In this document: positions 1-64,000 of the stretch, in pieces
Layout: the number at the start of each line of letters is the position of its first letter
How positions within the stretch are numbered: position 1 is the stretch's first letter
Origin: an uncultured Planctomycetales bacterium
Lineage (GTDB): Bacteria; Omnitrophota; Gorgyraeia; Zapsychrales; Fredricksoniimonadaceae
DNA: 64,000 bases
Reading direction: 5' to 3'
NCBI GenBank assembly: GCA_964583975.1
Contig: CAZOXU010000003.1
Location: 92,153 to 156,152 of the forward strand
Notes under the pieces: generated by a model
Database searches by the model: none
What the model was told of the DNA's origin: nothing
The model's input: the letters and a program-made list of their open reading frames with translations, nothing else
Made by a program: the position numbers and the translations under genes

Positions 1-3000
1 ATCTGATCTGTCAGGATCAGCAAGTAGGGCTGCTTCGTGGATCAAGGTAAGTAGTAATTCGACTTTATTGGCAGGTTCTAAGAGTGTTTCATCAATAAAA
101 AGAACATTGTTACGTACAACAGCCCAAAGGTCAGATAAAGGACCTGCGCGAATCTCCATATGGCTCATTTGCTCTAGGGCCTTTTTGAGAGATTCTTCAT
201 TCTTAAGGAAATCGTTCTGTGCTTCTTTAATGACCTTAATCACCCAGGCCTTGTATTCAGCTCGGTACTCTTTAGAAAGCTTTTTGACCTTTGGATCGTT
301 AATTTGTTTAGTAATCACTTCTTCCTTGGCTGTGGCGTCGGCAGGCAGCGCGTTGTTCTTCTTAGCACGATGCTGGTCAAGGGGTAAATTGATGCCTGGC
401 ACTAGTTTCCTTACTAATTTTGTGAATCCTAAGAAAAATACAAAATTTCTCCGATCAAACGAATACCATTTCTCTGAAAAATGAACAGCTCTCGCATGGA
501 TCGCGATAAATGGCCAAATAGCATACGTCAATCTATGCCTTAACGGAGCCATATAGTTCCCATTTAAAAGATCTATAACAAAATCAGAGGTTTTTTCTTT
601 TAATAATTCTTGAACATTTAGACGAATGCGGCTTTGAATATCTTTGTACAAAGAATCTTCTAATGGAATATAGATTTGGATAAATCTATTAAGGCCACCA
701 TCATCTTCTTCAATGTTTATCGTTTCAAACATCAGGTGGTCAACAATAAACCCTTCTGTAGGATGTGCCGAAATTCGAGCGATAATTGACATCTGGTATC
801 CTTTAACATGCATATGCACCCATAATTTACCATTTACGCCAAACGCAAAATGATCTTGAATTTTCTCATTAACTTCCATAAAAACTTCGCCGCCAAATCC
901 ATAGACACTATGACTATTCTGCTTAAGCATTTTTGCAATATAATCCCGGGTCCCTTTAATCCTTGGTTTTAAAACAAAATACTGAATAATATTTAGCGCC
1001 ACAAACACTACTGCAGTCGTCCATACGATCCACAATGGCAATAAACAGTCAGGATTGTTGGTATTAGCTGATGGCATTGTTGTAGTAGCTTCCTGTCCAT
1101 TAACCATCCCTGTCAAGACGCCCATAGCAACCGCACCAACAATTCCTTGACGAATCAGAGGACTTATTTTATGATCAGCCTGTTTCAATAAGCTTCTTAC
1201 CCCCGAAGAATTCACTATAGATTCCCTAATATATTCCCCAACGACTCGCAAACCATTTTTGACTTTAGTAAAGGAGTGTGTTATGTTGAACACGAGTTCA
1301 GTAAGTTTTTGGAATGATGGACGACGTAAATATGTAGCATCAATGTTCGCCAACTTTTCACTAGCTTTTATAGGGGCAACATTAACAACTGAAGTATTCA
1401 AATTGGGACTGTTAACCCAAATAACATTGTTGACCTGTTCGTTTTGGTTTTTCGTTTTAGGAATTTTTGTCCATCCGAAGAAAGGAGCATAGCATGACTT
1501 TATTTCTTTTAACTGGCTTAACAATTCTGTTAACGGTGAGCCTGTGGTTTGGGATTGATCAATACCTTCATCGTAACGACCGTAAACAATCCTAGAAATT
1601 AGGGACAGGGTACTATTTAGGGAGTTGTCCCTAATTTTCACCAACCAAACCATAATTCCACTGGCAACCAAAATTGCAGCCCACACAGGCTGCGCCAATC
1701 CCATCAACCCAACTATTGCAACCGATGCAGTTGTCAGCACCATGGCACTGCCTTGCTCTGCCCCACTCGAACTTTGGGCCCTAGGCATATTAACATTTAA
1801 TTCTTGCTTATTTAATACCGCATACCAACGGATCACTACAGACGGCTCTGAGGAAATATTTCTTAAAACATATCGACCCAGAGTGATTGGAAGGATTCTT
1901 ACTTCACCTGCTTTAACAATATCCAATAGCTCACCATTAGGAGAACGAATTTCAACGGAACCTTTTAACACATAGATGGGATACCCTCGTTCAAACAAAC
2001 GTTGTTCGATGCTCGTTGCCACAGTGAGCTTTTCAACAATGGTTGGTTCAACTCTAAATAAACTTTCAACTCGATTTCCATCCTTGTCTGATGGCGATAT
2101 TGTCTGCGCTTGCACCACAAATGAAGCTGGATCAATTTTCCCATAGGCGTGTTGATATCCTGCTTTATGCGCATGACGTAAGATTAATAAGCTAGCTAAA
2201 AAGTCTTCTTTTCCTCGTCGTGGAGCATTACCATCCATCGAATCATCAATGCTCACACTGGCACGCTTAAGATCACCTTTTTGAGAATCTAATAGTGAAG
2301 GGGCTTGAGACCATTCCCAAATGGTTGATCCACCTCGAATGGCATGAACCAGACCGCCACGAACCACCACCAATTGGCCCTGATGCAATTTGATTGGATT
2401 AACCATTCTTTGCATGGATCTTCGCATTCGAGCCACCAGTAACATTAACCAATTAACGTTTCTATTCCATCCGATATACATCGGGGCTTCTTCTCCAGCA
2501 ACAAGCCACAACTCTGGCTTAGCTGGCCGAGTTGGATGATTTCCTTTAGGATGCAATTGTAACGATAAAGACCTTCTAGCATCAATTAACTTCATGACAA
2601 CACCCATATAATTTCCATATCGTCTTACATGGGCAGCACCTAAAATAGAATACGCCTGCTCCTTTAAAAGCTCGGATAGGGGCATTTCCTGACCATCTGG
2701 CAAAACGACCTTAGATGGATATTTTTGATCGTCAGAAGCAATCCATAACTCCGCAATTTGCTCACCCAAACGAAACCCTAACTCGGCTGAACTTACATTG
2801 AGCGTTCTTAAAATCTCAGAATTCGCAACTGATTTCCCCCACGGGTAACCATCTGAACCTGTTCGAATATTTCGGTTCAAAACCTTAATCGGCCTCTGTG
2901 TGACATCCAAAATATCGACCCGAGTAGAAATCTTGTCAAACCAGTTGAGCCTGCTACCCCTTTGATCATTAACGGTTTTACTCCAAACCTTATTTTCCGT

Positions 3001-6000
3001 TATTGCTACGTATAAACCATTGCTAACATAATCTTTAAACGTAATTTGTTCAAATTTTCTCGATATCTGCTCGCCATAGACATCCCGGGCCGCATACAAT
3101 TTTTGCCATTTTTCTTTGTGTTCATTGGAATTTAAATTATGTTCACCTTGGTTATAGCCAAACTTTGCAGGAACTGAATCGTATACATGATCTATGATAC
3201 TTAACTGCATTCTCCCAGCATCAATGCGTCCTTTAACAGTTACGTATTTCTTAACCACATCGGCACTCACGATTGCAATTTTGGTAATTTGATTTCTATG
3301 CGCATAGTCTTCTATGGCGAGCATTAACATTTCTTGCCAAGCTGCAAACTTATTCCTTAGGTGTGTAGGTAATAATCCATACACATTAGATTGAATATTG
3401 GTCACCAAAATCATTTCTTCAAAACGGTAGAACCGAACAAAAGCAAACTCAGTGTCCTCGTTAATATGCCCAAATACTTCATAATTAACAGCCCATAATT
3501 TATCTAGTGCTTCCTTTTGAATATCGAATTTATTAACTTCCGCCACGTCTTGGGGAGTTAAATGTAGGGTCATATAATAAGGCGTGTCGTATCCTCTTTG
3601 AGGTATAAACCCATCATTTTCAATCACCGCATCTAACAGAGTGTCTCGAAACACTCTTATTTTTGAAGAAAATGGTTTTAGATGAGCGCTGTTACCATTG
3701 ACCTTAAATTCCCGACGTAATTGCTCAAGAGCTTCCGCTCGCCTTAAAGAACGAACTAATTCTTGAATTTCATAATGGGTAATTACTAAATTATTATTGG
3801 TACCAAAAATTTGTCTTAACGCTTTCTTAACTTCGCCATTGAACCCTAAACGAACTGTCTCATCTATTAATTCTTCTAATTTAACGCTTTGCCCTTGGGC
3901 TTTAGAAGACAAAACCTGAGTTAATACAGTGGCTACCTGGGTCGCATTTGCTCTTTCTTCCACCAAAATATTGTTTTCATATCTCAATGCTTTGCCGCCT
4001 AAACGTTGCTTTAATAGGTCATAAAATTCTTTATCAATCTCAATACCTGATTTTTCAATGCCTTGGGATTTTATGGCAAAATTAACCACAGCTTCAATGG
4101 GTAAGTAGGATTCACGAGTCGTATCAACAAGAGCTCCAAAACGATTAATCATTTGAAGATGGATATACTGCTCATCAATATTTGCATTCATGCGAGCCAC
4201 TAAATATTCTTCAAAAATAACTCTCATCAAGGCCATTAATGGCGCGTTACTTAAAGAGAAAATATCCACTTCTTTTAACAATTTCAAAATATGCGAATGG
4301 ATCAAAATCGTTTTATTATTGATATCTACCGCTAAGATGGCCTTGTTAAGTCTTGTATCATTGGCTGTAATTAATATGATCCAATCACTATCGAAAGGTT
4401 TGTTTAAACGCGGAGTTAATAGCGATAACAATCTGTTTAAAACTTGTTGTGAAATGCTTTGCCCCTCTTGATCCACAAGGTTTGCTGATTTAAAAAGCTC
4501 CCCTAAGGTCATTTGGATTGCAATCTGATCAAATGAATTATTTGCACGGGCAGATTCAGAAACGTTAAATGGTGCCTGATAAACTCGAGCAGCACTATCG
4601 TCGGATTCTACTTTTAACATTTTGTTTACTCTAAACGTATGTTTGCCTAAATGAATGGCCATAAAAAATTTACGGATGCCTCTCGATAACCAATTTGGAT
4701 TATTTTCATGGCTCCTAGCATATTTTCGCATCCACACTAAAACCCCTGCTACTAGTCCTACGGTTACAATTACGATTATTAATGCAACGAACAACGCAGA
4801 AACATTAGGTGTATAATTTCTTTGTCTGCTGGCTAATTCCTGCCCGTTAGCCCCACGAGTTAAAACGCCCATCGCAAGCACGGTAAGAACAATTCGATAG
4901 AAAATAGTGACAGGCACTAATTTCATTGTGGATAAACTGTGGGTAAATAAATGGTGCGTGTCAGCATTTTCTTTATTCACGACAATCTTGCCCCAACGAT
5001 TGATTCCCCAATTAAATGCATAATCAACATCCAAATAATTTGCGGTCACAACCCCTTCATACTCTGGTCTATTAGGAACAATATTTAAAAACTGTGTTGA
5101 TGGAGCGATTGAAACGACTAATCGATAATCTGCTTGTTGAGACTTTCTTTTGTAAACATCAGCGATAATTTGCTCTATATCTTGGCGGGTATTAAGCAGT
5201 TCTTCAGCATTGTGGATAATTCTTAAACGATTTCTGGCAGGAATCAGTCCTTGGATGGGGAAGAATCCCTTTTCTTTATTGTTTCTCGTATTATGTTCTG
5301 CCCAAACAGCTATGACTTTAAATCTAGAGTTTTTCAATTTGATCCAGAATAAAAGCCCATTATTGTCAATAGGATCTTCCCCACTATATTGCATACGACC
5401 TAAATGTAAATGCACCCATAAAGAACCATCGGGGGCCCAGAAGAAATGCTTAAGGATCTTTTGATTTTCCCACTCTTCAGTGATCACCGAGGTTCCTGCC
5501 TCTTTTAATTCTTTAGCTAGAGAATATGCTGGGGATTGCTCTTTGGAGATTTCTGATCTTCGACGATTACTGACCATTTGTGGCATCGATACATATAAGA
5601 ACATAATACCAAAAACAAATAACACCATCTTCTTAAGAAACTCATCTGCTTTGACTTTAGATTCTTGTGTTTGGGGAACTTGCGCCTTTAAATCTTCTTG
5701 GGCCTTTTGAATCTGCTTTTGTAGCTCATCTTGACGATCTTTCAATGTTTGAATGATCTGATTAATCTCTTCTTTGGTTCGTTTGATCTTTTCATCAATG
5801 GCTTTAAGTGCTTCTTGTGAAAGTTTAGCCTGAATCGCAAGTTCCTTATCCTTGGTTAATTTCTCTATTATTAAATGTAACTCATCTAATTTCTTCTTAG
5901 CTTGCTTGATTGCATCCGATTGAATCTCAATAGGATCTTGTTGAACTGGTTGTTCAGTCTTTACAGGTTCAACTGGTGCCACGACTGTTGGTGCTTCTTG

Positions 6001-9000
6001 TTTTGTCTCTACTGGCTTAGGTGCTTCAACCTTATCAGCCGAAGGCTGACCAGCCTCTGGCTGGGGTTCTGGCACGCTCACAACAGGTCTTGGTCTTGGA
6101 GATGGTCGATAGCTAAAGAACTCTGGTAACGGGTTTTGGACCTGGGTTGCTGTACTAAAGGTAATTAACGCGCCCCAATCGCTTCGATCTCTTAGATCAA
6201 AGCTATTAGGCATTTCTATATAAGGCTCGAATGTCAGATTCTTTATTACTGGCACATCACTTAAAAATGGCACTGCTCCTAATCGCATAGCCACTCCATA
6301 TCTGGAGCCCGTGTAATACTGATAAATCTTATCGCTGAATGTTTGTGGCTCTAATGGATTGCGTTCCAAATAAGGATCCATAAATCCAAGTACATTCTTA
6401 AAGGTCAGCTTGCCATACCAATCCTCTGCTCCTGTATCATTGACAAAGTAATGATAGTTGGCCGTTAAGTTAGTTGAAATTGGTGTGACATTAAACCAAA
6501 TCTCTGGAATATAAGCATTTCGATTCTCATCAAAATTACGGATAGCTGTTAAAGCTGCCCCATAATTGTCTTCATTGTGTTCCAATCTTAAATATCCAAC
6601 ATTGTTGTAATCTAATGAATATCGTCCACCCAGGCTAAAGTCTATGCTTGGCAGTCCCCATATATTCAATCGATCACCAAAAGATAAATATGTTCCATTA
6701 ACTCCTTGATTAAAACGTCCTGTCGAATAATCCAATACGGCATCTGTTTCCCATGCAGCGCTATACCAGCGTGTACCCTCATGCTCTTGCAGACGTAATG
6801 TCTGTAACCCGTAATGAATGCCTGCTCGTGATTCTTGGTTGATCAATGTCAACGTAACGTCCCATGGTTTAGTTTCTTCTAGGGGTGTTTCAGTTGTTAC
6901 AACTGGATTATCTGATTGTTGTTCTTGGGGTTTTTCTGAAATACTGTCTGATCTTCGACTTTCTGACTCAAGCACTTTTCTAATGTCATCCATTTCTTTT
7001 TGAGCCTCTTCAATCTGAAGATTTAATTGCAGAATCTTTAAATTGGCTTTTAGTCTTAATGCGGCCTCTTCTATCAACCCGCGAGCCTTGGCGACACCTA
7101 GCTTAATTTCTTGAGCTTGTAACAGGACGAAAGCTCTAAATTGTTCTTGTCGCTTTTTATTTTCTTGTTCTTCGGCAATTCGCTGGACCTCTTGCATGTA
7201 TTGCTCGTAATCAAAGAGGTGTTGGAGAAACCTGTCTCGATCTTGATTATAAATCATTATTTCAATCTCCCGAGCCAGACGCGCATATTGCGCTTCCTGA
7301 GCTAGACGTGCTGCCTCGGCTGCTTCTTTGGCAGCTTTTGCAGCTTGACGTTGTAGTTCTTCTTGAGCTTTTTGCTCAGCTGTTGGTTGAGGCTGTGGCG
7401 CTTTAGTATTACCTCCATTATTTAACACATAGATCAGTGTCATCAAAATGGTGATTGGTAAGAGGGCAAAAGCAATTTTCCTCCAAAGCGAAGAAATTGG
7501 GGACAGCGCCCTATTTTTCTCACTTGTCGTTCCCGAATGTTTCTGTCGGGAACCTAGAACCTGAGTGCCTGGATCTCCGATAACAACATTCGGAGATGAC
7601 ATTGTTACAAAAGCCTGCTGTATTTCTGCAAGGTACTCCGGCAAAGCTACAATTTGATGATCTTTCGCAAATCGACCTGAGAAAAAGCTTAAATGATCCT
7701 CGAGTGTGCCTCGCTTCTTCAGAGCGGCAATATGCTTTTGGCGGATGCGCGCTTCATAAACATCTTCTTTTTCCTTAGATTCCTGAGGATTTAAAATGTG
7801 TAAGATTTCATGCTCTAAAATTTCAGCAAATACCAGATCATCTAAGCTAAACATCAATGGGGATAAGAAAATATAATGCTTGGATATATAAGTTTGTTGA
7901 GCTGCCAATACTTTCATTTGGGGTCTTAAAATAAAGAAAATCTCTAAATCTTTCATTGATGAGTGCTCAGCCATTAAATATTTCAGTGCTTTGAGAATTT
8001 TCTTTTCTTCAACCTGAGTCAAAGCTCGTTGAGGATCATTGGATCCAGAAACGCTTGCTGGAAATTCATGAATAGTTGACACTCCGCGTCGTAAGCTTCG
8101 CATATTCTTACGTAGGTAATTAAAACCAACGATGAGCAAAGCTCCCAAAATAATCCAATTAGGCTCAATAAGACGAAGTGCGTTTGATATGCTTGCTGCT
8201 GGCTCTTGCGCGACATCAGGGGTGGATAAATATAACCTGCCTTTATTTTCAGGAAGTTTAAAGAATTCCTGTAATAAATCTAAGCTTAAGCTTATGCCTT
8301 GAGGTTGAGCTGCGTTCGGATAACCTTGCTTGGCTAACCCAACAGTCATAGCTAAGGTCAAAACAATGGTCACAAATACTTTTAAGCGTAAATCTTTTCT
8401 TACAGGCTCAGAAGCTGTGTACCTTTTGACTAATCCAGCAACCATCTCATTGATAAATAACAACGCTCCCGTGATTGTAAACAACAAGCCCCAAGCCACA
8501 TATTGACCTTTTTCATACGAATAGGCATAGTCAGCGGCAAAATATAAAAAGGCATAGGCCAAGATAAAACTCAAGGAACCTACAGCAATTATAAATTCAA
8601 GGACAGGTTTAATACGATCGGTAAGATCTGGCGATGGTGACTCTTGAATACGAGCCCTATCTTTCTGTCCGAAGGCAACTAAGGACAAGATTGTTCGTGT
8701 TACGTCAGCAGATGTTGATGTTTCAGAGGTTGTATGTTCTTTCTTGTCATCGCCTTTAAGAAGAACAGGAATCATAATCACATGAAAAAGTATGACCCCC
8801 CATATCAAAAGCATCATTTGCCACATTCTGTCCTTTTCTCTAATAAAGGACAATCGATCTGGATCGGCATTTAAAGCAATATCTTTAAGGACAATTCTTC
8901 CATTCTCATTAACAGGACCTTGTGGCATTGGAGCTAAAGCTTTAATTAAACCTGCTCCGCGAGCCAAGGTTTTTAATTGACCGTCATGGACATCGCTAGC

Positions 9001-12000
9001 TGTTGGGAAGACCTTGGCAAAACCGCCAATTTTACCAAAGTAGTTTCGAACCTCTTGATCGTTAAGCACCTTGGTTAAAGAAACTTTATTCTTAGCATTT
9101 AAATGACGATCCGCTGCTTCGATATGGGCCTTAGCTAAAATAAAGCGTGCTAATTCATCTTCGAGCGTGGCAGGGCCATAGGGGAAATTTAATGAAGCTG
9201 CAATGAGAGCCACCTGCTCAGCGCTCAAATAGCCCATGTGATAGTAAGCTGCTTTAAATTTATGTTGCACATTATCTAAAGCATCTTGGATAAACCGTCC
9301 TACAATTATTTTAGATGTGTGATTGCCTTCAAGTAAATCTACAATGTCGCCATGCAGATGTGCCTGCTCAATTGCTTCCTTAACATTAACCTTTCGCATT
9401 TGGTAAGGACCCAGAGACTCCGTGAGACCAAATGTATCAGCTACTAATTTCTTATTGGCGCGCCAGCCTTGCGGACGACCCGTTTCCATATAGGCCGTGT
9501 TGTAGATGATGGCATCTCGTAAATTGGTAGCTGTTGGCGCCAAATTCTGTGCGCTATGCCCCAATTGAGTTAAGGCTACAGTGAACGTCACCGACATCGT
9601 GCCTATCAATAAAGTTCTTAAGATCCAGCCCTTTTTAAAGTAGGCCGGCAATGATCGAGTCGTAATTAAAGAACTGATTGTTTGAAAGACTAAAATCAAT
9701 CCTGCCATTGAAATTAAGATCAAGGTGCCAAAAAATCCAAAGGCTACGATTTTGGCAACAACAGGAGAATAAACAAATCCCCCGGCTTTATAGAGGAAGG
9801 TATAGGCAATCAAAAAGCCAAGCGCTGCAGCTGCGTAAATAGGCATTACGGGAATTTGGGAGGAAATTGGGGACAGCGCCCTATTTCCCTTGTCAGATTC
9901 TTCGCTTCGCTCAGAATGACTACTTAATAATAGGGCGCTGTCCCTAATTTCCAATTTTACAGCGAATTCGGGTAAAGGCAGGATGCCACGAGATTGATTT
10001 TGAAGCAACCAGGCTTTAAATTCTTGAAGGGTATTATTTTGTTCTAAACGGTGAATATCACGGGTTTGTATAGTTTCTTCATCCAGTCCTACAATATGAC
10101 CAATTTCATGCGACATTACTGCGCGACGTATAACAGGTGGCGCACGCAGGGTTTCTGGATGTAAATAAACAACCCAAACGGTTGCTTGCCCCTTACCTGC
10201 AAATTGATGCACCGCCGCTAAACGCGACAATCGAGGTTCAACTACAAAACGAATCTGATACTGACCTAATTGATCATATCGACTATATTGTTTTAACTCT
10301 GTCAAAATATTGGTAAGTTCATCACCTTCTAACAATCGCTGTGGACCTTCTTGGGCCAGAACTTGGACTGGGAAAAATTCAAAATCAGCCTCAGGGGACA
10401 TCTCCCGTCTTTTCTTCTCATACGCCTCGAGCCTTCCTAGACGGAAATTGTTGGCACTCAAGGTTTCGCCTTCTACTTTTACGTTCTTATGATGTTCATA
10501 TAAAGCATCTTGTAAGAGCCGCCAGAACAATGGTTCAGGTCTAGCCCCTTTTTCGTCCTTCATTCTACTTAACCATCCCGATAAATTATCCAGCTTACCC
10601 CATCGCTTTAATCTCTCAATATCGCGTGGCCAGATCGCTTCTTCGCTAAGTCCTAGAATATGATCGATCTCATGGTATAGAACAGCCTCCAAGATATACA
10701 AATAACCCTCAGGCGTGCGAGATTTCTCTAATGTTTCAAATATTATGGGATGTAAAAATATTTGCCAAGTCTCTTTCGCTTCGGATGTTCTACGTTCAAC
10801 AAATCCTAATGTGCCAAGTTTAGGCTGTATGGCTAGCAACATTTTTATACGTTGTAAATCTTCTTTGCGATGATGTTTTAAAAGAATAGCTATGACTCGT
10901 TCACGTTCTTGCTGTGTTGGAGCCCTTAAAGTCCCCTCCTGATGCGCAACATTTACAGGAAAAGCGTGTAATATTTGTCGTTTAATTCGCTTAAACTCTC
11001 CTTCGCCATAGTACCCTGTAGAGGCTCTAATAGGAATTCGAGGCATGGCCGTATAAATCTCAACAATATGTTCGTACATATAAGAGAAGAAATCACGGAC
11101 AGGATACGGAGCCGTATTATATCCTCGCGAACTAAGCAATGATTCAATGTCTTGGGTGGGAGATTCCAAGGCAAGATTAACCTGACGATGTCGTATCTTC
11201 AACATAGCAATCAACAAATCATTGACCACACGAATATTAATTCTCTTCTTTAAGATAGCTTTTTTATCTGAACCCGGTCTGAAAAACTCTCTAGTCAATT
11301 CAAGGTCTTTTAAGAAATCTCCTACCCGTTGCCGTTCTTCCAAGATTCTTTCGTAATCTCGTTTTTCAATAAACTCTTCAATGGTTTGATCAAACAGTAA
11401 ATAAAGGTTTTGAATATGGAAAAGCTCTTCTTGCAAACCATCTAGAAATTCTTGTTCAAGCAAAGGATCTTTAAAAGCAATGGCCATGGCCCCAGTATTA
11501 GCAAAAAATTGACGTCGTTCTTCACGGTCAAAGTCATAACGACCCAGACTTCCGCTTCTGCGGCTTTCATTAAAGATACGGTGCCTGTAATCTTCATTGG
11601 CAGATGGTTCAGTCATCGACAAAATCTCTCGATCTTCATTAAAATCAATGTGTACAATTCCTAAATTATCTTCAAGAACTTCTCTCAAAGATCTTTCTAA
11701 GAGTGAAATAGTAATACCATTGCGCAAGGATATATCTCCTAAACGAATGGCATCAGCATTAAGTACAATGCGACCACCTGTTTTTAAGGATTGTTCTAAG
11801 AGGCCAATGATCTTGTTGCTTTGAAGGGGGAATCGTTTAATAATATTTTGCATTAAACCATCATCGCTTAACAAGGCTTCCATGTGAACTATTTGATATT
11901 CATCTTCTTTCTCGTCGCCAGGGATGGCGCTCCAGTATGGGCCTAAATTTTCTACAAGAAAATCAAAAATAGCATCACCTGAATCTGCAAAATAGGCCTT

Positions 12001-15000
12001 CATTAGATTTCTCGTTACAACACCTCTGAGGCGTCCTAAATTCTCTAGTTGGCTATACATATAAGCCAGATTAACATCTAAAACAGTGGCCTCAGCCCTG
12101 GAAACCCTGCCATCATTAATGGTGTTTTCAATAATATCAGCAACAACTGTAGCCTTCAGTTCAAATAAACTTGGTCTTGCTGGTTGCAAAAGAACATCCG
12201 CATCTCCACCTGCTAAAAGAATCCCCGCACGAATTTTATGCACTGGTATGGCTTTATGATTTTGGTCCAAACGTTCAGGGAACATAACCTCGACAGTGAC
12301 GTTGGGTAACCCTTCACTTTGGGCTTTTAAAACATCCTCCCATACATCCGTCAGAGTGCGGACTGGCTCAGATTGTGCTGTGGCTTTTAATAAAGGTAAT
12401 AATCGTTTATAGGCTTCCGTGCCTCCTAATTTCTCGATGACTCTTTGTTGCATGGCATAGGTTTGACGGATATAGGCCAAGAATTCTTTAAAATCTTCAT
12501 TAGAAAGATACTCAAATGCCTGCTTAAACTCATTGGTATTGACAATTTCTAACGGATTACTCTTCCACACATAAACTTCCGGCTCAACAGCTAGTAAATG
12601 ATTTTGATCTAAGAAATATTCTTTTAAACTATTCCAAACACTTCTACTATTATTGGGAAACACCATTCTTAATTCTCGTTGAGATATCAAACCGCTGCTC
12701 AAATTATTAACCATATTAATTTGATCACCATCGTTCACCACGGCCTTTGCCCAACCATTGGATACCATCGCTTCTTTAAATGTTTCCCAATTTATTCCAA
12801 GAGCTGTAATCTGCGTCTTTGTGATTTGGCCGTATTTGAAAGGCTTAAACAATACCTGAGCCTGACTAAAACCAACCTTGCTCCCTGAAACGGCAACATT
12901 TAAAACAATAACTGGTGAAGCAAAAAGTTTCTCTCGTCGAGATACCCATTGTGTTATGCGTTCTTTGTTTTCAGGATTGGTAATCACAATCACCAAATGG
13001 CTACTACCTTTGCCAGCAGCTGTGGACAATCTTTGAATGGCCCCCACCATGCTTTCAGTTCTTTTCTGATGCAACTGATTTAAGGCATCTTCAAGACTGA
13101 TGGAATTAAATTGTAAAAGGTATTTCTTGGCTTTAGCTATAGCGCGAGCTAGGTCTGTTGGAGCAAAGGCAATAATTCTAACAATGGTGAATGTTATTAA
13201 AACGCCTGAAATCATCTTGAATATAGTTGAACCAAATAAAAATATACCAAAAACACCCGACCAGAACATAATGGCAGTAAAGGAACGATTGACAATTTCA
13301 TTGAAATTCCAACTTCTTTCCCAACCTGTTTTCACGTCTCGCTCTTCAATACCGGATAACAAAGGATAAGGATCTTCTTGGGCAGTTCCACGGCCGATGT
13401 CTTTAAATTCACTGCTAACTTTATTAATAATAAGCTGTGGATCAGGATAGCTTCCTACAGATATAGTTTGGGCAAAGGCCATCAATTGAGACAATTCTTG
13501 CATGAATGCCTGTTCTGCCTCACGCGTATTGCTATGAAGACCGTGCAGTGGATTTCGACGAGTAATAAATTCAATAAATGGGAAAAGAACAAACATAAGT
13601 CTTACCAAAACGCCTTCACTGATTTCATAATTTTGATTACCATCTCTTAAAAACATATACCCTTTGAAACGAATTCCTTTAGAAAGTTTATCCACGAAGC
13701 GGGTGTATGGCAGCACATAACCTAAGGTAAACTTGCCAATGATTTGACGCATTGTCTTTAATTGTTCCACTGTTGATCGTTGGTGGTTATGAGGGTTCTT
13801 CAGATCTTCTTCAATAGAAATCAGGATCCACTGGAAGACTTTAAGCATTCTGGCAAATAACCTTCCAATGATAACTCTTTGCTGGAATAATTTTTTGACG
13901 TTATGGACACGGACTTCGCTAAACTGAATGATTTTTCCGATTTCAGTTAAGATCAATCTCAAATCGTCTCTTTCCCATCTTTGATTGCCTTTTAATTTGG
14001 CAGGATCTTTGACATTAACCACTTTTCTGGCATAAATGCTATGTAATGTAGCGAAAATAGCATACAAATCTTGATGCGAAATCTCTACGCTATCTCGAGA
14101 GCCGTTTTTGCCATTAACATTAATTCTTTCTTTACGCTCTCTTTGTTGTCGTTTAAAAAGATACATTCTAATACCCTGCAAAACAGCTCCCACGACCAAC
14201 AATAATGCCCACCAGAACTTCCTGAACATATCGTAAAGATGCATCATGATTTCAGTTGTTATGGAAACTTCCTTAACTCTAGTTCTTAAATCGACCCCGC
14301 TTGTGGCCAATTGGCGGTCATAATCATTTAAAAATGGCTCGTAGCGTCTGACCCCTTCAACGGCGCCATCCCATACACCTTGCGTGCGGATTCTTATTAC
14401 GGCATGCTCTATAATGCGCTCACGCAAATCTTGGCGAATTTGAGAATTTTGACCTTTGACATATTCCATCAGGCCTTGCTCAACAGCTGCTATCAATAGG
14501 TTTTTCTCCTGGTAGTCCCACCAAGATAAATCTTGCGCATCATACAAATTCAAGATTTCATTTAACAAACCATTGGCATCAATTTTGATGGCATTTCGGA
14601 TGAGCAAATAGCCAATTCTCATATTCCCTGTTTGTTTCCATGAATTATCTTTCAATATGGTGCTCATCAAAGCACGAGCTCGATTATCTAGATTGCCCAT
14701 ACTTAAGGCCAAGGTGCTTATGACAATAGGGTCTTCTTTATTACGTTCATACAAGGTTTTGATGGCTAATAAATGCGCATCAATGGTGCCTGAATCATTG
14801 GCTGGTACAACCCCTAATAAGGCCATGGCTAAAGCCAAATCTGTCTGTGCATCGCTATGATTATTGAGGGCAATGTTTCTCGTTATAAAGGGTTCTACGT
14901 CACCGTATCCTAACCAAGATTGAATTAACCCTGCGGCTGTGATTCGTACATTATTAGTTGCTGTCAATGCTTCTTTAACAGCCTGGCGCAATTGCTTTAA

Positions 15001-18000
15001 TTGAACATCATTTAACACAGTCTTTGATACCCAGCTTTGTAATGCTTCTTTAAGCGGATCGTTATCAGCTAAACCTTCCAATGTCTGGATGATCAATCGA
15101 TTGATCCGTGCAGGAATTTGGGCATTTACTAAATTGGTAAATTCCTGGACATCTGATTCCCATATACCATAACCATTGATCTTCTGGCTCAAGAGGCCAT
15201 CAGGCGTTTGACCCAACAACTCATTTGATTCACTTTTCTTATAAGCGTTCTCGGCTCTTAACACCTCTGCGACAACGGCAGAATCTTTTAAAATTCTATT
15301 TAAAGCAGGTGAATTGACTTTGGCCATTAGTCCTACTAATTTCTGAGTGCGTCGGTCTAAATTATTCATGGCCTCAAAACCACCCTTAGCAATGCCATTT
15401 TCAACCATTTGCATGAGCACATCAGTTTGTTCAAACGACCAATCTGGATGAGCAATAGCTAAATTAATCAATAAATCCACATAGCCTCTTTCGACATCGC
15501 GTAGCGCCAATGGCTTAAAGTCAGATCCTACGCTTAGGATCATTTGAATATCTTGTGTAGTCAGACGATTGGCAGCACGTCCATTCTTAATTTCATCTTG
15601 AACATCTTTAAACACCAATCGTAGGGGTTCTTGATCGGCTGTAACTGGTAGACGGTTTAAATGATTATCAATCAATTGATTTAAAGTCACGCGGACTGCT
15701 GGAACGGCTTGAATATAATTGCTTAACCAAGTACGTCGCTCTTCATAACGTTGCATGGCTTCAATGGAATCTGGAGCGCGAAGCATACCAAAGAATAAGC
15801 TGACCAAACGATTCACGACACGAATATCAGCGCCTGCTTCGGGCTTAAGCGTCTTTAATACATCGAGGTCTTTAAAGAACACCTCGCTGTTGTCTTCGCT
15901 AGCAACCAATCCTATGGCCAATTCGTTGCTGGCTTCATCAGCAGCTGCTAATTTGGCAATGACCTTAAGCTTAAGATCAGGACTTCCTGAGCTGTACATA
16001 CCTGCAATCAATTCTCGGCGACTGTCGTACAAGCTAGCAGCCAGAGCTGATGTGTCGCTGATTTCAACGCGGGCTAACAATTCAACTACAGCTTGTTTCT
16101 TGAGGTCTGATAAATTGTTAGTGTTGATTGCATTCTTTAATGATGCCCATTGAGCGGCATCGACGCTTAAGAATTTATTGCCTAAGCTGTCCACGCTGAC
16201 TTGCAATTGTTGACCTTGCATATCATTGCCAGAAAGAATCACTGTGATGAAGTTTTCAACACCTGAGGCTGGAGTTAAATTAACGCCGATCTGCGCTGCA
16301 GTTTGTCTTAAAATAGCTTTGGCTGTCTCATTGCTTAAGCGCAGTTGTTGTTCAAAACTTGCCTGAAGGGCTGCGACGAGTGTCTCATCAGCGCTTTGAC
16401 GCATGGCGGATAAAGCTGATTCGTAAGCTTTAATGGCTTCTCTTTCAGCTTCCGTGGTGCTCGATAATTTCTGCAACAAACGCGCTAAATCCATAACGAT
16501 TGGCTCAACTAAATCTATGGCAGCTTGTGAAGAGACCCTCACATGTCGGGCTACTTCTGTCTTGGCTAAAATGTTGTCCCCAGCAAATACGCTTCGCAAA
16601 CTAGCCAAAGCCTTGGCTGGCTGATAAGCCATAATCCATTCAATAGCTTGTTTAGCGATCTGGGTATCACGATCATTCACACGTAAGAGTACGGATTTGA
16701 ATAATTCATCATCATTACCTAACCGACCGGGCTTGCTACGAGTAGCATTCAAAACCTCAACAATTACTTCGTTGCTTGTCGCATCACGCAATACCTTAGC
16801 TAAAACTTCACGCTGACGTAAGTTATTGCCTGCACCTAATTTTGCAATAGCTTGGGATTGTTCTTTGCCAGCGCTTCTTAAAGCCTTTAGCGCATCGCTG
16901 CTAATTTTAGCCCACATGGCATCGATCGTGGCTTGTCCTTGATCGGGTGCGTCAGCTAAAACGATTCTCAATAATGGCTCATAGACCAGATACATGACCT
17001 CAACTACATTTTCACCGGTAGTAGCCAACAATCGAGGTCCAACGCGATCGGTAACATAGCTCGCAAATTTATTCTTAAATTCAGCATTTTGACCTTGGAT
17101 ACGGACACCAATGCTTTGCACAAGTTTATCCAATTGGTCGGCTACCAAAGCTTGACCTTCCACCTTGGCGCTAGCATGAACCTTGGCTAATCGATCAAGA
17201 CCATCAAAGATCAAATTCCACAAGGTATTATTGCTCTTTTGTAAGACAAGGAATATCAGATCTGTGTCTTCAACTTTAAGTTCTTCGATTCTCTCGATTA
17301 CTTCTGCAGCCACAGAAGCCACTGGATAAGCCATAGCAGCTCTTAAGGCCATATATCTGACATCGCGATGTCGATCGACAATCATGCCAAAGAGTACATT
17401 CTTGCTGTTATTAAACTGGGTAGTGCTGATTGAATCTGCAGCTAATTGGGCATACATGCCTTCTAAAGCATAGAGCTTAGCGACCCTGGCTTGATCAAAT
17501 GGTTCACGTTCAGCTTCACGGTATTTACCTAAAGACTTCTCTAATTCATCGATCAAATCTTCAGCATACGAAGAATCAATCTTCTTAGCCTTGGCATAAT
17601 CATGTAAGATGATGGCTCCTAAAACCCTTAACTCCCCTTCGGTATTCCCGCTTAAGCGCACATGATGATAAATACGATCTACAAATGCAGTGATCACATT
17701 ACCCACACGTCCTATGATGGATACAGCTGGATTTGAATAATCTGGATTGGTGACTTTAACTTCAATTAAATTGTCAAAAATCAAACTCCACCACCATGGC
17801 TTTTCAACGCCAGGATTGTAATAGGCAATGATATTCTCGCTGATATATCCTGGGATGCGTTCATCGCCAGCCGCAGCCAAGGTGATTAAAGATTTCATTC
17901 TGACATCAGATGGGGTTTCTTTGTTATTGAGAGCCTTCCATAATTGTCGTACTTCTTCTTCACTTAAACGAACCTTGCCTACTAAATTATCCCCGTCTAA

Positions 18001-21000
18001 TTGGTTGTACCATAATGGCACCTCTGAAGTATTAACACCCACTTTTACAGGCTCTTGTGTTGGGTTTTGATGTACAGGAGTTACAGGTCCTTGTGGCAAT
18101 GGTGTCACTGTGGGTGTTGGACCAGTTACAACCGTAGGCTGAGATGCAACAGGTTGTTGTGGCACTGGCACAACGGTTACAGCAGGAGACTGAGTAACCT
18201 CTGGTTGGGGCTGAGGTGACGGTTGAGGACGAACAATATCCACTGACTTTTGCTCTGGAGCTACAATACGTGTCACAGGAGCAAATGTTGTAGCTTGGTT
18301 GTAATGTTGCCATACCTTCATGCTTAAAATACCAACTATTCCAACGATTATTCCTAACACAACAATAACCATTATTACTCTCAATAATTTCATAATTATA
18401 TTGAAGTTAAAGATCGCAACTTTTTGAGTTGGCGTTACGAGTAACTCGCTGCTATTGTCTTGTGGAAGATCTAATTCAAACGTTGTTTCTGGAACTTGCG
18501 TAGTTACTAGATCATCCTTTGAGCTTGAGGTTTGTTCATCCAAGGCTCTTTCTATTCTGGCCACATAATCTTCAACAAGGGTAATTCCATTCTTATCTAA
18601 GAAATAATCAAAGTGCTCCTCTAACATGCCTCTTTGCTGCATTGCTGTAATATGTAACTGACGAATGCTTTGTTCATAATCCTCATCGTTTTGTTGAGCC
18701 CCCTGAGGATTCAACTTATGCAATAATTCATGTTCCAAGATTTCAGCAAGACGAATGTCTGTCAAAGTCAGAACCAAAGGATGTAAATAATCATAATGCT
18801 CTTCTTCTCCCGTAGCTGCTTGATACGATTGTGTAACGGCTAAAACTGCTAGTTGTGGATCAATAACAAAACCAATCTTCAAAGCATTAAGCTCAGGATA
18901 GTACCCAGCCAACAATCTTAAAACTCGTTGAATCTTTTCTTGTTGTTCTTGATTAAGAAGTTCTTGATCTCCTTCTAATGGTGTTACATTGGCAGGAAAA
19001 CCATTGGCTGCGTTTCGTTGAGCTCTTCTTGCCTTTTGACGTTCTTTGGCTGCAGCAATTAGTTCTGGTGTTGCTGAAGGTCCTTCGTTTGGTTTCTTAC
19101 CTGTGAATGCTCTGACTCCTGGAACTGAGGCTGTTACAGTTGCTGGTTTTACATCTTCTGTTGTGCTAATAAAGACGGCTAATTGTCGAGCTCTTTCTTG
19201 TGTAATATTGACCTTATCTCCTCTAACTTTTGGAGCTGCTGGTTTAGGAGTTTCTAAGCGTGGGAAAAGACTTAACACCTGAGCTGACTGGTTGTTTAAG
19301 GCTGTAATCTCATACTCACCCATATTGGCTGGTATTAATACGCTTGTTCCTTTCTTTAAGATATGGCTTCGGCCATTAGATACTTGTTTGAGTTCAACAG
19401 CACCATTCAATCCCATCAAGAAGTGGAAATAATTGACACTTGGCACAAGCACTCTTTGAGCGCTTACTAAATGGATGTTTTTAATACCTGCGCGTAGTGC
19501 GATATCAGAGCTAGCTAAGGTGCTTCCATCAGCTAATGTTTCAAAAATCTCCCAGCCAGGGGTTCTAGAGAAGTTAATAAAAGCTTCTCCTCTTAATTGA
19601 TTAAAATCAATAGCAGCCAACCCTGCTTCGATGTGCAAAGGTCTGGTAGGATCATTGCGACCATAGTCATAAAGTCTTAAGGTGCAATCTGAAATCGTAC
19701 AAATCTCAATGGCTCTGATGCCTCTTTGAAACGAGTGAACGGTACCAGAAGCAACGCGATAAATGTCACCAGCCTGCACCTTGATAGAGTTCAAATAAAC
19801 TCGTATATCCTTACCTTCTCTGACGGCCTTCTTGAATTCTTCTGCGCTAACACCTTCTTTAAGTCCTAATAAGAATTCATTGTCTTGATCTGCTTCAATG
19901 ATGATATAAGCTTCTTCCTTGCCTGACTCTGATAGGCCTAATTGTTGAGCAATTCGGTCAGAAGGATGAACGTGGATGGATAATGGCTCCTTTGCATCTA
20001 AGAACTTAGCGACAAATGGCGCTTGGATTCCCATAGCAGCCATATCCAACATAGAACCATTGGGTAACAGGATTCTTGAAGGATATTGAGGATGTTGTGA
20101 TAATTCCCAGCTTTCTGAATAAGCTACTCCAGCTTGAGCCTCGATTCCTTTAGCTTGGGAGATCCACTGTCCACCCCAGGTTTGATTTCTGACAACAGGA
20201 ACCAGAGCCACAAAACTGCTAGAAATTAGGGACAGCGCCCTATTAATGTCATCATTGCGAGTGTTTTGTAAAAGTTTCAGGAAGTCTGCCTCTGCGATAA
20301 TTCCTCGAGACCTATTATTGGCGAGCCAGACAATAGCTTCGTTAATTAAATTCCATTCTTTCAGGCGGGAGATATCGTGCAGTTGAACTTCTACTTCTGA
20401 TAATCCAAAAATATGATCGGCTTCGTGGGCTAATACAAGTCTTAATACTTCTGGTGGCCCACGTAAGGTCTCTGGATTTAAGTAAACAATCCATATAATC
20501 TTTCCTTCATGCTCAAATCTTTGTACAACACCAAGTTTGGTAAGCATTGGAGCCACCACAACATAGACGATATGGTTGTCTAATGCAGTGTAACGGGCAT
20601 TGGCTTTTAAACCTTCCACGATCAATTCAAGTTCTTGTGCTGTTGGCGCTCTCTTGGGTCCAGATTGAACTGGAACATTGACTGGGAAAGCTTGGATATC
20701 TGAGGCTCCTGGTTTGGGAGTAACTGAAAAAATATCGTGTTTACCAACTAAATTTATATCGAAGCTTTCTTTGGATTCAATAACAATGGATTGGACAATC
20801 ATTGGACTTGCAATATTGATAGACGTGGATTCTTTATCGAACTCGATTGTAACCTGCTCAGCCTTTACATTAGCTTTATGGCCCTGGGCATCTTTTAATG
20901 CGATGGTGATTCTTTCTTCTTGAAGGGCTTTTAAAATATTGACTTTTACTGACTTTTTATTCCACCAAGAAACTTTTATACCATTCAATTGAATTCTAAC

Positions 21001-24000
21001 AATTCCCTGTTTGCCATCAAAGCTAACATAGCTATCACTTAAACTCTTGGCACGAACACCCGCCTTAATAAACATTAAATTAATAACGAGATTAAATTGA
21101 TCGTCACCACGATTATTTTGTTGAAGAGTGCTAGAAATAGTTTCTTTTAAATTTATCTGTCGACGCATATTTGTTCCTAAACGATTCACGACCGCAGCAA
21201 TTTCTACGACAGCGGCTTTGATCATCACGCCTTCAACAGCTGGTATTAACTCGCCCAACAAATCTGCAACCGCTTTAAATTGTTCCACACTATCAGCTGC
21301 TTTAATATATCCGACGGTGCTATAAACAAACTCAGTGGTTTTGGGGAAACCAGCTTTGGCTGCGCTTGTTTTAATTTGCTCAATAAGCTGAGGATTGGTT
21401 GGTTCAAAAACAACGACAATGCCGCCATTGTTTTCCATTAATTTAAGCTCAACAATCTTCAATTCAATGGTTCCAACGCCGTTTAAAAATCCTGCTTGAA
21501 TAACACTTGAATACGCAGCATCTACATCCTTTTGTGTAACTCCTGCTGGCAAATTCTTACCCACCGCTAAGGATGAATGAATTCTATGCAATGGCATTAA
21601 GGCCAAATTAGCCTCAGGAAGAATTGCTCGTAATCTTTCCTGGATATTCTTAATGATGCCGTGTAGGGATGTTTGTCTGATAGCTAACTCTAAGCTGACA
21701 TTGCTATAAACAACTCCCTGGGCAGGGTTTTGATAAACATAATAATTCTTTTCTAAGCGTTGATTGAGTTCTTCTAAAGCCTGTTTCTGGGCCAAATGCT
21801 CCGCAGTTTTAGCTGCCTTTTCTTGTTCTGCTAACCTTGCTTCTTGCTCTTGAGCTAATCGTAATGCTTCTGCTGCCACACGGGCTGCCTCGGCCTGTGC
21901 TTCAGCTATTTGCTTTGCTTCTTGTTCTTGGGCTAACCGCACTGCCTCTGCCTGGCGGGCTGCTTGTTCTTGGACTAAGCGTAATGCTTCTGCTGCTAAA
22001 CGTGCTTCCTCTGCTTGGCGGGCTGCATTTATTTCCTTTGAAATCTTAGCGTTTATTAAATCAGCCATACGTTGTCGTACAGCTATTAATCTGTCTGCTT
22101 CATACTGTTGTTTACGAACTTCTTCCTCTGCTGCTCGTTCTTCGGCTAGACGCTTTGCTTCTTCTTGAGCAATTTTTGCAGCTTCAATTCTTTCAGAAAT
22201 TCTTGCGGCTAATTCTGCTGCCTCGCGAGCTGCTTGTTCTTCTGCTGCCTTCTGTGCTGCTAATCTTAAAGCTTCAGCCTTTGCTGCTTCTTCTTGAGCA
22301 ATTCGTTGCTCTTCAACTTCACGTGCCAAACGGGCTACTTCTGCCTCTTGTGCTGCTTTTTGCGCTGCTTCTGCTGCCTCGCGAGCTGCTTGCTCAGCTA
22401 GGCGCTTTGCTTCTTGCTCTTGGGCTAATCGCACTGCCTCTGCTGCTGCTTCTGCCTCGCGTGCTGCTTGTTCTTGAGCTAAACGTAATGTTTCTGCTTC
22501 TTGTGCGATTCGTGCTTCTTCTGCTGTTAATCGTTCTTGTTCTGCTTGTGCAATTCTTAATGCTTCAACTCTTGCAGCTTCTTCGCGGGCTGCTTGTTCT
22601 TCAGCAACGCGTCGAGCTTCCTGTTCCCGAGCCAGAGCTGCTGCTTCTTGAACTTTACGTAAATCTTCTTGTTCCTGGGCTAATCGTAATGCTTCTGCTG
22701 CAGCTACTTGTTCTAATCTTGCTGCTTCGACAGTTGAATCAGAAGTAAATCGAGGTAATCGGGCTCCAATTCCTGGTTGAATATCTGTTATCTCTGGAAC
22801 AAAAACAGTTTGGTCAACCCCAGCAGCAGCTCCCTCGTTACCTGTTTGGGGTGGAATCACAGATCCACTAGCTGCTGCAGGGGTTGATCCTGCTGATGGG
22901 GCAGGGTTTAAATTGATGCGTGTGGCTAATGCAATTTCTTGTTCAGAAGGAGGAATAACACGAATACTGTCATCCTGAGGCGAAGCCAAAGGATCTATTT
23001 TAGATTCTTCGCTTTGCTCAGAATGACCATCTGAAATGAGATCACTTAATTTAACACGGGTGGCTATTGAACGTTCTTGAGCAGTAGGATTATCAGTTTT
23101 TTCTTGGACTATAGGGCCAGCACGAATACTTGGAGTACCTTGAACTTGACGTGATTTTAAGAATTTAATGACCAACCAGAATAAAAGACCAACGCTCGTA
23201 AGACCTAAAACAACCAGCATAACTATATAAAGTGTATTAGGACCAACAGCAGGTTTAACATCGTTGCCTGGTAAGCTTGTAGGTGTTGTGGGAACGTTGG
23301 TGGATCCTTTAACGGGTTTAGCTGTCTCATCAGTTTTTTGACCTTTGCTGAAAGCTGCTTTCATTTGGCCAAAGACTTTCTTCACTGTGCCATCTTCCTT
23401 CATCCATCCCCACTGACCTTCTCTGGCATCGCCAGCGGCTTTGCGGCTATTGTCTTGTAAAGACATAAATACAATGCTTACCTTCATCTCTTGTGCGACG
23501 TTCCAATCATTTTGAACCAATTGAGCTTGAACTTCTTCGCTATTAATAGAAGCTTCACCTGCTTCAGCAATATAAAATGGCTTACGGACACCAACCACTT
23601 GAATCGCTTCTTCAACATCAGCCTTCAAAGAAGCATTATGACGATAATAGTTAACGCCAATCGCATCGATGTTGGTCTTTATGGCTTCTGCTAATTCCGT
23701 AACAAATCTGATACGAGTATTGTTTCCTTGGATATCACGTGAGGTGTCGCCTAATACGGTTGTGACAGTTACATCAGCACCCACCTGGGTATGGATAGCA
23801 CGAGCAGCGGCATCGATAACGGTAAATAATTCGCTCATAGGGCGTCCGCTCCAGGCTGGGAAATTGCCATCGAAATTTGGTTCGTTCATAATTTCCACAA
23901 CGAGCTTGGCTCGGTTTTCAAGAGCAGCCTTGATGGTGCGAACATATTCCACATAGTTATTAGCGGCTAATGAAATTCGGGCACCCTCTGTTGGAACAAC

Positions 24001-27000
24001 ATCTCCGAAGAAACTGCTTAAACCATTTGCTTCATAAGCTTTATTATCTAAAGGAAGACCGACAATCACGGTGTTGACTGCGCTATTGTTAACTAATTCA
24101 ACAGCCAAGTCAGCTGGCATTGGGTAATAGGTGCGGATGGCTGTGACACCAAGTTCTTTAACAGCTTGAATATTGGCAGATGAAAAGTTTTGAGCATCAA
24201 CGGTAACGCCGAAGAATGGTTGATCATTGAATGCAGCTACGGCCGTTGTTTTAGCAGGAGCTTGTTCAACCTGAGCCACGGTTGGATTGACCTGTGTCTT
24301 AGCTTCACGAATTTCTTTAACCTTCACAGAGTCAACGGTCAAGATTGCAGTCATTAATAACATGACGCTTACTTTAGCCACTCCCTTAAGGGTGATCTTC
24401 TTGACTTGATTAACGCTAGATTTTACGGATTGCTTTATGACTTCCTTAATGATGAGTTCACGGAAAAATGCTGCAATATCTTTCACGTTCCAGCCAATGG
24501 CTCGGAAGACTTTATGGAAGGCAAATGGAACACTCAGTAGTGTAATTACTCCAAAGATCTGGCTGATCATTAATGAAGCAAATACTAATGAATTGATCAA
24601 CAATACGGTACTTGCCACTCCAAATATAATGATTGCTGTTTTATTACCAAACATTTCGCGAATAGACATGCCTGAGATTTCAAATTCACCAGTGATCTTA
24701 GATTTTCGGCTAATTGGCTTAAAGACATTCTTACCGTTTAAGAAAGCAATGGCAGCCAAGGGGTAGATTAAGGTTACGACTGGTCCTAATGGTGAAGCTA
24801 CAAATAAGGTGGAAATCCAACCTGATAAACCAAGAATAGCAATCGAGCCTTCATAAGGAATTGGCTTATTGTAGTTTGTAATCTTGGCTAAACCTTTTAA
24901 GACAATGGCCAAACCAATAACAATTGGAGCCACTACAAACCATGTGAATATTGTGAATGTAGCAGTTAAATAAACACCCCAAGCAATGGTTGCTAAACCT
25001 ACAACAATCATCAATTTTCCTAAGAAGATAGCCGCCTTGGTACGTGTAATCTTAACTGATAACATTCCACTTTCAGTATGCTTACGGCGATCATCCCATT
25101 GACCCAACAAGGCATCTTTGACAGTTGCAATGAAACGGAAGGATTCGTTAGAAGCCAAGGTGAAACCTTTATCAAAACTTGGAATCAAACCAACATACAT
25201 CGCAAAACCTTTATATGTTTCATAAGCAGATTTAGCTAAGGCACTCCAGATGCTTCCTGTTATTCTTAAATTGCGAACCACGTTACTGATGTTGATTGCT
25301 TGCATCAATAGGGTGCTGAGGGTTGCAAAAATGATTAAAGGCATTAAATAAGCAAAGGCACTGAACATCGACAAAATTGGCAAGCTAACTAAGAGAATTA
25401 AAGCAGCACGGGCTGAAAGATAATGCAAATATAAAGCAATATTGCTTAACTTCATATCATAGCCAATATTTTTATTAACTATTAATTCAAAAACACCTCT
25501 AAAGGTTAAAAATCCTGTGACGTTAAATGAATAACGTTGTTCTGTAGCATAAATAGATTCTGCAAATAAAGATGGTCGGCCCCATTCAAAAGCCATCCAA
25601 TCTACTTGGGTAGATACAACTTTTGGATAGGTGCGCATCATCATCATAAAGGCAGCAGAATCTTCTCCTGTTGGCGTCATTAAGGTGTCTGCTGCAGCTG
25701 GGGTAATCAAACCTTTACCATAGAAGGTGGTCAATCCACGACGTCCACGTTGAACTTCAGAGGTAAATGTTTCTTGAGCTACAGAATAGAGTTTTGTGAC
25801 TGGGAAGGCCCAATTAGAAGCAGCCCAGATTTTCATCATGGGGTTTACAACCATAATTTCAGGATTACGTCCAACCAAGGTAGCCCAAGCCAAACGGTAC
25901 ATATTTTGACCTGGGTAGATACGTACGTGAGCGTCATAGTTGGCAGAACGGCCATAGGTCAACCAAAGATTTCCACCAATACCACCGTTTTTATTCATCG
26001 GTATTGGGTTATCATTAGCCTTATCGTAGAATGGTAAATAAACATCTGCTTTTCGAGTGGTTATAATTACCTTAGAAATTGCTATAAGTGAATTGAAACT
26101 GTTGATGAAAGTTACTATTGGGCTATTAGCATCTACCGCTTCTTTCTTATTTTTCTCGATTTCTTTACGTTTTTGCTCATCTTTCTCAATCTTAATTAAA
26201 TTATCAAGCTCCTCAGTTTTTGAATCTATTGCTCTTCGTGCTTGAACATAAACTTCATATAAAAATACATAGTTTCTCTTTCGAATTTCCAAGATTTTCT
26301 CTGAAAATTCAACCAAGGATTCACCTTCGAGCGGAATTGCTGCAAACAATTGTTGTAATCTAGCAATATCCTCTCTATTCAGGCCTGAGAAATGTTTATT
26401 CAAGAATTCATCTGGGATCTTAGCTGTTATTTTCTTTAAAACATCAAAGATGAAAACATCTTCCCCATTAACGCGCTTTCTACTGACATGGTTACCCCAA
26501 ATAGAAGCTTCTTGGAAGGTTGGACGATATTTCAAAAGTACAATTTTCTTATATTCAGGATATTTGGCGGTAAATTCATTGTTAACACCTTTTTGTACGG
26601 CATCACGGTAAGCTTCTTCCAATGAGCTATAAGTACGGGCATATCCGCGAACTAAGCTTACGTAATTCATATCAGCATTTTGACGAGCTGCAAAGATATG
26701 CATTTCGACAATATCTCTTGCTTCACTCTCAACAACTGCTCCATTGTTTTGACGCATTTCATTGAGGAATGCTTCTAAGACTTCTATGATTTCGTAAGCA
26801 TTGTCTTTAGCTCCATTGTCAATAATGACCTTCATGAAATCTGTGTTTTCAGTGGCATTCTTTAAAGCAGCAACCACTTGTGGGAATCTAGCTTCAACCT
26901 TTTCTAGCGCAGCTAAGAACTCTGCACGATTATGGCGAACTACATATCCTAACAAGCTAGTCTTTTGACCATTGGCTTGATCATGGAAAGAACCAGCTCT

Positions 27001-30000
27001 TGATTCTGTTTCAAACAAGTGGGTAAAGAGTTCCCCGGCACTTTGCACATGAGTTGCCGTAGCTTGCATTAACGCAAACACATCGGTTACAGGTTTCTTC
27101 TGGCTTAAGGTATAGAAGGCCATATATAAGATCTCATTGGCCTTAGCAAATTTCTTAGACACCTTGTATCGGTTATTTGTTGGATCAATGATAAATTTAA
27201 TTAAATCCTCACGTGTATCTTTGTTGATCAGGTTTAATCTGAACAATTCAGCTATGACAGTCTCCAAATACTCTTGAACTGGTTCACCATTTGGTGTGAT
27301 AACACCATGTTGCTTTTCAACATTAATAAACTCTTGTAACCATTTTTGGAAGAAGGTCTGTGCATTGACTTGTCTTAAACGAACAATGGCCTTAGGTCCA
27401 ATTAAAGAATGGAATGTTCGGCTCCATGTGCTATTAGCTAATTGGATATAGCTTAAAATAGCATTGGCTGCATGGAAGGTAGATAATAAGGTTGGTAAAG
27501 CCATGAGCACAAATAAGCTTATTGTGGCAAAGAACCCAAAAGTCGCTGGCTGCAGAATGGAGAATTTCCAGAAAATATGATGAGCAATCCAGCCGAATTG
27601 ATAAATAGAAGCTATACCATAAACAATCATCCAGAAAGGTCTTTCACGTAATTGTTTGACCTTACCAAAGATCATGGCTGGCCATCCTAAAGATAAGACA
27701 ACGGTGATTAATCCAGGAGCAACCAAGCGGCTTGTGATCAATAAATAAATGCCTGTTGTTAAGCCTGCAGCCATGGTGAGCAAGGCTAAGGCAACTCTTA
27801 CACCCTTCATACCCCAGAAGCCACGAACCATAAAGGCCATTGGAACAATGATTCTGACAATCCAAAGATTTGAACGGCCGCGCCAATGTTTCAATAAATT
27901 ATCTGCTCCTAAAGCATAGAATGATTTTTCCTTGGCTAATTGTTTGGTGCGGTCAATTAAAGGTTGAGTGAATTTAATGACGCTTCTAGCAAATTCTAAA
28001 AGTCCGGCATATTTTGCATTTTTGTCTGCATCTGTGGCAGCATTGAATTCTGCAACCTTAGATTTATATGTTTTCCAAACGTTTTCTTGGAAGTAGTTAT
28101 TCACTGCCACATAACGTTCTTGGTGGGTAGTGGCCCCTGTAAGGTTATTGGCAGCATATAATTGTTCAACAATTTCTTCAAATCCATGGCGAGCTTGTGA
28201 ATCTCCTTTTTGGCTTAAACGATCAAATAAATCAATAATATCGGTATCTTTAAAGATTTCTGGTGTTCTGAAGCTAGGTTGGTATGGTCGAGTGGCGCTT
28301 TCTGTTATCAATTTAAATAAGCCTGGAGCGCTTGCATTACCATACCATTGATTGATTTGGAACATGGTAGTCCAGAATGATGCATGAACCTTCATACGAT
28401 CCAAGGCGGCAACGGCATTTTCGTTTTCTAATACATGAAGAACATCGCGAGCTACAAAGAAGGCCAATGGATACATGGTTGCAATTGCCCCCATTGAATG
28501 GCTTTGGGTGTCTGAAGGAGCCATTTGAATGAAGCGAATCATGATAAATTCACGTACGGTCTTGGCTTCTACAATTGGAGCAACTGGATATGGGTTTGCA
28601 ACAATCTTGGTTTTATCAGCTTCTGCTCCATTTAATTGATTAATGTTCAAGGCAAAGAAGGTGAAAAGGTCTGAAATGATGGTGTTAAACACATCTTCCT
28701 TACGATCTGCTGGGATCTTAACCCCTGTTGTACCAAATAATTGATCAAACAAGCTGTTGAACATTGAACGCACAACGGATTCTTTAAGTAATTCTGTGAT
28801 AAAGGCACGTAAGGTCTTGATCTTGCTTTGAGCTAAATAGTCAGCTGCCTTTTGAGCTACGATTGTTTCGCTGTCGACTCCAAAGTATCGGCTGTTAAGT
28901 AGTTGTCGTAAGATACGGGCTTCTGGGGTTGGCAACAGGCGATTAATATTTGAGAAGTCTCCAAATGCTATTTGGTTTAATACTTCATTTTCTACATCCA
29001 CTAAAGCCTTACGAACCATTTCATCTTGAGCGATCATACCCTCTGCTGGATTTAAGGCGATACCAAGCGCTTGAGCAACTAATCTTAAGCCTTCGTTTGT
29101 CTTGGTGCGAGGATCAACGTTTTCATCAGCAAATACGATCTTTCGAGATTTAAATGCATTAACTATATTTACGATCTCATCGGCAGTGAAATACTCTAAG
29201 CTATTAAGGTAATTCTTTAAGGATTCTAATTTTTGATCTTCGGAATCATATTTAGCGCCAAGCACTAAGTTTCCATTGAGTTTTTGGATAACGACTAACT
29301 TCTCTGCTTCGATTTCGCTTAATCCTGCACGCTTAATTAAACGTTTAACTGAAGCTGTATTAGCATTGGTCTTAGATAAGACGTTTTTAATAGATACGAC
29401 TATTCTGCTGCCTCGGATCCAAGGATACATTAATAAAGCTACCAAAAGGCTTAAACCATAGAAGACCAAAGAAACGATTTGATCAACAGCAGCATGATTC
29501 TTCAAGAATGGAACATCGAACATGGCTCCCAAACGATAGAATTTACGTAAACCTTCGACAAACAATGGTTTTGTTGGTGCAAGGATTGTCATTTGAACAC
29601 GATTATCTGGGCTTAAAATTTGATGGTAGATTTCAATCGCATCTTCCTTGTTTGCTGAGAAGTCAAAGGTGTTTACTGTTCTTCCAGCAGGACTATTGCG
29701 GAATTTATCAGCAAATGTTGAATCTATGACATCCATACGAATCTTATTTCCATTTTCAATGGTCGCAAATGGATAACCGTTGGTTTGAGAAACTTCAACC
29801 CTGAAGATACGATCCATTGGGTCAGATACAGCTGTTGTAGAAACGATATTTTCTTTATTTAAAAGGTAATAGTAGTTACCGATTTTCTTGTAGTAAGTAT
29901 CAAATTTGCTATAAAGATACTCTTCAGTTAATGTCTTTTTATTATTGAGGGCTTCCATCACATCAGCTTTAATCATTGGGATACGGTTAATTTGCAATGG

Positions 30001-33000
30001 AAGACTGTCGCGGCTGTAGATCTTGTATTCTTCGTTGATATAGTGTTCCCAAACCACGCTGGTGTTGTAGTTATAGCCGATAATCACATCTGGGTTAACA
30101 ACTTCTCTGCCATCGCGATATTCATAGGTGACATTGTATAAATATTCAAATTTCTCACGATCTGGAGCGCGGTAAACTGTTTCGCGAAGTTTGCGTCCGC
30201 TCTTAAGATCGAAGGATGCCTCCCCTGCTGAAATACCTACAGGGATATGAAGATTATCAGTGTCACCGAATTTCATGAGTCGGATGGCGCCACGGTCAAT
30301 CTTCACATAATCACGGGCTAAAGGATCATCTTCTCCAAGGTATCGGGTCAACACATCTGGGGTACGTTGACCATTGATCATTACGGAACGTTTGATTTCA
30401 ACAAGTGTTGCTTGATTACCATAAGACAAGCCTCGAACAGCCTTCAGAGATGTTGTATCTTTGAACAATTCCTTAATTAAATCAGTGGTTGCAACTCTTC
30501 GAACAGTTTCTAATTCATACGCAAGGCCATTAGCAGAGTATTCAAAAGCAAGTTTAGGATCTTTTTGTCCATCCCATTTGGTATTAACAATTAAATCAGC
30601 AGCTGCAACATTGGTGGTATTGATAAAGGCGATGATACGAGCTAATGGATCTTCATTCATACGATAGAAGTATACGGTGCCGTCGTTGGTGTACTCTACG
30701 CGTGAACGTGTGAATGTGGCTTTAGTAATATCAGCGATACCGATCTCAGAAGCGATATTACGTATAGCTGTTTCAATATTTGTTTTAATTTGTTCTCCAT
30801 GGATACCCTTGACATTTTCAGAAATCAATTTCAAGATGGATTCTTGCAATTGAACACTGTTGAGTGTCTTGTTTTCGATATAGGCTCGAATAACATTTTC
30901 CAATTTAACGAAGTTGCCGTTTCTTAATTGATATAAGCTTGTGTCACGAGAAACTGGGCCAACTTCTTCGGTGATACGATTTTCAACTAAAGATAATCCA
31001 TTGTTTTCTGGTAAAGAATCGATTTGGCCAATGAGTTTCTGACGTTGCAAATCAATAATGAATGAACGAACAACTTTGCCTGCGACAATTTCTTGGGCAA
31101 TTCCAGCTTCAGCAACATTGTCTAATTTGATACTTAGCTCTGGTGCTCTTCTAGCCTCACCAACCGTAACTTCTCCCAAAGTGTAGATGCCATTGATATT
31201 CGTAAATTCGTACATTGGTCGGGTAATAGCATCAACGTATCCAACTAAGGCCTTACCCTTGCTTGGAGCACCATTAGCAAATTCTGTAGCAAAGAACTCT
31301 ACATAAACTTGACCAAAAGTGCTTCTGACTTCTTCGTTAGCACCAGCAACTGGTGCAACAATTGCAAAAGCTTTTTGATAAGCACCTGTCATATCACGAC
31401 GTTCAATAACTTGAACCGCTTTACCATCTATGGTGACTAATAAATTCTTAGCTGTTGCTGTTGCCACTTGAACATCAGGACCTGTAAACTTAGCAATGGT
31501 TTCTTCTGTAGTAGAAGTCACTGTGCCAATTTCAGCATCTTCTTTAGAAGGTGTCATGTAAATACGGCCAACTGTTTCTAATTTATACTTGGTTTCATCA
31601 TCTTGTTTATACTCAACTAGTCGCCCTTTAAGGGCCATGCTTTGGAGAGCTGCCTTACGGATAGCTTCATAGTTATCATTGATTTCTTTTAAGGTTGCAA
31701 ATTCAGCGGTCATATCAGCTTCAGTTTTGGCCTTATTGATAATCAAATAATTTTCATTAAGTTTGGCCTCAATTTCATTGCTGTTCCACAATTCAAATCT
31801 ACTGTTATAACGCTTAACCCATCGTCCAGCTGTTTGGGCAACTTCTTGACCTTCTTTATTGGTAATGGTCTTAATATCTAACTTAACGACTTCGCGAGCC
31901 TTGGTTAAAATGGTTCTGGTTATTTGTGGATCATTCATTTGATCAACTGCAATGAATTCAGCTGTTCCATCATTCCAAACAATCAAAGCATGCTTATCAT
32001 ATTTATTAACGATTTCAGTTTTCAACCATAATTCAAATCCACCTTGATACATCTTCACATATCGTCCTTTAGCCTCACCCTTCATATCTAAGCCTTGAAC
32101 TTCTTGGGCTTGGGTCATAATCAAATCTTGGTTAGCTTTAAGTTGGCTGACAGCCACAAACTCTGTGTTCTTATCTTTCCAAACGACTAAAGTATTGTTT
32201 TGCAAGAAAGCTTCAACTGTTGTTTCTACTTGAACACCATTGATGATCTTTGTAGGTCTAGCTTCTTTGAGAATTACCGTTCTCTTAACACCCTCTGGTT
32301 GACCTTCAACTTGAACCATTTGAGTTTGATTATCAGCCATACGTTTAACCAGTTCGCTTTCGCTATGTACACCTACTCTTACTTGTTCTGCGCTTGCTTC
32401 CCCTTTAGCATAGATTTCAATCTTGCCTGTAATTTGATTTTCTACTTCAATGCCACCGTTTAACAAGACGTTTAATTGAATCAATCGATTTTCTAATGTT
32501 TCAAGACCAGGCTCGAAGATAGCAACTACTTTTCCTTCTTCTACTTTAACCATGACATCAGATTTGAGATTCTTAATAGATGTACGCTGTGTACGAATAA
32601 CTGTATAAGTTGATCCTTCTTTGACTACGTTCGTAGCTTTCACAAACTTAATTGGATTGATACCTTGAAGATCTTCGGCAGCCACTGGCATACGGCCATC
32701 GATGTAGTAAATGACGCCTAAACCATCACGTCCTTGGGTTACTTGAGCTGTAAGTGCATCGCCAGCTAAGAAGATTTGACCATCTTCTGTGACCCAAGCT
32801 TTGCTGGTCACTGTGGTTTCTGTGACTGTGCCTGACACTGTTTCTGGGTTGGCAGCATGTTGAATAAAGTCTGCTAAGCTTGCAGGAATATGGTTGAAAT
32901 CGGTCTTAGGATACATACCTAAAGCCAACATGTTTGGTACTGGACGGCGATCACCAAAGATAGAGGTAATATTAAAGATGCTTTGATCAAATTCATTAGC

Positions 33001-36000
33001 AATGCGTCGGCCAGGATATCCTAATCCATCAATGAGTGTACCTCTACCTTCTTCAGTGATACCTAAGTAAGTGTCGTTTTGGGCTCTTGCAACTTGTGGT
33101 CCTAATCCTTGAGCTTTGTATTGGGCCGCTGTTCTGGTTATATACACCAATTTCAAATCTTGCATCGCTCCTGATTTAACCTCGGTCATCTTACCTGTGC
33201 GCGGATCGAATAATAATCCAATTCCTGTGTTGGCAATGGCATCGTAATTCTCACTGTAGAAGACATTTTGAGAATCGTTGTTAAAGGCATCACGCTGGAA
33301 TTGTTGTTCTTCACCCTTGAAGTAGATACGAGCAAATTTGCCGTTATGGATTAAACCAATTGGAGTCTCTTCATCGGTGACGCCATCATCATGAACACCA
33401 TTTGTTAATCGATCGTTCAATTGAATACCAGCTAAGGTGTACTCAAGCACTGGTCTTCTATAGTCATATTTATTTTCTTCGTCAGAAACTACTGGGATTT
33501 GCTTGGCATTGTGGAATTCAACGATCTCACCGGTGTAACGGTTACGGCTAACAGCGATGATTGTTCTACCTTGATCATCCTTGCCGCTTAACAATTGCTT
33601 TTCTTTGGCCATCATTTGGAGATACTTGGCATTGTTTTGCACCATGTAGGTCTTGCTAGTAAATTCTTGAACATTACCTTTAATGTCTTTTTGTGGAGCT
33701 CGTGGTGAAAGGAAGGCATATTCTAATGTCTTAGTCTTGATGTCATAGATGATACCTGCAGCAAAACCGCCTTGTTCTTTAGCTAATTCAAGATAGTTTT
33801 CAGCTTCACCTGAATGGAACATACCGGTCAACTTACGTAAGCTTTCAATATCCTGAGGTAAGGCATTTTCAAACACTACAAAAATTTTGTCTTTAGATCC
33901 ATAATAGGCGCTCTTAAAGAAACTCAATTCTCTGTTACCGAATCGGTAATCATATTCTGCTACAGGAACAATTGGTAATCGTTCGCCATCTACACCAAAT
34001 ACTAATCTGAATGGATAAGAAATGACTGATCCTAAGGTTTCAACAGCTCCTAAGCGGTAGGTATGGAGACTTTCGAATTCGTTTCGGTTATTAGCTCCGT
34101 AAACCTTCTTCACATCCAAGGTCAAGGTCTGAACTAATCCACCGAAGAAGTTACGTCTAGCATCAATTAACCAGCTTTGATCGCGAATGCTGTCTGTTCT
34201 TAAAGCATTGATTTCTTGTAAGCCTAGGTCGCTTACAAAGATGATGGCCATTGGAGTGTATTGGCTAATCAAGGCAGCTTGAATATCTGCTCCAAATGGC
34301 ATGGATGCCACAACATTCATACCCAATCCATTATTGTTCAACTTTTGGTTATAGATTGTTCCGAAAGCTTGGTAATAGTTATCTTGGATGACAGGATAAA
34401 CTGGTAAACCACGTTGACGGGATTGAGCATCTAGGGTGTCTTGTCTTTCCTTAGCTGCATCCACTGGCTTAGCCTTAGCAGCTTGTTCTTGTTGATCTTT
34501 TAATTTAGCTTCAGCTTCTCGGGTAGCCTTAATAGCATCTTCGGCCATCTTGGCTTGTTCTTGCTTCCAGGCTTGAGCTTTAGCCTCTTCTTTAGCTTTA
34601 TCAGCAGCTTCTTGGGCCTTGGTTGCTTTAATGTTCTCGATGGCTTCTTGGATCTTACGAATTTCATCTTCGATATTGTTTTCATTGGATACCGCTGGGG
34701 TCTGGATAACTTCCGAAGCAGCCTGTGCAGCAACAGTCTTATAGGTATAGACAGTGCTACGATTAGCATTGAAGAATTCTTGTACTCTTAATTTGCCTTC
34801 GGCAGTGAAGAATTGGGCTACTGGAGCATTGGAATTCAAGATAGCCACGCTCTTAGGTGTATCTTTTCCAACTGTCACCAAATGAAGGTTTCTGAACATT
34901 GCATCATATTCTTGCTTGGTGATGCCGTTGATTTGATCAACCACCATGACGACTGGAATGTAATCTGTATCATGTCGCAAGAGATCAACACTGATTCCTT
35001 GTGGAAGTCTTCGGCTGCTGGTTAAAGCAGTGTAGTCTGCACTTGTGACCTTATAGAAGCGGCCGTTGTGTTGGACATACAAGGCGTTTTGGATTCCCTC
35101 AATAATGCTAATCACATCGCCTGATAAAGCCACGCCTTGAGCCTTAGAAGCTTGGTAAGACTTTTGAGCGCGTTGTTTCACTTGAGCATCTACTGAAACT
35201 TTCGATGGATCTTGGGGCAGGGTTCCATCCACATATACAACTGCTTGGGGCAGGGTGATATTAGTTGAGGAGGCTTGAGCTATCTGTGCTGAAGCTTGGG
35301 CACTTAGAGGTATCAGGGTGGCTAAGAAGATCATTGAAGCGATCGAGATCTGCTTGATTGAGCGGCTGCCACGTTTCACTAAGGCCACTGCGTTTGTAAA
35401 TACGGCCATCACCTTCGATGAGGTAGATGTGGATCCTGTTTTGATGGTCACGAGCTGTTGCAATTTGAGACTTAAGGTGAGGAATACGAACAAAGTGCTT
35501 AATCCTAAGAGAATGGCTAACCATGTTGCACCTCCGTTTGTTTGCTTCTTGATTGATTGAAGTTTTTCCTGTGTGACTGTCGTACGAATAGCTTTTCCAT
35601 CACCAAGGTTGAGAGCAGTGGTGACAGAGTTGCGCTTAAGGGTTGCGCCTGAAGCATGGGTAATGTGTTGGGTATTTAAATTATGGGTGGACAGACGAGT
35701 TCCACTGCCATTTACAACTCTTGTAACAGCGGTGGTTTCAAACACTTTTTGCGCCTCTGATTTTTCACCTTGGTTTGGACTTGGAGTCTTAGAACCTTGG
35801 CGCTTGTCAGTTAACGCACGAATCTCATTGGTATTATTTATTATTCCGTTTACTGCACTTACATTATTTGACACACCTATAGAACTGGTGCGAGAGCGAT
35901 TATTGCTTAGACTTCTCGATACTGTATATTGAGCGTCTACGTCGCCACCCACACTACGGGCGCTTATACCTTCTTCGGCGCTTCTCAGACTTCCAGAAGC

Positions 36001-39000
36001 AGCTCCGATTGGGCTAGACACGCTATTTCCGACTTTAGCACTGCTTACTTCATTGGCATTGTTGCTGCCAACAGAACGGGTATTACCAGCTACAACTGCA
36101 TTGCTACTTGCACTACCTTCGCTTATAGGCTCAGCAACTTCCTGAGCTTGCTGCATACGACCTACTACTGTAACTACTTCACTGCTTACTTGACCTGCTT
36201 TACTGCTATTTACTGCTTCGTTTCTGGTGGACAGAGCTTGCGCTAAGCCACTAACTGCGATTTCGTTAGAAACTGTACTACTTTGCACATCTGCTACATT
36301 TGCAACAACTTCTGTACTCTTTCTCTCGTTTCCTACTACATCTGCCTGAGCGATTGAGAGAATCGCTGGCAGAATACTACGTCCCGGATGGTATAACTGC
36401 CACGCTGCTCCGTTGGCGATTAAGGTCTCCTTATCACTGAGATATCCACGGCTGGCTGCAACTAATCCAGCTTTAAATGTTCTTGGAGTTTCAGGCAACA
36501 CTAATATATGTGGTTGTGGAGGCGCAAATCCGCCGCCAGCAACTGTTGGAGCGCTAGAAGCACCTGGATTAGGCGTAGAGCCTGGCACAGGAGCTGGTGT
36601 GGGCCCTGGTGTCGAAGTTACATCAGCCGAAGGCTGACCAGCCTCTGGCTGGGAAGGTACGCTAGCTACTCCCACAGGCGCAGCTTCAGCCAAAGGCTGA
36701 CCAGCCACTGGCTGGGAAGGCATTGGAACTGGTCCAGGTGTTGGCGCAGGAGCCGGTGTTGGTGTAGGTACAGCGTTGGCACCCGGCACTGGACTCATCG
36801 GCAAAGGCATTGGTGCAGCAGGCAGAGGTGATACGCCGCCTGCATTAGGCATTGGCCCAGGCACTGGTGTAGGCGTTGGCATCGGACTGACGGGTGCTGG
36901 AGCTTGTGGCATAGCCGGCACAGGTGAGGTTGCCAATGGTACTGGTCTATCTCCTGGGTTATGGCCATCGTTATCGTCTTGATCTTTACTATTAGAGGTA
37001 GCTGCGCCAGGCATTAAATCCATTACTTGCTTACGGTCATTCTGAGGCGTAGCCGAAGAATCTCCTATTTGAGATCCTTCACTTCGTTCAGGATGACTAA
37101 TGATAACCTGTTGAGCTGAGAGCTTCTCGCCATTCATGCCAGCTAACAGACTAGCCCCCAAAAGTCCCATAGCCTTAGCTTGACCGCGAAGTCGCTGCAA
37201 CCAAGTAAGTTTCTTAGGAACAATCGTTTCTGATGAACTTGGGCTCAAATTAATTTGAGGTTTGCTGTTGAATCGATCAGCTATATTATGGAAGGTACTC
37301 TTAGCTGGCTTAAATTCTTTGATCGCAGAAGAAAGGAAGGCCATTGCAGAGCCAACAAATGGAGATTTAACATCACCGTTGTCTTGTAAAATCTTAGCCA
37401 ATAAATGAACCAAAAGACCCTTTTGAGCCGTTAATACGGTGGAGTTCTTGAATCTCTTAAGAATCACATCAGCCAGCTCTGAGGCTTTTTGTGGATCAGA
37501 TCCATAAACAGCCATGAAGGCTTCAACGTCTTTCTTAATGATACTGATGTCTTTAGCATCTAATCCAATGCCAAGAATCGTCAAAATTTGTTGTAGCCCT
37601 TCTACAACTTTAGCCGTGACTGGTACAAAATAGTTTCTAGCCTTTTCGATTAAATTCTTTTTGTTACCGGCAGTGGCACCTGTAAACTCTAAAGGAATTC
37701 CCGAGAACGCACTGCTTGCCAAGGCATTCATCAATTGCAACACAGCCTCTTCATAAGATTCTTGATTTCTTAAAACTTCTAAAGCGCCTTGTAACTTCAC
37801 ATCTTTAATGACCAATTCTTCACGGCCGTTGCTATCTTTTCTAAATCCAAAGCTCAACACAGCTTGTACGCCACTTGCAATCTCACCCAATGGACGAGTA
37901 AAGACCGTATGATCTGCGATGCTCGTGGTAATATCTTCATATTGATTGACGGGCTTCTTATCTTCATCTTTGGGCTGACGACTTAGCTCATCCTCATTTA
38001 AATTTCTATAAAGAGCCTTGATCTTGGTTAGATCAGCGCCATCAAGAATAGCTAAGAAGCTCTCAGAGGTTTCAGCAACGATAAGCTCATCAACTATCAC
38101 ATCGCCCTTGGCTATTGGTCCATTAGTCTCGATCACTCGTACGCTCTGGCCATTCTTGAGACGTCCTTGTTCATCGATTTCAATGACTCCTTCGACCTTA
38201 AGGACCATGCCATTAATTCTCGTTACAGGCAGAGGATAAATAAATTGATGACTACCAGGAGCCTGGGCCTCAGCACGTACATTTTTCTTTTCTATGGTAA
38301 TAACTAAAGCAATTGGCTTATTGGCTTTTTCAAAGGCACCAGAGGCAATAGCTTTATGTAGGACTTCTTTATCCTTAGTCGTATCAGCTTTATAAATCTT
38401 TCTTGAAGCAACAAACAAGACTTCGGAAGGATTAAGTGTAATGTCACCACCTTCAAGGGTAACTGTCTGTGGCTTATCGGAAGTATTTAAAGCAATTCTA
38501 GCCTTATTGTCTTTATCTCCATACATGGTGAGGACCTTAAGTCCCTCCACAGGAGCCTTGGATATCAAGATCATTTCTGGAGCAATACCGTCGACATACT
38601 TAGGCACATCGCTGCGTTGGATATTGGCATTAAGAGTATTCACCAAAGCTTTTAAAGACCAGGCATCTCTGAATGGCTTAAATTCTTCCTTGGATTGAAC
38701 TTTCTTGGCAAACTCAAACTTCAATTCCAAATCAAATGGTCCGCCAGAAATATCCTCTTCGATCTGTTGACGCAGAGATTGTTCCTTGATCAATGGAAGG
38801 ATATAACCTTGATAATAGGAGCGCATCACTTCTTTAGTTATGCCTATCAAGTGCTGGATTTCTTTTTCAACAGCAATAAATTCACCGTTGAGATTTTGAT
38901 GAGAACGAATACTCATCTCCATGGTCATCTCTTTAGAAATCTTTTGTAACAATTTCTTAGCAGCCCATGGCAGGCGATCATCAGCGATGATTCTGTCGTT

Positions 39001-42000
39001 GTAACGGCTAACAAAGTTTTGGAACATCTTGGCAATGACTTGGAAGAATTCTTGCTGATCGCCGCGCGTGGTGTTTTCCTTGGCTTCTTGCATGAAGCTT
39101 GTCACACTCTGTGGCTCGCTGTTCATGACCACGATATTGCGGAAGATTTGTTCATCGTAAGCGACCTTGCCATTAGCTTGGGTTACCCCTCGAGAACGTA
39201 CTAAACCTTGGTTAATATCATCTGAGCTGGTACGCCTATCAACAAACAAGAACATCTCATCTTGGAACAAGGTTGGAATGGTCTGCCCACGTGAAGAACC
39301 TAACGGTAATAAAACAAAGAAGTCTCGTGCGCCTGATTCAATAAGTTCGTCAACTGATTCTTTAGTAAGAATTTCTTTTGTATCATCTGTCTTATATAAC
39401 ACCCATTCGCCCGTGCTTTCTTGATAGAGCACTGACATATTTCTGCTCTTGGCTACATCCAAGGCTGTGGTTAAGACCATCAAATTATTAGAGGTGTTGA
39501 TGCCTGTGTTGCCATCACGCAACAAGTTAAACATAAAGGCGCGTCCACCATTGGCCTTAGCATCCAAATAAGCATTCATGCGAGCTGCTAATTGTCGTCG
39601 GTAAGCCTCGGTGAATGTTTCGCTGCCTGTGCTTGCAACCTTGCCGTCAAAGGCAACTTCTTTGACATCCATAGAGAATGGCGAACTATTTGTATTTGCA
39701 CTTGGGCTCTCAGCAGGACCAATATATTCCATGCCAAATAACACCTTGGCTAATCTCTTCATATATTCATTAAGCGTTCCAGAAGCCCAGATGACCTGGC
39801 CTTGTTGCATGAACAGACTATCGACATCGAAAGAATCGACGAAGGTGGCATTCTTGCCTTGACCGGATTGGCCGGTGATATTGTCTACCTCAACTCCTGC
39901 GTTTTGGGCCATTAACTTAGCAGCCAAGACGTTGGCCAAACGTTGTAATGGATCGCTGACAACTACGTCATTGTGTCCAATACCTTTTGAATCCATAAGC
40001 ACGGCTTTTTTACCACTTAAAACTAAATCTAAATTACCTTTGCGCATATTAGCAACAGCATTGATAAAGGCATGGGCTGCTGCAATCTTGGCATCGCCAC
40101 CTTCCTGACCACGTAATTCTTCGACGTTAGCGGCATTGTTGCTGGATAATACTTGTTGGACACCTTCTAAGGCTCGAGCCACTTCAACCACAACTTTTTG
40201 AGTCTCGCCATTTTCACCTTCTTCATCAAATTCTTGGACAGATTGAATCTGTTCGATATATCCGGCTAATTGGTCTTGAGCTTCAGCGATTAAACCTTTG
40301 GCTTGTTCATCAAGATTGGTTTCTGTACCTTGTTGGTCAGGGATTTGCAGACCTAAAGATTCCATCCATTCACCACGATAGAGGATATTGCCTGGGCCGC
40401 TTAAAATGTCGACAATCTTCTTGGCTTGGGCATTACCTTTTCTAGATAAACCAATCAGATGCTCTAGGTGTTTCTCAGTGATAAGAACAACTCTATTATT
40501 TTGTACGGTTTCAAGAATGTCTTGGAAGCCGTCTGATTCTTCAAGCTTACCAACACTAATGTCTTGGGCTTGTTGTTCGCTTAAAGCAGGTAAGACCTTG
40601 CTGGTGATTTCGTCATAGCTAGTTTGCAACTGACCGTCACCTGGTTCGACAGAGATCAATTTGGCTCGTCCACGGGTATCACGCAATTGCATGGCCATGG
40701 CAATGACTGCAAAGGTACTTTTTCCAGCACCCATGAAGGCCTTATAAAGGAAGCCCTTACGATCTGATGCTATAGCCTCTTGCAGGGTTGGGAAGAATTC
40801 GGCAAATTGCTGACGATAAAACGCCATTGGGTCGATGTTCTTATCAGGATTAACTTTAATATCAACACCGTTTTGTTGAGCCCAAGCTTGTTGAATATCA
40901 CGTAAATAATTATCTGATGGTGTTGATGCCATGGCTCGATCAGCGCCAGCAGTGGCTAAGCCAGCGTATGGATAGTCTTCACCCATCTTCGCTTCATCTG
41001 TGCCGTAGACATCATTAGCGATCGCGCGTTGGACCTTAGCTGTTTGTTGCTCAGGTTTAATACCTCGAGCCAAGCGATTGCCTTCACTCATAACTGCTGA
41101 AAAATGCATTGGAACAACCGGTAAAGGCATATTGGGCTTAAGCACGCCAGGTACCATTGGGACCATTTCATCAAGAGTAGTGTCATCCTGATCATAGGTA
41201 TTGTCATTCTGAGGAACGCTTTTCAGTGACGAAGAATCTTCTTTGAGATCCTTCGCTCCGCTCAGGATGACATTGACCTTGGCTTGATCACCCTCAAAGA
41301 CAACCTCTAAGATCTGCTTGAGTACCTTGGTACGATCAGCGTCCTTACGTACATCTTCAGGAAGCTCGGCAACGGCTAAGGCAATCTCATCGGAAGAAAG
41401 ACCATCGACCAACTGCATGAGAGCGCCTCGGTGTTCTTCTAACATGGTCGCGACATCTTCCTTAGAATATAATTCCTCGCCACCTAAGCCAACCTGCATT
41501 TGAGTGACTAAAACTGGATCGGTATCTAACATTGGGAATGTTCGAGTTTCGATAAACCATCTAAAGGCATCCAGGGCAGCCAGATCGCCCTTCTTGATCT
41601 TGCTTATCTTAAATTGGACCCATTCAATCTGATCGGCGCGTTGAGCATTATCAGCCGAAACCTTGGTTGAAGAACCTACATTAGAACTGAATCTTTGAGC
41701 GTTTCTAAATAACGGAGCTAATTGAGCAAAGTCATTTTGGACATGCTGACGAACTTGGACTGAAGTCTTGGCCAGCTGAGCAAAATCCATAGGCTTAGCT
41801 GCTTTGATTGATTTAATAGCTAAAGGTATATATGCGCTTGGGCTTGGGAATAGAGGTTTCGTTGATATTTTTATACTTGGTTTTTTGGGTTTAAGAGCTT
41901 CAGGGATGACAATCTTGCCCTTAATAGCTGCCTCGGCTAAAGCTTTCTTTTTCTCTCGGGCTTCCTTTTTATGGATCTGGGCTAAACGCATTAAGGCTGC

Positions 42001-45000
42001 GGCTAAAAGAATGCTCAATCCTTTGATCTGATCGCTTGAAAGTTGTAATTTCTTAACTTGTGGGACATTAGGTGTTGGTGTCTCGGGCAGTGCTGTTACA
42101 ACTGGAGATGCTTGAACAGCAGGAGCATTAACTACCTTGTCATCCGACAAATTAGCAGTCTGATTTGAAAGTTTTGAAGCTTCACGAGCGACTTCTGGCA
42201 CTGTCTTAATCTTTAACTCTGTACCTTTATCTACTAAGGCAATAAACTTTTCTGTTCTTTCTTGGGCTTCTTTAGCTCCAAAGATCACTGTCGCTCTAGA
42301 ATAAATATGTTGATACAATTTGTTCTTTTCAGCTGGTGTTAATGGTTCTCCAGAAATTAACTTTGCATTCCATGTGGCTCTGGAACCTACCTGCTTGGCA
42401 TATTTATAACTCTTTAAAATATCTGCAGCTTCAGAGGTTTTGCCTTGATTGATAGCATCTTTAAACCTGGTTAACTTTTTAGCTCTACCTTCACCCATGT
42501 TGTAGACCAAATCGCTAAGGGCTATTTTTTGAGCTGGTGTAAGAGTAGAAATGGCTTTAGGATCCCACACACGTACTTCGTGAGGAGAACTATCTTCCAA
42601 TCGATCAGTGATAATTTCTTCGCCCTGTGAAACAAGCATGGGGATGCCTTCTTTAGAATACTGAGGAATCAATTTTCCGGTAAATCCAAAGCCTACAGTC
42701 CATACGCCTGTGGTGCCATCATCATTGCGTCCAACCTTATCCAAATACATCAAGGCCCTCCATCCTTCATGGATTTCAGTCCAGGTCCTTAAATTAAATA
42801 ACGTGTCCTCGTCGATGGCAAACTGTGGAGTCGCGATCTTGGTTTCAATGCTAGCTTGGGTCTGTGGCTTTTCTTGGGCTGCAAGTTGACTGCCAAATCC
42901 AAAACCACCCACACTGATAGCTAAGGCCGTCATCCAGCCCTTCAAGCGTGGCGCGCTCATGGCGGCGTCGGTCACTTGATATTGAGTTTGAGGAACTTTA
43001 AGCTCTTTAACATTGCTGGTTGGATTTACAGCAAAGCTGCTCACATAAGACCAGAACTCAGGTAAAACTTCTCCATTAGCATCATGAATATCATGGTCAT
43101 CTCTATAGAAGAAGATTAATTGACTCTTATTATCATCTCTTAAACCATACAGGAATTTTCCATTAGGCATTCGAAGAACCCTTACCTTTGCACCTGTGGT
43201 TCTCTTACCGTTAACAGCAGAAAATTCTTTTGTTGGTTTGACCAATAATTGATTAATTGCTTTAATAAATTCTTGTTTATCCTTTTGAATAGCAGATACG
43301 TGTTTCTGATCATCCCCGTAAGCCCACACCGTGTAATTCTTGCCCGATTCATTTTGAACAGTTAGAGGCTTTTCAACGATTACCTTTGAAACCCTTTGTT
43401 TTAAAGTGTCAATAAGAACAGCCTCAGAGTTTTGCAAGTTATCTTCAGGCACGGCACCACCAATAAGACCTAATATATGCCCTGCATAAACCTGACGATC
43501 AAAATCGGCAGAAATTCCTGTTAAGGTTTCGACTAACTCATCCACTGTATTTTGAACACTCACATCGACAGGTTGATTTGGATTCTTTCCTAATTTTTCT
43601 CTCAAAATATTCAATACATCTTTTTCGCTGATCAATGCATCTTCCAAATCAATAGCTGCATGAATAATATCTTCTAAGAGAACATCGTTATGTCCACGCA
43701 AGGCAACCTTCTGCTGGATCTCTTTAGGAGCTACATTTAATAACAATGGCTGAACGCTATAGTTCCAAATCTTTTCAACCAAATCTCGCTGAGCTTTTTG
43801 TCGAAGTCTTGGCTCTTTGATCGATGAGAAATATTTCTGACCGTCAATATTATCTGCAATGCGTTCAATGGTAGGAGTTCTCTTAGCTTTTAATAAACCA
43901 AAGAATGAGGTTAGAACATCTTTTTCAATGGCTTGCCATTGAACATTTGGATTCTCTACGATTGCCTCAGTGAAATTCTCTTGTGTTTGAGAATCGGCAA
44001 AGGCTTGAGCACGGAAATCGACTAGTTTTGCAAAATATCCAGCATCTTTTAATTTAATGAAATCAGTTTGTACCGCTGCCAATTGAAGGGTCGGAAGTTG
44101 AGTCAGAGATTTAGCGCTATCGATGGTTGTCTTCAATTTGGCGAAACTGTTTTGTTTCTCTTGGGCAAAACGAATCTGTTCGGATATTAGTCTGTTTAAA
44201 GCAGTTATATCTTCATATTTATCATTTCTATGGAGACTGTTGCCTTCGGCATGCAACAGCCTTAATTGTCGGATAACGTCCTCAAGTGTCTTTGTCTGTT
44301 TAGGATCTCTGATGCTTCTATAGATAGATTGAATGGTTTCTGGTACTTTTCCATCCAGAGCCGTAAATTCTTTTCGAGGAATATCGAATGTATAGCCTTC
44401 AATGGATCTTCTTGTACTCATCGCAGCATCGGTCTTTGCTGTCATAGCAGGATCAGATAAACCTAATTCTATATTGCTAAGGTCTTTAGCTAAATCTTTA
44501 ATATCGTTTTGAACATATCCATAACGACCTAAGCCACTTTTCTCCCATGGTAAGCCAGCTGGAGTTGAAAGACCTGTTGGACTCTCAAACAATGAACCGG
44601 CCACATTGGCTTCATCTTTAAATTTATTCCAATTAGAATCGTTGGCATTTAAAACTTGTTCGATGTCTTGGGCAGACAAAGATGTAAGACGGGTCATTTC
44701 TTCAATGCTCATTTGAGAAGGCTCAAGCCCAACAGCCACACGCATCAAAGCCTTATACGCTTGAACATTATCGATCTTGTCTCGATTCTCAGGCTTCAAT
44801 TCACGAACAGCTTGATCTTTAGCAACTTGAATAAAACCTTTAACTAAATTCTGCACTTGAACTGCGCGCTTAGGAGTGGAGGACATGGCATAATCAAGTT
44901 GGGTTTCATCAAAATTAGCAAGATTACTTAAGAATGGTGTAACGATGTTTTCTCTAATGAAATTTTCTTTTCCTATTTGTGTATTCTTATAGGTTGTAAT

Positions 45001-48000
45001 CAGTCCTGTTGAATAACGGAAAATGTCATAAGCTAAATCTTCCACCGATTTATTTTGAACATACTCTCTAACATCTTTGAAGAATTCTAGCGCTTTATCT
45101 CGTCCTAAGGTTTTAGCAATCGTTTCAAAGATAAACCGATCTTGTTGATCTTTATATCCGTAAGCTAATATGACATTAGCCAAGAAGAAGAATTTACCTC
45201 TTTGAGCATACGTTTTAGCTTGATCTCCCTTATCCTTATAATAACCTGGCTCGAGGAAGAATCGTTTGTTGCCTAAATCAATAATGACAACATTACCTGT
45301 TTTTTCTTGATAAATAAAATTATCCAAATGGAAATCTGATGGAATTCTTCCCTTTAAAGCTTGCCCAACTTTAACCAAGGCTTCAACTGTCTTTCGACGG
45401 ATTTCGGTAGTAAGTTTTCCTTGTTTATTTAATTCGCTTAACTGAGGCCCTTTAATAAATTCTTCCAAATATAATATTTGTCCTTCGTCTGTTGTAAATG
45501 TTGGGCCTAAAGCTGGAGCAATCTCAGAATGTTTCTTACCAATCTTTTGCATATCACCAATTTCCATAGGATCAATGCTGCCCTTAGCTTTTGCGCTCTT
45601 ACTCACCAAGGCCACTTGGCGAGAACCGCCATCACGAGTTTCAAAGTCCACTAAGAACACATCTTTATTGCTTCCTGAAGCCAGATAGCTAATTGATATT
45701 TTCTTTGTTAAATCAGCAGCTTGAATATTTTCCCTTGTTAATTGGCTTAACATCTGGGCCACAACTTCATCCGTATTGTTTTTGTCTAACAAATAATTTT
45801 GTAGAATGGTTCCTGTATTAACAAATTGCTTAGTGAAGCTCTGTGCGTCTGCGGCTAAGGTTGGAAGATTCATCATGACACGACTTTCAATCTTCCAGGT
45901 ATCATGGACTGGACGTAAAGGTCCTGACATCGCAGCGTCGGATGGATTTGAATTAAATGTTGTTAGGAGGCTTGGCAATACTGCAGATGCATCTGGAGCG
46001 GATGTCCTTACACGAGGTGTAACAATTCCTGCAGCCTGTGGTGGTGATTGACCTCCAATGCCAAAGGCAACCTTTAAGGCATTTGTCAGTGCAACAGCGG
46101 CACTTCCAGTGTTTGCTGTTAAATTAGACGGCTCGACTTGATCTTGATCGATAATCATGGCACTATCAGAACCTTCATCTTTAGGTACGCTCGCTTGTTT
46201 TGCTGTTGCTTCTTGAATAATACTAAAAAATTGACCAATACTGACCTTGCTGACCTGAGCGACCTTGCCTGACTCTGTCACAACATTCTCAAAACCTAAT
46301 TTCTTAAGATTATCTTCTGTTCCATGGATGGTGAGGGTTTCTTCAATCGCATTATTATCATCAACACTACCAATTAACTCGACCTTATCTAATCCTAACT
46401 GGGCTAATCCTGGAACCTGATTGGAAACATCAGATTGATAATGACCCTCGCTAACGGCTATTACCTTTCCTCTTACAATGGCACGAACCTTGCCATTGGC
46501 ATCTTGAATCAACTTGGTCGTTGGATTTAACGTATACTTTTGTTCACTGATAAGTTCAGGAATGTTAACGCCTACAGGAATCGTAAATTCAACATGTCCT
46601 GGATTAATCTCTCCAGTTGCTGTCACATGATTAATTTGTTGGCCAGAAACGCTGACTTCTTTACCCTCATTATCTTGGCCACGAAGAAGATTAGAAATAT
46701 CTACGCTATAGCGGTCTTTTTCGACAGGAGTGATTTTATTGTTCACATAAATAGCAATGGGTCTGTCTGTTCTTACAATAACAGCATGTCCTTGTTCTTC
46801 GTTAATGATAAGTCTGTCTCCATCCAAAACTTCAAAGCTTCCAAGATTTTGTTTCTGGAACACTAATTGTTTTCCTATGATCCTTCCTGTTTTTACATCT
46901 AACGTAGTGACCTCTTTCAACAGAGCATTGATGGTTTTATCATCAACAGTTATTTTTCTTGGAGCATCTATGGCAATGTATGGCGCAGCTGGGTTAGAGT
47001 AATCAATTTTGTAGTTCTTGCCCTCCATGCGAATATCTGTTGGCGTGTGGCCTGTTGCAAAACTTTCGTCTTTAGCAAATATGAAGGCGTCGCTTGGAAT
47101 ATAATTGGAAAGCACTGGTGTAGATTCTTCTTCGATTTCTCGGCCTCGATTTTTAGAACGCACCTCTTTCTCAACTTCAGAAAATGTCTTTGTGCTAGCC
47201 AAAACATCTGTAAACAAGCCGCCCTCTTCTTTCGTGGTTTTGTAACTCTCAAAACCTTCCTTTAGCTTCAATAAATTGGCTTGAATTGTTCTTAACTCAG
47301 CTTCGTGTTCTCGAGCAAAAGAGACCATATTCGAATTGCCGCTCTTAGCAAGAAACGCAAAGACAACGTTCAAATCACTAAAATAAGCATCGAACTCCGT
47401 GTCTGCAAGATCTTGGTCAAAGACATCGTACTCTTTATGCATGGCTAATAAATCTCGAATGAATCTCTGCACCGGTTGAGACAAGCTTTCTCTATAAGTA
47501 CGAACGGTTCTAGGATAAGCTCCAGTGCCATCGCCTAAGAAAAATCCATGGATCGTTTCATGTCTTTCCATTTGCTGTTGGTGTTCATCTGAAGATAGTC
47601 TTTCAAGGGTTTTATCTTGTGGGATGACAATCACAGCTGCCTGACGAAGTTTGCTATAAACACGACCTTCTTTTTTAACAACCCCTCGCTGTTCTAATTC
47701 TTTAAGTAGGGCTTTTTCCCAAGGATTAAGGTTGTTCTCTCCCACGTTATTAACAAAATCAACGACCTTATCAATACTCCAATCATGTCCCACCTTAGGA
47801 CTTACGCCTACTCTAGCAAATGCCTCTTCATCCAAAACCTTACCCCTAAGGTCAGGATGTTCGGCAAAGACAGTCAAGCGTTGACCAAAACGATCAGCAG
47901 TAGCCATGTTAGCTGTTTTGATTTTTATAGTGTTATCTTGTTCGCTAACGCTGAATGATCTAGGATTCTCTGGTGGCAACAACTTACGCATTTGAGCGAC

Positions 48001-51000
48001 CTTACGTTCAAAAGTCGTATGAGCATCTAATTTCGCAAATTGGCTGTTGAGGGTTTTAATGGTTTGACGCTGTTCGTTAAGCAAATCTTGAGCAATTTTA
48101 AGATCAGCTTGATGCTGTTGAATTGGATTTAAACCATAATTTTTCTTAGCATTGCCCAACCATTTTAGGGCGCTTTGAAGATCACTGTTGGCAGCGACCA
48201 TTTTCTTTTGGAGTACCTGACGTTGGGTCAAGACCTGTAATATCTCTTGGGCTTTACTTAAGCTCTCTGTAGCAGGAAATCCAAGTTCAGCAATTAACTT
48301 AGATAAATCCTCTGTCATTCCTTCTTGTTGTTGTGGATCAACGCTTAAGAATCGAGAAGATAAATCTACAATATTATCTGCGACCGTATAACCTGTAGGG
48401 CTATTTTGCATCAACACTCTGTCGTTAATAGCTAAATGTCCGATTAATTGTCGTGCAATTTCTACTACTTCTTTGGAAGGTTGATCAATGCGTTGTGTCT
48501 TACCTATAAAGGCTTGGCGAGTGCGAGCGACAAGATTAGAAGCCATTTGTAAGTCTTCTTGATCGCTTCCTTGTTTCCCTGTGTTCAGGCGAGCTTCTTT
48601 GCGCAAACTAGCTAAAATTCTTAACAACTCATCCGGTGGAGCCTGCGATGGTGTTAATTCAATCATCTTTTGCACAACCTTCTGAATTGTGTCTGCACCT
48701 GCATTGTACATTTCAGGTTTAAGAGCATCGGCTACTAATTTAGGAATGATTGTATCGGTAGACACTTTGAATGTTTGCAAATGATATTCTTGCGCCCCTT
48801 TGAGTTCAGCTTTCTTATTACCTACAGCTTGGAAACCTAAGGTCTTATACAAATCTTTAGCCGTTTGATCTTCATCAGGAGCTTGTAAAACAATGTTCTT
48901 AAACTCAAATTTCTTGGCTTGGCTTGAAATAATGTTCATTAATAATGCTCCCAAATCTACACCCTGTACTGCTTGGCCAATACCTACATGAGAAATTTGA
49001 ATATCTCCGTTAGCTTGAGGTCGAGCGCTCACGTAAGCGAGTACCTTACCTTGAGCATCGATAACAGCATGTGTCAAAGAAGGAGTTTTCTTGATCAGAT
49101 CTTCGGAAGCTTGTCGGCTAACAGCTTGACCATTGACCTTATTCTCTAGACTTGCAATACCTTCAATGGCGTTATCATCCTTAGAATTAACTAATTTAAC
49201 TCTCATCCCCTCTGGCAGGGTAGCATTGATATTTTGTAGCTGTTCACTCCAAGAGCGTCCTTGATAGGCCATCATCATTTGTGGACTTGCTGCCCATTGT
49301 TGATATTGAGACTTTTGGGTTTTTTCTTCGATTCTTCCATCATCAAAGTAGGCAATCTTGACATGGTCTTCGACCGTACTTCTGACCTTGGCATAAACTT
49401 TAAATGCTTGAGAAATCTCTGTTGGCTTCTTCAATTCCCATGTCTTGGCTTGATCATTCCACTTCAAAGATCCTGGATTGGTATTGGAGTTAATGACAAT
49501 TTCATTGTCTCGAATGGTAATGCCTTGGGCTGCTCCTAAGATATTAACAACCCCAGCAAACTCACTGTCAGCCACATCTTCTCCTGCCTTTAAATGATCA
49601 GCAAAGTGATCTGCGGCTTTCCAAGCTGTTTCACTAAATGGAGCATTTTTAACAACCAGGCTTAACAAGGTTGTACGGCGGGCTAAGCTTTCTGACACGA
49701 TTTGTGATTCTTGAAGTGTTTTAGTAAGCCACTTCTTTATTTCAGCGTCTTTCTTAACAGCAATGTCTTCTGGAACATGGTGTTCAAATGAACTCTTTTC
49801 ATCACCAGCAGCGATGGTAAATTGAACCTTACTGACCTTACCGTCTTTGTCTCGGACCAATTTAAAATCATCATTATTTATGATCTTGGCACCGGCCGCA
49901 AAGTTAAAGCTGGCTCGCTGGGCAAAATCAATCATACGATCTGTCATATCAGAAATGGCTGAAGCTTGACGACCTGCTTCTTTCGTATCTCCGCTGTTAT
50001 AAGCCTCGATCATTAAATGTCGTTTGCCTTTAAAGACATACTCAGGAAGGGCCTTTTTCGCTTCTTTAAGGAAGGATCGGAATTTATCTCCCATGAGAGA
50101 ATCGATGTGTTCTGGTAATTTTGGCTCGCCTCGTTCATCGAAATCAGCACCATAGATTTCAAAATGATGGGCAATATTCTCTTCAACGGTATACTGCTCA
50201 TGGTAAATGTGCTCAGCCACGCTAGCTAATGGATTGGCAGCTAAATTATCGTTATGGATACGTACTTGGGCAAATTTACCAGCTGTCCCTTCACGGACAA
50301 GCTTCTTCATCCATTCGTGGACCAATTCATGGATGAACACACCAGATTCAGAAGCTTGAGAAACGCCGCGCAAGAACGAAAGACCGAGATTAGATCCTAA
50401 CAAGAAATGCTTGTCAGTTGACATAGCCGCAGTGCCCGCATCATCCAAAGCGAGATTCAAAACCAAGTCTTTGCCAAATTGCTTTTTAATAAAGTCGGTT
50501 TGTCGGCCAATTAAACTGTCTTTATCATCGCTAACAACCTTAATACCATAAGAAACAGCATCTTTAAGTGGAGCTTTAACATCTTCATTTGTAACTTCAT
50601 GGCCTCTATCTAACGCGACAATCGTGATCCTGGCTTTATCGTCTAAACGAGCCATGTTTCGGGCAACCTTTTGGACCGTATCAAAGCTTCCGCCAGCAAC
50701 TGCCACAGCTTCTTGGTAGGCATGTCGAGTATCTTCCATGTTCTCATGGTAGATCTTAAACCCTTCATTCATTCGCTGTTTCTGGATTAAAATTCGATCT
50801 GCTTGATCACTAATATGATCGCTGGTTAATCCCATGCTTTTAAATACCGACTTGATTGGATCATCCTTGCCAACAACGTAATGATCTCCTTCTTCAAAAT
50901 AAGCTGTATCGTTCCAGAATTTACCTATTCTAACACCATCTTTATCGACAAGCTCTCCATTAGCTATGTCGATACTGGTTACGCCCTTAGCTTTCAACTC

Positions 51001-54000
51001 TTCCGGAAGCCCATCTTTAATTCTTAACATACCGCGGTTATAGCTTCCTAATCTCATGCCATCTGTACCACGCTCTTCCACACCATGAATGCGGGCGGTA
51101 CGTAAGGTCAATCGTCCATCATTGTCCTTACTATAATAAGATACCTTGATTTCAGCTTTATCCTCGGCAATACCAGGATAATATTCCTGGGTACCTGAAA
51201 TGTTCTTAATGTCATAGACGCGTCCACCCACTACAGCAGCACCACGACCAACTACAGAGATGACTTTATTGCCTTTTTTCTCATCGATATATATAAAGAC
51301 TTTGTCTCCCTTTTTAAATCCACCGCCACTGGCCAAATGCAAGGTCGCTTCATTAGCTACTTCGCTTTCTTGGACTTCAACCTTACCGTCTTCCTTGATA
51401 CGCAATTTCAATTTCAAACGAAGATCTTCATGGCGCATATCTTCAGTTTCAATTTGTTCCGAAACGATGCTTGAAAAGGTGATGTTTTTCTTGTCGGCTA
51501 AGTCACTCAAATCATGTAACACACCTTCAAAGATCACCGCATTAATGTTTCCGTTATTATCTGTAAACGTGTTGTATTTATATCCTTGAATGGTTTTCTC
51601 TAATTTATCGCCAATCTTTCCTGGCATCACAACGCCATTCTTTAATACGCCAAGAATGTGATTCGTCATACCATTGGATTCATATTTATAAAGGTAGGCG
51701 ACAGTGTGGGCACCCTTGTATTGACCACGTGAGTCAATCACAGGCATTTGGGTGGTTACTTTAAGAGCATCTTCTCCGTTATACGCAACTTTTTCACCTC
51801 GTAACCAGGTGTTGACAACCAAAGGTGCATCAGGAATGCGAACTGGATTAAGCGCATGTCCCATGACCAAGGTAGTTACATAACTATCATTGATTTTTTC
51901 TTGTAAGACCTGATCGACCTGCTCTTGCTTGGTGCTGTCTACACGTAAGACACCAGTTAAGAAATCCTCGATCTTATCAGCTTTAAATACCTTGGCATTG
52001 CCTAAGATATGGTTTTCAACCATGAATTCGTTAGGCTTAAGGTAGGTGCTTCCATCCATACCTTGGATGCCTGAGCCTGTTGCTAATGCCACTGTCGCTA
52101 AACTGCGATACCCTTGTCCAGTAGTTCCTTGACCCGTAGTTTGTGCTCTGTAAATTTGATATCCTGCACCGTTGACTCCATAAAAGACCTTGGCATATCC
52201 ACTGTTATCTTTATAAGTATCGACCAACTTTCTCATAAAATCATCATTCATGTTCTCTAAATCTTTATTCATCACGTCGCGATTGATGTCTCGGGCAACA
52301 GAAACGCTTTGGACAAAAGACTGCATTCTTTCTTGATGCTCTAAGATATCCATCATCTGATTAACGGCTTCGCGCAATTGTTTTTCAGCCGTGGGCTTTT
52401 TCTCTGGAGAGTCTAAATCTTTTTGGATTGCCTTAAGTTGTTCTTTTTGAGCACTAGAGAGGCGTGAATCATGATAAACATCATCGATGTTAATCATTTG
52501 CTTATATTCATGAACCTTGGCACGATAGATCTGGGTCTTGCCGTCTTCTTTCACGTAATCTCCACGAGCCATGGCTTGTAAATAGGAATATGTTCCGCGC
52601 ATATTAAAATCGTAATGGGAGAATTCAATGTTTTCCTTGCTTGGGCTAACGCCTGAGTCACCCGCTGAAATAACTACAACCTTTTTACCCTTAAATACTT
52701 CACTGTTCAGAGTTTTTTCCATAATCGTAGCAAACTCTTCTGGTCCACCGGAGAGAACTATGACCTTGTCTTTAACATCGATCTCGCCGCTTTGTACTCT
52801 TTGAACTTCTTCGGGTTTTGAAAGAACAACAACCTTGTCTTCTCCAAAATGTTGTTTTAATAATTCTACAGTCTGAGTTCTGGAGCTTTCGGTAGCCATA
52901 TTTAACAACATGGCATTAACCATCTTTGGATTAAGCTCAACGGTTTCTCCTTTATCATTAGACCATTTGTAATTTTGATCATTGAAATTCCTGATCAATT
53001 CAAGAGCCTTAGCAGCATCCTTACCAGTAAACACTTCCAATAAAGATTTCTTAAACATTTCTGCGGTTAACGCTCTGTCATAATCAGCAGCCAGCTTAAC
53101 TCCTGCATGATCCAAGATGAATTTAGTGATTTCAGCTGTTCCGGTATATCCTGCAAAACCTTCAAACATACCCATCAATTCCATAGAAGTAATTTGAGTG
53201 TGTAAATTTCTTTCGGTGACACGGACAAACTCAGCTAAAGAAACTTTTTGATCTGGATGGCGTGCTTCTTGATGAGCCACAATCATTCTCATAAAGGCAT
53301 TTAAACCAGTTTGGTCGGTATACACACGGTTATAATCCTTAACACCATTTTTGCCACGTTCCACTGTCACCAGCTCTAATTTGCCGTCTTTAACACGAAC
53401 TTCGAATTTATCTTCTCGGATTTCATTACGAAGCACATCAGCGATGGCTGAGGTAAACTGATCCCAGTGAGCACTAAACAATTGATGGGCCTGAGCATCA
53501 GGTACACCTTGGTCAAAATTGTCTTTTAAGATTGATTCAATTAATTTTCCACCTTCTTTTACAGATTTGATAGCGATTAAATTGCCGTCCTTGTCCTTGA
53601 TGGCTTCAAAATAACGATCTCTGGCTAATGATGCGCCGTGCTGCCCATCTGCTTTCGTCAAATCACTGATGGCTCGTTTTCGATATTCCATGGCTATATC
53701 AGCATCATTCCGTCCTGTTGTTTCAAATGTCACCCCTTCAGCTTTTAATCCTTCAACTCTGGCGCTAATAAGTTTTTCTGTTTCTTTAGCAAATCGTTGT
53801 CCTTCAGCTTGTTCACGAGCTCTATTTTGACGGCCTGTTTCTCCCATGTTTAATAAGATATCTGTCTCAGACATATTTGAAGAGGTGATCATTGGTACAG
53901 AGAGGACCAATTCATGGATTTCGTCACCTAAAACAAGGTAGCCATCAAAAGGATTTTCAGGTTTCTCACCGCGATTTAAAGCTTCCTTATAACGTAAGCC

Positions 54001-57000
54001 CATTTCTTTGAGCTCTTCATAGGTCACCACATTGATCTTGCCTTCTTTTAACTTTCCACCGCTCACATAACGTTCTCTATTATTGCCTTGCATGGCTTTT
54101 TCAGCCAAACCACCGCTAGTAGGCTTACCAATAATGATTCCTCTGACTTTCCCACCTTGAGATCTCTTGTCATTAACATAATCAATCAATTGATCCGCAA
54201 GTATGCCTTCCATAACAGTTTTACCACCGCTCATCTGCAAGGATAAGACCATACCATCTAAGCCCCATTTGTTATTACGTGCTGGGTCAGCAATTTTGTC
54301 TACGAGTTTTAAAAGGAAATCGATTTTATCAACCAAATATTGTCTTTGTCCTGCTTTAAGATTTGGAGCAATTGGTTTTGCTGCTTCTTCTGGGGCTCTC
54401 TTCTCATTAAATTCCAAATTCTTTTGGTTAAATTGTTTTAAGGCTTCAGGGGTTACTTTCTTAAGTATGTCTACCAGTGCTTTTTCATGCGTTGTTGCAT
54501 CTGGACGACTAGCCAATTGGCTTAATTGTTCCAAGTGATCTTGTAATGAGTTTTCCGTAGACAATGTTTCTTTTATCTTATTTAAGATCTCTGATCCCTT
54601 ATCTTTATGATCTCGTTCTTGTCTAGACACATCTTTTTTAAACGAATCAACCAACGATTGTTTCTTATTAGCATCATAGATAGAGGTTACGAAGAGGTCT
54701 TTGCCTGTCTCTAACAGTTGTTTACGGATGCTGCCGAGAATGAGGGTACGTTGTCGGGCGATATCTTCTGCTGGCTGAGCAGCTTCAGCAGCTGAAGTTT
54801 CAGAAGAACCCTGGCTAGCGAGTTTTTCACCCTTTGCTTCTACATTACCTTTAGCTAAATCATCGACTTGAGCTGCTTGTGTTTGTAATTTCTTTAACTC
54901 ACTTGCATCCTTGGCTTCTAAGACACTCTTGATTAATCGGGCGCGTTCTTGCAAGACATGTTGTCCAATGGCAGCTCGTATATCGGCGGGTTTTTCTCTC
55001 AAAGCAACATCGATTTCACCTAATAGTCCTTCTAAGACAGGGCGATCAATCTCACCCTTGGCTAATTGATCGGATAATCTAATTCTAAAATCAACGTCTG
55101 ATTTCAATTGCTTATATAAAGGATTGGCAGGATCTGCGTCAGCCATTTCATTAATACGAGCTAATTTCTCGCGAGCAATCAGTTCATTGGTCTTAATTTC
55201 AATTTGTTCTGGTGTGGCTGACTCGCCTAACTCTGTTCTGGCAGCAGTTTCAAACTCTGCTCTCTTGGTTCTCTCAACCTTACTTAAATTTTCTAAAGGT
55301 CGATCGACCTTGGCCCAGGCAGCCTGATCTTTAATGGCTTGACGTACTTCGGGGCTTAAAGAAGCATCTTGAGAAACTTGAGTGCTGATATTTTCAATAT
55401 TCTTTAAAACAACATCGGCATCATTGCTTCGACCCACTGCATCTAACAATTGGGCTTGAAAACGCATCATACGCATGACTAAAACATCGCTTTCACCAGA
55501 AACCTTCAATTTTTCCTGGCTTTGACGAATTTCTGCTATCTTACGCACCACTCGGTCCAAACGTTGAGTGAGTTCTTGGGTCGATCCAGATTTATTTAAA
55601 GCGGTGATACTTTCCGTTGTGTTTACCGTTTGACCTGGTTGTAAATATTCAATAAGGAAATTGACCTTGGTATTAAGTTTGTCTTGGATCATCTGTCCTA
55701 ATTGAGAGTCTTGAACTGTGCTTAAGATTTCTTGGGCTGTGTTTGAGCTGGCTTGATCACGTAATCCTTGCTCAGCAATAAATACTAAATGAGTAGCCAA
55801 GACGTCTGCCAGAAAAACTCGACTGCCGTTGGTAGCCCCAGGCAATTCTTTGACTATTTGCTTGGATAAATCTATTTTTGCTTCATTAAGCGCTTTGATC
55901 GTTTCTGGTTGCTTAACATCACTGGCTTTAAGAGCATCACGGAAAGTCTTATAAGTATCGAGCTTATATAAAAATTGCATGTGTTCGATGTAAGATCTTT
56001 GCTGAGAACCTTGAGGAGCTAATTCTACAGCTCGAGCTATCGATGCCTGTGCTTCCCTTATATTTCCGCCCTCATAATAAGAATTTGCTAAATCTGTATG
56101 CGCATGAATTGATGCTGGATAAGCAGTAGCTCGCTCTTGCAGTTTTTGCTGCTGTTGTTGCGGATTATCTTTTAATGAATTAGCTTCTGATTTCAAAATA
56201 GCCTCCCCCATCTGAGCTACTAATGGGCGATCACCTATTTTTATGGCTTCTTCGTATACCTGTTGATAAATTCGTCTTGCGTCGCTTCCACGATTTAATG
56301 CATCTAAGGCAGCTGCTTTTCCGATGCGAGCTTGAGTATTCTCAGGGCTAATTCTCAATGTCTCATCAAATTTATTATGGGCTTCCTGGAATTTTCCTTG
56401 TTCTAATAGAGAGTATCCTTTTTGGATTTGAGCTGGGTTAGCCATCACTGCTGTTGGTTTAAAGAACAAACTGTAGAAAGCGATCGATTGTGCATCTTGT
56501 TGGACAAGTGACTGCACTTGCTGATTGATAGAAAAATCATGGATAGTTTTTAATCCTTCCTTGACATAATCGTTCACAAACCCGTCACGTTCTGTGCCAG
56601 TTAATTTCTTACCATTGGCTAGAATATCGGCCTGTTGTCGCAGAGATTGTTCATCTTTATTTATTCCCACTGTATCCCAATAGCCAGAGTTAGATTCCTT
56701 GCTAGCTTTCTGTTCATAAGATTTTCTCAAAGTTTCGTTATTTAAAATGGCTTGCTGAGAAACAGCTTGGACAACACTTAGTTGAAGGATAGTTGCTGGC
56801 ATGCTGTGCAACGCGCCATTGTACAAAGCTTTAGCAATATCAGGGGATAAATACTTAGCAACAAATCCTTTGCCAATCTCTGTACTTGTTAAAGCTGATA
56901 AAGGCATTTGAGCTATAGCCAGTCCTGGACCAAGATGTAAACCACTTTGGGCTCCTTGGGCCATGCTTGTAAAGGTGCCTTCTAAAACACCGCCTTTGAC

Positions 57001-60000
57001 ACTCTCATTGTAATTCTTTATAGCTTTGTCCCATATGCTGATAGGCACTATAGAAATATTAGAATTCTCATCAAAAACTATCTTCCCCTTCTCATCTCTC
57101 TTAATTTGTCGGTCTAAATCAGTCTCTCCAGTAATCAATCTGCGTCGGGCGCCATCGAGCAGGGCATCTACAGGAACCTGTGCCATTCCCCAAGCTGGCA
57201 TGGTGGTTGCAAAATCTATTGATCCTGCTAAAGAAAGTTTCCAGAATAGATTTGGATTCTCTGCTAAACCAACAAGGCCTATGGTTTGTCGGCCTTCACG
57301 GGTCCATTCACCAAGTCTTCCTTTAAATAAAGAATTTCCGCTTAATAATGCTCCTGCTAAGGCTCCTTTACCAATGTAGCCCCATCGATCAGAGAAATTC
57401 TTTACATTAGAATCAGCTAAAGATATTCCGTAACCCCCTAAAGCTCCAATAAATGTTCCTGTGCCTAATTTGGCAAACTTATATCCTAAAGAAGTTCCTG
57501 GTGCTGTTCCTCCAAAAGCTAATTTTAAAGCTCCTGAACCTGTAGCTAAACCTGCCAATCCAAAACCTATCATGTAGTTGGCTCTTCGCTCACTCATCCA
57601 GGGGTCAACTTCCGAGATTGGATCTAAGAAAGAAGCTCCATATCCTGCAGCTGCTTCTGTGGTCGTTAGCAATAAAGTTTTCTGCCACCATTTCATACTC
57701 TTTTCGGCGCTAGCTGGTAGTAAAAACTTATCTTCTCCATAAATCGCAACTCTAGACCATCGTGGAAGGGTTGTTAAAACCCCTCCCATAGCTGCACCTA
57801 AAGTGAAGTCCCCGATCATGTTTGATGCAAAAATGTTTTGGCCTAAAGAAGCTCTGTTAATACCTCCGCCGATAGCACCTATTAACCCATAGGCTCCAAT
57901 ATTATAGATAGTGTTACTGGTGGTTCCTGCTGCAAATAGAGATGTTGGTGTTTTCACAACACCTAAATTCTTTAATCCTACTTTTCCAAATCCTAAAGCA
58001 GCGCCAGCAACCATACCAACACCGAAATCTCTTAAACCTTCGCCCAAGCTATAATTGGTGGATACCCTATCCCAGAAAGAATTTTGGCTACCTTCTAAAC
58101 CTGCTGTAATAACACCTCGACCAACGTTAAGAGTACCTCCTGCTAATCCCATTGTGATATAAGGATGTTCGGCAACAAAGGCACTAGAATTTATAGCTGC
58201 TCTTGCGGCAGTTGTACTAAAAGCCCCTTGTTCTCCCTTCATTGCGGTCTGCCAGATGGTATTAGGATTGAAGATAGTCTTTGCTAAGTGTCCAGCTCCC
58301 ACCAACCCTGCTTGAAGTAGAACAGCTGTTTGTGCTCCTTCCTTAGTCGCAATCAAGGCTGATTGGAAATCTCCTGTCTGAACATAACTTGCTCCGCCTG
58401 AGATAGCTCCCCAAATGATGGCGCTTTTTTGGTAACTGCTTAAAGATCCCAAAGCTCTTGAACTTAAACTCATGGCTTTGGCGGCCTCAGCTGCTTTGGT
58501 AACAGCGTTTAGCGCTTCAGCTCCTTCAGCAAGCTTTCCACCAACGCTTGCTGCTTGACCACCTTTTCCAACCCAACCTGCTGGTGTAACCATTGCCACG
58601 GTTGAAGCAATACCAAAAAGTGAAGGGCTGGTGACGTCAAAAGCTTCAGCCGTTTGCATTCTTGCCCCAAATTTATGCATCAAGCCCCATTGGAAGTTTG
58701 TTATTTCACCTTTTTCACCCCCCAAAAGACTGTCTGCAAAGAATCCTTTAAAGTTTTCCCACTTACCATTTCTATAGACTCTTAAGTGTTGTGGAGCCAC
58801 GAGAACATCATTAAATTCTTCTCCCCAACCATTGGTTGCTTCTTTTAATCGCAGACCTTTTTCTACAGGCTGAGCTGTATCGTTATCAATAATTAATCTT
58901 TCAAAATCTCCACTAAACTGATTTCCTAAATCATATGTTCTTAGTATTTTTGTTCCACCTTCGGAATCTGTAAAACTTTGAAGACCTACCACATTAAATA
59001 ATGTCGGCTTGTCAGTGGGAACAAAATTCGGCACTCCAGCGGTCTTTGCAATGGTATTAACTTCCGCAACCTGCTCAACCTTGGTGCCGGTGCTATCAAT
59101 AGAGTAGACCTTCAATAGTCCATCGTTAGGATCAACGGCTTTGAAATATTTAAGACTTGAACTCAAGTCTCGAATTTCTCCAGAAACTCCTTCAATGCTT
59201 AAAGTTTTAGTTTCTCTTGGGGGTTCATATTTATCCGATACTTTACTAACATCTACTTGTTCAACCTTGCCGGTTTTAGGATCTACCAAATAATATTTAT
59301 CCAAACGATATTCCTGTTCATATCCATCTGGACCTCGGTGACCAAATGATCTGTACCCTTTTATTTCGATGCGACCATCTGCTGTTTCTCGAAAACTCAA
59401 ACTGCTAGGATCTAATCCCATATCAGTTTTAATAAATTCACCAAGATTCTTATTATTGACACGGGTTTCTAAATTGACTCTTTGGGGCGTCTTTGTTTGA
59501 GTTTCATCAACATATTCATCAAATGTTTGAACCTTTCCGTTGCCTGAGTTTAAATCAAAAACAAAGGTGTTGTAGTCGGCTACCTTATAGTACATGGGCA
59601 TGACATCATCATGATCGGATTCGGTATGCTCTCCTACCTTCATTCTAAAGACAACTCCTCGATCGCCATTTGCTAAGATGAGTTCGGGAGTGACAATTTC
59701 GATTTCAGGCTTACCTAACTTGTCTATGGTTTGGGCTAATTCTTTATTTTGATCTTTGAAGACTTCATAGATCTTTGCTTTGGGGATAAATGATTTTTGA
59801 TTTTCATCAAACCAATATTGGCCCTGTACGCCCTTGCCTTCTTTACCGCCATTTCTAATAACATCCACCAGCTTCTTCTCCCCTTCTTTTCTAACATCGA
59901 TAAGGCCTATGTCTTGGGAGCTTGTATTGATTAAATGTGTATTTCCATAATATTGTGTGGCAGAACCGCTACCGATGCTGTCTAAGCCAACCTTATATTC

Positions 60001-63000
60001 TGTTTTACCTGAACCAACTAAATGTTCATTCTTAAGACTTACGGTTAAATCATTTTTCTCTGTGAAAGCCGGTTCTTCCTTAGATTGTTCAGGATTTTCT
60101 GCTGGATTGGCCTGGGCTTTAGCGATATCTCGAATACCCTTTCCTAAAGCTAAATCATTGGATTGTACTAATAGCGTCAGACGTCCACTTTGAACGTCAT
60201 AATCAGAAATTGTTCCTGTGCCTCCCAGGGAGTCCTTCACCTCTTTTGAACCGAATTGTATTCCGTCTTTTCCTCCAACAATCCTGCCTAACGAATCCAC
60301 ACGCAAGAAACTCAATTGTTGAGCGATTTGAACCATCTGCCGGCCTTCATCGCTTTTTAGATAAGCTTGTTGCATCTCGAGCGTGACCTTGGTACCTGCT
60401 AAATATTTCTGGCCATTAATGGTTGTATCTTTATCTAGTATTTGACCAACAGGGAATACTTGTTTAGCCATTTCCATTGATTCAATGGCTCTAAATGTCT
60501 CTCCTGTTGTTGCAGCCATGGCTGATTGACCAAAACTCTTATCAGCTGCTTCTGGTGAAATATTGAAAGGCACTGTGAGCGCCTGAGCTTGATTAAAATA
60601 GAATTGGTTCTTTCCGTTAAAAAGACTTCCTTCCATGGTGTCGGTCGCAATAAGAACCTTTTGGTCCTTACCATCCACCTTACGCATCCCTTCAACATCA
60701 AACAGATTTAAGTCAAATCTTGTATTGTTAGTTAAGTGGGTGTTGCCATAATTTTGCACAGCTGAACCATTAGCTGTGCTATCTAAAGTGATTTGATATT
60801 GAGCAATTCCGCTACCGATCAATTTTTCTGGTCCTCCAGAAACGTTAAAATCAACAAAATCTTGGGCTCTCTTTGGTTTTGCAGCACCTTCTGCTGCTGG
60901 ATTGCCTTCTTTCATAAATTCATTTTCTGGAATAATCCCTGCGCCCACAGGCAAAACTTTTCCTGCGACATCCAATCGCAATTGTCCATTAACCAAATCA
61001 ATGTGCTTGATGTCTGCTGTTTGTCCTGATGAATACTCGAGAGCTCGAGGAATCATTAACACGCCCTTGGATGCAAAATCAATATCAACTATGCCTCGAG
61101 TAGGGCTTACTTTTAACATCGTCAAATCGAGGGCCATCTGTGTTAACTCTCGACCCTTGGGACTATGCAAGATCGCATCATGCTGCTCTTGAGTTATTTT
61201 CTGTCCTGCTTTTAATTCAATCGTTTTTCCGTTAACACCCATGATGCTTTCATCTTTAAGAATTAAGGATCCTGCAGGATAAACCGTGTTAGCTAAAGCC
61301 ATTGTTTGGACAGACTTAAATGCATTATCCTTAGTTGCCATCAAGGCCGATTGACCTAATTTAGCTTCATCTCCTTCACGCATTAAACTTTGATTGGAGC
61401 TAAAATAAAATTCATTTTTACCATCAATGGTATTGCCTTCAAGTGTGTCGGTAGCAATGAGGACTTTTTGGTCTTTACCGTCGATCTTACGAATGCCTTC
61501 TAAATCAAACAGGTTTAAATCAAATCTTGTATTATTGGTTAAATGGGTATTACCATAAAACTGGGTTGCAGATCCGGATCCCAAGTTATCGATGCTTAAC
61601 ATGTACTGGGCCACTCCCTTACCTTGCAAGCCTTTGGGGCCTACGGTGACTTCAAAAGGAAGATAGCTTGGCTTAGATGTGCCTGAAGCGCTTTGCCCTC
61701 TAGCCTTAAGCTCTTGTTGAACTAATTTTTCTTGTTCGACTGGACTAAGCTCAGGGTGATCTTTTTGCACTTGAGTTCTAACAAATTGATTCTCATTCAT
61801 TTTTCCAGCGCCAACTGGTAACTGGTCTCCACTAACAGCCACCTGTAATTGTCCGTTGATGGTTTTTAAATCATCAACGTTGGTTAACCCTATGGCTCCT
61901 GTAGGAAATTCTACAATTGGACTGCCTAACTGGGCACCCAAGACTTTGCCCGCAGCATCTCCTTGTAAAAATTTAAACTGCTGGGCCATTTGTGTCTTTT
62001 CTCTGCCTTCTGGATTCATTAAATAATAATCATGTAAAGGATTTTCAGCATAGGAGGGATCTAGATCTACTCCTAAAACAAGATTTCCCGGCAAGTTAAC
62101 ACCTGGTTTTTTCAATCCTGGGATAGGAATCAGAGCGCCTGGCACAATATTAGCTAAATCCATGGATTGGACCGATCTAAAGGCTTGTCCTGGAGTAGCC
62201 TTGATTGTCCAGATTGGAATAGTTGAAGGTGATTCTCCCTCGGGAACATAAAGCCTTTGAGATTTATCTAAATTCAGCTTATCGCCCATTAATATTTCAT
62301 GAGCCACATCAATGCCTTCGTTATTTTTCATGTCGAATAAATTAACGCCCATGCCTCCTACGTTAGATTTTACGTACAAGGCCGTATCACCATAGAACTG
62401 TGTTCCTCTTCCGTGAGCAATATCAATAGCGTATTGAGCATCGCCCATGTTAACTAAGCGATCATTAGCTGCTGACAAGAATAATTTGTTAAGTGGTGCA
62501 GCATTAGAAGCTGGGGCTGTTTGATCAGTTGATTGATTAAATACTGGTTCTGGTAAGATTCCTTTAAAGGAAGCTAAATCTAACGAGGAGACATTTAATT
62601 TTAATTGACCATTCTCATCAACAACAACACCTTCCTTGCTTTTCAAAATACCTTTTCCGCCGAGTGAGTCATAAATAAATCCATTAGCAAAACTGATTCC
62701 TGAATTGCCTCCAACAATACCGCCAGCTGAGTCGAGTGTTAAATCAGAAAGGTTGAGTCCCAACTGAGCATATCGTCCACCCTTAGCTAGTGCTTGTTGT
62801 TTATTGATATCGAAGAGTGCTTGCATTTGTGGCGTTACGGATTCATCTTTGCGACCAATGACTATGCCGTTTAAAACAACGTCATGAGCTAATTTAGTTC
62901 CAACTAATTTGCCATCTTTATCTAACACGGCTACAGCTGGCAATGCTAAATCGGCCATCTTCATGGTGATGACTTTTTCAAATTGACCACGCCAATTAAT

Positions 63001-64000
63001 GCTTCCTAAATTGTCCTTACTCTCTCCTCGAGGCACTGTTAAATTTTGAGCCTCATCAAAATAAAATTCGGTGCCCGAGATTGTTCCATCAGCAACCTTC
63101 GCAGGAGCCTTGCCTGAATTAGATGACAGCATCTCAAATAAAGGAATGCTCTGTGATTGGGTAAGATTAATGAGATTGGTATTGGTGTAATTTTGTGTTG
63201 CATTACCATTACCATTACTGTTGAAATTCATCATGTATTGCACATCACCCATTCCTACAATTGAGTTTCCTGAATTGGAAACCAAGAGGGTCTTAAATAC
63301 GGTGGGTTCAGAGGACCTATTGCCTTGGCCTATGGCTTTATCAAATTCTTGGTGTCTTTGATCAATAATTTTGTCTTGGGCAGCTTTATCTAGATTGGGG
63401 AATTGAGCTCGAACTTCTTCATCAATTCTCTTTTCAACTTCCTTTATTCCTTTACCTAAAACCAAATCATAAGAGTTAACATTGAGTTTCAAGCTTCTGT
63501 TGCCTTGCGAATCTTCACTGATAAGCGCCTGGTTTATTGCACCAAGTCCACCCAAATCATCAACTATAGCCCTGTCATTGGATAGAATCATTCCGTTTTG
63601 GGCAATACGTCCGTCGGCTCCATATTCCAAAGAATTAACCTTAAACAAAAGATTAGCGACTCCTTGGTCATCAGCTCGTTTCATAGATGCTTGTGAGATA
63701 AATCCATTACCATTCCATGCTCTGACTCGCCATGCATTGCCACTTAACATGCCATTCTCATCAAATTTAGCTTCGTAATTTCCTTCTTTATCTCTGCCAC
63801 CTTCATAGATTCCTGTGACTCGGTTTCCTTGCAGTTGAACTCCGTAGGTAAACCATGGGTTTACTTCATCGCCATTGTCATTATTCACAGTGACATTTCT
63901 AAAATCTCCAGATAAGCCTACTTGTGGAGATAAAAGGTTTGAAATAATTAAATTAGCTCTTTGTTGGCCATCGGCTGTTACGATACCTTCGGTATTAGAT
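1..64000 (-). CDS. Single giant ORF (>21,300 codons), partial at both ends (N-terminus beyond 64000, C-terminus beyond 1). Multidomain membrane-associated megaprotein with glycoside-hydrolase, muramidase, metallopeptidase, ATPase, kinase-like and cupin modules.
   Basis: Minus-strand frame with codons at plus positions 3k+1..3k+3. Hand translation of 1-1968, 7380-7680, 35221-35640 and 36481-37020, plus about 65 further 60-nt lines spread over the window, showed no tta/cta/tca at codon positions (no TAA/TAG/TGA in sense). All recognisable motifs found (HExxH x6, NEP, Walker A x2, DEIH, lysozyme, PMI) fall in this same frame. The ORF track has minus ORFs only in frames 3k+0 and 3k+2, none in 3k+1, as expected if this frame has no stop in the window. 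Confidence 0.85.
1595..1638. repeat. Hairpin copy of the palindromic element (stems 1597-1607 and 1626-1636, 18-nt loop), in-frame.
   Basis: Stems are 'aattagggaca' and 'tgtccctaatt'. Translation across it reads 'VKIRDNSLNSTLSLISRIVYG'. Confidence 0.75.
1860..2750 (-). other. Class-I phosphomannose-isomerase-like cupin domain, copy 2 ('SLSLQLHP', 'KPELWLVAGEEAP').
   Basis: 2521-2580 gives 'ARRSLSLQLHPKGNHPTRPA'. 2461-2520 gives 'KPELWLVAGEEAPMYIGWNR'. 2401-2460 gives 'NVNWLMLLVARMRRSMQRMV'. C-terminal cupin strand reads '...YVLKGSVEIRSPNGELLDIVKAGEVRILPI'. Confidence 0.55.
5650..6100 (-). other. Pro-rich linker ('PEPQPEAGQPSADKVEAPKPVETKQEAPTVVAPVEPV') followed by a K/E/Q coiled coil ('KDRQDELQKQIQKAQ').
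   Basis: Lines 6001 and 5701 translated. 5701 gives 'QIIQTLKDRQDELQKQIQKA'. Confidence 0.55.
6034..6064. repeat. 31-nt exact repeat 'atcagccgaaggctgaccagcctctggctgg' shared with 36623-36653. Both encode 'QPEAGQPSAD' inside Pro-rich linkers.
   Basis: Identical strings seen at 6034-6064 and 36623-36653. A related 'cagccaaaggctgaccagccactggctgg' sits at about 36680-36708. Confidence 0.8.
6100..6950 (-). other. Beta-rich segment with alternating aromatic/hydrophobic residues ending in '...ALITF' (outer-membrane beta-barrel-like).
   Basis: 6601-6660 gives 'WGLPSIDFSLGGRYSLDYNN'. Context reads 'NAYIPEIWFNVTPISTNLTANYHYFVNDTGAEDWYGKLTF...SDWGALITF'. Confidence 0.35.
6960..7400 (-). other. Charged coiled-coil segment (A/E/K/Q/R-rich).
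   Basis: Reads 'AEQKAQEELQRQAAKAAKEAAEAARLAQEAQYARLAREIE...'. Lines in frame without stops. Confidence 0.5.
7405..7480 (-). other. Predicted transmembrane helix ('IAFALLPITILMTLIYVL').
   Basis: Direct translation of 7381-7500. Confidence 0.6.
7493..7518. repeat. Single-arm copy of the palindromic element ('gaaattggggacagcgccctattttt'), in-frame, encoding '..KNRALSPISS..' just N-terminal to a TM helix.
   Basis: Same 22-mer as at 9864-9885 and 20224-20245. Translation of 7441-7620 gives 'QQAFVTMSSPNVVIGDPGTQVLGSRQKHSGTTSEKNRALSPISSLWRKIAFALLPITILM'. Confidence 0.8.
7798..7812 (-). other. HExxH motif 'HEILH' in context 'LDDLVFAEILEHEILHILNPQESKEKED'.
   Basis: Reverse complement of 7780-7870 translated directly. 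Confidence 0.55.
9863..9950. repeat. Perfect-stem palindromic element (hairpin) embedded in-frame: arms 9864-9885 and 9929-9950 with one mismatch, spacer about 43 nt.
   Basis: Arm 1 is 'aaattggggacagcgccctatt'. Arm 2 is 'aatagggcgctgtccctaattt', its reverse complement. Translation through it is open: 'VKLEIRDSALLLSSHSERSEESDKGNRALSPISSQIPVMP'. Confidence 0.8.
10096..10110 (-). other. HExxH motif 'HEIGH' in context 'MSHEIGHIVGLDEETIQTRDIHRLEQNNT' (HExxHxxGxxD/E, metzincin-like spacing).
   Basis: Reverse complement of 10030-10120 translated directly. Confidence 0.55.
10660..10674 (-). other. HExxH motif 'HEIDH' in context 'LEAVLYHEIDHILGLSEEAIWPRDIERLKRWGKL'.
   Basis: Reverse complement of 10600-10700 translated directly. 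Confidence 0.55.
14400..17900 (-). other. Alpha-helical solenoid (HEAT/ARM-like) region.
   Basis: 16021-16060 gives 'SDTSALAASLYDSRRELIAG'. Extended reading shows repeating about 35-40-aa helical pairs rich in A/L/E/R ('...EVLRAENAYKKSESNELLGQ...', '...LAIKTLYERNKEDPIVISTLALSMGNLDNRARALM...'). Confidence 0.35.
18718..18732 (-). other. HExxH motif 'HELLH' in context 'LTDIRLAEILEHELLHKLNPQGAQQNDE'.
   Basis: Reverse complement of 18700-18790 translated directly. Paralogous to the motif at 7798-7812. Confidence 0.55.
19300..20200 (-). other. Class-I phosphomannose-isomerase-like cupin domain, copy 1 ('PLSIHVHPSD').
   Basis: Plus 19957-19986 is the reverse complement of codons for 'PLSIHVHPSD' (cf. 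ManA 'LSIQVHP'). Context reads 'GKEEAYIIIE...AGDIYRVASGTVHSF'. Confidence 0.5.
20223..20246. repeat. Single-arm copy of the palindromic element ('gaaattagggacagcgccctatta'), in-frame, encoding 'DINRALSLISS'.
   Basis: 20221-20280 translates to 'LKLLQNTRNDDINRALSLIS'. Confidence 0.8.
20413..20427 (-). other. HExxH motif 'HEADH' in context 'VLAHEADHIFGLSEVEVQLHDISRLKEWN'.
   Basis: Reverse complement of 20395-20460 translated directly. In giant-ORF frame. Confidence 0.55.
21830..22750 (-). repeat. Ala/Glu/Arg/Gln-rich coiled-coil tandem repeat array ('EAARLAQEQE..' units, nucleotide periodicity about 60-90 nt).
   Basis: Reverse complement of 21841-22023 translates to 'ARQAEEARLAAEALRLVQEQAARQAEAVRLAQEQEAKQIAEAQAEAARVAAEALRLAQEQ'. 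Recurring DNA words ('cgtaatgcttctgctgc', 'ttgttcttgggctaa(c/t)cg(c/t)actgcctctgc'). The antisense strand carries the spurious Leu-rich plus ORF 22155..22748. Confidence 0.75.
22760..23300 (-). other. Hydrophobic transmembrane segment plus Ser/Pro/Gly linker between the coiled coil and GH5.
   Basis: Reads '...NTLYIVMLVVLGLTSVGLLFWLVIKFLKSRQ...', followed by a 'PAPSAGSTPAAASGS...' linker. Lines 23041 and 22981 open in frame. Confidence 0.45.
23450..24300 (-). other. Glycoside hydrolase family 5 (clan GH-A) catalytic domain.
   Basis: 23881-23940 and 23821-23880 translate to 'RTIKAALENRAKLVVEIMNE'+'PNFDGNFPAWSGRPMSELFT'. 'LVVEIMNEPN' fits the GH5 signature [LIV]-x2-[DNEQG]-[LIVMGST]-x-N-E-[PV]-x around the acid/base Glu. 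The candidate nucleophile context 'KPFYIAEAGEAS' is encoded at 23551-23580. Confidence 0.7.
24400..29500 (-). other. Large polytopic membrane region (many hydrophobic ~20-residue helices interspersed with soluble loops) immediately N-terminal to the GH5 module.
   Basis: 27721-27780 gives 'LTMAAGLTTGIYLLITSRLV'. Other stretches read as 'GLATIAWGVYLTATFTIFTWFVVAPIVIGLAIVLKGLA' and 'IIIFGVASTVLLINSLVFASLMISQIFGVITLLSVPFAF'. Confidence 0.55.
34440..34700 (-). other. Lys/Glu/Ala-rich charged helical (coiled-coil-like) segment.
   Basis: Line 34501 open in frame. Region reads '...IQEAIENIKATKAQEAADKAKEEAKAQAWKQEQAKMAEDAIKATREAEAKLKDQQEQAAKAK...'. Confidence 0.6.
35440..35520 (-). other. Predicted transmembrane helix.
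   Basis: 35461-35523 translates to 'WLAILLGLSTLFVFLTLSLKLQ', preceded by 'VTQEKLQSIKKQTNGGAT'. Confidence 0.6.
35600..36480 (-). other. Ser/Asn/Val/Ala-rich low-complexity segment (possible glycosylated or extended stalk).
   Basis: Translation of 35581-35640 gives 'LKRNSVTTALNLGDGKAIRT'. Upstream text is S/N/V-dominated ('...SVGSNNANEVSSAKVGNSVSSPIGAASGS...'). Confidence 0.5.
36500..36980 (-). other. Pro/Ala/Gly/Val-rich low-complexity linker.
   Basis: Lines 36481-37020 translated in full: e.g. 'TPAPVPGSTPNPGASSAPTV', 'QPEAGQPSAD'. No stop codons. Confidence 0.8.
39800..40800 (-). other. P-loop NTPase region with Walker A 'GAGKST' and a second Walker-A-like 'GQSGQGKNAT' about 290 aa downstream.
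   Basis: 40681-40740 gives 'AFMGAGKSTFAVIAMAMQLR'. 40741-40800 gives 'EFFPTLQEAIASDRKGFLYK'. Plus 39841-39880 is the reverse complement of codons for 'GQSGQGKNATFVD'. Confidence 0.5.
42330..42830 (-). other. Phage/T4-lysozyme-like muramidase domain (GH24-like).
   Basis: Plus 42676-42790 is the reverse complement of 'LTEIHEGWRALMYLDKVGRNDDGTTGVWTVGFGFTG' (cf. T4L '[27 protein letters not shown]'). Plus 42481-42522 is the reverse complement of 'ALSDLVYNMGEGRA' (cf. T4L 'AAINMVFQMGETGVAGF'). Confidence 0.7.
44950..45900 (-). other. Protein-kinase-like / aminoglycoside-phosphotransferase-like fold (catalytic-loop-like 'HLDNFIYQ...VVIIDLGN').
   Basis: Plus 45263-45345 is the reverse complement of codons for 'HLDNFIYQEKTGNVVIIDLGNKRF'. 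The H-x-D-x4-N ... I-D-x-G spacing matches the APH/ePK catalytic and Mg-binding loops. Confidence 0.45.
48750..49150 (-). other. GNAT-like acetyltransferase-fold segment (motif A-like 'HVGIGQAVQGVDLG').
   Basis: Plus 48931-49000 is the exact reverse complement of a stretch coding '...ISHVGIGQAVQGVDLGALLMNI...', followed by 'FEFKNIVLQAPDEDQTAKDLYKTLGF'. Confidence 0.35.
50000..50600 (-). other. Zincin-type metallopeptidase motif HELVHE (HExxH).
   Basis: 50281-50340 translates to 'VFIHELVHEWMKKLVREGTA'. The HExxH sits at about 50316-50330, in the giant-ORF frame. Confidence 0.5.
52650..54350 (-). other. SF2 / SecA-DEAD-like ATPase domain with Walker A 'SGGKT' and motif II 'DEIH'.
   Basis: 54181-54240 gives 'LQMSGGKTVMEGILADQLID' (Walker A about 54215-54230). 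53881-53940 gives 'YLVLGDEIHELVLSVPMITS' (DExH box about 53905-53916). 53821-53880 gives 'SNMSETDILLNMGETGRQNR'. Confidence 0.5.
55900..56750 (-). other. TPR-like helical repeat region.
   Basis: 56341-56400 translates to 'QGKFQEAHNKFDETLRISPE'. The context 'LLEQGKFQEAHNKFDETLRISPENTQARIGKAAALDALNRGSDARRIYQQVYEEAI' shows typical TPR spacing of small and large hydrophobic residues. Confidence 0.5.
57150..58750 (-). other. Gly/Ala-rich hydrophobic region with many GxxxG/A spacings (glycine-zipper-like; possible membrane-inserting or pore-forming module).
   Basis: Translation e.g. 58021-58080 gives 'SFWDRVSTNYSLGEGLRDFG'. Surrounding text includes '...GVGMVAGAALGFGKVGLKNLG...GAYGLIGAIGGGINRASLG...'. 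Confidence 0.4.
59900..63350 (-). repeat. Tandem repeat array inside the giant ORF, period about 810 nt (about 270 aa), at least 4-5 copies. The two central copies are about 85% identical at DNA level. Encodes a repeated 'GSGSATQ(F/Y)YGNTHLTNNTRFDLNLFD(L/V)EG(I/M)RK(I/V)DGKDQKVLIATDT' beta-rich unit.
   Basis: Near-identical DNA blocks, e.g. 60640-60760 vs 61450-61565 ('gtcggtcgcaataagaacc...ttgccataa' vs 'gtcggtagcaatgaggac...ttaccataa'). Diverged copies at about 62260-62450 and about 63100-63300. Line 60001 translated to 'EKNDLTVSLKNEHLVGSGKT'. Confidence 0.6.

Follow-up and report, generated by a model that had tools for sequence, protein, structure and literature searches.

The window, by which we mean the whole 64,000-nucleotide stretch of DNA analysed here (G+C 40.9%), is filled by one open reading frame (ORF) on its minus strand:

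1..63999, minus strand: single ORF spanning 21,333 codons and running past both window ends, with no stop codon against about 1,403 expected

Six-frame translation found no TAA, TAG or TGA in this frame, whose codons lie at plus positions 3k+1..3k+3 with base 64000 left over, as a sequence-only reading of the DNA had claimed for its whole length. The remaining five frames contain 890, 1247, 1513, 1492 and 2106 stops, with a longest open run of 699 nt. Base composition gives a stop probability of 0.066 per codon, from which the expected number follows, and the log10 probability of finding none is about -630. Over the approximately 1,300 codons for which the sequence-only reading had expected dozens of chance stops, the calculation gives about 86.

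Furthermore, we observed the order GC1 > GC2 > GC3, together with 59-71% purine at codon position 1, in 22 out of 22 bins of 1,000 codons each. This protein-like composition in every bin indicates that the entire 21,333-codon frame looks coding, beyond merely being open. Only three ORFs of at least 130 aa were found in other frames, all of them low-complexity shadows, and the 64-kb window yielded neither a tRNA nor an Rfam RNA, nor any overlapping ORF that was credible. The absence of the long frame from the ORF track available earlier had rightly been put down to the caller, as the ORF lister leaves out ORFs running off the ends.

Because the ORF runs off both window ends, the gene must exceed 63,999 nt and its product 21,333 aa, which is the scale first proposed (above 64,000 nt and 21,300 aa). 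Residue r of the product corresponds to window position 63999-3(r-1), running downwards. The frame includes 201 TGG (Trp) codons. Cysteines number only four in the 21,333-residue product.

An N-terminal part with repeats, a lysozyme and ATPase-like modules

Transmembrane (TM) helices were called only by Kyte-Doolittle 19-residue windows of at least 1.6, and no window in residues 1-9400 passes this threshold. The features of this part are the following:

59740..63999, minus strand: array of ~270-aa repeats, residues 1-1420, at least five copies, 26-41% identical (self-BLASTP, unit alignments)
56800..58644, minus strand: Gly/Ala-rich, moderately hydrophobic region, residues ~1786-2400 (translation; hydropathy 1.2-1.35, below the TM threshold)
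56011..56433, minus strand: TPR repeats, residues 2523-2663 (Pfam TPR_19 5e-11, TPR_16 4e-10, TPR_2 2e-9, all above gathering scores)
52120..54342, minus strand: conserved module bearing the helicase-like motifs MSGGKT, GDEIHE and GYTGTA, residues ~3220-3960 (motifs read by eye)
48790..49152, minus strand: weak GNAT acetyltransferase-like segment, residues ~4950-5070 (sub-cut-off profile matches)
42394..42771, minus strand: predicted GH24 phage-type lysozyme, residues 7077-7202 (PF00959, 39.3 bits against a cut-off of 22.3, E 9e-10)
38812..40800, minus strand: predicted SF2 ATPase module, SecA-like, residues 7734-8396 (best Foldseek match SecA)
36460..37002, minus strand: Pro/Thr/Ala-rich linker, residues ~9000-9180 (translation; BLASTP to P0001 4376-4453 and P0003 1234-1490)

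The repeat array makes up about 7% of the 21,333-residue chain. An AF2 model of the ~270-aa repeat consists mostly of strands at low confidence (pLDDT 53.6), and Foldseek with this model gave no significant match. Homologous repeats also occur in L002, a 29.8-kb ENA contig (42.9% G+C), to which residues 2208-2281 of the Gly/Ala-rich region are 42% identical; the Gly/Ala-rich region is a possible membrane-interacting segment. For the GNAT-like segment, Acetyltransf_10 (E ~1e-3) is below cut-off, and rimI and ArsN1 (1.5e-4 to 3e-4) are far below theirs. A kinase-like HLDNF...IDLG motif read by eye at residues ~6240-6275 gained no support.

A hydrophobic segment resembling a signal peptide (residues ~7014-7042) lies ahead of the lysozyme domain, and further internal segments of this kind, at residues ~8935-8962 and 9551-9572, each precede modules. 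Like the GH24/T4-like lysozymes, the domain passes the PF00959 threshold and has the catalytic Glu, Asp and Thr positions matched: E7078, D7087 and T7101 align with Glu11, Asp20 and Thr26 of T4 lysozyme. Unlike them, it sits 7,000 residues inside a giant polypeptide, behind an internal signal-like segment. Using tblastn, no phage or plasmid relative was found, and a phage or plasmid origin was dropped on this ground.

The module at residues 7734-8396 has, in order, a Walker A motif MGAGKST, then YRGEW, ASGT, SSRGQT and VRSRG. YRGEW occupies the place of the DEVD Walker B of SecA, with the Walker B aspartate replaced by glycine, and given this replacement it is uncertain whether the module is an active ATPase. 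Profile searches with both ATPase-like modules returned nothing significant; at the sequence level (Pfam, NCBIfam and profile searches) the window protein has no SecA_DEAD match, and no SecA scaffold or wing domain was identified in it. A SecA translocase combines SecA_DEAD, PPXD and helical scaffold/wing domains with a DEVD Walker B, a description that the module does not fit. We therefore do not class it as SecA, although its mode of action may resemble that of the SecA motor. In P0001 and P0003, too, the Pro/Thr/Ala-rich linker comes after the ATPase module.

The module at residues ~3220-3960 has homologues in P0005 (36% identical) and P0006 (33%) over more than 90% of the query, and no Pfam or PDB sequence match. 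Because hhalign found no relation between it and the second ATPase module, a "SecA-like" label for residues 3220-3960 rests on the motifs read by eye.

A C-terminal part with predicted membrane helices, isomerase domains and HExxH modules

All of the approximately 42 predicted helices lie within the C-terminal 12,000 residues, which over the whole product amounts to about one per 500 residues; a polytopic cluster is found at residues 12854-13225 (window 24325-25440). The features of this part are the following:

970..35535, minus strand: predicted membrane-threaded part, residues 9489-21010, 33 hydrophobic regions, ~42 helices (Kyte-Doolittle)
21790..22692, minus strand: Ala/Glu/Gln/Arg-rich coiled-coil-like segment, residues ~13770-14070 (translation; sole site of degenerate DNA repeats)
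20194..20703, minus strand: HExxH (zincin-like) module, residues 14433-14602, HEADH at 14525 (motif scan)
19300..20223, minus strand: predicted class I mannose-6-phosphate isomerase (PMI) domain 1, residues 14593-14900 (PDB 1qwr E 1.8e-19, 1zx5 E 1.2e-18)
18541..19041, minus strand: HExxH module, residues 14987-15153, HELLH at 15090, then a TM helix at ~15208 (motif scan)
9838..10971, minus strand: two HExxH modules, residues 17677-17831 and 17871-18054, HEIDH at 17776 and HEIGH at 17964 (motif scan, self-BLASTP)
7609..8112, minus strand: HExxH module, residues 18630-18797, HEILH at 18730, then an NRALSPISS motif and a TM helix (motif scan, self-BLASTP, translation)
1831..2859, minus strand: predicted class I PMI domain 2, residues ~20381-20723 (PF20511 PMI_typeI_cat, 31.2 bits against a cut-off of 22, E 2.8e-7)

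Both PMI domains match the class I mannose-6-phosphate isomerase family, with a putative enzyme activity. The first also matches TIGR00218 manA (E 1.6e-20), though its 73.6 bits do not reach the equivalog cut-off of 116, and a weak Cupin_2 signal lies downstream of the second. PDB sequence searches with the whole protein returned PMI only.

The HExxH modules are related to one another by self-BLASTP, residues 14433-14602 being paralogous to 17677-18054 and residues 14987-15153 being 36% identical to 18630-18797. The Zincin_1 profile is weak and below cut-off for the module at 14433-14602 and reaches 22.0 bits against a cut-off of 22.4 for those at 17677-18054, where Peptidase_M10 is also weak. 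In residues 12650-13540, a processive glycan-synthase-like GED...QRY motif and glycosidase- or hydrolase-like "EIMNEPN"/"NEP" motifs had been read by eye; they gained no support. The claim that every recognisable motif lies in one frame holds for all supported domains, which fall in minus frame 3k+1 and are spread across its whole length.

Homologues

More than 90% of the product is unannotatable by domain searches, and a homologue search of 1.84 billion representative proteins gave four matches. The two named ones (P0001 and P0002; accessions MBF0595135.1 and MBF0331997.1) are partial proteins of two "Candidatus Omnitrophica/Omnitrophota bacterium" metagenome-assembled genomes (MAGs). P0001 is an ORF open at both ends that spans its whole 13,627-bp contig, and BLASTP aligns three places of it with the window protein in collinear order; for L002, the collinear stretch covers residues 147-4918. 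Identity to the homologues is low, at 20-39% (BLASTP and alignment values).

Homologue searches with residues 6601-7800 and with residues 1-1500 found nothing, and scans of GTDB species representatives and JGI metagenomes with the N-terminal 600 aa and a two-sequence alignment of the ATPase module found no close relatives. There was no exact 40-mer match in IMG/VR, and no Pfam match for the upstream ORFs of a further ENA contig (L003). A lysozyme-like motif seen by eye at the C-terminus of P0003 gained no support.

Comparison with known giant proteins

Two surveys have described very long genes in Omnitrophota. West-Roberts et al. 2023 (bioRxiv 10.1101/2023.11.21.568195) reported 46 Omnitrophota genes above 90 kb, up to 257 kb, and distinguished "large" genes (>30 kb, at least 10,000 aa) from "giant" ones (>90 kb, at least 30,000 aa). 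Nielsen & Lui 2026 (bioRxiv 10.64898/2026.06.07.730766) reported 3,650 proteins of at least 10,000 aa and 348 of at least 30,000 aa, with a maximum of 147,155 aa and a mean of 22 TM helices in the former class and 48 in the latter. The window ORF belongs at least to the "large" class, its length being a lower bound with the ends beyond the window. The claim that it is among the largest prokaryotic genes known stands as far as great length goes, and is tempered by the maxima of 257 kb and 147,155 aa in the two surveys, beside which it is less exceptional.

According to this literature, the long proteins of Omnitrophota typically combine many TM helices with divergent SecA-type domains and with domains for wall degradation and sugar metabolism. 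A divergent SecA DEAD helicase/preprotein-binding domain occurs in most, not all, of the giant ones, which also have an N-terminal signal peptide with a C39 or S8 peptidase, and type II secretion and carbohydrate import genes adjoin them. Among long proteins, 137 out of 916 have no Pfam match and 80% are sequence singletons. The window resembles the Omnitrophota giants in being one ORF of tens of kb, mostly non-repetitive, with very few Pfam matches and almost no sequence relatives. By hydropathy it shares their numerous TM helices, dozens being predicted, and by its domain matches it has the attachment, carbohydrate and wall-degradation repertoire (a GH24 lysozyme, TPR and two PMI domains) next to a predicted SF2/SecA-like ATPase module. 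It differs from them in that its predicted wall hydrolase is a GH24 lysozyme, whereas West-Roberts et al. 2023 found an SLT lytic transglycosylase, in having no Pfam-level SecA_DEAD match and in the confinement of its TM helices to the C-terminal 12,000 residues.

Velamenicoccus archaeovorus LiM, an Omnitrophota epibiont that attacks Methanosaeta, has a giant protein that is the proposed type "Archaeovorin" and the sole case with proteomic evidence of expression (summarised in West-Roberts et al. 2023). The domains of its subtype (GT5/GT1, methyltransferase, NUDIX, HEAT) were absent from Pfam and NCBIfam scans of the 21,333 residues, a lysozyme and weak HExxH signals being the only finds in this respect, although unseen parts of the gene could hold them. 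Scans of the same residues found no domains of the dockerin-type subtype (dockerin, TSP3) either.

Origin and function of the gene

Taken together, these results suggest that the 64-kb window probably represents an inner portion, of no fewer than 21,333 aa and lacking both ends, of a very long and genuine protein-coding gene. Most likely this gene is of the Omnitrophota type: largely unannotatable, non-repetitive, multi-module and predicted to be membrane-anchored. By homology, Omnitrophota is the most likely lineage, as judged from two MAG labels on distant homologues of one module, which share 23-39% identity with it (BLASTP and alignment values).

We consider it unlikely that the gene, while real and very long, comes from outside Omnitrophota (another PVC phylum, Elusimicrobiota, Myxococcota or Actinobacteriota, where genes above 30 kb are likewise found) and merely shares modules with it, or that the homologue contigs were mis-binned. 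The window has no taxonomic marker gene, the homologues are distant, and proteins of at least 10,000 aa are known in several phyla, including seven Verrucomicrobiota proteins of at least 30,000 aa in Baltic samples (Nielsen & Lui 2026, 10.64898/2026.06.07.730766). However, the sole named homologues stem from two different Omnitrophota MAGs, and extreme length combined with many TM helices, an SF2/SecA-like module and sparse Pfam matches is how both surveys describe the proteins of this phylum.

For the function of an Omnitrophota-type protein we adopt a working model of export, adhesion, wall degradation and self-cleavage, matching the role that earlier authors have put forward for proteins of this kind; its attachment and wall-degradation part is borrowed from the V. 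archaeovorus LiM protein. Under this model, the protein would be made as one chain, and its many helices would insert it into the membrane, possibly aided by its own SecA-like ATPase module or modules. The repeats and the lysozyme, as adhesive and wall-degrading parts, would face a host or prey cell, and the sugars set free would be processed by the sugar-isomerase modules. Cleavage of the chain into functional pieces may fall to the HExxH modules.

In practice the ORF might not yield one protein at all: former genes may have become fused, with several products arising through internal starts or immediate proteolysis. The signal-peptide-like segments that precede modules at residues ~7014-7042, 8935-8962 and 9551-9572 would suit such an arrangement, as would the five HExxH modules if they served as processing proteases, and the homologue L002 was called as at least eight consecutive same-strand ORFs. 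However, the window has no stop codon to terminate any internal product, and Shine-Dalgarno-like sequences precede 15% of in-frame ATGs against 19% of all codons, so a hidden polycistron is not indicated. The homology to L002, moreover, continues without a break past the called end of a gene while switching frame there (13771 to 13783), which points to indel errors or decay and not to true gene ends. On this evidence we regard several products as improbable, and retain the single chain as the working model.

We give equally little credence to a further proposal, namely that the window protein and its relatives P0001-P0006 and L002 form a separate, undescribed giant-protein architecture. Such an architecture would combine the near-lack of cysteine with a long head that has no TM helices and bears beta-rich repeats, a lysozyme and a variant SF2/SecA-like motor with a glycine Walker B, and with a tail of about 40 helices repeating zincin-plus-anchor modules. 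As a polyprotein that exports and cleaves itself, it would bring enzymes for wall degradation and sugar processing to a host cell.

An assembly artefact, in which a chimeric or collapsed contig joins unrelated coding pieces in frame, is very improbable. Chance joins would not hold one frame free of stops over 64 kb, where about 1,400 are expected, and the composition by codon position is uniform along the window. The order of modules in residues 147-4918 and 7722-9179 recurs in independent assemblies from other samples. The sequence-only reading had named a chimeric assembly of repeats as one finding that would overturn it. We found no long near-identical repeats in the window DNA, and hence nothing there to cause collapse or chimeric joining: the repeats consist of one 36-nt tandem repeat, one 158-nt pair at 78% identity and a degenerate 48-59-nt set confined to the coiled-coil segment.

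Bacterial genes above 30 kb usually encode NRPS/PKS or repetitive adhesin or RTX-type surface proteins. That usual explanation has next to no chance here, since whole-protein Pfam and NCBIfam scans gave no condensation, adenylation, ketosynthase, carrier-protein, Ig-like, cadherin, VCBS or RTX domain and the repeat array is limited to residues 1-1420. An unusual genetic code, with stops read as sense and several genes only seemingly fused, is refuted because a reassigned stop would show in the frame, and all three stops are missing from minus frame 3k+1 and abundant in the five others.

Discussion

Genes of such length probe how far transcription, translation, folding and membrane insertion can go, and biochemical characterisation has yet to be reported for any of them. 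The window adds a clean 64-kb example, which is stop-free, non-repetitive and for more than 90% of its length without a recognisable domain. It offers three footholds: a predicted lysozyme with, by alignment, intact catalytic residues, two putative sugar isomerase domains, and an SF2/SecA-like motor with an odd Walker B. The gene looks like a rare but already known kind, and the overall picture is unchanged, two surveys having already shown such genes to be common in Omnitrophota. What the window adds is a further sequence-unique member of this kind, together with the near-absence of cysteine and a segregated layout of its predicted TM helices.

A single open reading frame spans the window

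A six-frame count found no stop codon among the 21,333 codons of the minus-strand frame with codons at 3k+1 to 3k+3 (window 1-63999), while the other five frames hold 890 to 2,106 stops each and stay open for at most 699 nt at a time. Base composition predicts one stop per 15 codons, or ~1,403 in the minus frame, and puts the probability of zero stops at ~10^-630. The sequence-only reading, which had proposed one uninterrupted minus-strand ORF across the window, is thus borne out over the full length, and we judge its interpretation as a very long gene correct and the finding real. Since all three stop codons are absent from the frame, an unusual genetic code can be discarded.

Furthermore, the minus frame is coding in character over its entire length, with G+C declining from codon position 1 to 3 in 22 of 22 bins of 1,000 codons, and purines occupying 59-71% of first codon positions in each bin. 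G+C per 2 kb stays within 0.37-0.47 across the window. The three ORFs of at least 130 aa in other frames are all low-complexity shadows, and neither tRNA genes nor Rfam matches were found in the window.

A chimera driven by repeats, which the sequence-only reading had itself named as a possible refutation, is unsupported by the repeat content of DNA or protein. The window DNA is not repetitive: it contains a single tandem repeat of 36 nt, some degenerate repeats of 48-59 nt restricted to a coiled-coil segment, and one 158-nt repeat pair of 78% identity. At the protein level, a repeat array is found at residues 1-1420 only, along with a few paralogous modules in the C-terminal third.

Recognisable domains cover a small part of the protein

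Pfam, NCBIfam and PDB sequence searches spanned all 21,333 residues (residue r lies at window position 63999-3(r-1), counting downwards), and the supported domains together make up less than 10% of the chain.

Domains and motifs of the window protein
Residues 2523-2663, minus strand: TPR repeats (profile search)
Near residue 5000, minus strand: weak GNAT-like segment (profile search)
Residues 7077-7202, minus strand: GH24 phage-type lysozyme (39.3 bits, cut-off 22.3)
Residues 14593-14900, minus strand: class I mannose-6-phosphate isomerase (PMI) domain 1 (PDB 1qwr, E 1.8e-19; TIGR00218, E 1.6e-20, below the equivalog cut-off)
Residues ~20381-20723, minus strand: class I mannose-6-phosphate isomerase domain 2 (PF20511, 31.2 bits, cut-off 22)
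Residues 14525, 15090, 17776, 17964 and 18730, minus strand: five HExxH motifs in paralogous modules (motif scan, self-comparison)

The lysozyme looks catalytically intact, as judged by an alignment in which Glu, Asp and Thr occupy the three catalytic positions of T4 lysozyme. Zincin-family matches of the five HExxH modules all fall below threshold. After two of these modules, an NRALSPISS motif is repeated just N-terminal to a TM helix (residues ~18020-18054 and ~18825-18862; window 9838-9945 and 7414-7530, minus strand), and this recurrence suggests that a “zincin module plus anchor” unit has been duplicated.

Other motifs were picked out by eye. A kinase-like pair, HLDNF...IIDLG, lies at residues ~6240-6275 (window 45174-45282, minus strand), with no Pfam or PDB sequence support. 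At residues ~12650-13540 (window 23380-26050, minus strand), a GED...QRY pair followed by ~9 TM helices recalls processive beta-glycan synthases, and a subsequent segment with EIMNEPN and AEAGE recalls clan A glycosidases; neither reading drew support from sequence searches of Pfam and PDB.

Two ATPase-like modules

Residues 7734-8396 contain MGAGKST as Walker A motif, and further motifs of the SF2 series were read by eye; we regard this module as an SF2 ATPase, plausibly of SecA type. Among 1.84 billion representative proteins, an exhaustive HMMER search with the module found just four matches. The Walker B aspartate normally binds Mg2+. At the Walker B position (residues 7868-7872, window 40383-40397, minus strand; columns ~185-192 of the alignment of the module and its homologues), the window protein and two of the three covering homologues have Y-x-G-E in place of the usual D-E, and the third has S-E (YRGEW, YYGEF, YEGEF and YDSEL). 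The aspartate is thus lost in a largely conserved way.

A Pro/Thr/Ala-rich linker, itself of low complexity, follows the module at residues ~9000-9180 (window 36460-37002, minus strand). It has counterparts in the homologues P0001 (4376-4459) and P0003 (1234-1490), so that its position is conserved.

In a second module (residues 3220-3960), which has two clear homologues, MSGGKT, GDEIHE and GYTGTA were read by eye. Its SecA-like reading is a lead only, because no sequence method tied it to a known family or to the module at residues 7734-8396.

Hydropathy divides the chain into head and tail

A hydropathy scan placed 33 hydrophobic regions, or ~42 helices, all within residues 9489-21010, and no segment of residues 1-9400 passed the threshold. 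The chain is therefore sharply divided into a soluble “head” (window 35536-63999, minus strand) and a membrane-threaded “tail” (window 970-35535, minus strand). Cysteine accounts for four of the 21,333 residues (0.019%; 14767, 14772, 20836 and 20985) and for 0-0.3% of six homologues (P0001-P0006).

The translation also contains internal segments resembling signal peptides, with a basic stretch, a hydrophobic core and then A-x-A or AQ.

Signal-peptide-like segments (from translation)
Residues ~7014-7042, window 42874-42960, minus strand: directly before the lysozyme domain
Residues ~8935-8962, window 37114-37197, minus strand
Residues ~9551-9572, window 35284-35349, minus strand

These segments suggest that the gene grew via fusion of formerly separate secreted proteins. 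Ribosome-binding sites are not enriched upstream of in-frame ATGs, which gives no sign of separate translation from internal starts.

Relatives point to Omnitrophota

The top match, P0001 (MBF0595135.1; 39% identity across 660 residues), and P0002 (MBF0331997.1) are partial hypothetical proteins from ‘Candidatus Omnitrophica/Omnitrophota bacterium’ MAGs, and it is from such named homologues that we infer the host lineage. The P0001 ORF fills its entire contig (GCA_015233765.1, JADFWR010000070.1, 1-13627; 13,627 bp, 52% G+C, 5 Cys in 4,542 aa) and is open at both ends. This public contig is a hitherto unrecognised fragment of another very long gene, whose sole annotation is that of a partial hypothetical protein. 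P0001 and the window protein are collinear at the first helicase-like module, the ATPase module and the proline-rich linker.

Homologues of residues ~3150-4000 (P0005 and P0006) are encoded on ENA contigs. Positions 1-18500 of one of these contigs (ERZ25039501 contig_45139; 42.9% G+C) are collinear with window residues 147-4918. This stretch is called as at least eight consecutive same-strand ORFs, with similarity spread over several frames and continuing past a called gene boundary at which the frame changes (13771, frame 2, to 13783, frame 1). Probably it represents one giant gene interrupted through indel errors or decay, not by true gene ends. The same module order in independent assemblies argues against misassembly in the window. 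Neither the window sequence nor close relatives turned up in IMG/VR, GTDB species representatives or JGI metagenomes, and tblastn gave no phage or plasmid matches.

Comparison with known giant proteins

The window gene is of a rare kind, yet one already described in two surveys. The first reported 46 Omnitrophota genes >90 kb, encoding up to 85,804 aa, whose products have many TM helices and divergent SecA DEAD/preprotein-binding domains as well as attachment, carbohydrate-degradation and wall-degradation domains, and proposed that these proteins serve to adhere to prey and to digest prey walls (West-Roberts et al. 2023, 10.1101/2023.11.21.568195). The second counted 3,650 proteins of at least 10,000 aa and 348 of at least 30,000 aa (maximum 147,155 aa), with TM helices or a signal peptide in 94% of these long proteins, no domain match at all in 137 of 916, and singletons making up 80% of sequence clusters (Nielsen & Lui 2026, 10.64898/2026.06.07.730766). 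Cysteine is mentioned in neither.

Identities as an NRPS/PKS or a repetitive adhesin were rejected. The window protein resembles the Omnitrophota giants in its length class and TM content, in being sparsely annotated with few relatives, in its wall hydrolase and sugar-phosphate isomerases, and in having its named homologues in that lineage. GT, methyltransferase, NUDIX and HEAT domains, which mark the ‘Archaeovorin’ subtype, were not seen in it, nor were those that mark the dockerin subtype, so we assign it to neither.

The TM-free residues 1-9,400 carry repeats, TPR, the SF2 ATPase fold and the lysozyme, and the C-terminal 12,000 residues combine ~40 helices with two PMI domains and five HExxH modules. 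By analogy with the literature, the chain would be anchored in the cell membrane, from where its adhesive and lytic parts would face a host or prey cell. Export of the chain may be aided by the SecA-like motor that it carries, and the HExxH modules may process it.

Follow-up and report, generated by a model that had tools for sequence, protein, structure and literature searches.

The closest described relatives of the repeat analysed here are the REP/REPIN-RAYT systems (REPtrons; Nunvar 2010, Bertels & Rainey 2011, PMC3116915, Ton-Hoang 2012, Messing 2012), in which imperfect palindromes of about 24 nt form inverted doublets, are located mainly outside genes, and flank a Y1/HUH transposase gene lying between inverted units. 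Classical REPs carry a GTAG tag and are lineage-specific. In the TIRYT/TIRtron systems, the terminal inverted repeats on either side of a RAYT-like gene make up small repeat families (Di Nocera et al. 2013, PMC3733652). Palindromes that are translated within genes are known from REP-decorated proteins and from the Rickettsia palindromic elements, or RPEs (Ogata 2000, PMC3733652), where singlets, dimers or clusters add about 8-30 aa to linkers or loops of modular proteins, with several inserts per gene; intragenic in-frame REPs in flexible linkers have already been documented (PMC3733652). The location described below, in a giant gene, is unusual for this known kind of element.

The window, by which we mean the whole 64,000-nt stretch of DNA analysed, has a GC content of about 41% and is covered by a single open reading frame. 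Minus-strand frame 1 contains no stop over at least 21,333 codons and overruns the window at both ends, in agreement with the giant ORF and the stop-free reading of the repeat copies reported in the first-pass annotation, to which the minus-strand assignment is added here. The product is a TM-rich, multi-domain orphan with 34 hydrophobic segments and five paralogous HExxH modules; its 21,333 aa include only 4 Cys. A search among 1.84 billion representatives yielded two weak matches and no orthologue. In its length of more than 20,000 aa, its many TM segments, its GC content of about 41% and its scattered, divergent enzyme-like domains it resembles the giant Omnitrophota proteins called 'Archaeovorins' (bioRxiv 10.1101/2023.11.21.568195), to which no sequence homology was established. 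Terms for palindromic or REP-type repeats were absent from the two giant-gene papers searched. The features identified in the window are the following.

1-64000, minus strand: giant ORF, frame 1, stop-free, both ends open
1596-1637, both strands: decayed compact REP doublet, arms overlapping or abutting, about 42 nt; peptide KIRDNSLNSTLSLIS
7494-7515, plus strand: single REP unit, exact, G variant, conserved stretch 7490-7516; minus-strand peptide NRALSPIS(S)
7525-7601, no strand assigned: unrelated palindromic doublet, 25-nt arms, 76% complementary, beside the REP at 7494-7515
9862-9952, both strands: REP doublet (REPIN-like), arms 9864-9885 (plus) and 9929-9950 (minus); peptide EIRDSALLLSSHSERSEESDKGNRALSPISS
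9896-9920, minus strand: one arm of a second-family palindrome, GTCATTCTGAGCGAAGCGAAGAATC, lying within the spacer between the REP arms of 9862-9952
20223-20244, plus strand: single REP unit, exact, A variant, sharing 24 identical nt with the arm 9928-9951; peptide NRALSLIS(S)
22969-23027, minus strand: second-family palindrome, complete, in-frame, GHSEQSEESKIDPLASPQDD
37036-37097, minus strand: second-family palindrome, complete, in-frame, SHPERSEGSQIGDSSATPQND
41203-41271, minus strand: second-family palindrome, complete, in-frame, VILSGAKDLKEDSSSLKSVPQND

Six arms of the 22-mer AAATTRGGGACAGCGCCCTATT are distributed over four sites (1596-1637, 7494-7515, 9864-9950 and 20223-20244), and the fourfold recurrence claimed earlier is real: 100 shuffles gave an expectation of 0.00 copies. 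Exact copies occupy 7494-7515 (+), 9864-9885 (+), 9929-9950 (-) and 20223-20244 (+). All six arms are confined to the first 20.3 kb, and no further arm was found in the window at up to 5 mismatches. The sites comprise two doublets (1596-1637 and 9862-9952) and two singlets, the latter correctly described before as single arms (7494-7515, 20223-20244). The stretch 1597-1636, by contrast, had been taken for a separate kind of stem-loop and is a decayed doublet, in which the plus arm (1596-1617) has 3 mismatches and a degenerate minus partner (1616-1636) has 4, and which matches at 86-88% the 42-nt 'compact doublets' that are intact at loci L040 and L049 of other genomes. The inverted repeat at 9864-9950 with its 43-nt spacer was confirmed; it spans 87 nt, or 29 codons, and its arms reach 24 nt with 96% complementarity when measured over 9862-9952.

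Folding differed strongly among the sites; only one of the four has a strong hairpin, and a value of -10.4 kcal/mol (z = -4.2) was obtained for the region 1590-1645. The elements might serve as a functional nucleic-acid signal, be it for ribosome pausing, as an RNase or processing site, as an antisense terminator or as a protein-binding site. The hairpin at 9855-9960 is very stable as single-stranded DNA (-28 kcal/mol, z = -7.8), the sites coincide with domain or TM boundaries, and the plus-orientation unit, antisense to the ORF, scores at 7498 and 9868 as a weak terminator-like hairpin followed by T residues (a T tract), all of which would suit such a signal. However, two sites out of four consist of a lone arm without a significant fold (z = -0.4 to -0.5), the unit's own hairpin being weak in the window variant (5 bp), and one doublet is decayed. 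Neither hairpins (68 versus 48-74 in codon shuffles) nor terminators are in excess in the window, the elements have no match in Rfam, and the same sequence, found next to a transposase, is scattered between genes across many phyla. We therefore regard a signal function as very unlikely, and nothing observed favoured the translational pausing by mRNA hairpins put forward in the first-pass annotation.

Translation reproduced the peptides listed in the first-pass annotation (NRALSPISS, EIRDSALLL, DINRALSLISS and IRDNSLNSTLSLIS). Only two of the unit's reading frames are used by the six arms, EIRDSAL... and NRALS[L/P]I..., and this pair is also the sole combination in in-ORF doublets of other genomes; when all six frames were tabulated for both variants, the remaining ones were stop-containing, or different only in a minor sequence variant. 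The proximity to membrane helices noted before was likewise upheld, a predicted TM helix lying within 4 residues at three of the four sites (simulation P ~8e-4, post hoc). The peptide of 1596-1637 directly follows the helix at aa 20772-20790, the unit at 7494-7515 is placed 1-2 residues ahead of the helix at aa 18838-18856 and about 99 aa past the HExxH motif at aa 18730, and the doublet 9862-9952 is placed 3 residues ahead of the helix at aa 18051-18069 and about 53 aa past the HExxH at aa 17964. The unit at 20223-20244 lies about 61 aa past the HExxH at aa 14525 and is followed by a short hydrophobic segment and then a PMI-like domain. An equivalent linker position behind paralogous HExxH modules is thus common to three sites out of four, and two of the five modules have no REP.

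Three copies with the same peptide at an equivalent position, each site followed by Ser, could be remnants of duplicated modules kept alike by gene conversion or by selection on NRALSxISS. This is hardly credible: the Ser codons differ, the copies agree in their nucleotides up to sharp edges, beyond which the flanks have only 24-40% aa identity, one opposite-orientation arm encodes a different peptide, and the word is found in both orientations and all frames, mostly outside genes, in unrelated phyla. Its spread, frames and extragenic location elsewhere effectively refute an ordinary coding repeat. Segmental duplication does not account for the copies either, because the flanks of the identical 22-mers are not duplicated DNA, being 24-40% identical at the protein level, and the motif, whose absence elsewhere the first-pass annotation had paired with duplication as grounds for rejecting its idea, is abundant in other genomes.

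Exact 21/23-mers were recovered from 108 genome stretches and 47 metagenome stretches, the carriers including Omnitrophota, Elusimicrobiota, Syntrophales, Planctomycetota and others, at least 8 phyla in total. Together, 260 instances defined a unit of about 24 nt, wAAwTrGGGACAGCGCCCTATTw, with sharp edges, an information content of about 0 outside them, and neither conserved flanks nor a target duplication around it. The unit has a stem AAwTrGGG/CCCTATTw of 5-8 bp with a conserved mismatch and a 6-nt loop; the consensus contains no GTAG or CGTC tag, and TTAG/ATAG is found within the stem instead. Inverted pairs are convergent in 59 cases and divergent in 2, with spacers of -2 to 185 nt. The window's variant, GAAATTr, is the commonest one in Omnitrophota loci. 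Each MAG shows a modest number of copies, with exact ones numbering roughly 6 to 10 or more. The carrier genomes range in GC from 0.43 to 0.63, which, together with the 44-54% identity of the linked transposases, argues against contamination from a single organism.

The family is mainly extragenic in these genomes. The longest open frame through an element has a median of 58 codons at genome loci, versus 321 in the background, and an open frame of 150 codons or more surrounds 22% of elements versus 77% of the background; the corresponding values at metagenome loci are 71 versus 230 codons and 14% versus 64%. Being always in-frame, which the first-pass annotation had proposed to check, is therefore not a trait of the family. 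Since the window consists wholly of ORF while the family elsewhere is mainly extragenic, we consider the in-frame state to be a survivorship filter rather than a property of the family: in an all-coding window only stop-free, frame-keeping copies can persist.

The family is linked to a transposase. Eleven of 26 RAYT-like matches, counting genes and remnants, are bracketed by a plus arm and a minus arm. The bracketed gene encodes an IS200-like Y1 transposase of about 225 aa, which matches Pfam Y1_Tnp (PF01797) with E = 1e-13 to 1e-16 and has the E. coli TnpA-REP structure 4ER8 as its top PDB match. One protein scored 81.2 bits against the NCBIfam REP-associated tyrosine transposase model NF047646 (cutoff 80) and 20 bits against the IS200 model; a second RAYT scored 70.7 bits, below the cutoff. 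An HUH motif (NHVHF) and a tyrosine motif (RYVE.NPV) are conserved. N- or C-terminal transposase fragments lie between bracketing arms at L033 and L094, and a fragment adjoins one arm at L077. Such shared termini and deletion intermediates are also seen where MITEs derive from an IS by internal deletion; the MITE-like target-site duplication is absent here, as expected for Y1 transposases.

These features identify the elements as REP/REPIN-type or, as the unit can also be described as a terminal inverted repeat, TIR/TIRYT-type. They share with REP/REPIN-RAYT systems the imperfect palindrome of about 24 nt, the inverted doublets, the mainly extragenic location (in other genomes; all four window sites are intragenic) and the Y1/HUH gene between inverted units, with the REP-associated tyrosine transposase as nearest family and TnpA-REP as nearest structure. 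In contrast to classical REPs, the unit is untagged and near-exact across at least 8 phyla, its copies per MAG are modest, and its doublet spacers are far more variable than those of classical REPINs, the fragments inside them being more IS/MITE-like. With TIRYT/TIRtron families (PMC3733652) it has in common a tyrosine transposase, inverted repeats of about 22 nt, moderately abundant doublets and the missing GTAG tag, which points towards that variety; the described families belong to other organisms and have other sequences. The likeness to RPEs proposed in the first-pass annotation holds for behaviour only, as in-frame, mobile-element-like palindromes in open ORFs (the window, LpxB at L100, and L104). 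RPE identity was rejected: by the RPE descriptions, RPE-4 and RPE-6 are CGTC-tagged and RPE-1 measures 100-150 bp, unlike the untagged 24-nt unit associated with a RAYT-like Y1 transposase, and the carriers are non-Rickettsia phyla; the host gene here is an orphan whose ORF exceeds 64 kb.

In-frame entry into a conserved enzyme was observed in LpxB of an Omnitrophota MAG (L100), a surface linker of which includes the doublet LIRDSALFSNEKYTHENRALSLIK, while all 13 of its 13 closest orthologues (65-79% identity) are without it. The insertion is not clean, with a net gain of 8 aa and about 15 native residues replaced. At L104, two in-frame copies, read in the same frames as in the window, lie in an ORF that exceeds 2,197 aa, one between acetyltransferase and methyltransferase domains and one past the last detected domain.

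Taken with the extragenic habit and the transposase link, these cases lead us to consider it probable that the 22-mer is a REP/REPIN-type unit with a RAYT-like Y1 transposase of the IS200/IS605 superfamily (HUH) and that the window copies are neutral in-frame passengers. Elsewhere, an inverted unit pair brackets the transposase gene, and internally deleted or gene-less doublets and singles are scattered, mainly between genes. The window copies would have arrived by transposase-mediated single-strand transposition, with the enzyme presumably encoded by the source genome. We infer insertion into a pre-existing giant ORF, because the gene has no detectable orthologue and hence offers no empty site for comparison. 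The elements occupy variable linkers by membrane helices, where 8-30 extra residues could be tolerated, and most likely add short linker peptides rather than acting as signals. The 3-4 mismatches per arm at 1596-1637 are as expected for passengers of different ages. The non-random placement at TM helices and HExxH modules is not obviously predicted by purely random insertion and tolerance.

That placement gives circumstantial support to the earlier idea of recombination joints. The repeats could be fossil intergenic spacers, left from regions in which REPs normally accumulate and not inserted into an existing ORF; they would mark joints in an ORF enlarged when neighbouring membrane-protein genes fused by read-through or when cassettes bounded by REPs were shuffled. 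The family is mainly intergenic elsewhere, the REPs at 7494-7601 and 9864-9950 belong to mosaics of unrelated palindromes such as intergenic REP clusters show, three sites out of four occupy an equivalent spot past paralogous HExxH modules and adjoin a TM helix, and L104 too has a copy between detected enzyme domains. Yet four arms are of exact consensus while the modules are 24-40% identical, and the REPs must therefore be young relative to the module duplications. Moreover, only 1-4 codons separate REP and TM helix, leaving no room for a remnant start codon or ribosome-binding site, no consistent N-terminus-like context surrounds the TM helices of the ORF, two of five HExxH modules are without a REP, and in LpxB the family clearly entered an existing gene. 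Fossil spacers thus appear unlikely to us. It is a little more doubtful still that REP clusters were seams of giant-gene construction, with spacers turned coding by stop loss or cassettes moved by the tyrosine transposase. Such seams would cover the HExxH-module position, the TM abutment and the co-located palindrome mosaics, and, if real, would mean that REP/RAYT systems contribute to giant-gene growth.

Uncultivated anaerobes of many phyla share this REP/TIR-type repeat family, which has its own RAYT-like transposase and had not been described before, and NRALSLIS or IRDSALL in predicted proteins should be annotated as repeat DNA, not as protein motifs. In-frame REPs in genes are already known; exact and decayed copies may serve as datable markers in giant-gene biology and, given orthologues, could separate growth by fusion from the mere build-up of passengers. 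It is unusual for REP systems that the 22-mer stays nearly invariant from phylum to phylum while the transposases are only about 50% identical, and this may inform on DNA recognition by the transposase.

Besides the REP unit, the giant ORF contains at least two other palindrome families that are unrelated to it and likewise in-frame. The gene, of more than 64 kb, tolerates at least 8 in-frame palindromic inserts of several families. The REP at 7494-7515 and the adjacent doublet at 7525-7601 make up a mosaic cluster of repeats, about 108 nt long, within a linker; the doublet consists of two inverted hairpins with 8-bp stems and 9-nt loops (7529-7553 and 7573-7597) and was absent from 1 Mb of fetched loci. 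The second family is dispersed and unrelated to the REP 22-mer. Its copy at 22969-23027 folds at -13.6 kcal/mol (z = -3.1), and the copy at 37036-37097 is 82% identical to positions 1177-1242 of L073.

No stop interrupts minus-strand frame 1 over the 21,333 codons of the window, and the frame overruns both ends; the window in its entirety is thus a single giant ORF, without ordinary genes. Six arms of the repeat word AAATTRGGGACAGCGCCCTATT (the 22-mer) lie at four sites of this ORF, all of them within the first 20.3 kb of the window:

1596-1617, + strand, 22-mer copy with 3 mismatches
1616-1636, - strand, degenerate sixth arm, found in the relaxed scan
7494-7515, + strand, exact copy, single arm
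9864-9885, + strand, exact copy
9929-9950, - strand, exact copy
20223-20244, + strand, exact copy, single arm

No copy of AAATTRGGGACAGCGCCCTATT arose by chance in 100 dinucleotide-preserving shuffles, and beyond the sixth arm the relaxed scan of the window gave nothing above chance. A scan allowing up to 7 mismatches detected no decayed partner arms beyond chance beside the two single arms. The element at 9862-9952 consists of two 24-nt arms with 96% complementarity around a spacer of 43 nt and folds at -28 kcal/mol (z = -7.8) as single-stranded DNA. The doublet at 1596-1637 has decayed from a 42-nt compact form, intact copies of which occur in two of the loci fetched for carrying the 22-mer (L040 and L049); it is older than the exact copies, which are young. 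The giant ORF reads through every arm. The palindromic feature described in the first-pass annotation is real and was correctly observed, and the peptides quoted there agree with the translation of the window ORF.

When one genome from each prokaryotic species was scanned, an exact 21-mer turned up in 108 stretches, in MAGs labelled Omnitrophota, Elusimicrobiota, Syntrophales/Smithella, Planctomycetota, Vulcanimicrobiota, Spirochaetota, Firestonebacteria, Nitrospiraceae, Firmicutes, and Bryobacteraceae, and a metagenome scan with the 23-nt variant of the window as query added 47 more. One contaminating organism as the source of all loci is ruled out because their GC content differs widely, from 0.43 to 0.63. 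Spread by phages was rejected, since viral contigs held no exact copy of the 22-mer, and cyanobacterial small dispersed repeats or HIP-type repeats were dropped because the genome scan returned no cyanobacteria. When 260 distinct instances were stacked, the unit was found to be about 24 nt long (wAAwTrGGGACAGCGCCCTATTw), with an information content that falls to zero on either side and no target duplication around it. It forms an imperfect palindrome, AAwTrGGG / CCCTATTw, with a 6-nt loop. Searching the literature for the repeats as sequence strings returned unrelated primer matches only.

Among the genome-collection loci, pairs are convergent inverted in 59 cases and divergent in 2, with spacers from -2 to 185 nt, some types of which are shared between genomes. 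The family is mainly extragenic in both collections: the median length of the longest open frame crossing an element is 58 codons in the genome loci, as compared with 321 at random positions of these loci, and 71 versus 230 codons in the metagenome loci, and elements inside open frames of at least 150 codons make up 22% (background, 77%) and 14% (background, 64%), respectively. An origin of the 22-mers as coding repeats has little support.

At 11 loci, a gene of about 225 aa, or its remnant, is located between a '+' arm and a '-' arm, the gene being full-length in L007, L046, L085, L095, L114, L121, L125, L130, and L152; the same arrangement occurs in L059, though outside the distance filter. 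The bracketed protein matches Pfam Y1_Tnp at E = 1e-13 to 1e-16, and its top NCBIfam model is NF047646, 'REP-associated tyrosine transposase' (RAYT), with one protein scoring 81.2 bits and a second 70.7 against a cutoff of 80. The IS200 model gave only 20-26 bits on the same transposases. Both the HUH and the catalytic-tyrosine motifs are conserved, and E. coli TnpA-REP (PDB 4ER8) is the only relative with a solved structure that was found. Between phyla, the transposases (L007, L046, L059, L061, L085, L095, L011, and others) share just 44-54% identity, whereas the flanking 22-mers are essentially invariant; the Syntrophales contain two transposase lineages. REPs of REP/RAYT systems are normally lineage-specific, and a near-invariant 22-mer beside diverged transposases is unusual for such systems. 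We regard this cross-phylum invariance as mildly surprising.

Remnants of the transposase gene were found at three places:

L033, 1165-1317, doublet with a transposase fragment between its arms
L094, 753-964, doublet with a transposase fragment between its arms
L077, 184-412, transposase fragment adjoining an arm

The fragment-holding doublets have spacers of 109-185 nt, and the fragments are N- or C-terminal. They resemble intermediates of a deletion process that turns the transposase unit into a gene-less doublet; because long-spacer doublets contain gene fragments, the gene-less doublets are read as deletion derivatives of the transposase unit. Such intermediates lend the family an IS/MITE-like character.

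The best-supported reading is that the window elements are of the REP/REPIN type (a REPIN being an inverted REP doublet), or of the TIR/TIRYT type of Di Nocera et al., belonging to a RAYT-like Y1 transposase family. The element resembles REP/RAYT systems in structure, in distribution, and in its association with a transposase, but it carries no GTAG tag, and its doublet spacers are unusually variable. RAYT groups exist beyond Proteobacteria (PMC5581495). The likeness to Rickettsia palindromic elements (RPEs) proposed in the first-pass annotation holds for the in-frame behaviour but not for sequence, size, or host. Intragenic, in-frame REPs have been described before from several species, frequently as dimers that encode 20-30 aa, and a gene may carry two; in R. 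conorii, the CGTC-type repeats inside genes correspond to RPE-4 and RPE-6, and linkers of modular proteins are considered likely tolerant sites (Di Nocera et al., PMC3733652). In two giant-gene papers, text matches for palindromic or REP-type repeats were absent.

The 22-mer family can enter genes, as seen in the following ORFs:

L100, 2521-2589 (JADFYF010000002.1, Omnitrophota MAG), LpxB, lipid-A-disaccharide synthase (Pfam PF02684)
L104, 1-6591 (CAZVZR010000060.1, Planctomycetales-labelled MAG), long multi-domain ORF
L053, 127-148, single unit in an ORF of 1,382 codons, read NRALSPII
L010, 3778-3799, single unit in an ORF of 1,328 codons, read NRALSLII

In LpxB, the doublet is in frame, is read LIRDSALFSNEKYTHENRALSLIK, and lies in a surface linker 54% along the protein. 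It is missing from every one of the 13 closest orthologues (65-79% identity). The element takes the place of about 15 native linker residues, for a net gain of 8, and is not a clean insertion. L104 is filled over its entire 6.6 kb by a single ORF (more than 2,197 aa) that encodes GNAT and methyltransferase domains, a second long multi-domain host; its doublet lies between the acetyltransferase and methyltransferase domains and its single arm downstream of the last detected domain, both in the same reading frames as the window copies. The L053 and L010 ORFs are paralogues from one Planctomycetales-labelled MAG, and their units occupy equal positions near the N-terminal ends, with similar protein flanks.

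Stops limit the usable frames of the unit: of six, one is always interrupted, and two are interrupted in the commoner sequence variant. All in-ORF doublets seen, those of the window and those of other genomes alike, give IRDSAL... and then NRALS[L/P]I..., a reading that requires a spacer of 1 modulo 3, as found in the window (43 and -2), L104 (25), and L100 (25). Judging from the behaviour of the family elsewhere, the elements probably arrived in the giant ORF by transposition. They would persist there where a frame is stop-free by chance, the length is divisible by three, and the linker is tolerant.

Five paralogous HExxH modules, at aa 14525, 15090, 17776, 17964, and 18730 (about nt 7,600-20,600), share 24-40% amino acid identity with one another and are zincin-like, Pfam Zincin_1 being matched only at E = 0.0025. 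A REP follows three of the five at an equivalent position, in the variable linker ahead of a hydrophobic segment, and two modules have none. Segmental duplication of coding sequence, named in the first-pass annotation as the competing explanation, was rejected because identical 22-mers sit in these strongly diverged flanks and the word is dispersed elsewhere. A predicted TM helix lies within 4 residues at three of the four REP sites, a proximity that random placement gives at P of about 8e-4 in a post hoc test. This juxtamembrane and module-boundary placement remains unexplained.

Two REP sites are mosaics with other palindromes. Nested in the 9864-9950 doublet, within its spacer, is an arm of a second palindrome family, GTCATYCTGAGCGAAGCGAAGRATC, and a third palindromic doublet adjoins the REP of 7494-7515, the two making up a mosaic cluster of repeats:

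9896-9920, second family, half copy in the spacer of the REP doublet
22969-23027, second family, complete in-frame copy
37036-37097, second family, complete in-frame copy
41203-41271, second family, complete in-frame copy
within 7525-7601, hairpin GTTCCCGA-atgtttctg-TCGGGAAC, 8-bp stem, 9-nt loop
within 7525-7601, hairpin ATCTCCGA-taacaacat-TCGGAGAT, 8-bp stem, 9-nt loop

The second family also has arms in two of the fetched loci, L073 (Planctomycetales MAG) and L075 (Omnitrophota MAG). This family (GTCATYCTGAGCGAAGCGAAGRATC ... GAATGAC) is about 59-69 nt long, unrelated to the REP, and read HSE(R/Q)SEES... or VILSGAKDL.... The two hairpins of 7525-7601 are inverted relative to each other; their units, of a kind that we presume to be widespread, are absent from 1 Mb of fetched loci.

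The main rival to transposition into the ORF, close to the recombination joints proposed in the first-pass annotation, takes the REP clusters as former intergenic spacers caught at gene fusion, or as cassette joints. The non-random placement of the REPs and the mosaic clusters speak for it, but the REP copies are young relative to the modules, there is no room for translation-start signals, and two paralogues have no REP. The TM helices along the ORF, examined for an N-terminus-like context as a sign of gene fusion, gave no consistent pattern of this kind. A regulatory role of the hairpins, suggested earlier as a pause in translation, has little support: the two single arms do not fold significantly on their own, hairpins, promoters, and terminators show no enrichment across the window, and a known RNA family was rejected for lack of an Rfam match.

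The host protein is an orphan. A 501-aa query against a word-indexed protein database and a metagenome locus scan with six peptide patterns returned no orthologue. Exhaustive phmmer with a 1,200-aa segment (aa 17,700-18,899) against 1.84 billion representatives gave 2 weak matches, neither spanning an element site, and tblastn and blastn against all 155 fetched loci gave no usable giant-gene orthologue or empty site. Pfam returned only weak PMI/cupin and zincin signals on the C-terminal 8,400 residues. It is mildly surprising that several in-frame palindrome families share a host ORF that is an orphan and exceeds 64 kb.

The window ORF encodes no more than 4 cysteines, and 34 of its segments are strongly hydrophobic. 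A 35-nt unit of two mini-hairpins (CCAGCC-AGA-GGCTGG and TCAGCC-TTC-GGCTGA) is present in proline-rich linkers, where it is read PSQPEAGQPSA(D/E); the copies are 89-94% identical in nucleotides and up to 30 kb apart:

6035-6069, 35-nt mini-hairpin unit
18179-18213, 35-nt mini-hairpin unit, weaker copy
36623-36657, 35-nt mini-hairpin unit
36686-36720, 35-nt mini-hairpin unit

Internal protein repeats of about 270 aa, with 27-41% mutual identity, occupy aa 100-1400 (about nt 59,800-63,700) at the N-terminal end of the window ORF. The region 21800-22760 encodes about 320 aa rich in Ala, Glu, Gln, and Arg, contains many degenerate nucleotide repeats (families D1-D4), and looks like a coiled-coil spacer (…EALRLAQEQEA…).

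Follow-up and report, generated by a model that had tools for sequence, protein, structure and literature searches.

A zincin-like domain repeated at module boundaries of a giant Omnitrophota-type open reading frame that carries a dispersed DNA repeat in frame

Proteases embedded in very long multi-module polypeptides cut the linkers between modules, which frees cargo domains, in MARTX autoprocessing (by a cysteine protease domain), in the release of polymorphic toxins by their releasing peptidases and in viral polyproteins. At the small end of the metallopeptidases, selecase (MJ1213, PDB 4QHF-4QHJ) and the minigluzincins (abylysin, jannalysin) represent minimal soluble relatives of the M48/M56 catalytic domains. 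Giant proteins of Omnitrophota have been described as 'Archaeovorins' and Dockerin-type proteins (West-Roberts et al., 2023; 10.1101/2023.11.21.568195) and as a 'multi-enzyme metabolic cluster' class (Nielsen and Lui, 2026; 10.64898/2026.06.07.730766), and sugar-metabolism enzymes are a common cargo of such multi-module ORFs (bioRxiv 10.1101/2023.11.21.568195; 10.64898/2026.06.07.730766). Cleavage of these giants has been proposed, with the cleavage points unknown and only C39 and S8 domains named (10.1101/2023.11.21.568195). The zincin-like domain described below is not mentioned in the main text of either paper.

The window, that is, the whole 64-kb stretch of DNA analyzed here, is spanned by one minus-strand frame without a single stop, whereas stops number 890-2106 in the remaining five. 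This uninterrupted open reading frame (1..63999, minus strand; 21,333 codons) is open at both window ends and carries in-frame Pfam and PDB domain matches, and it is a fragment (at least 21,333 aa) of a single giant bacterial gene of more than 64,000 bases, of the membrane-anchored, multi-module type described for Omnitrophota. A preliminary description of this DNA had placed a repeated protein super-module at nt 1595-21830 and overlooked that one ORF fills the whole window; no discrete ORF of that size exists, the region being the C-terminal third of the single open frame. The peptides quoted there are all present on the minus strand, and the HExxH starts coincide exactly with the end coordinates it gave. 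Residue i (0-based) corresponds to window nt 63999-3i down to 63997-3i. A handful only of recognisable Pfam domains is found in the fragment.

HExxH occurs seven times in the 21,333 aa, whereas about 0.3 occurrences would be expected by chance at the given composition, and five of the seven lie within homologous domains, starting at aa 14525 (nt 20427), 15090 (18732), 17776 (10674), 17964 (10110) and 18730 (7812). These minus-strand copies are A1 (20248..20724; aa 14426-14584; HEADH at aa 14525-14529, with Glu 14535), B1 (18529..19059; aa 14981-15157; HELLH at aa 15090), A2 (10495..10989; aa 17671-17835; HEIDH at aa 17776), A3 (9949..10413; aa 17863-18017; HEIGH at aa 17964) and B2 (7600..8124; aa 18626-18800; HEILH at aa 18730). 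Their alignment has 13 invariant columns over about 160 aa, with E-values of 1e-17 to 1e-33 in self-BLASTP, so that the non-homology which the preliminary description had named as its own possible refutation can be set aside; by this alignment the five HExxH blocks are one domain family of about 150 aa. Its division into 'TM/HExxH' and 'AEILEHExLH' blocks as two kinds falls with this result, as both belong to the one family. No sixth copy was found in the window ORF at i-Evalue <= 1e-3, one weak partial match (0.064) being without HExxH.

The family had been suspected to be an uncharacterised zincin type, and this is borne out: no Pfam-A or NCBIfam model covers it, copy A3 giving a weak Pfam Zincin_1 match over the HExxH helix only (22.0 bits vs a gathering score of 22.4), and an exhaustive search of 1.84 billion (1.84e9) representative proteins returned 30 relatives at E <= 1e-3, with hhalign joining the window type (A1) to the canonical relatives at 99.3% probability (E 4.6e-20). 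The layout starts with [YF]P[AV]xx[PV] at the N-terminus and continues through a three-stranded sheet to the HExxH helix and three further helices, and AF2 models the domain, N-terminal segment included, with very high confidence (pLDDT of 90.6 and 96.8). The downstream Glu lies 6-8 residues past the second His, or up to 14 in the two B-type copies, and any assignment of the third zinc ligand is conjecture. Selecase MJ1213 is matched by the family profile (E 2.5e-6; 73 residues spanning strands and HELLH), and the link runs through this profile, as one built from the five window copies alone gives no match to selecase. Foldseek returned no significant structural neighbor (best TM-score <= 0.41; selecase absent from the top 50), its top and likewise non-significant matches being the metallopeptidases ZMPSTE24 (M48), abylysin, IrrE and SprT. 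Selecase, itself a minimal metallopeptidase, and the minigluzincins are distant relatives of the family.

The relatives are mostly fragments of 1,000-3,900 aa, 13 of the 30 carrying two to three copies; of nine related metagenome loci, eight carry it in frames that stay open past the fetched DNA (beyond 10-20 kb), and one locus, L034, holds six copies in 6,800 aa. In these relatives the module after the domain begins where its own profile begins: Guanylate_kin follows at +6 (profile position 2 onward), Glyco_transf_5 at +14 (position 1 onward) and PPDK_N at +49 (position 2 onward). GT20 and amylase follow at +46, P0019 has a lipobox-type signal there, and L034, L035 and L041 share a conserved multi-TM module; cupin 1 of the window begins at +10, aligned from residue 5 of the B. 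subtilis isomerase 1QWR. Judged from these matches, the domain occupies module boundaries both here and in the relatives, a short way ahead of the native N-terminus of the following enzyme or of a TM- or signal-like segment. Placed in this way where enzyme and membrane modules adjoin, it could mark the cutting sites of such giant proteins.

In protein order, the first block of the region comprises zincin A1, PMI-like cupin 1, zincin B1 and a TM segment; about 2,400 aa without a recognised domain lead to a second block of zincin A2, zincin A3, a multi-TM module, zincin B2 and a TM segment, and about 1,500 further aa without a recognised domain lead to PMI-like cupin 2 and its TM segments. Both cupins are type I phosphomannose-isomerase-like (ManA-type). 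Cupin 1 (19255..20220, minus strand; aa ~14594-14915) matches B. subtilis mannose-6-phosphate isomerase 1QWR (E 3.5e-21) and 1ZX5 (E 1.8e-20), with weak PMI_typeI_cat, Cupin_2 and MPI_cupin_dom matches below the Pfam gathering thresholds; cupin 2 (1825..2853, minus strand; aa ~20383-20725) passes PMI_typeI_cat (PF20511; 31.2 bits vs a gathering score of 22) and matches 2WFP/1PMI (E 1.5e-3). The metal-ligand columns (H/Q-x-H, E, H) are kept in both, as H14676, H14678, E14696 and H14755 and as Q20481, H20483, E20496 and H20552, respectively, so the reservation that these might be degenerate copies falls away. Nor is a sugar isomerase beside peptidase-like modules the odd pairing it had seemed, because the region belongs to a giant Omnitrophota-type ORF in which sugar enzymes are common cargo. 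TM calls were made by a crude hydropathy scan, in which TM-like segments are absent from aa 1-9490 and 39 hydropathy peaks occur thereafter. All on the minus strand, these include a strongly hydrophobic segment 51 aa past B1 (18322..18378; aa 15208-15226; Kyte-Doolittle mean 3.14 over 19 aa), the membrane module between A3 and B2 (8335..9849), whose TM-like clusters at aa 18051-18105 and 18396-18555 flank a soluble loop of ~290 aa without a PDB or Pfam match, a segment after B2 and a repeat arm (7432-7488; aa 18838-18856) and two overlapping peaks after cupin 2 (1648..1749; aa 20751-20784). The hydrophobic peptide SSFVALVPVV, after the first palindrome, had been taken for a TM helix but forms the opening strand of the cupin enzyme.

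This layout had been read as a super-module present at least twice. A duplicated functional unit, in which palindrome peptide, TM/HExxH pair and PMI cupin act as one machine, would fit the occurrence of A-type and then B-type zincins twice in the same order, with a TM segment after each B and copies of a 22-nt repeat adjoining both arrangements. The first zincin pair does enclose a cupin; the second (A2/A3...B2), however, encloses the membrane module, so that the super-module is only partly upheld, and the zincin nearest to cupin 2 is some 1,500 aa or more away. The two cupins sit in different contexts and, although aligned at E 2e-8, are only 23% identical; paralogy between the arrangements is limited to the zincin domains (35-43% identity), which in relatives are joined to many unrelated cargos, and the DNA repeat is absent from all nine related giant-ORF loci. 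Such a machine is therefore extremely improbable, and the super-module reading is largely refuted. The palindromes themselves are real. The 22-nt motif AATAGGGCGCTGTCCCTAATTT occurs five times in the window with <= 3 mismatches (1596, 7494, 9864, 9929, 20223; 0.01 expected), with a half-site at 1626, and all four loci are read in frame: a solo arm directly between A1 and the cupin enzyme (20223..20244, minus strand; NRALSLIS, 2 aa past the former and 1 aa before the latter), a full copy directly past A3 (9862..9952; EIRDSALL...NRALSPIS) with 24-bp inverted arms (96% complementary) and a 43-nt loop, a solo arm with one mismatch 29 aa past B2 and directly before the TM-like segment (7494..7515, minus strand; NRALSPIS), and a short degenerate copy (1596..1637; WLVKIRDN...NSTLSLIS) with 12-bp arms and an 18-nt loop that folds weakly. 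Of the palindrome copies, only that at 9862-9952 folds into a strong stem (-47.9 kcal/mol, z -6.15), whereas the solo arms at 7494 and 20223 form none. A palindrome-encoded protein motif is not supported, as the 22-mer is present in both orientations in the window, with different peptides resulting, and 39 of its 41 copies in other genomes lie between genes; the palindromes are copies of a REP/MITE-like dispersed DNA repeat, which elsewhere takes the form of inverted pairs with variable loops or of solo arms and has seven loci in MAG JASEHM01. Here they were tolerated solely in flexible linkers that closely follow junction domains, and in no frame that contains a stop. It is also conceivable, although very unlikely, that the palindromes act inside the giant gene as RNA or DNA signals (for example RNase III sites, ribosome or polymerase pause sites at module boundaries, or recombination sites) instead of passive insertions. 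Three of the four loci lie 0-29 aa past a junction-domain C-terminus (chance about 5e-6, a post hoc estimate), copies of the 22-mer in distant MAGs are the same or almost the same, against an identity of only ~40% between paralogues for the flanking protein, and a second giant-ORF fragment, L031, also holds an in-frame pair, all of which, with the strong stem, would suit a signal. However, two of the four loci are unstructured solo arms, the motif is missing from the nine related loci, the intergenic copies show no orientation bias, Rfam gives no match, and the single reading phase is forced by TAA or TAG in the other two frames of that orientation.

As to the role of the junction domain, we tentatively propose, at somewhat less than even chances, that it processes the giant polyprotein at module junctions. 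The copies would be zinc endopeptidases cutting in cis or on neighboring junctions, so that cargo, the PMI-like isomerases for instance, would be set free or unlatched; the substrates of these isomerases would be mannose-6-P and fructose-6-P, each converted into the other, or a related sugar phosphate. A somewhat unlikely alternative holds that the protein stays whole and that the domain, a zincin-like fold with or without a structural metal, is a non-catalytic boundary or adaptor element, possibly a folding insulator, docking unit or membrane-insertion checkpoint. TM segments often directly follow it, and its best-conserved parts include [YF]P[AV]xxP and NPNxLRGPPE besides the metal site. Moreover, a canonical HExxH is present in 50 of 61 distinct instances (49 of the 50 with an acidic residue 4-10 aa past the second His), and the 11 in which it is non-canonical or lost (HELISH in seven, HHDFxLH in three, motif lost in one) suggest that the conserved role may not require catalysis in every copy. 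Against this, the 30-sequence alignment shows no variation at H, E and H, the downstream Glu is present in >= 90% of its sequences, and all five window copies retain both HExxH and the Glu at pairwise identities of 19-43%, which is the pattern of a maintained active site. It is less likely still that the copies are outward-acting peptidases that degrade host or prey proteins or cell-wall peptides and leave the giant protein itself alone. The same ORF does carry a Phage_lysozyme domain (aa 7077-7202), and in work by Lopez-Pelegrin and colleagues from 2014 selecase reportedly cleaves an external substrate, casein; but a digestive enzyme would have no reason to recur two to six times per fragment at fixed positions just ahead of unrelated cytoplasm-type enzymes (guanylate kinase, PPDK, ROK, starch synthase and PMI among them), and this cargo is metabolic, not lytic.

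Set beside the known systems, the processing domain proposed here shares with selecase and the minigluzincins a scale of ~110-150 aa and a small beta-sheet followed by the HExxH helix, without a significant structural match to them. Unlike selecase, a free-standing archaeal protein of 110 aa, it is embedded and repeated, has conserved N-terminal [YF]P[AV]xxP...R.PT..E and C-terminal three-helix extensions, and carries a Glu near the position of the selecase His in HELLHLKYGKYH. The window ORF resembles the giant Omnitrophota proteins in being far longer than 10,000 aa, in having its many TM segments only after a long N-terminal part free of them and in stringing together sugar-metabolism and other enzyme modules, and the relatives of its junction domain come mostly from Omnitrophota-labelled MAGs (of 13 looked up, the itemised tally gives six Omnitrophota, two Njordarchaeales, one Syntrophorhabdaceae and four without a label, while a summary figure instead gives nine of 13 for Omnitrophota). 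It differs from them in that Pfam/PDB domain searches found no SecA_DEAD, C39, S8 or dockerin domain in the 21,333-aa fragment. The cupins have the two-cupin architecture and ligand columns of ManA (1QWR; A. fulgidus 1ZX5; S. typhimurium 2WFP; C. albicans 1PMI), and in length cupin 1 comes close to the short bacterial type I PMI enzymes; they differ in being embedded in a giant ORF, and cupin 1 has His where ManA has Gln in a ligand column. The 22-nt repeat, like REP/MITE elements, is a short imperfect palindrome, multi-copy per genome and usually intergenic; unlike REPs, which are normally species-specific, the exact 22-mer is shared by MAGs labelled as seven different lineages, and in the window and in L031 it is carried in frame inside giant ORFs. 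With the MARTX, polymorphic-toxin and viral proteases the analogy is functional only, as folds and catalytic types are unrelated; MARTX toxins have a single CPD, whereas the window protein and its relatives place a metallopeptidase-like domain, with its putative cleavage activity, ahead of many modules.

One minus-strand frame is stop-free over 21,333 codons in a six-frame stop count of the whole window, the other five frames holding 890-2106 stops. This ORF is truncated at both window ends, leaving a polypeptide fragment of at least 21,333 aa in which residue i (0-based) corresponds to window nt 63999-3i down to 63997-3i; nt 1595-21830, for which a repeated protein super-module had been proposed, are aa ~14056-20801 of this single fragment. 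With its 21,333 stop-free codons the ORF lies above the 10,000 aa from which proteins are counted as giant, and by a crude 19-aa scan (hydropathy of at least 1.7, in place of a TM predictor) all of its 39 hydropathy peaks lie beyond aa 9490, with aa 1-9490 free of TM-like segments, as Omnitrophota-type giant proteins have numerous TM segments. Omnitrophota commonly encode ORFs of 10,000 to 147,000 aa, and giant ORFs like this one are already known as a class. The fragment contains four Cys in total. Its Pfam annotation is sparse, consisting of TPR repeats (TPR_19, TPR_16, TPR_2; aa ~2523-2700, nt ~55900-56433; E 5e-11 to 2e-9), a Phage_lysozyme domain (PF00959; aa 7077-7202, nt 42394-42771; E 9.4e-10) in the TM-free N-terminal half, a weak GNAT match and two PMI-like regions. 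SecA_DEAD, C39, S8 and dockerin domains, the giant-protein classes of West-Roberts (10.1101/2023.11.21.568195), had no Pfam match anywhere in the 21,333 aa at an E-value of 0.01 or below, and may lie outside the window. Near the N-terminal end, some four to five protein repeats of ~270 aa arranged in tandem (aa ~240-1400, nt ~59800-63280) align to one another by self-BLASTP (27-44% identity, E down to 5e-60) and match nothing in Pfam. A lytic transglycosylase was considered for the soluble loop at aa 18106-18395, which contains an 'ESLGPYQM' stretch, and was rejected as PDB and Pfam support were absent.

Seven HExxH pentapeptides occur in the fragment against about 0.3 expected by chance from the composition of the 21,333 aa. 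The peptides quoted in the preliminary description are all present on the minus strand, its end coordinates marking the first base of each HExxH. Self-BLASTP links aa 14433-14602, 17677-17831 and 17871-18054 (domain copies A1, A2 and A3; 35-43% identity, E 1e-17 to 1e-33) and pairs aa 14987-15153 with 18630-18797 (B1 and B2; 38% identity, E 1e-31). An alignment of all five copies has 13 invariant columns, extending well beyond the pentapeptide in the pattern FP(V/A)xV ... P.L..L ... L.P ... HExxH ... E ... I, so that the two kinds of HExxH block distinguished earlier merge into one family. With the five-copy HMM no sixth copy was found in the 21,333 aa at an i-Evalue of 1e-3 or better, a weak partial match at aa 12225-12295 (i-Evalue 0.064) being without HExxH. 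The two other pentapeptides, HELVH at aa 4557 (nt 50331) and HETIH at aa 5480 (nt 47562), lie outside the family and could represent other zincins or have arisen by chance.

That this zincin family is uncharacterised is borne out by Pfam and NCBIfam, neither of which has a covering model. Zincin_1 (PF06262) scored 22.0 bits against a gathering score of 22.4 on the A3 region in a 1,000-aa chunk, below threshold and over 20 residues around HExxH only (profile positions 75-94 of 97), and it matched two of the five copies scanned alone (best E 0.024). Word-indexed homologue searches with both zincin alignments returned no relatives, and with the 794-aa module PMI-like proteins only; the family was found solely by scanning 1.84 billion cluster representatives exhaustively with an HMM, which gave 30 relatives at E 1e-3 or better. 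Most of these are fragments of 1,000-3,900 aa, and 13 of the 30 carry two or three domain copies in a local HMM pass. The family consensus reads YPATLPTxNQPDRxPTxxE..I..AFG...VISPSL..PAEV..G.LYVNPN.LRGPPEQLKVIFEGHELxHLLG..E.EAR..TI.YL..NNLL.SHI.FL..N.IGL, and the window copies match the canonical family type with an hhalign probability of 99.3% (E 4.6e-20). H, E and H are invariant in the 30-sequence alignment. Across the wider set of distinct instances, HExxH is canonical in 50 of 61, the other 11 having HELISH, HHDFxLH or no motif. Two divergent subtypes swap HExxH for HELISH (HExxxH) or HHDFxLH; such copies occur in the metagenome loci L034 (aa 5877-6004) and L041 (aa 982-1109 and 2438-2556) and as the C-terminal copies of the database proteins P0015, P0019, P0022 and P0029. 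Further, a canonical-type copy in a third metagenome locus (L038, aa 39-174) has lost the HExxH motif entirely.

An AlphaFold2 model of A1 reached pLDDT 90.6 with five sequences, and pLDDT 96.8 with pTM 0.90 with 30. Its fold order is an ordered N-terminal segment, a helix, three strands, the HExxH helix and three further helices; in the model from the 30-sequence family alignment the strands span residues 41-46, 54-61 and 64-71, followed by helix 80-94 with H89-E90-x-x-H93. The 30-sequence profile matched selecase MJ1213 of M. jannaschii (PDB 4QHF-J; E 2.5e-6, 30.6 bits) over 73 residues that include HELLH, a protein not reached when the profile of the five window copies was run against the PDB. 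Matches of the five-copy profile to designer pentatricopeptide (PPR) proteins (E 1e-20) were rejected as an artefact, being the sum of ten insignificant repeat matches. Foldseek gave the model no significant neighbour in the PDB, the top weak matches being ZMPSTE24 and abylysin, and in the viral set its weak top matches were IrrE and SprT-like proteins.

Of ten relatives and three cluster mates whose sources were looked up, six come from Omnitrophota-labelled MAGs, two are labelled Njordarchaeales and one Syntrophorhabdaceae, and four are without a taxon label. The six Omnitrophota-labelled proteins are all 'partial' and fill their contigs. A metagenome scan with nine canonical query sequences yielded nine loci with the domain; in all eight long loci its frame stays open past the fetched 10-20 kb, and L034 holds six copies within 6,800 aa. 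In these proteins the next module, where recognisable, begins at its own profile start a short distance past the domain. Guanylate_kin follows at +6 in L034 (profile position 2), Glyco_transf_5 at +14 in P0030 (position 1), PPDK_N at +49 in P0016 and +159 in P0021 (position 2 in both), GT20 at +46 in P0015 and alpha-amylase at +46 in P0011 (position 26 in both), and HD at +64, also in L034 (position 21). A conserved multi-TM module directly follows the domain in L034, L035 and L041. In P0019 (MCK9430542.1, from an Omnitrophota MAG) a lipobox-type signal, ILPALFIVLISAGFLSGC, comes after the domain, with a GH72-like domain behind it. This lipoprotein-type signal peptide lies at aa ~700-740, in the middle of a giant-protein fragment and directly after the junction domain, which may be a sign that modules require a free N-terminus. 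The window shows a similar order, with the first PMI-like module (cupin 1) at +10 after A1, TM segments after A3, B1 and B2, and A3 after A2. As the domain precedes module starts in the relatives and the window alike, it is therefore regarded as a junction element of giant multi-module proteins.

Cupin 1 (aa ~14594-14915) matched B. subtilis mannose-6-phosphate isomerase (1QWR; phmmer E 3.5e-21) and A. fulgidus 1ZX5 (phmmer E 1.8e-20) over ~200 residues, the alignment beginning at 1QWR residue 5; its score with the PMI type I catalytic Pfam model, 20.9 bits, is below gathering. Cupin 2 (aa ~20383-20725) scored 31.2 bits with PF20511 (PMI_typeI_cat) against a gathering score of 22, and matched ManA structures weakly. 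The sequence matches thus place these modules with type I phosphomannose isomerases (PF20511 / PF21621), as the preliminary description had suggested. The metal ligands of ManA are Gln/His-x-His, Glu and His (Q97/H99/E134/H255). By alignment, the corresponding columns are H14676-x-H14678, E14696 and H14755 in cupin 1 and Q20481-x-H20483, E20496 and H20552 in cupin 2, and they are in register between the two (23% identity, E 2e-8). A putative second, C-terminal cupin barrel in cupin 1 is matched by Cupin_2 and MPI_cupin_dom at E 4e-4 to 1e-3, under their gathering scores, and cupin 2 aligns to this segment at E 0.002. Both modules are accordingly PMI-like with ligands kept, and would be predicted to isomerise Man-6-P and Fru-6-P. 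Since the HExxH blocks align and the cupin ligands are present, neither of the earlier grounds for doubt (blocks sharing the pentapeptide alone, or cupins without ligands) holds, and the features are genuine. Cupin 1 has its closest database relative in P0001, a partial protein of 436 aa from a Clostridia MAG (31% identity, E 1e-20), which joins PMI_typeI_cat with a GNAT acetyltransferase domain. The proposed super-module does not survive as a repeated unit, as paralogy is confined to the zincins and only one zincin pair encloses a cupin. Nor is the juxtaposition of a sugar isomerase with peptidase-like modules odd, because the region belongs to a giant multi-enzyme ORF, and sugar-metabolism cargo is typical of such ORFs (10.64898/2026.06.07.730766).

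The palindrome that had been counted as part of the super-module is a DNA repeat, and it is absent from all nine related metagenome loci. Five copies of the 22-mer AATAGGGCGCTGTCCCTAATTT lie in the window at three or fewer mismatches, all within nt 1596-20244 (0.01 expected), with a half-site at nt 1626. The coding-strand copies share one phase and read N-R/S-A/T-L-S-L/P-I-S, a phase that is forced because the other two frames hold TAA or TAG; the sole reverse-orientation copy reads EIRDSALL. At nt 7494 and 20223 the copies are solo arms, and a strong hairpin forms only at nt 9862-9952 (24-bp stem, -47.9 kcal/mol, z -6.2). Its loop (nt 9891-9928) contains a nested small stem, GTCATTCTGAGCGAAGCGAAGAATCTGAC, read SHSERSEES, which presumably resembles the 'GCGAAGC'-centred palindromes of many uncultured bacteria. 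Among 185,579 species genomes the exact 22-mer was found at 33 loci; the 20 MAGs involved, each with at most 7 loci, are labelled as Omnitrophota, Elusimicrobia, Planctomycetes, Vulcanimicrobiota, Smithella/Syntrophaceae, Firmicutes and Proteobacteria. At these loci it often occurs in inverted pairs with loops of 0-187 nt, and 39 of 41 occurrences sit within short open spans and are thus intergenic. None of the 33 fetched loci resembles the window past the repeat, and an exact 35-mer had no match in the metagenome collection. A cyanobacterial source for the window, initially suggested by its GC content and style of repeat, was abandoned once the 22-mer was located in Omnitrophota, Elusimicrobia and Planctomycetes MAGs. 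Such identity of a REP-like repeat across phyla is unusual, and mis-binning or horizontal transfer may account for it.

A CRISPR repeat was rejected, the inverted orientation, 0-187 nt spacing, inverted pairs and solo arms contrasting with a direct-repeat array. A known RNA was dismissed as no Rfam family was found, a gene-start or gene-end signal as the genome loci showed no orientation bias to either, and a protein motif as the phase is forced by stops and the reverse copy gives a different peptide. The literature search returned no paper containing the sequence. Being multi-copy, dispersed, mostly intergenic and hairpin-capable, the 22-mer has the properties of REP/MITE elements, and we conclude that it belongs with the dispersed REP/MITE-like DNA repeats and is carried here in frame. 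Three of the four window repeat loci sit 0-29 aa past a zincin C-terminus (A1, A3 and B2), a placement with a chance of about 5e-6 by a post hoc estimate, which points to permissive linkers or a functional link. In a Vulcanimicrobiota MAG (L008 5745-6227 and L017 2599-2721), direct 22-mer repeats ~100 nt apart with similar spacers form a tandem array with no hairpin. A Planctomycetales-labelled MAG carries an inverted pair in frame ('EIRDSALF...NRALSLIS'), plus a degenerate third copy (NKALSLIP), in a 6.6-kb open frame filling its locus (L031 2-6593, minus strand of the locus). This 2,197-aa giant-ORF fragment is open at both ends and has neither similarity to the window protein nor a junction zincin. 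The 22-nt repeat, an unexplained mobile or regulatory element that is identical in MAGs of several phyla and tolerated in frame inside giant genes, merits separate study.

These observations permit a tentative model, to which we would give somewhat less than an even chance, in which the junction domain is a processing endopeptidase that cuts the giant protein at module junctions. This is the most economical reading because a peptidase-family fold and the kept HExxH and acidic residues coincide with a fixed place shortly before the native-like N-termini of cargos that are unrelated to one another. However, the 11 of 61 instances with HELISH, HHDFxLH or no motif speak against it, the modelled structural link to solved peptidases is weak, and catalysis is itself a prediction. 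The divergent instances would sit more easily with a non-catalytic domain marking module boundaries, which we consider unlikely given the invariant H, E and H. A peptidase acting outward on other substrates is improbable, the fixed position before cargo starts being better explained by processing.

A wider reading, possible but one that we would bet against, is that giant bacterial genes give rise to polyproteins equipped with a dedicated processor of their own that occurs many times over, in that a selecase-like metallopeptidase domain sits before each cargo module. Cutting would take place at a conserved junction, either close to the [YF]P[AV]xxP segment or immediately past the domain, and the 64-kb-plus gene would be a post-translationally split, operon-like unit of dozens of enzymes and membrane proteins. 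Cleavage of giant Omnitrophota proteins has been proposed, C39 and S8 domains being the candidates named, and the cleavage points are explicitly described as unknown (10.1101/2023.11.21.568195). The main text of that study mentions no zincin, HExxH motif or junction domain, nor does that of a 2026 survey of 916 long proteins (10.64898/2026.06.07.730766), and the literature search found no paper pairing Omnitrophota with HEXXH. The junction domain appears undescribed. It is a candidate processing enzyme for giant proteins: an unannotated, confidently folding, metallopeptidase-like domain recurrent at module boundaries. If the wider reading is true, the domain would for the first time allow cleavage points in giant proteins to be predicted from sequence. 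Whether and where such proteins are cleaved becomes directly testable with this domain, the zincin-PMI-zincin segment of about 730 aa being a ready construct. In addition, the domain offers a practical guide for dividing giant proteins into modules when their structures are predicted and their sequences annotated.

Among known systems, the selecases and minigluzincins come closest. The AlphaFold2 model of the junction domain shares with them an HExxH helix placed after a small beta-sheet within a domain of ~110-150 aa, and differs in that no structural superposition on a solved member was obtained. The domain would add an embedded, repeated branch to the minimal zincins. Selecases and minigluzincins are by class Zn-dependent endopeptidases, an activity that the junction domain may share.

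Follow-up and report, generated by a model that had tools for sequence, protein, structure and literature searches.

A 64-kb segment from within a giant gene, most likely of Omnitrophota origin, that encodes a predicted membrane-threaded, multi-enzyme protein

Results

The window, which is the whole 64-kb stretch of DNA that was analysed, is occupied on the minus strand by a single frame without stops, 21,333 codons long, which leaves it at both ends. The other two minus-strand frames contain 2,106 and 1,492 stops. Under table 11, and under most other codes too, no second long open frame was seen, and the only other ORF of at least 150 amino acids in the whole window is an antisense one of 197 amino acids. 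An open frame of this length cannot have arisen by chance. The window takes in an interior part of a single giant gene, at least 21,333 codons long, and the N- and C-termini of the product lie beyond it. Neighbouring genes, rRNA and marker genes were not found within the 64 kb, nor were tandem DNA repeats able to cause mis-joins. Cysteine is nearly absent: there are 4 in-frame TGY codons but 1,261 and 470 out-of-frame ones, and the homologues avoid this residue as well. A sequence-only reading had assigned a set of enzyme motifs to one polypeptide at 23450-50600. Every string that it quoted was located in the single frame, but the gene reaches far past both sides of that interval, and the SGGKT/DEIH site is found outside it, at 53923-54231.

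1 to 63999, minus strand: stop-free frame (0 in-frame stops; protein-level colinear homology to the related loci L001, L002 and L003)
59770 to 63702, minus strand: array of divergent ~270-aa repeats, 28-41% identical (aa ~100-1410; self-BLASTP)
56011 to 56433, minus strand: TPR repeats (aa ~2523-2663; Pfam TPR_19 E=8e-10, TPR_16 E=2e-9, TPR_2 E=3e-8)
48745 to 56007, minus strand: conserved core cassette of ~2,400 aa (aa ~2665-5085; tblastn and BLASTP maps)
52510 to 54327, minus strand: putative SecA-like DEAD motor, an SF2 two-RecA-lobe ATPase with an insertion (aa 3225-3830; motifs)
49840 to 50562, minus strand: conserved His/Glu region with 'FIHELVHEW' (HExxH at aa 4557) and, downstream, 'EENIAHHFE' (aa 4480-4720; six-member alignment)
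48811 to 49125, minus strand: GNAT acetyltransferase domain (aa 4959-5063; Pfam, NCBIfam)
47548 to 47562, minus strand: isolated 'HETIH' (aa 5480-5484; motif alone)

The repeat array, which aligns with positions 1-2600 of L001, gave no match to Pfam or NCBIfam profiles. The TPR region that follows it also matches an NCBIfam PilW-like profile (E=2e-6). Within the core cassette are a lead-in that resembles a coiled coil, the SecA-like motor, a region rich in beta structure, the conserved HE(x)xxH region and the GNAT domain. It aligned to L003 with 34.8% identity over 2,385 columns (1,134 bits, tblastn) and is common to all detectable relatives, as seen in BLASTP maps of the relatives P0001-P0018 and in the colinear L001.

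The putative motor has the Walker A motif 'MSGGKT' (aa 3256-3261, with SGGKT from aa 3257), the Walker B segment DEIHELVLSVPMITS (from aa 3359, where DEIH begins) and the further motifs 'GLNAFMRMI', 'TERNLHTQIT...GYTGTAE' (aa 3595-3623), 'SAGDSGVSP' and 'HYDFNMRG...QAMARGD'. No Pfam or PDB sequence profile matched it; the proposed SecA/SF2-like ATPase is backed by the conservation of these motifs in the family and by a fold search. The GNAT-like fold was likewise borne out, by Acetyltransf_10 (25.4 bits, cutoff 23.6) and Acetyltransf_1 (24.8 bits, cutoff 20.7) in Pfam, by an NCBIfam rimI-like match (E=1.8e-7) and by its retention in homologue P0007 (E=1e-8).

41944 to 42939, minus strand: lysozyme unit (aa 7021-7352; Pfam Phage_lysozyme)
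42370 to 42777, minus strand: GH24 lysozyme domain (aa 7075-7210; E7078, D7087, T7101)
40444 to 40758, minus strand: Walker-A-like 'GAGKST' region (aa 7748-7852, motif at aa 7757; unverified as NTPase)
970 to 35544, minus strand: predicted membrane-threaded part (aa 9486-21010; Kyte-Doolittle scans with shuffle controls)
23344 to 24216, minus strand: 'GH5-like' module, a candidate clan GH-A (beta/alpha)8 glycosidase (aa 13262-13552; motif pattern)

A T4-lysozyme-like muramidase had been proposed, and the assignment to GH24 is supported by a Phage_lysozyme match above the cutoff (E=2e-9, 38.3 bits against 22.3, positions 3-111 of 125 of the Pfam profile) and by an intact Glu/Asp/Thr motif. The strings EIHEGWRAL, TVGFGF and VYNMGEGR start at aa 7075, 7101 and 7165 (window ~42480-42777). 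The domain matches phage and SAR endolysins in the PDB with E=2e-3 to 2e-2, and BLASTP aligned it at E=2e-6 to a P22-type lysozyme. Upstream, the segment aa 7021-7042 is uncharged, weakly hydrophobic and rich in Gly, Ala and Ser. Downstream, a Pro/Thr-rich linker (aa ~7290-7315) is followed by another segment of weak hydrophobicity (aa 7326-7341) and then by KKEAREKKK. These two segments, with KD values of 1.24 and 1.33, may span the membrane, and the in-out-in hairpin that we propose around the lysozyme rests on them. Beyond its motif, the GAGKST region found no support as the P-loop NTPase that it had been taken for: by our own estimate, chance alone would yield about 1.7 [AG]x4GK[ST] motifs in 21,333 residues of this composition, the Pfam DEAD match is sub-threshold (E=0.048, 13.8 bits), there is no PDB match, and hhalign showed no relation to the SecA-like module.

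Hydrophobic segments were scanned with a 19-residue Kyte-Doolittle window at a threshold of at least 2.0. There are 17 such segments in aa 9493-21333, against 5.3 +/- 1.8 in shuffled sequences, whereas aa 1-9492 lack any, also when the threshold is lowered to 1.6, at which shuffled sequences have 7.3 +/- 2.3. The membrane-threaded part comprises these 17 strongly hydrophobic segments and ~15-18 weaker ones, and the soluble loops between them are as long as ~1,900 residues. The many transmembrane helices of the sequence-only reading are thus upheld at about 17-35 predicted, every one of them C-terminal of aa 9493. The SF2 ATPase, the GNAT domain, the lysozyme and GAGKST all lie on one stretch that has no strongly hydrophobic segment (maximum KD19 1.5).

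The GH5-like module, which a Pro/Thr-rich linker follows, lies in a 371-residue loop between the predicted transmembrane segments 13202-13220 and 13592-13610. It carries LVVEIMNEPN (aa 13366, window 23875-23904), with N13372-E13373 (NEP) and E13479 ('FYIAEAGE') as candidate catalytic residues. The PROSITE-type GH5 signature has exactly one match in the protein, and at least one match occurred in 75 of 3,000 shuffles (2.5%). PF00150 is the sole Pfam family reported for the loop; it scored 13.8 bits against a cutoff of 23.5 (E=0.042), covered the motif region alone, and was not seen at E<=1 when the module was searched in a 2,500-residue tile. The module had no PDB match at E<=10 and no tblastn match to plasmids, a search of 5.8 billion proteins gave no homologue at E<=1, and its AF2 single-sequence model has a pLDDT of 36. 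Eight alternating units of a hydrophobic strand and an amphipathic helix can be read from the sequence, and a clan GH-A-like barrel is plausible at this position. The assignment to GH5 at the family level is not supported, given the sub-cutoff profile, the lack of homologues and the low pLDDT; the resemblance is to the clan GH-A pattern only. Nor was the suggested kinase-like fold recovered, as no kinase motif or profile matched anywhere. The string 'HNDNLAAN', close to the HExxH at aa 4557, was rejected as a kinase motif, as it is not conserved in the family alignment.

20194 to 20703, minus strand: mini-zincin type A, copy 1 (LAHEADHIFGLSE; aa 14433-14602; paralogy)
19300 to 20202, minus strand: PMI-1, class-I phosphomannose-isomerase-like cupin (aa ~14600-14900; NCBIfam manA, Pfam)
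18541 to 19041, minus strand: mini-zincin type B, copy 1 (AEILEHELLHKLNPQ; aa 14987-15153; 36% identity to aa 18630-18797)
9838 to 10971, minus strand: two tandem type-A mini-zincins (LYHEIDHILGLSE, MSHEIGHIVGLDE; aa 17677-18054; Pfam)
7609 to 8112, minus strand: mini-zincin type B, copy 2 (AEILEHEILHILNPQ; aa 18630-18797; self-comparison, alignment)
2320 to 2859, minus strand: PMI-2, second PMI-like domain (aa ~20381-20560; Pfam, NCBIfam)

Seven HExxH motifs are present in the window, where 0.31 would be expected from composition; six such zincin motifs had been counted within 23450-50600. Five of the seven (aa 14525, 15090, 17776, 17964 and 18730; window 7810-20427) are outside that interval and belong to paralogous C-terminal modules, which support the zincin assignment. 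Type A copy 1 is 38-39% identical to aa 17677-17831 and 17871-18054, with an invariant HExxH, and the tandem modules match Zincin_1 PF06262 in two stretches (E=2.8e-5, 24.5 bits, cutoff 22.4) and Peptidase_M10 at E=1e-3. The two motifs inside the interval, at aa 4557 and 5480, are doubtful. Across six family members, the first is HExxH in four and HExxxH in P0003 and P0004; its region, which has no Pfam match, may be a candidate metal site and is not a verified zincin. The region of the second, 'HETIH', has no Pfam match even at E<=10 and no homologues.

Two sugar-phosphate enzyme-like domains are found in the same part of the protein. PMI-1 matches NCBIfam manA TIGR00218 (E=3.7e-21, 75.7 bits) and Pfam PMI_typeI_cat (24.6 bits, cutoff 22), and ligand-type motifs 'LSIHVHP', 'GKEEAY' and 'GTVHSF' can be read from its sequence. 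PMI-2, with the motifs 'LSLQLHP', 'KPELW' and 'GLVHAI', matches PMI_typeI_cat (E=3e-7, 31 bits, cutoff 22) and manA (E=1e-9).

An exhaustive HMMER search of 1.84 billion protein representatives returned 18 clusters and no others. The named relatives are partial proteins from Candidatus Omnitrophota/Omnitrophica MAGs, and one GTDB-representative locus is in a Ca. Elulimicrobium MAG (Patescibacteria group in NCBI). Colinear alignments with the relatives have identities of 28-45%, while two pieces of up to 5,000 residues have no detectable homologue. In the Ca. Elulimicrobium locus, a stop ends the core cassette ~380 residues past the position that corresponds to GNAT, and separate large ORFs come after it. 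Homologue P0004 opens with a Peptidase_C39 domain, as published for the giant-protein class (10.1101/2023.11.21.568195).

Discussion

Published giant proteins combine many transmembrane helices, a divergent SecA DEAD-like motor, TPR, GNAT, glycan hydrolases, peptidase-like modules and sugar-metabolism enzymes (bioRxiv 10.1101/2023.11.21.568195, 10.64898/2026.06.07.730766); a SecA DEAD without scaffold and wing domains, sugar-phosphate enzymes, sparse annotation and sequence uniqueness are also described for them. The likeness to Omnitrophota giant genes that had been noted stands, since the architecture matches this literature and the sole detectable relatives are Omnitrophota or Ca. Elulimicrobium fragments. 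Searches with Pfam and NCBIfam did not recover in the window protein the glycosyltransferase, methyltransferase and NUDIX domains that are typical of the 'Archaeovorins'. That its domain order is undescribed is trivially true: sequence singletons make up about 80% of these giants (10.64898/2026.06.07.730766), and so the order does not amount to a new kind of system.

The best explanation, to which we give a probability of about 0.6, is a giant Omnitrophota multi-enzyme protein that would be anchored in the cytoplasmic membrane, thread itself and display wall-cutting loops. Placed at the cytoplasmic face, the protein's own SecA-like ATPase would help to thread or export the extracytoplasmic segments of the same chain. 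The lysozyme and GH-A-like loops would be displayed outside the membrane and cut the glycan strands of a cell wall, be it that of a partner, of prey or of the cell itself, while GNAT and PMI modules facing the cytoplasm would modify or channel sugars. Both hydrolase-like modules share one layout, of a hydrophobic segment, the enzyme, a Pro/Thr-rich linker, a hydrophobic segment and a Lys/Arg cluster, which suggests that the loops are displayed outside. Extreme avoidance of Cys is more typical of exported and surface proteins, and the scarcity of Cys here is in keeping with translocation of the chain and/or its exposure outside the cell. Points that speak against this explanation are the lack of the typical 'Archaeovorin' domains, the negative profile, homology and structure results for the GH5-like module, and the position of the SF2 ATPase, GNAT and lysozyme on one stretch that has no strongly hydrophobic segment.

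The same modules could instead form a mainly cytoplasm-facing, membrane-anchored metabolic cluster or scaffold (class 1 of Nielsen & Lui), in which PMI, GNAT and the ATPases serve the cell's own sugar and envelope-precursor metabolism, and the lysozyme and glycosidase-like modules remodel its own peptidoglycan, as the cell grows or divides or as the giant protein is inserted, instead of attacking other cells. PMI, GNAT and the motor need cytoplasmic substrates (sugar phosphates for PMI, acetyl-CoA for GNAT), and no strongly hydrophobic segment separates the GNAT domain and the motor from the lysozyme. According to Nielsen & Lui, 46% of long Omnitrophota proteins are TM-only with their bulk predicted to be cytoplasmic, and peptidoglycan synthesis is intact in Omnitrophota genomes; adhesin-type domains (dockerin, discoidin, laminin-G) were not found in the window protein. 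However, a GH24 muramidase would have no substrate in the cytoplasm, the bracketing of both hydrolase-like modules with Lys/Arg clusters on the far side is that of exported loops, and the Cys avoidance and the threefold increase of the V. archaeovorus giant protein in prey-attached cells also speak against such a scaffold, which we regard as rather unlikely.

Somewhat less probable again is a polyprotein, a precursor from which its own peptidases (an N-terminal C39 domain that would lie outside the window, and the five mini-zincins) or host proteases would release many separate enzymes and membrane proteins, and for which 'one machine' would be misleading. West-Roberts et al. raised cleavage by C39/S8 domains as a possibility, P0004 has its C39 peptidase at the N-terminus, and five conserved HExxH modules are spread along the C-terminal part beside other domains. 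The Ca. Elulimicrobium cassette, ending in a stop, shows that this unit can work as a gene product in its own right. Nevertheless, neither cleavage sites nor repeated linker-plus-site motifs were found in the sequence, and processing of this kind is compatible with the main explanation and does not exclude it. An artefact, in which the long frame would stem from a chimeric assembly, a wrongly joined repeat or non-coding DNA and the motifs would be chance matches in a very long translation, is highly improbable. Single motifs do occur at chance level, as seen for Walker A and the GH5 signature, and two pieces lack homologues, but the stop-free frame against thousands of stops in the others, the frame-specific avoidance of Cys codons, colinear protein homology over more than 2,000 residues to independent assemblies, several domain matches above threshold and the lack of mis-joining repeats all argue against it.

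We thus favour the self-threading, membrane-anchored multi-enzyme protein, for which a function in cell-wall attack is plausible, as inferred from its modules. The gene most likely comes from an ultra-small bacterium of the Omnitrophota lineage, a placement judged solely from homologues that are 33-45% identical, one of which is labelled Ca. Elulimicrobium. Judged by its predicted architecture, the protein is a new and sequence-unique representative of a known class of giant multi-enzyme proteins that are threaded through the membrane, of the 'Archaeovorin' type or the multi-enzyme class.

Organization of the giant reading frame

The minus strand of the window is occupied from end to end by a single stop-free frame of 21,333 codons, and both ends of this frame lie beyond the window. 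Read in its two remaining frames, the same strand has 2,106 and 1,492 stops. The window may lack some two-thirds of the gene, or more. The 63,999 nt of open frame exceed the 20 kb above which a gene has been described as giant (Seymour et al. 2023). When alternative genetic codes were compared, the frame was found to be open under the standard bacterial code, and recoding is therefore not needed. The ORF listing has no further frame of at least 150 aa in the window except one of 197 aa, located antisense at 22155-22748 on the plus strand with a TTG start, which is most likely spurious. Neither RNA families (Rfam) nor DNA tandem repeats (Tandem Repeats Finder) were found in the window. Every motif string that was quoted in the sequence-only reading is present, and all of them belong to one polypeptide. 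These motifs are real, but the range of 23450-50600 in which they had been placed is loose: SGGKT (aa 3257, with residues numbered by codon of the giant frame) and DEIH (aa 3359) are outside it, at 53.9-54.2 kb. In this numbering, codon i starts at window base 63999-3(i-1) and is read towards lower positions.

Transmembrane (TM) segments were counted by 19-residue Kyte-Doolittle hydropathy (KD) with shuffle controls. The protein is split into an N-terminal part of ~9,500 aa that lacks hydrophobic segments and a C-terminal part of ~12,000 aa that is threaded through the membrane. No segment of aa 1-9492 reaches a hydropathy of 1.6, the maximum being 1.5, although 7.3 ± 2.3 such segments are expected from shuffles. 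Region aa 9493-21010 has 17 segments at 2.0 or above, compared with 5.3 ± 1.8 in shuffles, and another 15-18 or so that are weaker, with 33-35 at 1.6 or above. The many transmembrane helices that had been proposed therefore hold against the shuffles and are confined to aa 9493-21010; many of the hydrophobic segments are ambiguous under the positive-inside rule. Pro/Thr-rich linkers, which had been overlooked, are also present. A Pro/Thr/Ala-rich linker of ~120 aa (window 36556-36924, minus strand, aa 9026-9148) precedes the first strong TM helix, at aa 9493, and overlaps a GC-rich stretch (GC 0.47 at 36-38 kb). A weak match to the NCBIfam model of GspF, a type II secretion inner-membrane protein, is found at window 14122-14271 (minus strand, aa ~16577-16626, E=0.002, 17 bits). 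It overlies a TM segment and is probably noise, and it is recorded because loci resembling type II secretion systems have been reported beside giant genes.

Pfam identifies TPR repeats in the window. Segment aa ~100-1410 (window 59770-63702, minus strand) consists of divergent repeats of ~270 aa, with identities of 28-41%, that are common to a homologous locus on an ENA contig (ERZ25039501 contig_45139, hereafter L001). No family match was obtained for this repeat array, which could equal the antiparallel beta-helix tubule regions that have been published. Four uncharged, Gly-rich stretches with KD values of 1.0-1.3 are located at window ~57400-58650 (minus strand, aa ~1789-2195), in a region that aligns with a Gly/Ala-rich part of the homologue P0003. 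These stretches could be membrane segments of the glycine-zipper type that fall below the hydropathy threshold and, if so, they would alter the topology of the N-terminal part.

Relatives and the conserved core cassette

When 1.84 billion representatives were searched exhaustively by HMMER, with aa 3200-4399 as the query, only 18 clusters emerged, mostly fragments. The named relatives, MEI8011293.1 and MBF0595832.1, are partial hypothetical proteins from Candidatus Omnitrophota/Omnitrophica MAGs; the former, with 5,340 aa, occupies an entire 16-kb contig. From the labels of these MAGs, we infer that the lineage is Omnitrophota or a close neighbour. The window contains no marker genes. Among GTDB species representatives, the sole relative is found on DYOU01000019.1 (hereafter L003), from a MAG labelled Ca. 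Elulimicrobium sp., a taxon that NCBI puts in the Patescibacteria group, and this label leaves the lineage ambiguous. A further homologue, P0004 (JGI, 7,335 aa), starts with a Peptidase_C39 domain (E=6e-8).

L001 is colinear with aa ~150-4918, with 28-37% identity and with frame switches. Along its positions 1-18500, the homologous giant gene is broken into same-strand ORFs that abut or overlap, and the similarity changes frame, for example from 2 to 1 at ~13771-13783. These frame jumps are most likely indel errors of long-read assembly, which fragment the giant ORF in public protein sets. On L003, an ORF of at least 5,379 aa (86-16225) aligns to aa 2665-4896 with 34.8% identity, and its frame closes ~380 aa past the position equivalent to the GNAT domain. 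It is followed on the same strand by two more large, Cys-poor ORFs (15922-18492 and 18616-21966), neither of which has similarity to the window.

Based on these alignments, the conserved unit is a core cassette of ~2,400 aa, which comprises a SecA-like motor, a beta-rich region, a conserved His/Glu region and a GNAT domain. The cassette ends as an ORF of its own in L003, which suggests that the giants grow by fusion of the core cassette with other modules. No database homologue was found at E≤1e-5 for aa 4601-9600. In searches with that segment and with the GH-A-like loop, no relative was detectable for the part downstream of the cassette, which holds the TM helices along with the lysozyme, GH-A-like loop, zincins and phosphomannose-isomerase-like domains.

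The SecA-like motor and the GNAT domain

Several blocks of the SecA-like motor are kept in the family alignment. These include LSLAMSGGKTVME and 'DE[IVM]HE..LSVPMITS', as well as 'RVYTD..GLNAFMKMII', 'TERNLHTQIT......GYTGTAE', 'SAGESGASP' and 'HYDFNMRG....QAMARxD'. Their counterparts in SecA are M-x-T-G-E-GKT, DEVDSILIDEARTPLIIS, GLHQAIEAKE, ...ITFQNYFRLY.KLAGMTGTA and the motif V/VI regions. Walker A 'M-x-x-G-x-GKT', Walker B 'DE[VI][DH]...P[LM]I[IT]S' and 'G[MY]TGTA' fit the SecA motif pattern. The motor has an insertion where SecA has its preprotein-binding domain. SecA of E. coli (PDB 3bxz, 2fsf) likewise has an insertion after Walker B, but the motor of the window differs from it in that it sits ~3,200 aa or more into a giant protein.

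Pfam gave neither a SecA family nor any other match for the window copy of the motor, and a profile built from 12 motor sequences matched neither SecA nor a helicase among PDB sequences. One member of the motor family matches Pfam ResIII, an SF2 family, with an E of 1.7e-5. An AlphaFold2 (AF2) model made from the alignment has a pLDDT of 65 and a pTM of 0.41, and Foldseek searches with this model retrieved SF2 helicases bearing insertion domains, plus SecA2. It is solely by this structural route that the proposed SecA/SF2-like ATPase is supported. Of the full architecture of SecA (NBD1, PPXD, NBD2, scaffold, wing and C-terminal domains; SecA_DEAD, SecA_PP_bind, SecA_SW), neither the helical scaffold nor the wing nor the C-terminal domain was detected in the window motor. 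Since the likeness to SecA is confined to the motor core, the predicted module would be at best a SecA-type motor and not an orthologue of SecA.

The GNAT fold was correctly recognized from the sequence. Two Pfam GNAT models exceed their cutoffs (PF13673, 25.4 vs 23.6 bits; PF00583, 24.8 vs 20.7 bits), a rimI-like NCBIfam model matches with an E of 1.8e-7, and the domain is also kept in the homologue P0007.

The GH24 lysozyme

The lysozyme module is arranged as follows:
window 41944-42939, minus strand, aa 7021-7352, GH24 domain between two uncharged, weakly hydrophobic, Gly/Ala/Ser-rich segments

The proposal of a T4-lysozyme-like muramidase is well founded. Pfam PF00959 (Phage_lysozyme) matches the domain with an E of 2e-9 and 38.3 bits, above the cutoff of 22.3, over profile positions 3-111 of 125, and the match was repeated in a second scan. 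Among PDB sequences, phage lysozymes match at E=0.002-0.02, and two of them, R21 and RrrD, are SAR endolysins. The sequence 'HEGWRALMYLD...GVWTVGFGFT' follows EG-x-R-x3-Y-x-D / T-[IV]-G-x-G, the pattern of T4/P22-type lysozymes. According to this pattern, the Glu, Asp and Thr of the T4/P22-type triad are all found in the domain, as E7078, D7087 and T7101. The Glu and the Asp were placed by motif comparison with 'EG.R...Y.D', and the region of the Thr can be aligned with both PDB lysozymes and a P22-type sequence.

The two flanking segments have KD values of 1.24 and 1.33, with a Pro/Thr linker before the second one and KKEAREKKK after it. The GH24 domain resembles SAR endolysins (R21, PDB 3hde/3hdf; RrrD, 4zpu) in having upstream a Gly/Ala/Ser-rich, weakly hydrophobic and uncharged segment. 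However, ~35 aa separate this segment from the catalytic Glu, while the two are adjacent in SAR endolysins, and a second hydrophobic segment follows the domain. Compared with phage GH24 lysozymes, there is an insertion of 8 residues between the Asp and the Thr, and the domain is one part of a much larger, giant polypeptide and not a phage protein of 15-20 kDa. Speculatively, by analogy, the flanks may be said to recall SAR endolysins.

The GH-A-like loop and two other proposed folds

A GH5 glycanase had been proposed from the string LVVEIMNEPN. This string is present and fits the PROSITE-type GH5 signature, with exactly one match in the protein; only 2.5% of shuffles hold one. By the same pattern, the acid/base Glu of N-E-P (E13373) is in place. 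The only Pfam family reported for the 376-aa loop is PF00150, which at 13.8 bits (E=0.042) is below the cutoff of 23.5; its alignment is limited to the motif region, profile positions 101-140 of 272, and it is absent at E≤1 when the loop is scanned within a 2,500-aa tile. The loop matched nothing among PDB sequences at E≤10, no homologue among 5.8 billion proteins at E≤1, and nothing in plasmids (tblastn). A single-sequence AF2 model, with a pLDDT of 36, was unusable. Membership in family GH5 was rejected on the basis of the sub-cutoff profile, the absence of PDB or database homologues and the failed model.

Read by eye, segment aa 13262-13552 (~290 aa) has eight alternations of a hydrophobic strand and an amphipathic helix. 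The NEP follows the fourth strand, and 'FYIAEAGE', which contains the candidate nucleophile E13479, follows the seventh, 106 aa downstream, as in the layout of clan GH-A. The loop is thus like the (beta/alpha)8 GH5 enzymes of clan GH-A in its signature, candidate nucleophile Glu, size and eight alternations, and unlike GH5 (PF00150) in being below threshold and without a PDB or database homologue. Given the negative GH5 tests, only a GH-A-like pattern is retained, and on balance this pattern favours a putative GH-A-type glycosidase.

The string GAGKST, which had been read as the P-loop of an NTPase, is present, but the NTPase itself could not be substantiated. The region has a single, sub-threshold Pfam DEAD match (E=0.048), no match in the PDB and, in an hhalign comparison, no kinship with the SecA-like module; a demonstrated NTPase was rejected on the last two grounds. 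Judged from composition, chance alone would give ~1.7 Walker A matches over this length of protein. The kinase-like fold, which had been proposed without coordinates, was also rejected: the motif [HY]xD[LIVM]KxxN was not found, and there is no kinase/APH Pfam match at E≤1 across aa 4467-13600. The sole HxDxxxxN match, at aa 4582, is not conserved in relatives.

Zincin-like modules, phosphomannose-isomerase-like domains and cysteine content

The window has 7 HExxH motifs, one more than the six of the sequence-only reading, while 0.31 are expected from composition. Self-comparison reveals mini-zincin copies of two types. Those of type A are found at aa 14433, 17677 and 17871, whereas type B has two copies, at aa 14987 and 18630. 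The HExxH is kept in all five copies despite identities of 24-39%, and the tandem type-A pair (aa 17677-18054) scores 24.5 bits with Pfam Zincin_1, above the cutoff of 22.4. The zincin proposal is partly supported: these five paralogous modules, all of which are located outside 23450-50600, are candidate zincins, and the proposal is unproven for the two of the seven motifs that fall within this range, at aa 4557 and 5480. The motif at aa 4557 belongs to a conserved region, with HExxxH in 2 of 6 relatives, and no support was found for the one at aa 5480.

Two class-I phosphomannose-isomerase-like (PMI) cupin domains were overlooked in the sequence-only reading:
window 19300-20202, minus strand, aa ~14600-14900, PMI-1
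window 2320-2859, minus strand, aa 20381-20560, PMI-2

They score 24.6 and 31 bits with Pfam PMI_typeI_cat (cutoff 22) and contain motifs of the metal-ligand type, QxH/HxH, E and H. TIGR00218 matches with an E of 3.7e-21 and 75.7 bits, which is below the equivalog cutoff of 116, and PMI membership is therefore at the domain level only. The PMI domains sit amid TM segments and zincin modules, placing a sugar-phosphate enzyme within a supposed envelope-degrading protein.

Only 4 of the 21,333 residues in the giant frame are cysteines (0.02%). TGY codons number 4 in this frame, whereas the two alternative frames have 1,261 and 470. The cysteine codons are:
window 19699-19701, minus strand, Cys codon
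window 19684-19686, minus strand, Cys codon
window 1492-1494, minus strand, Cys codon
window 1045-1047, minus strand, Cys codon

Two of the four fall within PMI-1. Cysteine avoidance extends across the whole family, with contents of 0-0.26% in the homologues and in the neighbouring large ORFs of L003.

Proposed arrangement at the membrane

The GH24 domain and the GH-A-like module appear to have a common layout, which consists of an uncharged hydrophobic segment, the enzyme, a Pro/Thr linker, a second hydrophobic segment and a Lys/Arg cluster. The clusters after the second segments are KKEAREKKK and KFLKSR, respectively. Taken with the positive-inside rule, this layout suggests that both loops are exposed outside the cytoplasmic membrane. 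The modules that depend on ATP, acetyl-CoA and sugar phosphates would remain inside, and the SecA-like motor may assist the export of the enzyme loops. The wall that is cut may be that of a prey, of a host or of the cell itself.

In a bolder reading, the giant would be a self-exporting 'threaded assembly line' with its own SecA-type motor, wall-cutting cassettes and a SAR-like lysozyme; we consider this unlikely, at roughly one chance in ten. The in-built, divergent SecA-type motor would translocate the protein's own enzyme loops, and every enzyme that cuts the wall would be presented in a cassette of hydrophobic segment, enzyme, Pro/Thr linker and hydrophobic segment. SAR-like helices could hold the muramidase inactive in the membrane and release it on contact with a partner cell. 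If true, a giant bacterial protein free of cysteine would have taken over a lysis mechanism of phages for its own use.

Comparison with described giant proteins

Giant ORFs have been found in most Omnitrophota classes, with few annotated domains and poor conservation (Seymour et al. 2023). West-Roberts et al. 2023 (10.1101/2023.11.21.568195) described giants of up to 85,804 aa and a set above 90 kb. The type example of their Archaeovorins is a 39,678-aa protein from Ca. Velamenicoccus archaeovorus LiM. The giants in that work carry TM helices, divergent SecA DEAD domains without scaffold and wing domains, C39 (reported as N-terminal for Omnitrophota giants), TPR/HEAT, GT/GH/peptidases, SLT, sugar-phosphate enzymes and GNAT, and the SecA motor was suggested to help export the loops of the giant (10.1101/2023.11.21.568195). 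The link to predation in the literature rests on V. archaeovorus proteomics. Nielsen & Lui 2026 (10.64898/2026.06.07.730766) collected 916 long proteins, the longest with 147,155 aa. TM helices or a signal peptide occur in 94% of them and 80% are sequence singletons, with recurring GNAT (PF00583) and SecA-DEAD groups.

The sequence-only reading is partly supported. It was right on a giant membrane multi-enzyme protein of the Omnitrophota type and, within it, on the TM helices, the SecA-like motor, the lysozyme and the GNAT domain; it was wrong or unproven on GH5 membership, the kinase fold, an NTPase at GAGKST and the two zincins inside its range. Like the Archaeovorins, the window protein has an ORF of tens of kb, many TM helices, a divergent SecA-DEAD-like motor that lacks scaffold and wing, and a long N-terminal part in which no domains are recognisable. 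Domains of the window that match those of Archaeovorins are TPR, a murein-cleaving domain (GH24), GNAT, zincin-like, that is peptidase-like, modules and sugar-phosphate enzymes (PMI). The N-terminal C39 of Archaeovorins is seen in the homologue P0004, the N-terminus of the window protein being outside the window. Neither glycosyltransferase, methyltransferase, NUDIX nor HEAT domains, which also belong to the Archaeovorin set, were matched in the window (Pfam, NCBIfam). The murein cleaver is a lysozyme of the phage GH24 type, whereas the Archaeovorin paper has SLT lytic transglycosylases (10.1101/2023.11.21.568195), and the SecA-like domain is too divergent for Pfam PF07517. The protein has no detectable sequence similarity to database giants beyond the core of ~2,400 aa, or ~4,800 aa in L001.

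As in the multi-enzyme clusters of Nielsen & Lui, varied enzyme domains tile the polypeptide without a dominant repeat. The TM-helix density of the window protein is of the same order as the ~2% of residues given in that study, and the protein is sequence-unique like the ~80% that are singletons there (10.64898/2026.06.07.730766). It differs from the multi-enzyme class in having ~6 Pfam families in 21,333 aa, compared with 21-50 in giants of 80 kAA or more, and ~15,000 of its residues are without annotation. The main texts of Seymour 2023, West-Roberts 2023 and Nielsen & Lui 2026 do not mention a GH24 lysozyme, PMI or cysteine avoidance. These are minor new details and not a new kind of system, and the window protein is a sequence-unique addition to a well-described class of giants.

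Although the giant genes of Omnitrophota are an established phenomenon, they still lack a functional explanation, and the value of this protein lies mainly in its small, well-bounded and testable modules.

Expressible modules of the giant frame (minus strand)
aa ~7060-7215, GH24 lysozyme module
aa 13262-13552, TM-bracketed GH-A-like loop
aa 3225-3830 (~600 aa), SecA-like motor
~150 aa each, mini-zincins

The analysis also defines a core cassette of ~2,400 aa that is common to a small family, and its separate ORF end in one relative hints at growth by fusion. The current picture of these giants is refined by these results, and not changed.

Follow-up and report, generated by a model that had tools for sequence, protein, structure and literature searches.

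What does a phage-type lysozyme do in the middle of a bacterial membrane protein of more than 21,000 residues? The question is raised by a stretch of 64,000 nucleotides (the window) from the genome of an uncultured bacterium assigned by GTDB to the Omnitrophota. It divides into several smaller ones: whether the lysozyme is intact, whether it truly belongs to the giant gene, on which side of the membrane it would lie, and whose cell wall it would cut. Giant proteins with cell-wall-degrading domains are already known in Omnitrophota. Giant bacterial proteins are almost devoid of recognisable domains, and each enzyme domain identified in one with confidence is therefore an experimental handle. 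The one considered here belongs to a well understood class of muramidase and has its active site intact, so that it can be expressed alone, assayed, and inactivated by a single E-to-Q change.

A Reading Frame That Fills the Window

The setting of the lysozyme is a single reading frame:

1..63999, minus strand: giant host gene, a stop-free frame that spans 21,333 codons and runs off the window at each end

Codon k of this frame (counting from 1) occupies window positions 63999-3(k-1) down to 63997-3(k-1), and residues are numbered accordingly throughout. A six-frame scan of the window found no stop-free run longer than 232 codons in the other five frames, as against the 21,333 codons of the gene frame, and a frame of that length cannot be accidental at 41% GC. 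A plus-strand reading of the lysozyme coordinates was considered and rejected, since stops are found throughout all three plus-strand frames.

The threshold used for transmembrane (TM) segments was a mean Kyte-Doolittle hydropathy of 1.6 over 19 residues. By this measure the frame encodes 44 hydrophobic segments, all at residue 9493 or beyond, and the protein as a whole has about one TM helix per 480 residues. The preliminary description of this DNA, made from the letters alone, had spoken of a membrane protein of more than 21,000 residues, and both the length and the hydrophobic segments of the frame agree with it.

Pfam scans of the 21,333 residues recover very few domains. The content of the protein includes GNAT, TPR, sugar-isomerase-like and metallopeptidase-like domains, the HExxH zincin-like module being present in five copies, and the lysozyme (glycoside hydrolase family GH24) is the sole high-confidence catalytic domain. 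The GNAT acetyltransferase, a kind of enzyme that needs acetyl-CoA, lies upstream of the lysozyme at residues 4958-5063 and was counted as a hint to topology. Two other candidates for cytoplasmic markers were dropped. One was a SecA-DEAD/helicase domain downstream of the lysozyme, which would also have served as a hallmark of the protein family: Pfam and PDB sequence searches were empty, BLASTP of residues 7650-8650 against an approximate E. coli SecA sequence gave no significant similarity, and the single-sequence AlphaFold2 model of the candidate region has a pLDDT of only 39. The other was a Walker-A motif at residue 7754, a motif found once where 1.6 +/- 1.3 are expected by chance.

The Lysozyme Domain and Its Catalytic Site

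The domain and its main features are as follows:

42310..42798, minus strand: T4-lysozyme-type GH24 (Pfam PF00959) muramidase domain, residues 7068-7230, recognised by Pfam, a family profile, AlphaFold2 and Foldseek
42766..42768, minus strand: codon of E7078, equivalent to T4 lysozyme Glu11 (the general acid); the column is invariant in an alignment of 35 sequences (A1)
42739..42741, minus strand: codon of D7087, equivalent to T4 lysozyme Asp20; the A1 column is at least 90% conserved
42709..42732, minus strand: 8-residue insertion GRNDDGTT (7090-7097) between the equivalents of Asp20 and Thr26, at the catalytic beta-hairpin's tip
42697..42699, minus strand: codon of T7101, equivalent to T4 lysozyme Thr26, within VWTVGFG; the A1 column is invariant
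42379..42501, minus strand: C-lobe signature running from NMGE (7167-7170, equivalent to T4 lysozyme Q105-E108) through R7207 (Arg145)

The preliminary description had put a T4-lysozyme-like muramidase at 42330-42830, embedded mid-protein, on the basis of two peptide blocks typical of GH24 enzymes, and had given no strand. The blocks lie on the minus strand. Both are present, in the order described and in a single frame; the second, ALSDLVYNMGEGRAKKLTRF, is exactly as it was given, and the first is WTEIHEGWRALMYLDKVGRNDDGTTGVWTVGFGFTG, which begins with W and not with L. The interval covers the domain, the Pfam match extending over 42391-42771 and the full T4-lysozyme-like fold over approximately 42310-42798, and the domain does indeed lie inside a frame that extends for at least 21,333 codons and encodes many TM segments.

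Assignment to the family, for which PF00959 had been proposed as a test, is secure: the match scores 42.0 bits (E 1.4e-10) against a gathering cut-off of 22.3, and it persists in a scan of 5000-residue chunks (35.1 bits, E 2e-8). The domain also matches the PHROG endolysin family phrog_7 (E 5e-12), and a profile made by combining the domain with 34 relatives matches residues 3-160 of T4 lysozyme with an E value of 4e-37. The Glu of 'HEGW' (E7078) had been expected to align with Glu11, and it does so, as do D7087 and T7101 with Asp20 and Thr26. Nine residues separate Glu from Asp, the same spacing as in T4 lysozyme. Arg145 of T4 lysozyme is the partner of Glu11, and its equivalent, R7207, is among the columns that are invariant in A1 (E7078, Y7085, T7101, G7103, G7105, G7169 and R7207). 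The joint survival of Glu, Asp, Thr, this Arg and the NMG motif speaks for selection on catalytic function.

The insertion GRNDDGTT falls where T4 lysozyme and most relatives have a gap, although some relatives (P0023, P0031, P0064 and P0078) have insertions at the same site. In the AlphaFold2 model, strands 26-36 and 42-48 form a longer hairpin, across which D7087 and T7101 continue to face one another. Pairwise alignment to PDB sequences had suggested D7093/D7094 as the catalytic Asp, a suggestion rejected because the multiple alignment and the model both put the pair within the hairpin-tip insertion and D7087 in the column of Asp20.

A two-lobed alpha/beta fold of the T4 lysozyme type is predicted for the domain (pLDDT 86.1, pTM 0.80). 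The top Foldseek matches to this model in the PDB are all T4 lysozyme (E 7e-7, probability 1.0, target-normalised TM-score 0.74 over 164 columns), and those among viral structures are endolysins and baseplate spike lysozymes. Judged by its residues and its modelled fold, the GH24 muramidase domain is intact and apparently active. It is present in a single copy, and Pfam found neither a second lysozyme nor any other peptidoglycan-active or peptidoglycan-binding domain in the window. The domain itself is ordinary; what is unusual, though with precedent, is its setting inside the gene of a giant membrane protein.

Relatives of the Domain

Closest to the domain are endolysins of phages and lysozymes of their tails or virions, none above 41% identity, and they are few. 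An exhaustive HMMER scan of 1.84 billion representatives returned only 105 matches (best E 1.4e-9). A set of 5.8 billion proteins was also searched through a word index with three queries, the lysozyme region, residues 14200-15400 and a profile of the N-terminal repeats, none of which gave a match. No related locus was found in searches of GTDB genomes, metagenome and viral contigs yielded only phage lysozymes (27-29% identity), and tblastn against cultured phages yielded one weak match. Nor did the protein-set, GTDB-genome or contig searches find a homologue of the surrounding giant protein.

The closest loci that share motifs with the domain (L002 and L007) encode phage proteins of 854-856 residues with lysozyme domains at their C-termini, and the motif 'DLVYNMGEG' is common to these and the window domain. 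The two proteins look like baseplate or tail spikes from their sequences, an impression supported by the Foldseek matches to baseplate central spikes, and the PHROG matches include 'baseplate hub subunit and tail lysozyme' and 'internal virion lysozyme motif'.

Embedding in the Gene

The domain is an integral, in-frame part of the giant multi-pass membrane protein. By synonymous-codon score the module ranks at the gene's 51st percentile, its GC content is within 1 SD of that of the gene, and recent horizontal insertion was rejected on these grounds. There is no Shine-Dalgarno sequence upstream of Met7014, the Met of the signal-like segment described below, and neither promoter-like sites nor terminator-like sites on the minus (coding) strand were found in window positions 41500-43600 (for sigma-70-like promoters around the module, 0 found versus 4.3 expected in shuffles). 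The module has the look of a secreted or membrane-anchored lysozyme of phage type, domesticated long ago.

Since the whole window is one reading frame, it can contain no holin, spanin or other phage gene. It is also devoid of marker genes. The view taken in the preliminary description, that a peptidoglycan hydrolase in such a protein points to envelope attack or remodelling rather than to phage lysis, is a reasonable inference.

Flanking Segments

On either side of the lysozyme are segments that bear on its position relative to the membrane:

42871..42960, minus strand: signal-peptide-like or signal-anchor-like segment MSAPRLKGWMTALAISVGGFGFGSQLAAQE, residues 7014-7043, a putative start-transfer element
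42049..42141, minus strand: extended linker rich in Pro, Thr and Val, DKVVNAPAVQASPVVTALPETPTPNVPQVKK, residues 7287-7317, C-terminal to the lysozyme domain and a possible tether
41944..42024, minus strand: short hydrophobic helix KGLSILLAAALMRLAQIH (7326-7343) with a basic cluster, KKEAREKKK (7344-7352), a weak candidate for a stop-transfer signal

The upstream segment has the layout of a signal sequence, with Met and a basic n-region, a hydrophobic core rich in Gly, Ala and Ser, and an L-A-A|Q motif, and it ends 37 residues before the catalytic Glu. Its most hydrophobic part (7022-7041) reaches a Kyte-Doolittle peak of 1.24, which exceeds the 95th hydropathy percentile of the giant protein yet falls short of 1.6, the customary TM threshold. 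Of 94 relatives, 12 have a hydrophobic stretch no more than 90 residues ahead of the catalytic Glu, and the alignments to P0025 and P0007 extend through the signal-like segment. The downstream helix, with a peak of 1.05, is likewise above the 95th percentile of the gene and below the usual threshold; it has only about 14-16 apolar residues and includes one Arg. Six Lys or Arg are found in the 15 residues after it, compared to two in the 15 before, an excess that fits the positive-inside rule.

Taken with the signal-like segment upstream, this arrangement suggests that the lysozyme sits on an extracytoplasmic loop tethered to the membrane. Lying as it does between two candidate membrane segments, the domain is a testable topological landmark in a protein too large for standard predictors. 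The weakness of both flanking segments (1.24 and 1.05 versus 1.6) counts against the explanation favoured in the next section.

Which Wall Would Be Cut

The explanation I favour, tentatively and at something short of an even chance, is that a domesticated, in-frame GH24 domain, displayed on a membrane-tethered extracytoplasmic loop, cuts the producer's own wall locally. During membrane insertion the upstream segment would start transfer of the chain and the downstream helix would stop it, leaving a loop of approximately 285 residues, lysozyme included, exposed on the outside of the cytoplasmic membrane with a tether at either end. There E7078, D7087 and T7101 would hydrolyse the MurNAc-beta-1,4-GlcNAc bond of peptidoglycan. 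With tethers so short, the substrate within reach would be the sacculus of the producer itself, which favours local 'space-making' or remodelling, and this in turn may allow a very large envelope protein or structure to pass through the wall or to sit in it. An analogous job is done by phage tail lysozymes and by the lytic enzymes dedicated to flagella and secretion systems. Action on the producer's wall, if confirmed, would reveal the way in which so large an envelope protein crosses the sacculus.

The main rival, possible but in my judgement unlikely, turns the enzyme outward, as an effector: either the whole giant protein or a piece cleaved from it would arrive at the surface of a bacterial host or prey cell, whose peptidoglycan the GH24 domain would digest. 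Literature on comparable giants leans this way, and so against local remodelling (West-Roberts et al. 2023, doi 10.1101/2023.11.21.568195): giants that are rich in TM segments and poor in domains are known in predatory or episymbiotic Omnitrophota and have been proposed to bind and degrade the walls of prey. Aravind and colleagues interpret such proteins as prey-breaching arrays (PMC12419801). The nearest relatives of the domain, moreover, include phage tail and virion lysozymes, which work from outside the cell. One difficulty is release. Situated between two membrane-proximal hydrophobic segments and held by short tethers, the domain cannot cross the producer's outer layers unless the protein is processed. 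Signal peptidase could cleave after L-A-A7041, or the protein's own five HExxH zincin-like modules could process it, or both, but such processing is wholly hypothetical. By Pfam, no secretion, adhesion or peptidoglycan-binding domain adjoins the lysozyme, and the only cultured predator of such a kind targets archaea, which lack murein. Were the domain to act on prey walls, the predation hypothesis for giant genes would gain direct support, and the implied targets would be bacterial, not archaeal.

A second alternative, rather improbable, is that the gene of a phage endolysin was captured together with its signal peptide and fused in frame into a fast-evolving giant gene, where it now rides along as a passenger, doing little or nothing. 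The passenger might be cytoplasmic and devoid of substrate, or might serve only as a module that binds peptidoglycan. The sequence 'MSAPRLKGW...' does look as if it once began a secreted protein of its own, the hydrophobic segments on either side are weak, the domain occurs only once, and published surveys call such giants mosaic and mostly unique in sequence. A passenger would not be expected, however, to keep every invariant catalytic and structural residue of the family while its codon usage became fully host-like, nor to yield a model that folds confidently; and 64 kb without a stop or frameshift also speak against it.

Slightly more doubtful again is a bacterial 'polyprotein'. Viral polyproteins are cut by signal peptidase together with their own proteases, and by analogy internal signal-like segments (such as 7014-7043, with L-A-A|Q) and the five HExxH modules might lead to cutting of the giant protein into many pieces, one of them a soluble, exported lysozyme that would breach the wall of a bacterial host or prey. 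Finally, a separate nested gene for a secreted or lysis enzyme (e.g., from a prophage), translated from Met7014 with the long frame as coincidental read-through, would explain the in-frame ATG and the canonical signal-peptide-like sequence after it, but it is very improbable given the missing translation and transcription signals, codon usage no different from that of the remaining gene, and a frame that meets no stop after the domain but runs on for 14,000 more codons.

Comparison with Known Systems

Local cutting of the producer's wall can be set beside several systems that resemble the module in part. T4 lysozyme itself, the product of gene e, shares with it the fold, the positions of Glu, Asp and Thr, and an equivalent of the Glu11-Arg145 pair, at about 20% identity and with a hairpin that lacks the 8-residue insertion. 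The context differs: T4 lysozyme is a free cytoplasmic endolysin of 164 residues, released by a holin, whereas the window domain is internal to a membrane protein at least 21,333 residues long and is flanked by a signal-like segment on its N-terminal side and a hydrophobic helix on its C-terminal side.

The SAR endolysins (R21 of phage 21, PDB 3HDE/3HDF; Lyz of P1; RrrD, 4ZPU) belong to the same Pfam family and are among the best PDB sequence matches to the single sequence (E 0.014-0.03). In these, a weakly hydrophobic segment rich in Gly, Ala and Ser precedes the catalytic domain and carries it across the membrane by means of Sec. Segment 7022-7041 is also rich in Gly, Ala and Ser, but it is internal, lies farther from the Glu (37 residues) than in SAR endolysins, and reaches only 1.24 on the Kyte-Doolittle scale, compared to about 2.1 calculated for the SAR domain from an approximate R21 sequence. 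The window module has in addition a second hydrophobic segment after the domain, and it has no holin, pinholin or spanin context, lying in a single frame with no signals of a nested gene.

The closest likeness to the protein as a whole is found in the giants of Omnitrophota ('Archaeovorins' and others of at least 10,000 residues), for which a wall-degrading role has been proposed and some of which are reported to carry SLT lytic-transglycosylase domains (doi 10.1101/2023.11.21.568195). The window protein resembles them in its single huge frame, many TM helices, few domains, mosaic of enzymes and lack of sequence relatives. The length required of such giants, along with numerous TM helices, is at least 30,000 residues according to West-Roberts and at least 10,000 according to Nielsen & Lui. 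The window frame, with 44 hydrophobic segments and at least 21,333 codons, exceeds the latter figure, and relative to the former its length is a lower bound, both ends being open. Most full-length giants described by these authors are said to contain a divergent SecA_DEAD domain; a C39 or S8 peptidase near the N-terminus and glycosyltransferase/methyltransferase/NUDIX or dockerin/TSP3 content are also described. Pfam found none of these (SecA_DEAD, C39, S8, dockerin/TSP3, glycosyltransferase/methyltransferase/NUDIX) in the 21,333 residues of a gene that continues past the window. The wall-active domain also differs, GH24 here as against SLT (GH23) in the Omnitrophota giants, and the literature searched on those giants makes no mention of a GH24 domain.

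Two further groups of enzymes are closer to the function proposed than to the protein. The enzymes of trans-envelope machines (FlgJ, VirB1, EtgA) couple local cleavage of the wall to the assembly of a large structure. They offer an analogy only, being mostly GH23 lytic transglycosylases or GH73 glucosaminidases that occur as separate proteins or small fusions. The lysozymes of phage tails and virions (T4 gp5-type spikes and internal virion proteins) differ from the window domain, which lacks a phage context and a spike or OB-fold neighbour and is housed in a multi-pass host protein at least 25 times longer. They are nonetheless represented among its nearest relatives, by P0002-P0004 and P0006 (800-850 residues) and by the L007 and L002 proteins, and like it they are lysozyme domains fused into a far larger structural protein. 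What they do, opening the wall locally for the passage of a large structure, is the mechanism favoured here.

The giant reading frame

A single minus-strand frame crosses the whole window, with 21,333 codons, not one stop and both ends open (codon k occupies positions 63999-3(k-1) down to 63997-3(k-1)), and the longest stop-free stretch in any other frame is at most 232 codons. Its translation, the fragment to which residue numbers refer, contains 44 strongly hydrophobic 19-residue segments, the first at residue 9493 and none earlier, a density of about one transmembrane helix per 480 residues. The frame and these segments bear out the preliminary description of a membrane protein of more than 21,000 amino acids. 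Every strong transmembrane segment belongs to the fragment's C-terminal 55%, and over the first 9,490 residues the hydrophobic peaks are weak only. Cysteine accounts for 4 of the 21,333 residues (0.02%), every one past residue 14,700.

Identity of the lysozyme domain

A T4-lysozyme-like muramidase had been proposed at 42330-42830 from two peptide blocks. Both occur in one read-through minus-strand frame, the first beginning 'WTEIHEGW' rather than 'LTEIHEGW' as quoted, a misreading of one letter. All three plus-strand frames over the same positions are crowded with stops. Pfam PF00959 significantly matches residues 7077-7203 (42 bits, against a cut-off of 22.3 bits; E 1.4e-10), also when a 5000-residue chunk is scanned, and the PHROG profile phrog_7 ('endolysin') matches the domain at 5e-12. 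When 1.84 billion representative proteins were scanned exhaustively with HMMER, 105 relatives came back, all with the lysozyme domain. Even the best matches stop at E 1.4e-9 and an identity of 32-41%, which makes the domain a divergent member of its family.

In an alignment of 40 relatives with T4 lysozyme, E7078 (the Glu of 'HEGW'), D7087 and T7101 fall on Glu11, Asp20 and Thr26, with the Glu-Asp spacing of 9 residues found in T4 lysozyme. A second alignment, of the domain and 34 relatives (35 sequences), has E7078, Y7085, T7101, G7103, G7105, G7169 (of the NMG motif) and R7207 (the position of T4 lysozyme Arg145) invariant, and the D7087 column conserved to at least 90%. Searched against the PDB, its profile finds T4 lysozyme at 4e-37, covering residues 3-160, and the AlphaFold2 model made with the alignment (pLDDT 86.1, pTM 0.80) retrieves T4 lysozyme structures first in Foldseek (probability 1.0, target-normalised TM-score 0.74, 164 columns). 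Against a viral library the model matches endolysins and baseplate central-spike lysozymes.

Only one feature of the domain is peculiar, an 8-residue insertion, GRNDDGTT (residues 7090-7097), that separates D7087 from T7101; insertions at this site also occur in four of the relatives (P0023, P0031, P0064 and P0078). In the predicted model it lengthens a beta-hairpin, whose strands span model residues 26-36 and 42-48, and D7087 faces T7101. Profiles, relatives, catalytic residues and predicted fold all support the original identification, which passed both of the refutation tests proposed with it, and on sequence and model the domain is best described as a T4-type GH24 lysozyme, ordinary though divergent.

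Flanks and embedding of the domain

The domain and its flanks are laid out as follows.

Segments of the lysozyme module
Residues 7014-7043, minus strand: signal-peptide-like or weak-signal-anchor-like segment, MSAPRLKGWMTALAISVGGFGFGSQLAAQE
Residues 7068-7230, minus strand: lysozyme domain
Residues 7287-7317, minus strand: Pro/Thr/Val-rich linker
Residues 7326-7343, minus strand: short hydrophobic helix, KGLSILLAAALMRLAQIH
Residues 7344-7352, minus strand: basic cluster, KKEAREKKK

The upstream segment runs from a Met through a basic n-region and a Gly/Ala/Ser-rich hydrophobic core to L-A-A|Q, arranged in sequence like a Sec signal peptide or a weak signal anchor, and its end lies 37 residues ahead of the catalytic Glu. 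The hydropathies of the upstream and downstream segments (1.24 and 1.05) both exceed the gene's 95th percentile and lie under the usual transmembrane threshold of 1.6. In 12 of 94 relatives, too, a hydrophobic segment precedes the catalytic Glu by no more than 90 residues, and the alignments that HMMER makes with the 208-residue anchored lysozyme P0025 and with P0007, another relative, run through it; an anchor followed by a T4-type lysozyme is thus an established module in the family.

Compared with stretches of equal size along the gene, the module stands at the 51st percentile for synonymous-codon score and within 1 SD for GC content, so it is not a recent arrival. The GH24 catalytic domain is intact and in frame within the giant gene, with codon usage like that of its host. 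Giant proteins with cell-wall-degrading domains have already been described; what is notable here is the lysozyme's place inside the gene, together with its signal-like and stop-transfer-like flanks.

Other segments of the giant protein

Besides the lysozyme, Pfam recognises very little, namely TPR, GNAT and two cupin segments, and it detected no second lysozyme or other peptidoglycan-active or peptidoglycan-binding domain in the 21,333 residues. The main value of the lysozyme is practical: no other catalytic domain in that length is assigned with confidence and easy to assay, and the lysozyme serves also as a topological landmark.

Other segments (window positions, all minus strand)
59965-63999 (residues 1-1345): diverged repeat of about 270 residues, 5 tandem copies, by self-comparison
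56011-56433 (2523-2663): TPR repeats (TPR_19, 5.6e-9; Pfam)
48811-49128 (4958-5063): GNAT acetyltransferase (Acetyltransf_10 1.1e-6, Acetyltransf_1 2.6e-6)
20140-20742 (14420-14620): HExxH module, by self-comparison
19936-20196 (14602-14688): phosphomannose-isomerase type I catalytic-domain-like (cupin), weak (E 5e-3)
18505-19077 (14975-15165): HExxH module, by self-comparison
10450-11007 (17665-17850): HExxH module, by self-comparison
9820-10422 (17860-18060): HExxH module, by self-comparison
7570-8142 (18620-18810): HExxH module, by self-comparison
2542-2859 (20381-20486): phosphomannose-isomerase type I catalytic-domain-like (cupin; E 4e-7)

Four full copies of the N-terminal repeat align at 30-43% identity, the first copy, at the fragment start, being more diverged; Pfam gives no match for the repeat, and searching a 5.8-billion-protein index with its profile retrieved no homologue. 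The TPR is the sole repeat-scaffold domain recognised. Across the five HExxH modules, of about 180 residues and 22-39% identical, the 'FP.N/QV' start and the HExxH motif are invariant; HExxH is found 7 times in the protein versus 0.34 expected by chance. Pfam and NCBIfam give weak zincin matches only; the motif pattern suggests zincin-like metalloproteases, by which the giant protein could process itself. The two cupin segments are paralogous (BLAST match of 14624-14760 to 20412-20557). The one at 14602-14688 begins at the end of an HExxH module, and C14767 and C14772, two of the protein's four cysteines, lie just downstream. A Pro/Ala/Thr/Val-rich, PxP-type stretch of about 180 residues (window ~36430-36972, minus strand, residues ~9010-9190), which may be an envelope-spanning spacer, is followed by a Ser/Asn/Val-rich low-complexity region, both shortly ahead of the first strong transmembrane helix (9493).

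Relatives and comparison with known giant proteins

The non-lysozyme regions searched have no homologue in the 5.8-billion-protein index, a search of GTDB genomes found no related locus, and matches in metagenome and viral contigs are phage lysozymes only (27-29% identical). Two of these matches are near-identical proteins, 854-856 residues long, from one metagenome contig and one 210-kb IMG/VR contig (loci L002, 8024-10594, and L007, 8018-10582); they carry the lysozyme C-terminally and look like phage baseplate or tail spikes, as the baseplate central-spike matches in the viral library support. The motif 'ADLVYNMGEG' is exactly the same in their lysozymes as in the domain of the window, at an overall identity of only 27%.

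Among proteins of at least 10,000 residues, 80% are singletons at 30% identity and 94% have transmembrane helices or signal peptides (doi 10.64898/2026.06.07.730766). For the giant proteins of Omnitrophota, degradation of prey cell walls has been proposed and SLT lytic-transglycosylase domains noted (doi 10.1101/2023.11.21.568195; also PMC10066038, PMC12419801); the texts searched make no mention of a GH24 domain. The window's protein resembles these in its giant frame, its density of transmembrane helices, its sparse mosaic of enzyme domains and its want of sequence relatives. Membership in the class is plausible but unproven, since searches of the window found neither SecA_DEAD nor C39, its hallmark domains.

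Possible role of the lysozyme

Translocation would begin at the upstream segment (7014-7043) and stop at the downstream helix and the basic cluster behind it, in keeping with the positive-inside rule, as 6 Lys/Arg follow the helix and 2 precede it. With start-transfer and stop-transfer so placed, the lysozyme would face the periplasm on a loop of about 285 residues, tethered at both sides. The acetyl-CoA-dependent GNAT domain, some 2,000 residues upstream, is weakly compatible with a cytoplasmic N-terminal side. Because the tethers are short, the substrate in reach would be the producer's own sacculus, which favours local opening or remodelling of the wall for a very large envelope protein, a role I put forward tentatively, at a little under an even chance. 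Such local opening has functional analogues in phage tail lysozymes and in the lytic enzymes dedicated to flagella and to secretion systems.

Attack on a prey wall after proteolytic release is the rather unlikely alternative that published proposals for giant Omnitrophota proteins (doi 10.1101/2023.11.21.568195) and the HExxH modules in the same protein would favour; the topology proposed for the loop counts against it. That the lysozyme is a passenger of little function is improbable, all its catalytic and structural residues having been retained. A nested gene is the most far-fetched reading: no Shine-Dalgarno sequence precedes Met7014, 41500-43600 holds no promoter-like site and, on the minus (coding) strand, no terminator-like site, the giant frame runs 14,000 more codons downstream, and the module is not a separate gene.

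The sole Walker-A-like motif, AFMGAGKS (window 40717-40740, minus strand, residues 7754-7761), about 650 residues past the lysozyme, was rejected as a cytoplasmic marker, one being found versus 1.6 expected by chance, and no search supports a SecA or helicase domain around residue 7754. A motif 'NQGLVRSRG' lies about 500 residues beyond, and the pair resembles helicase motifs I and VI.
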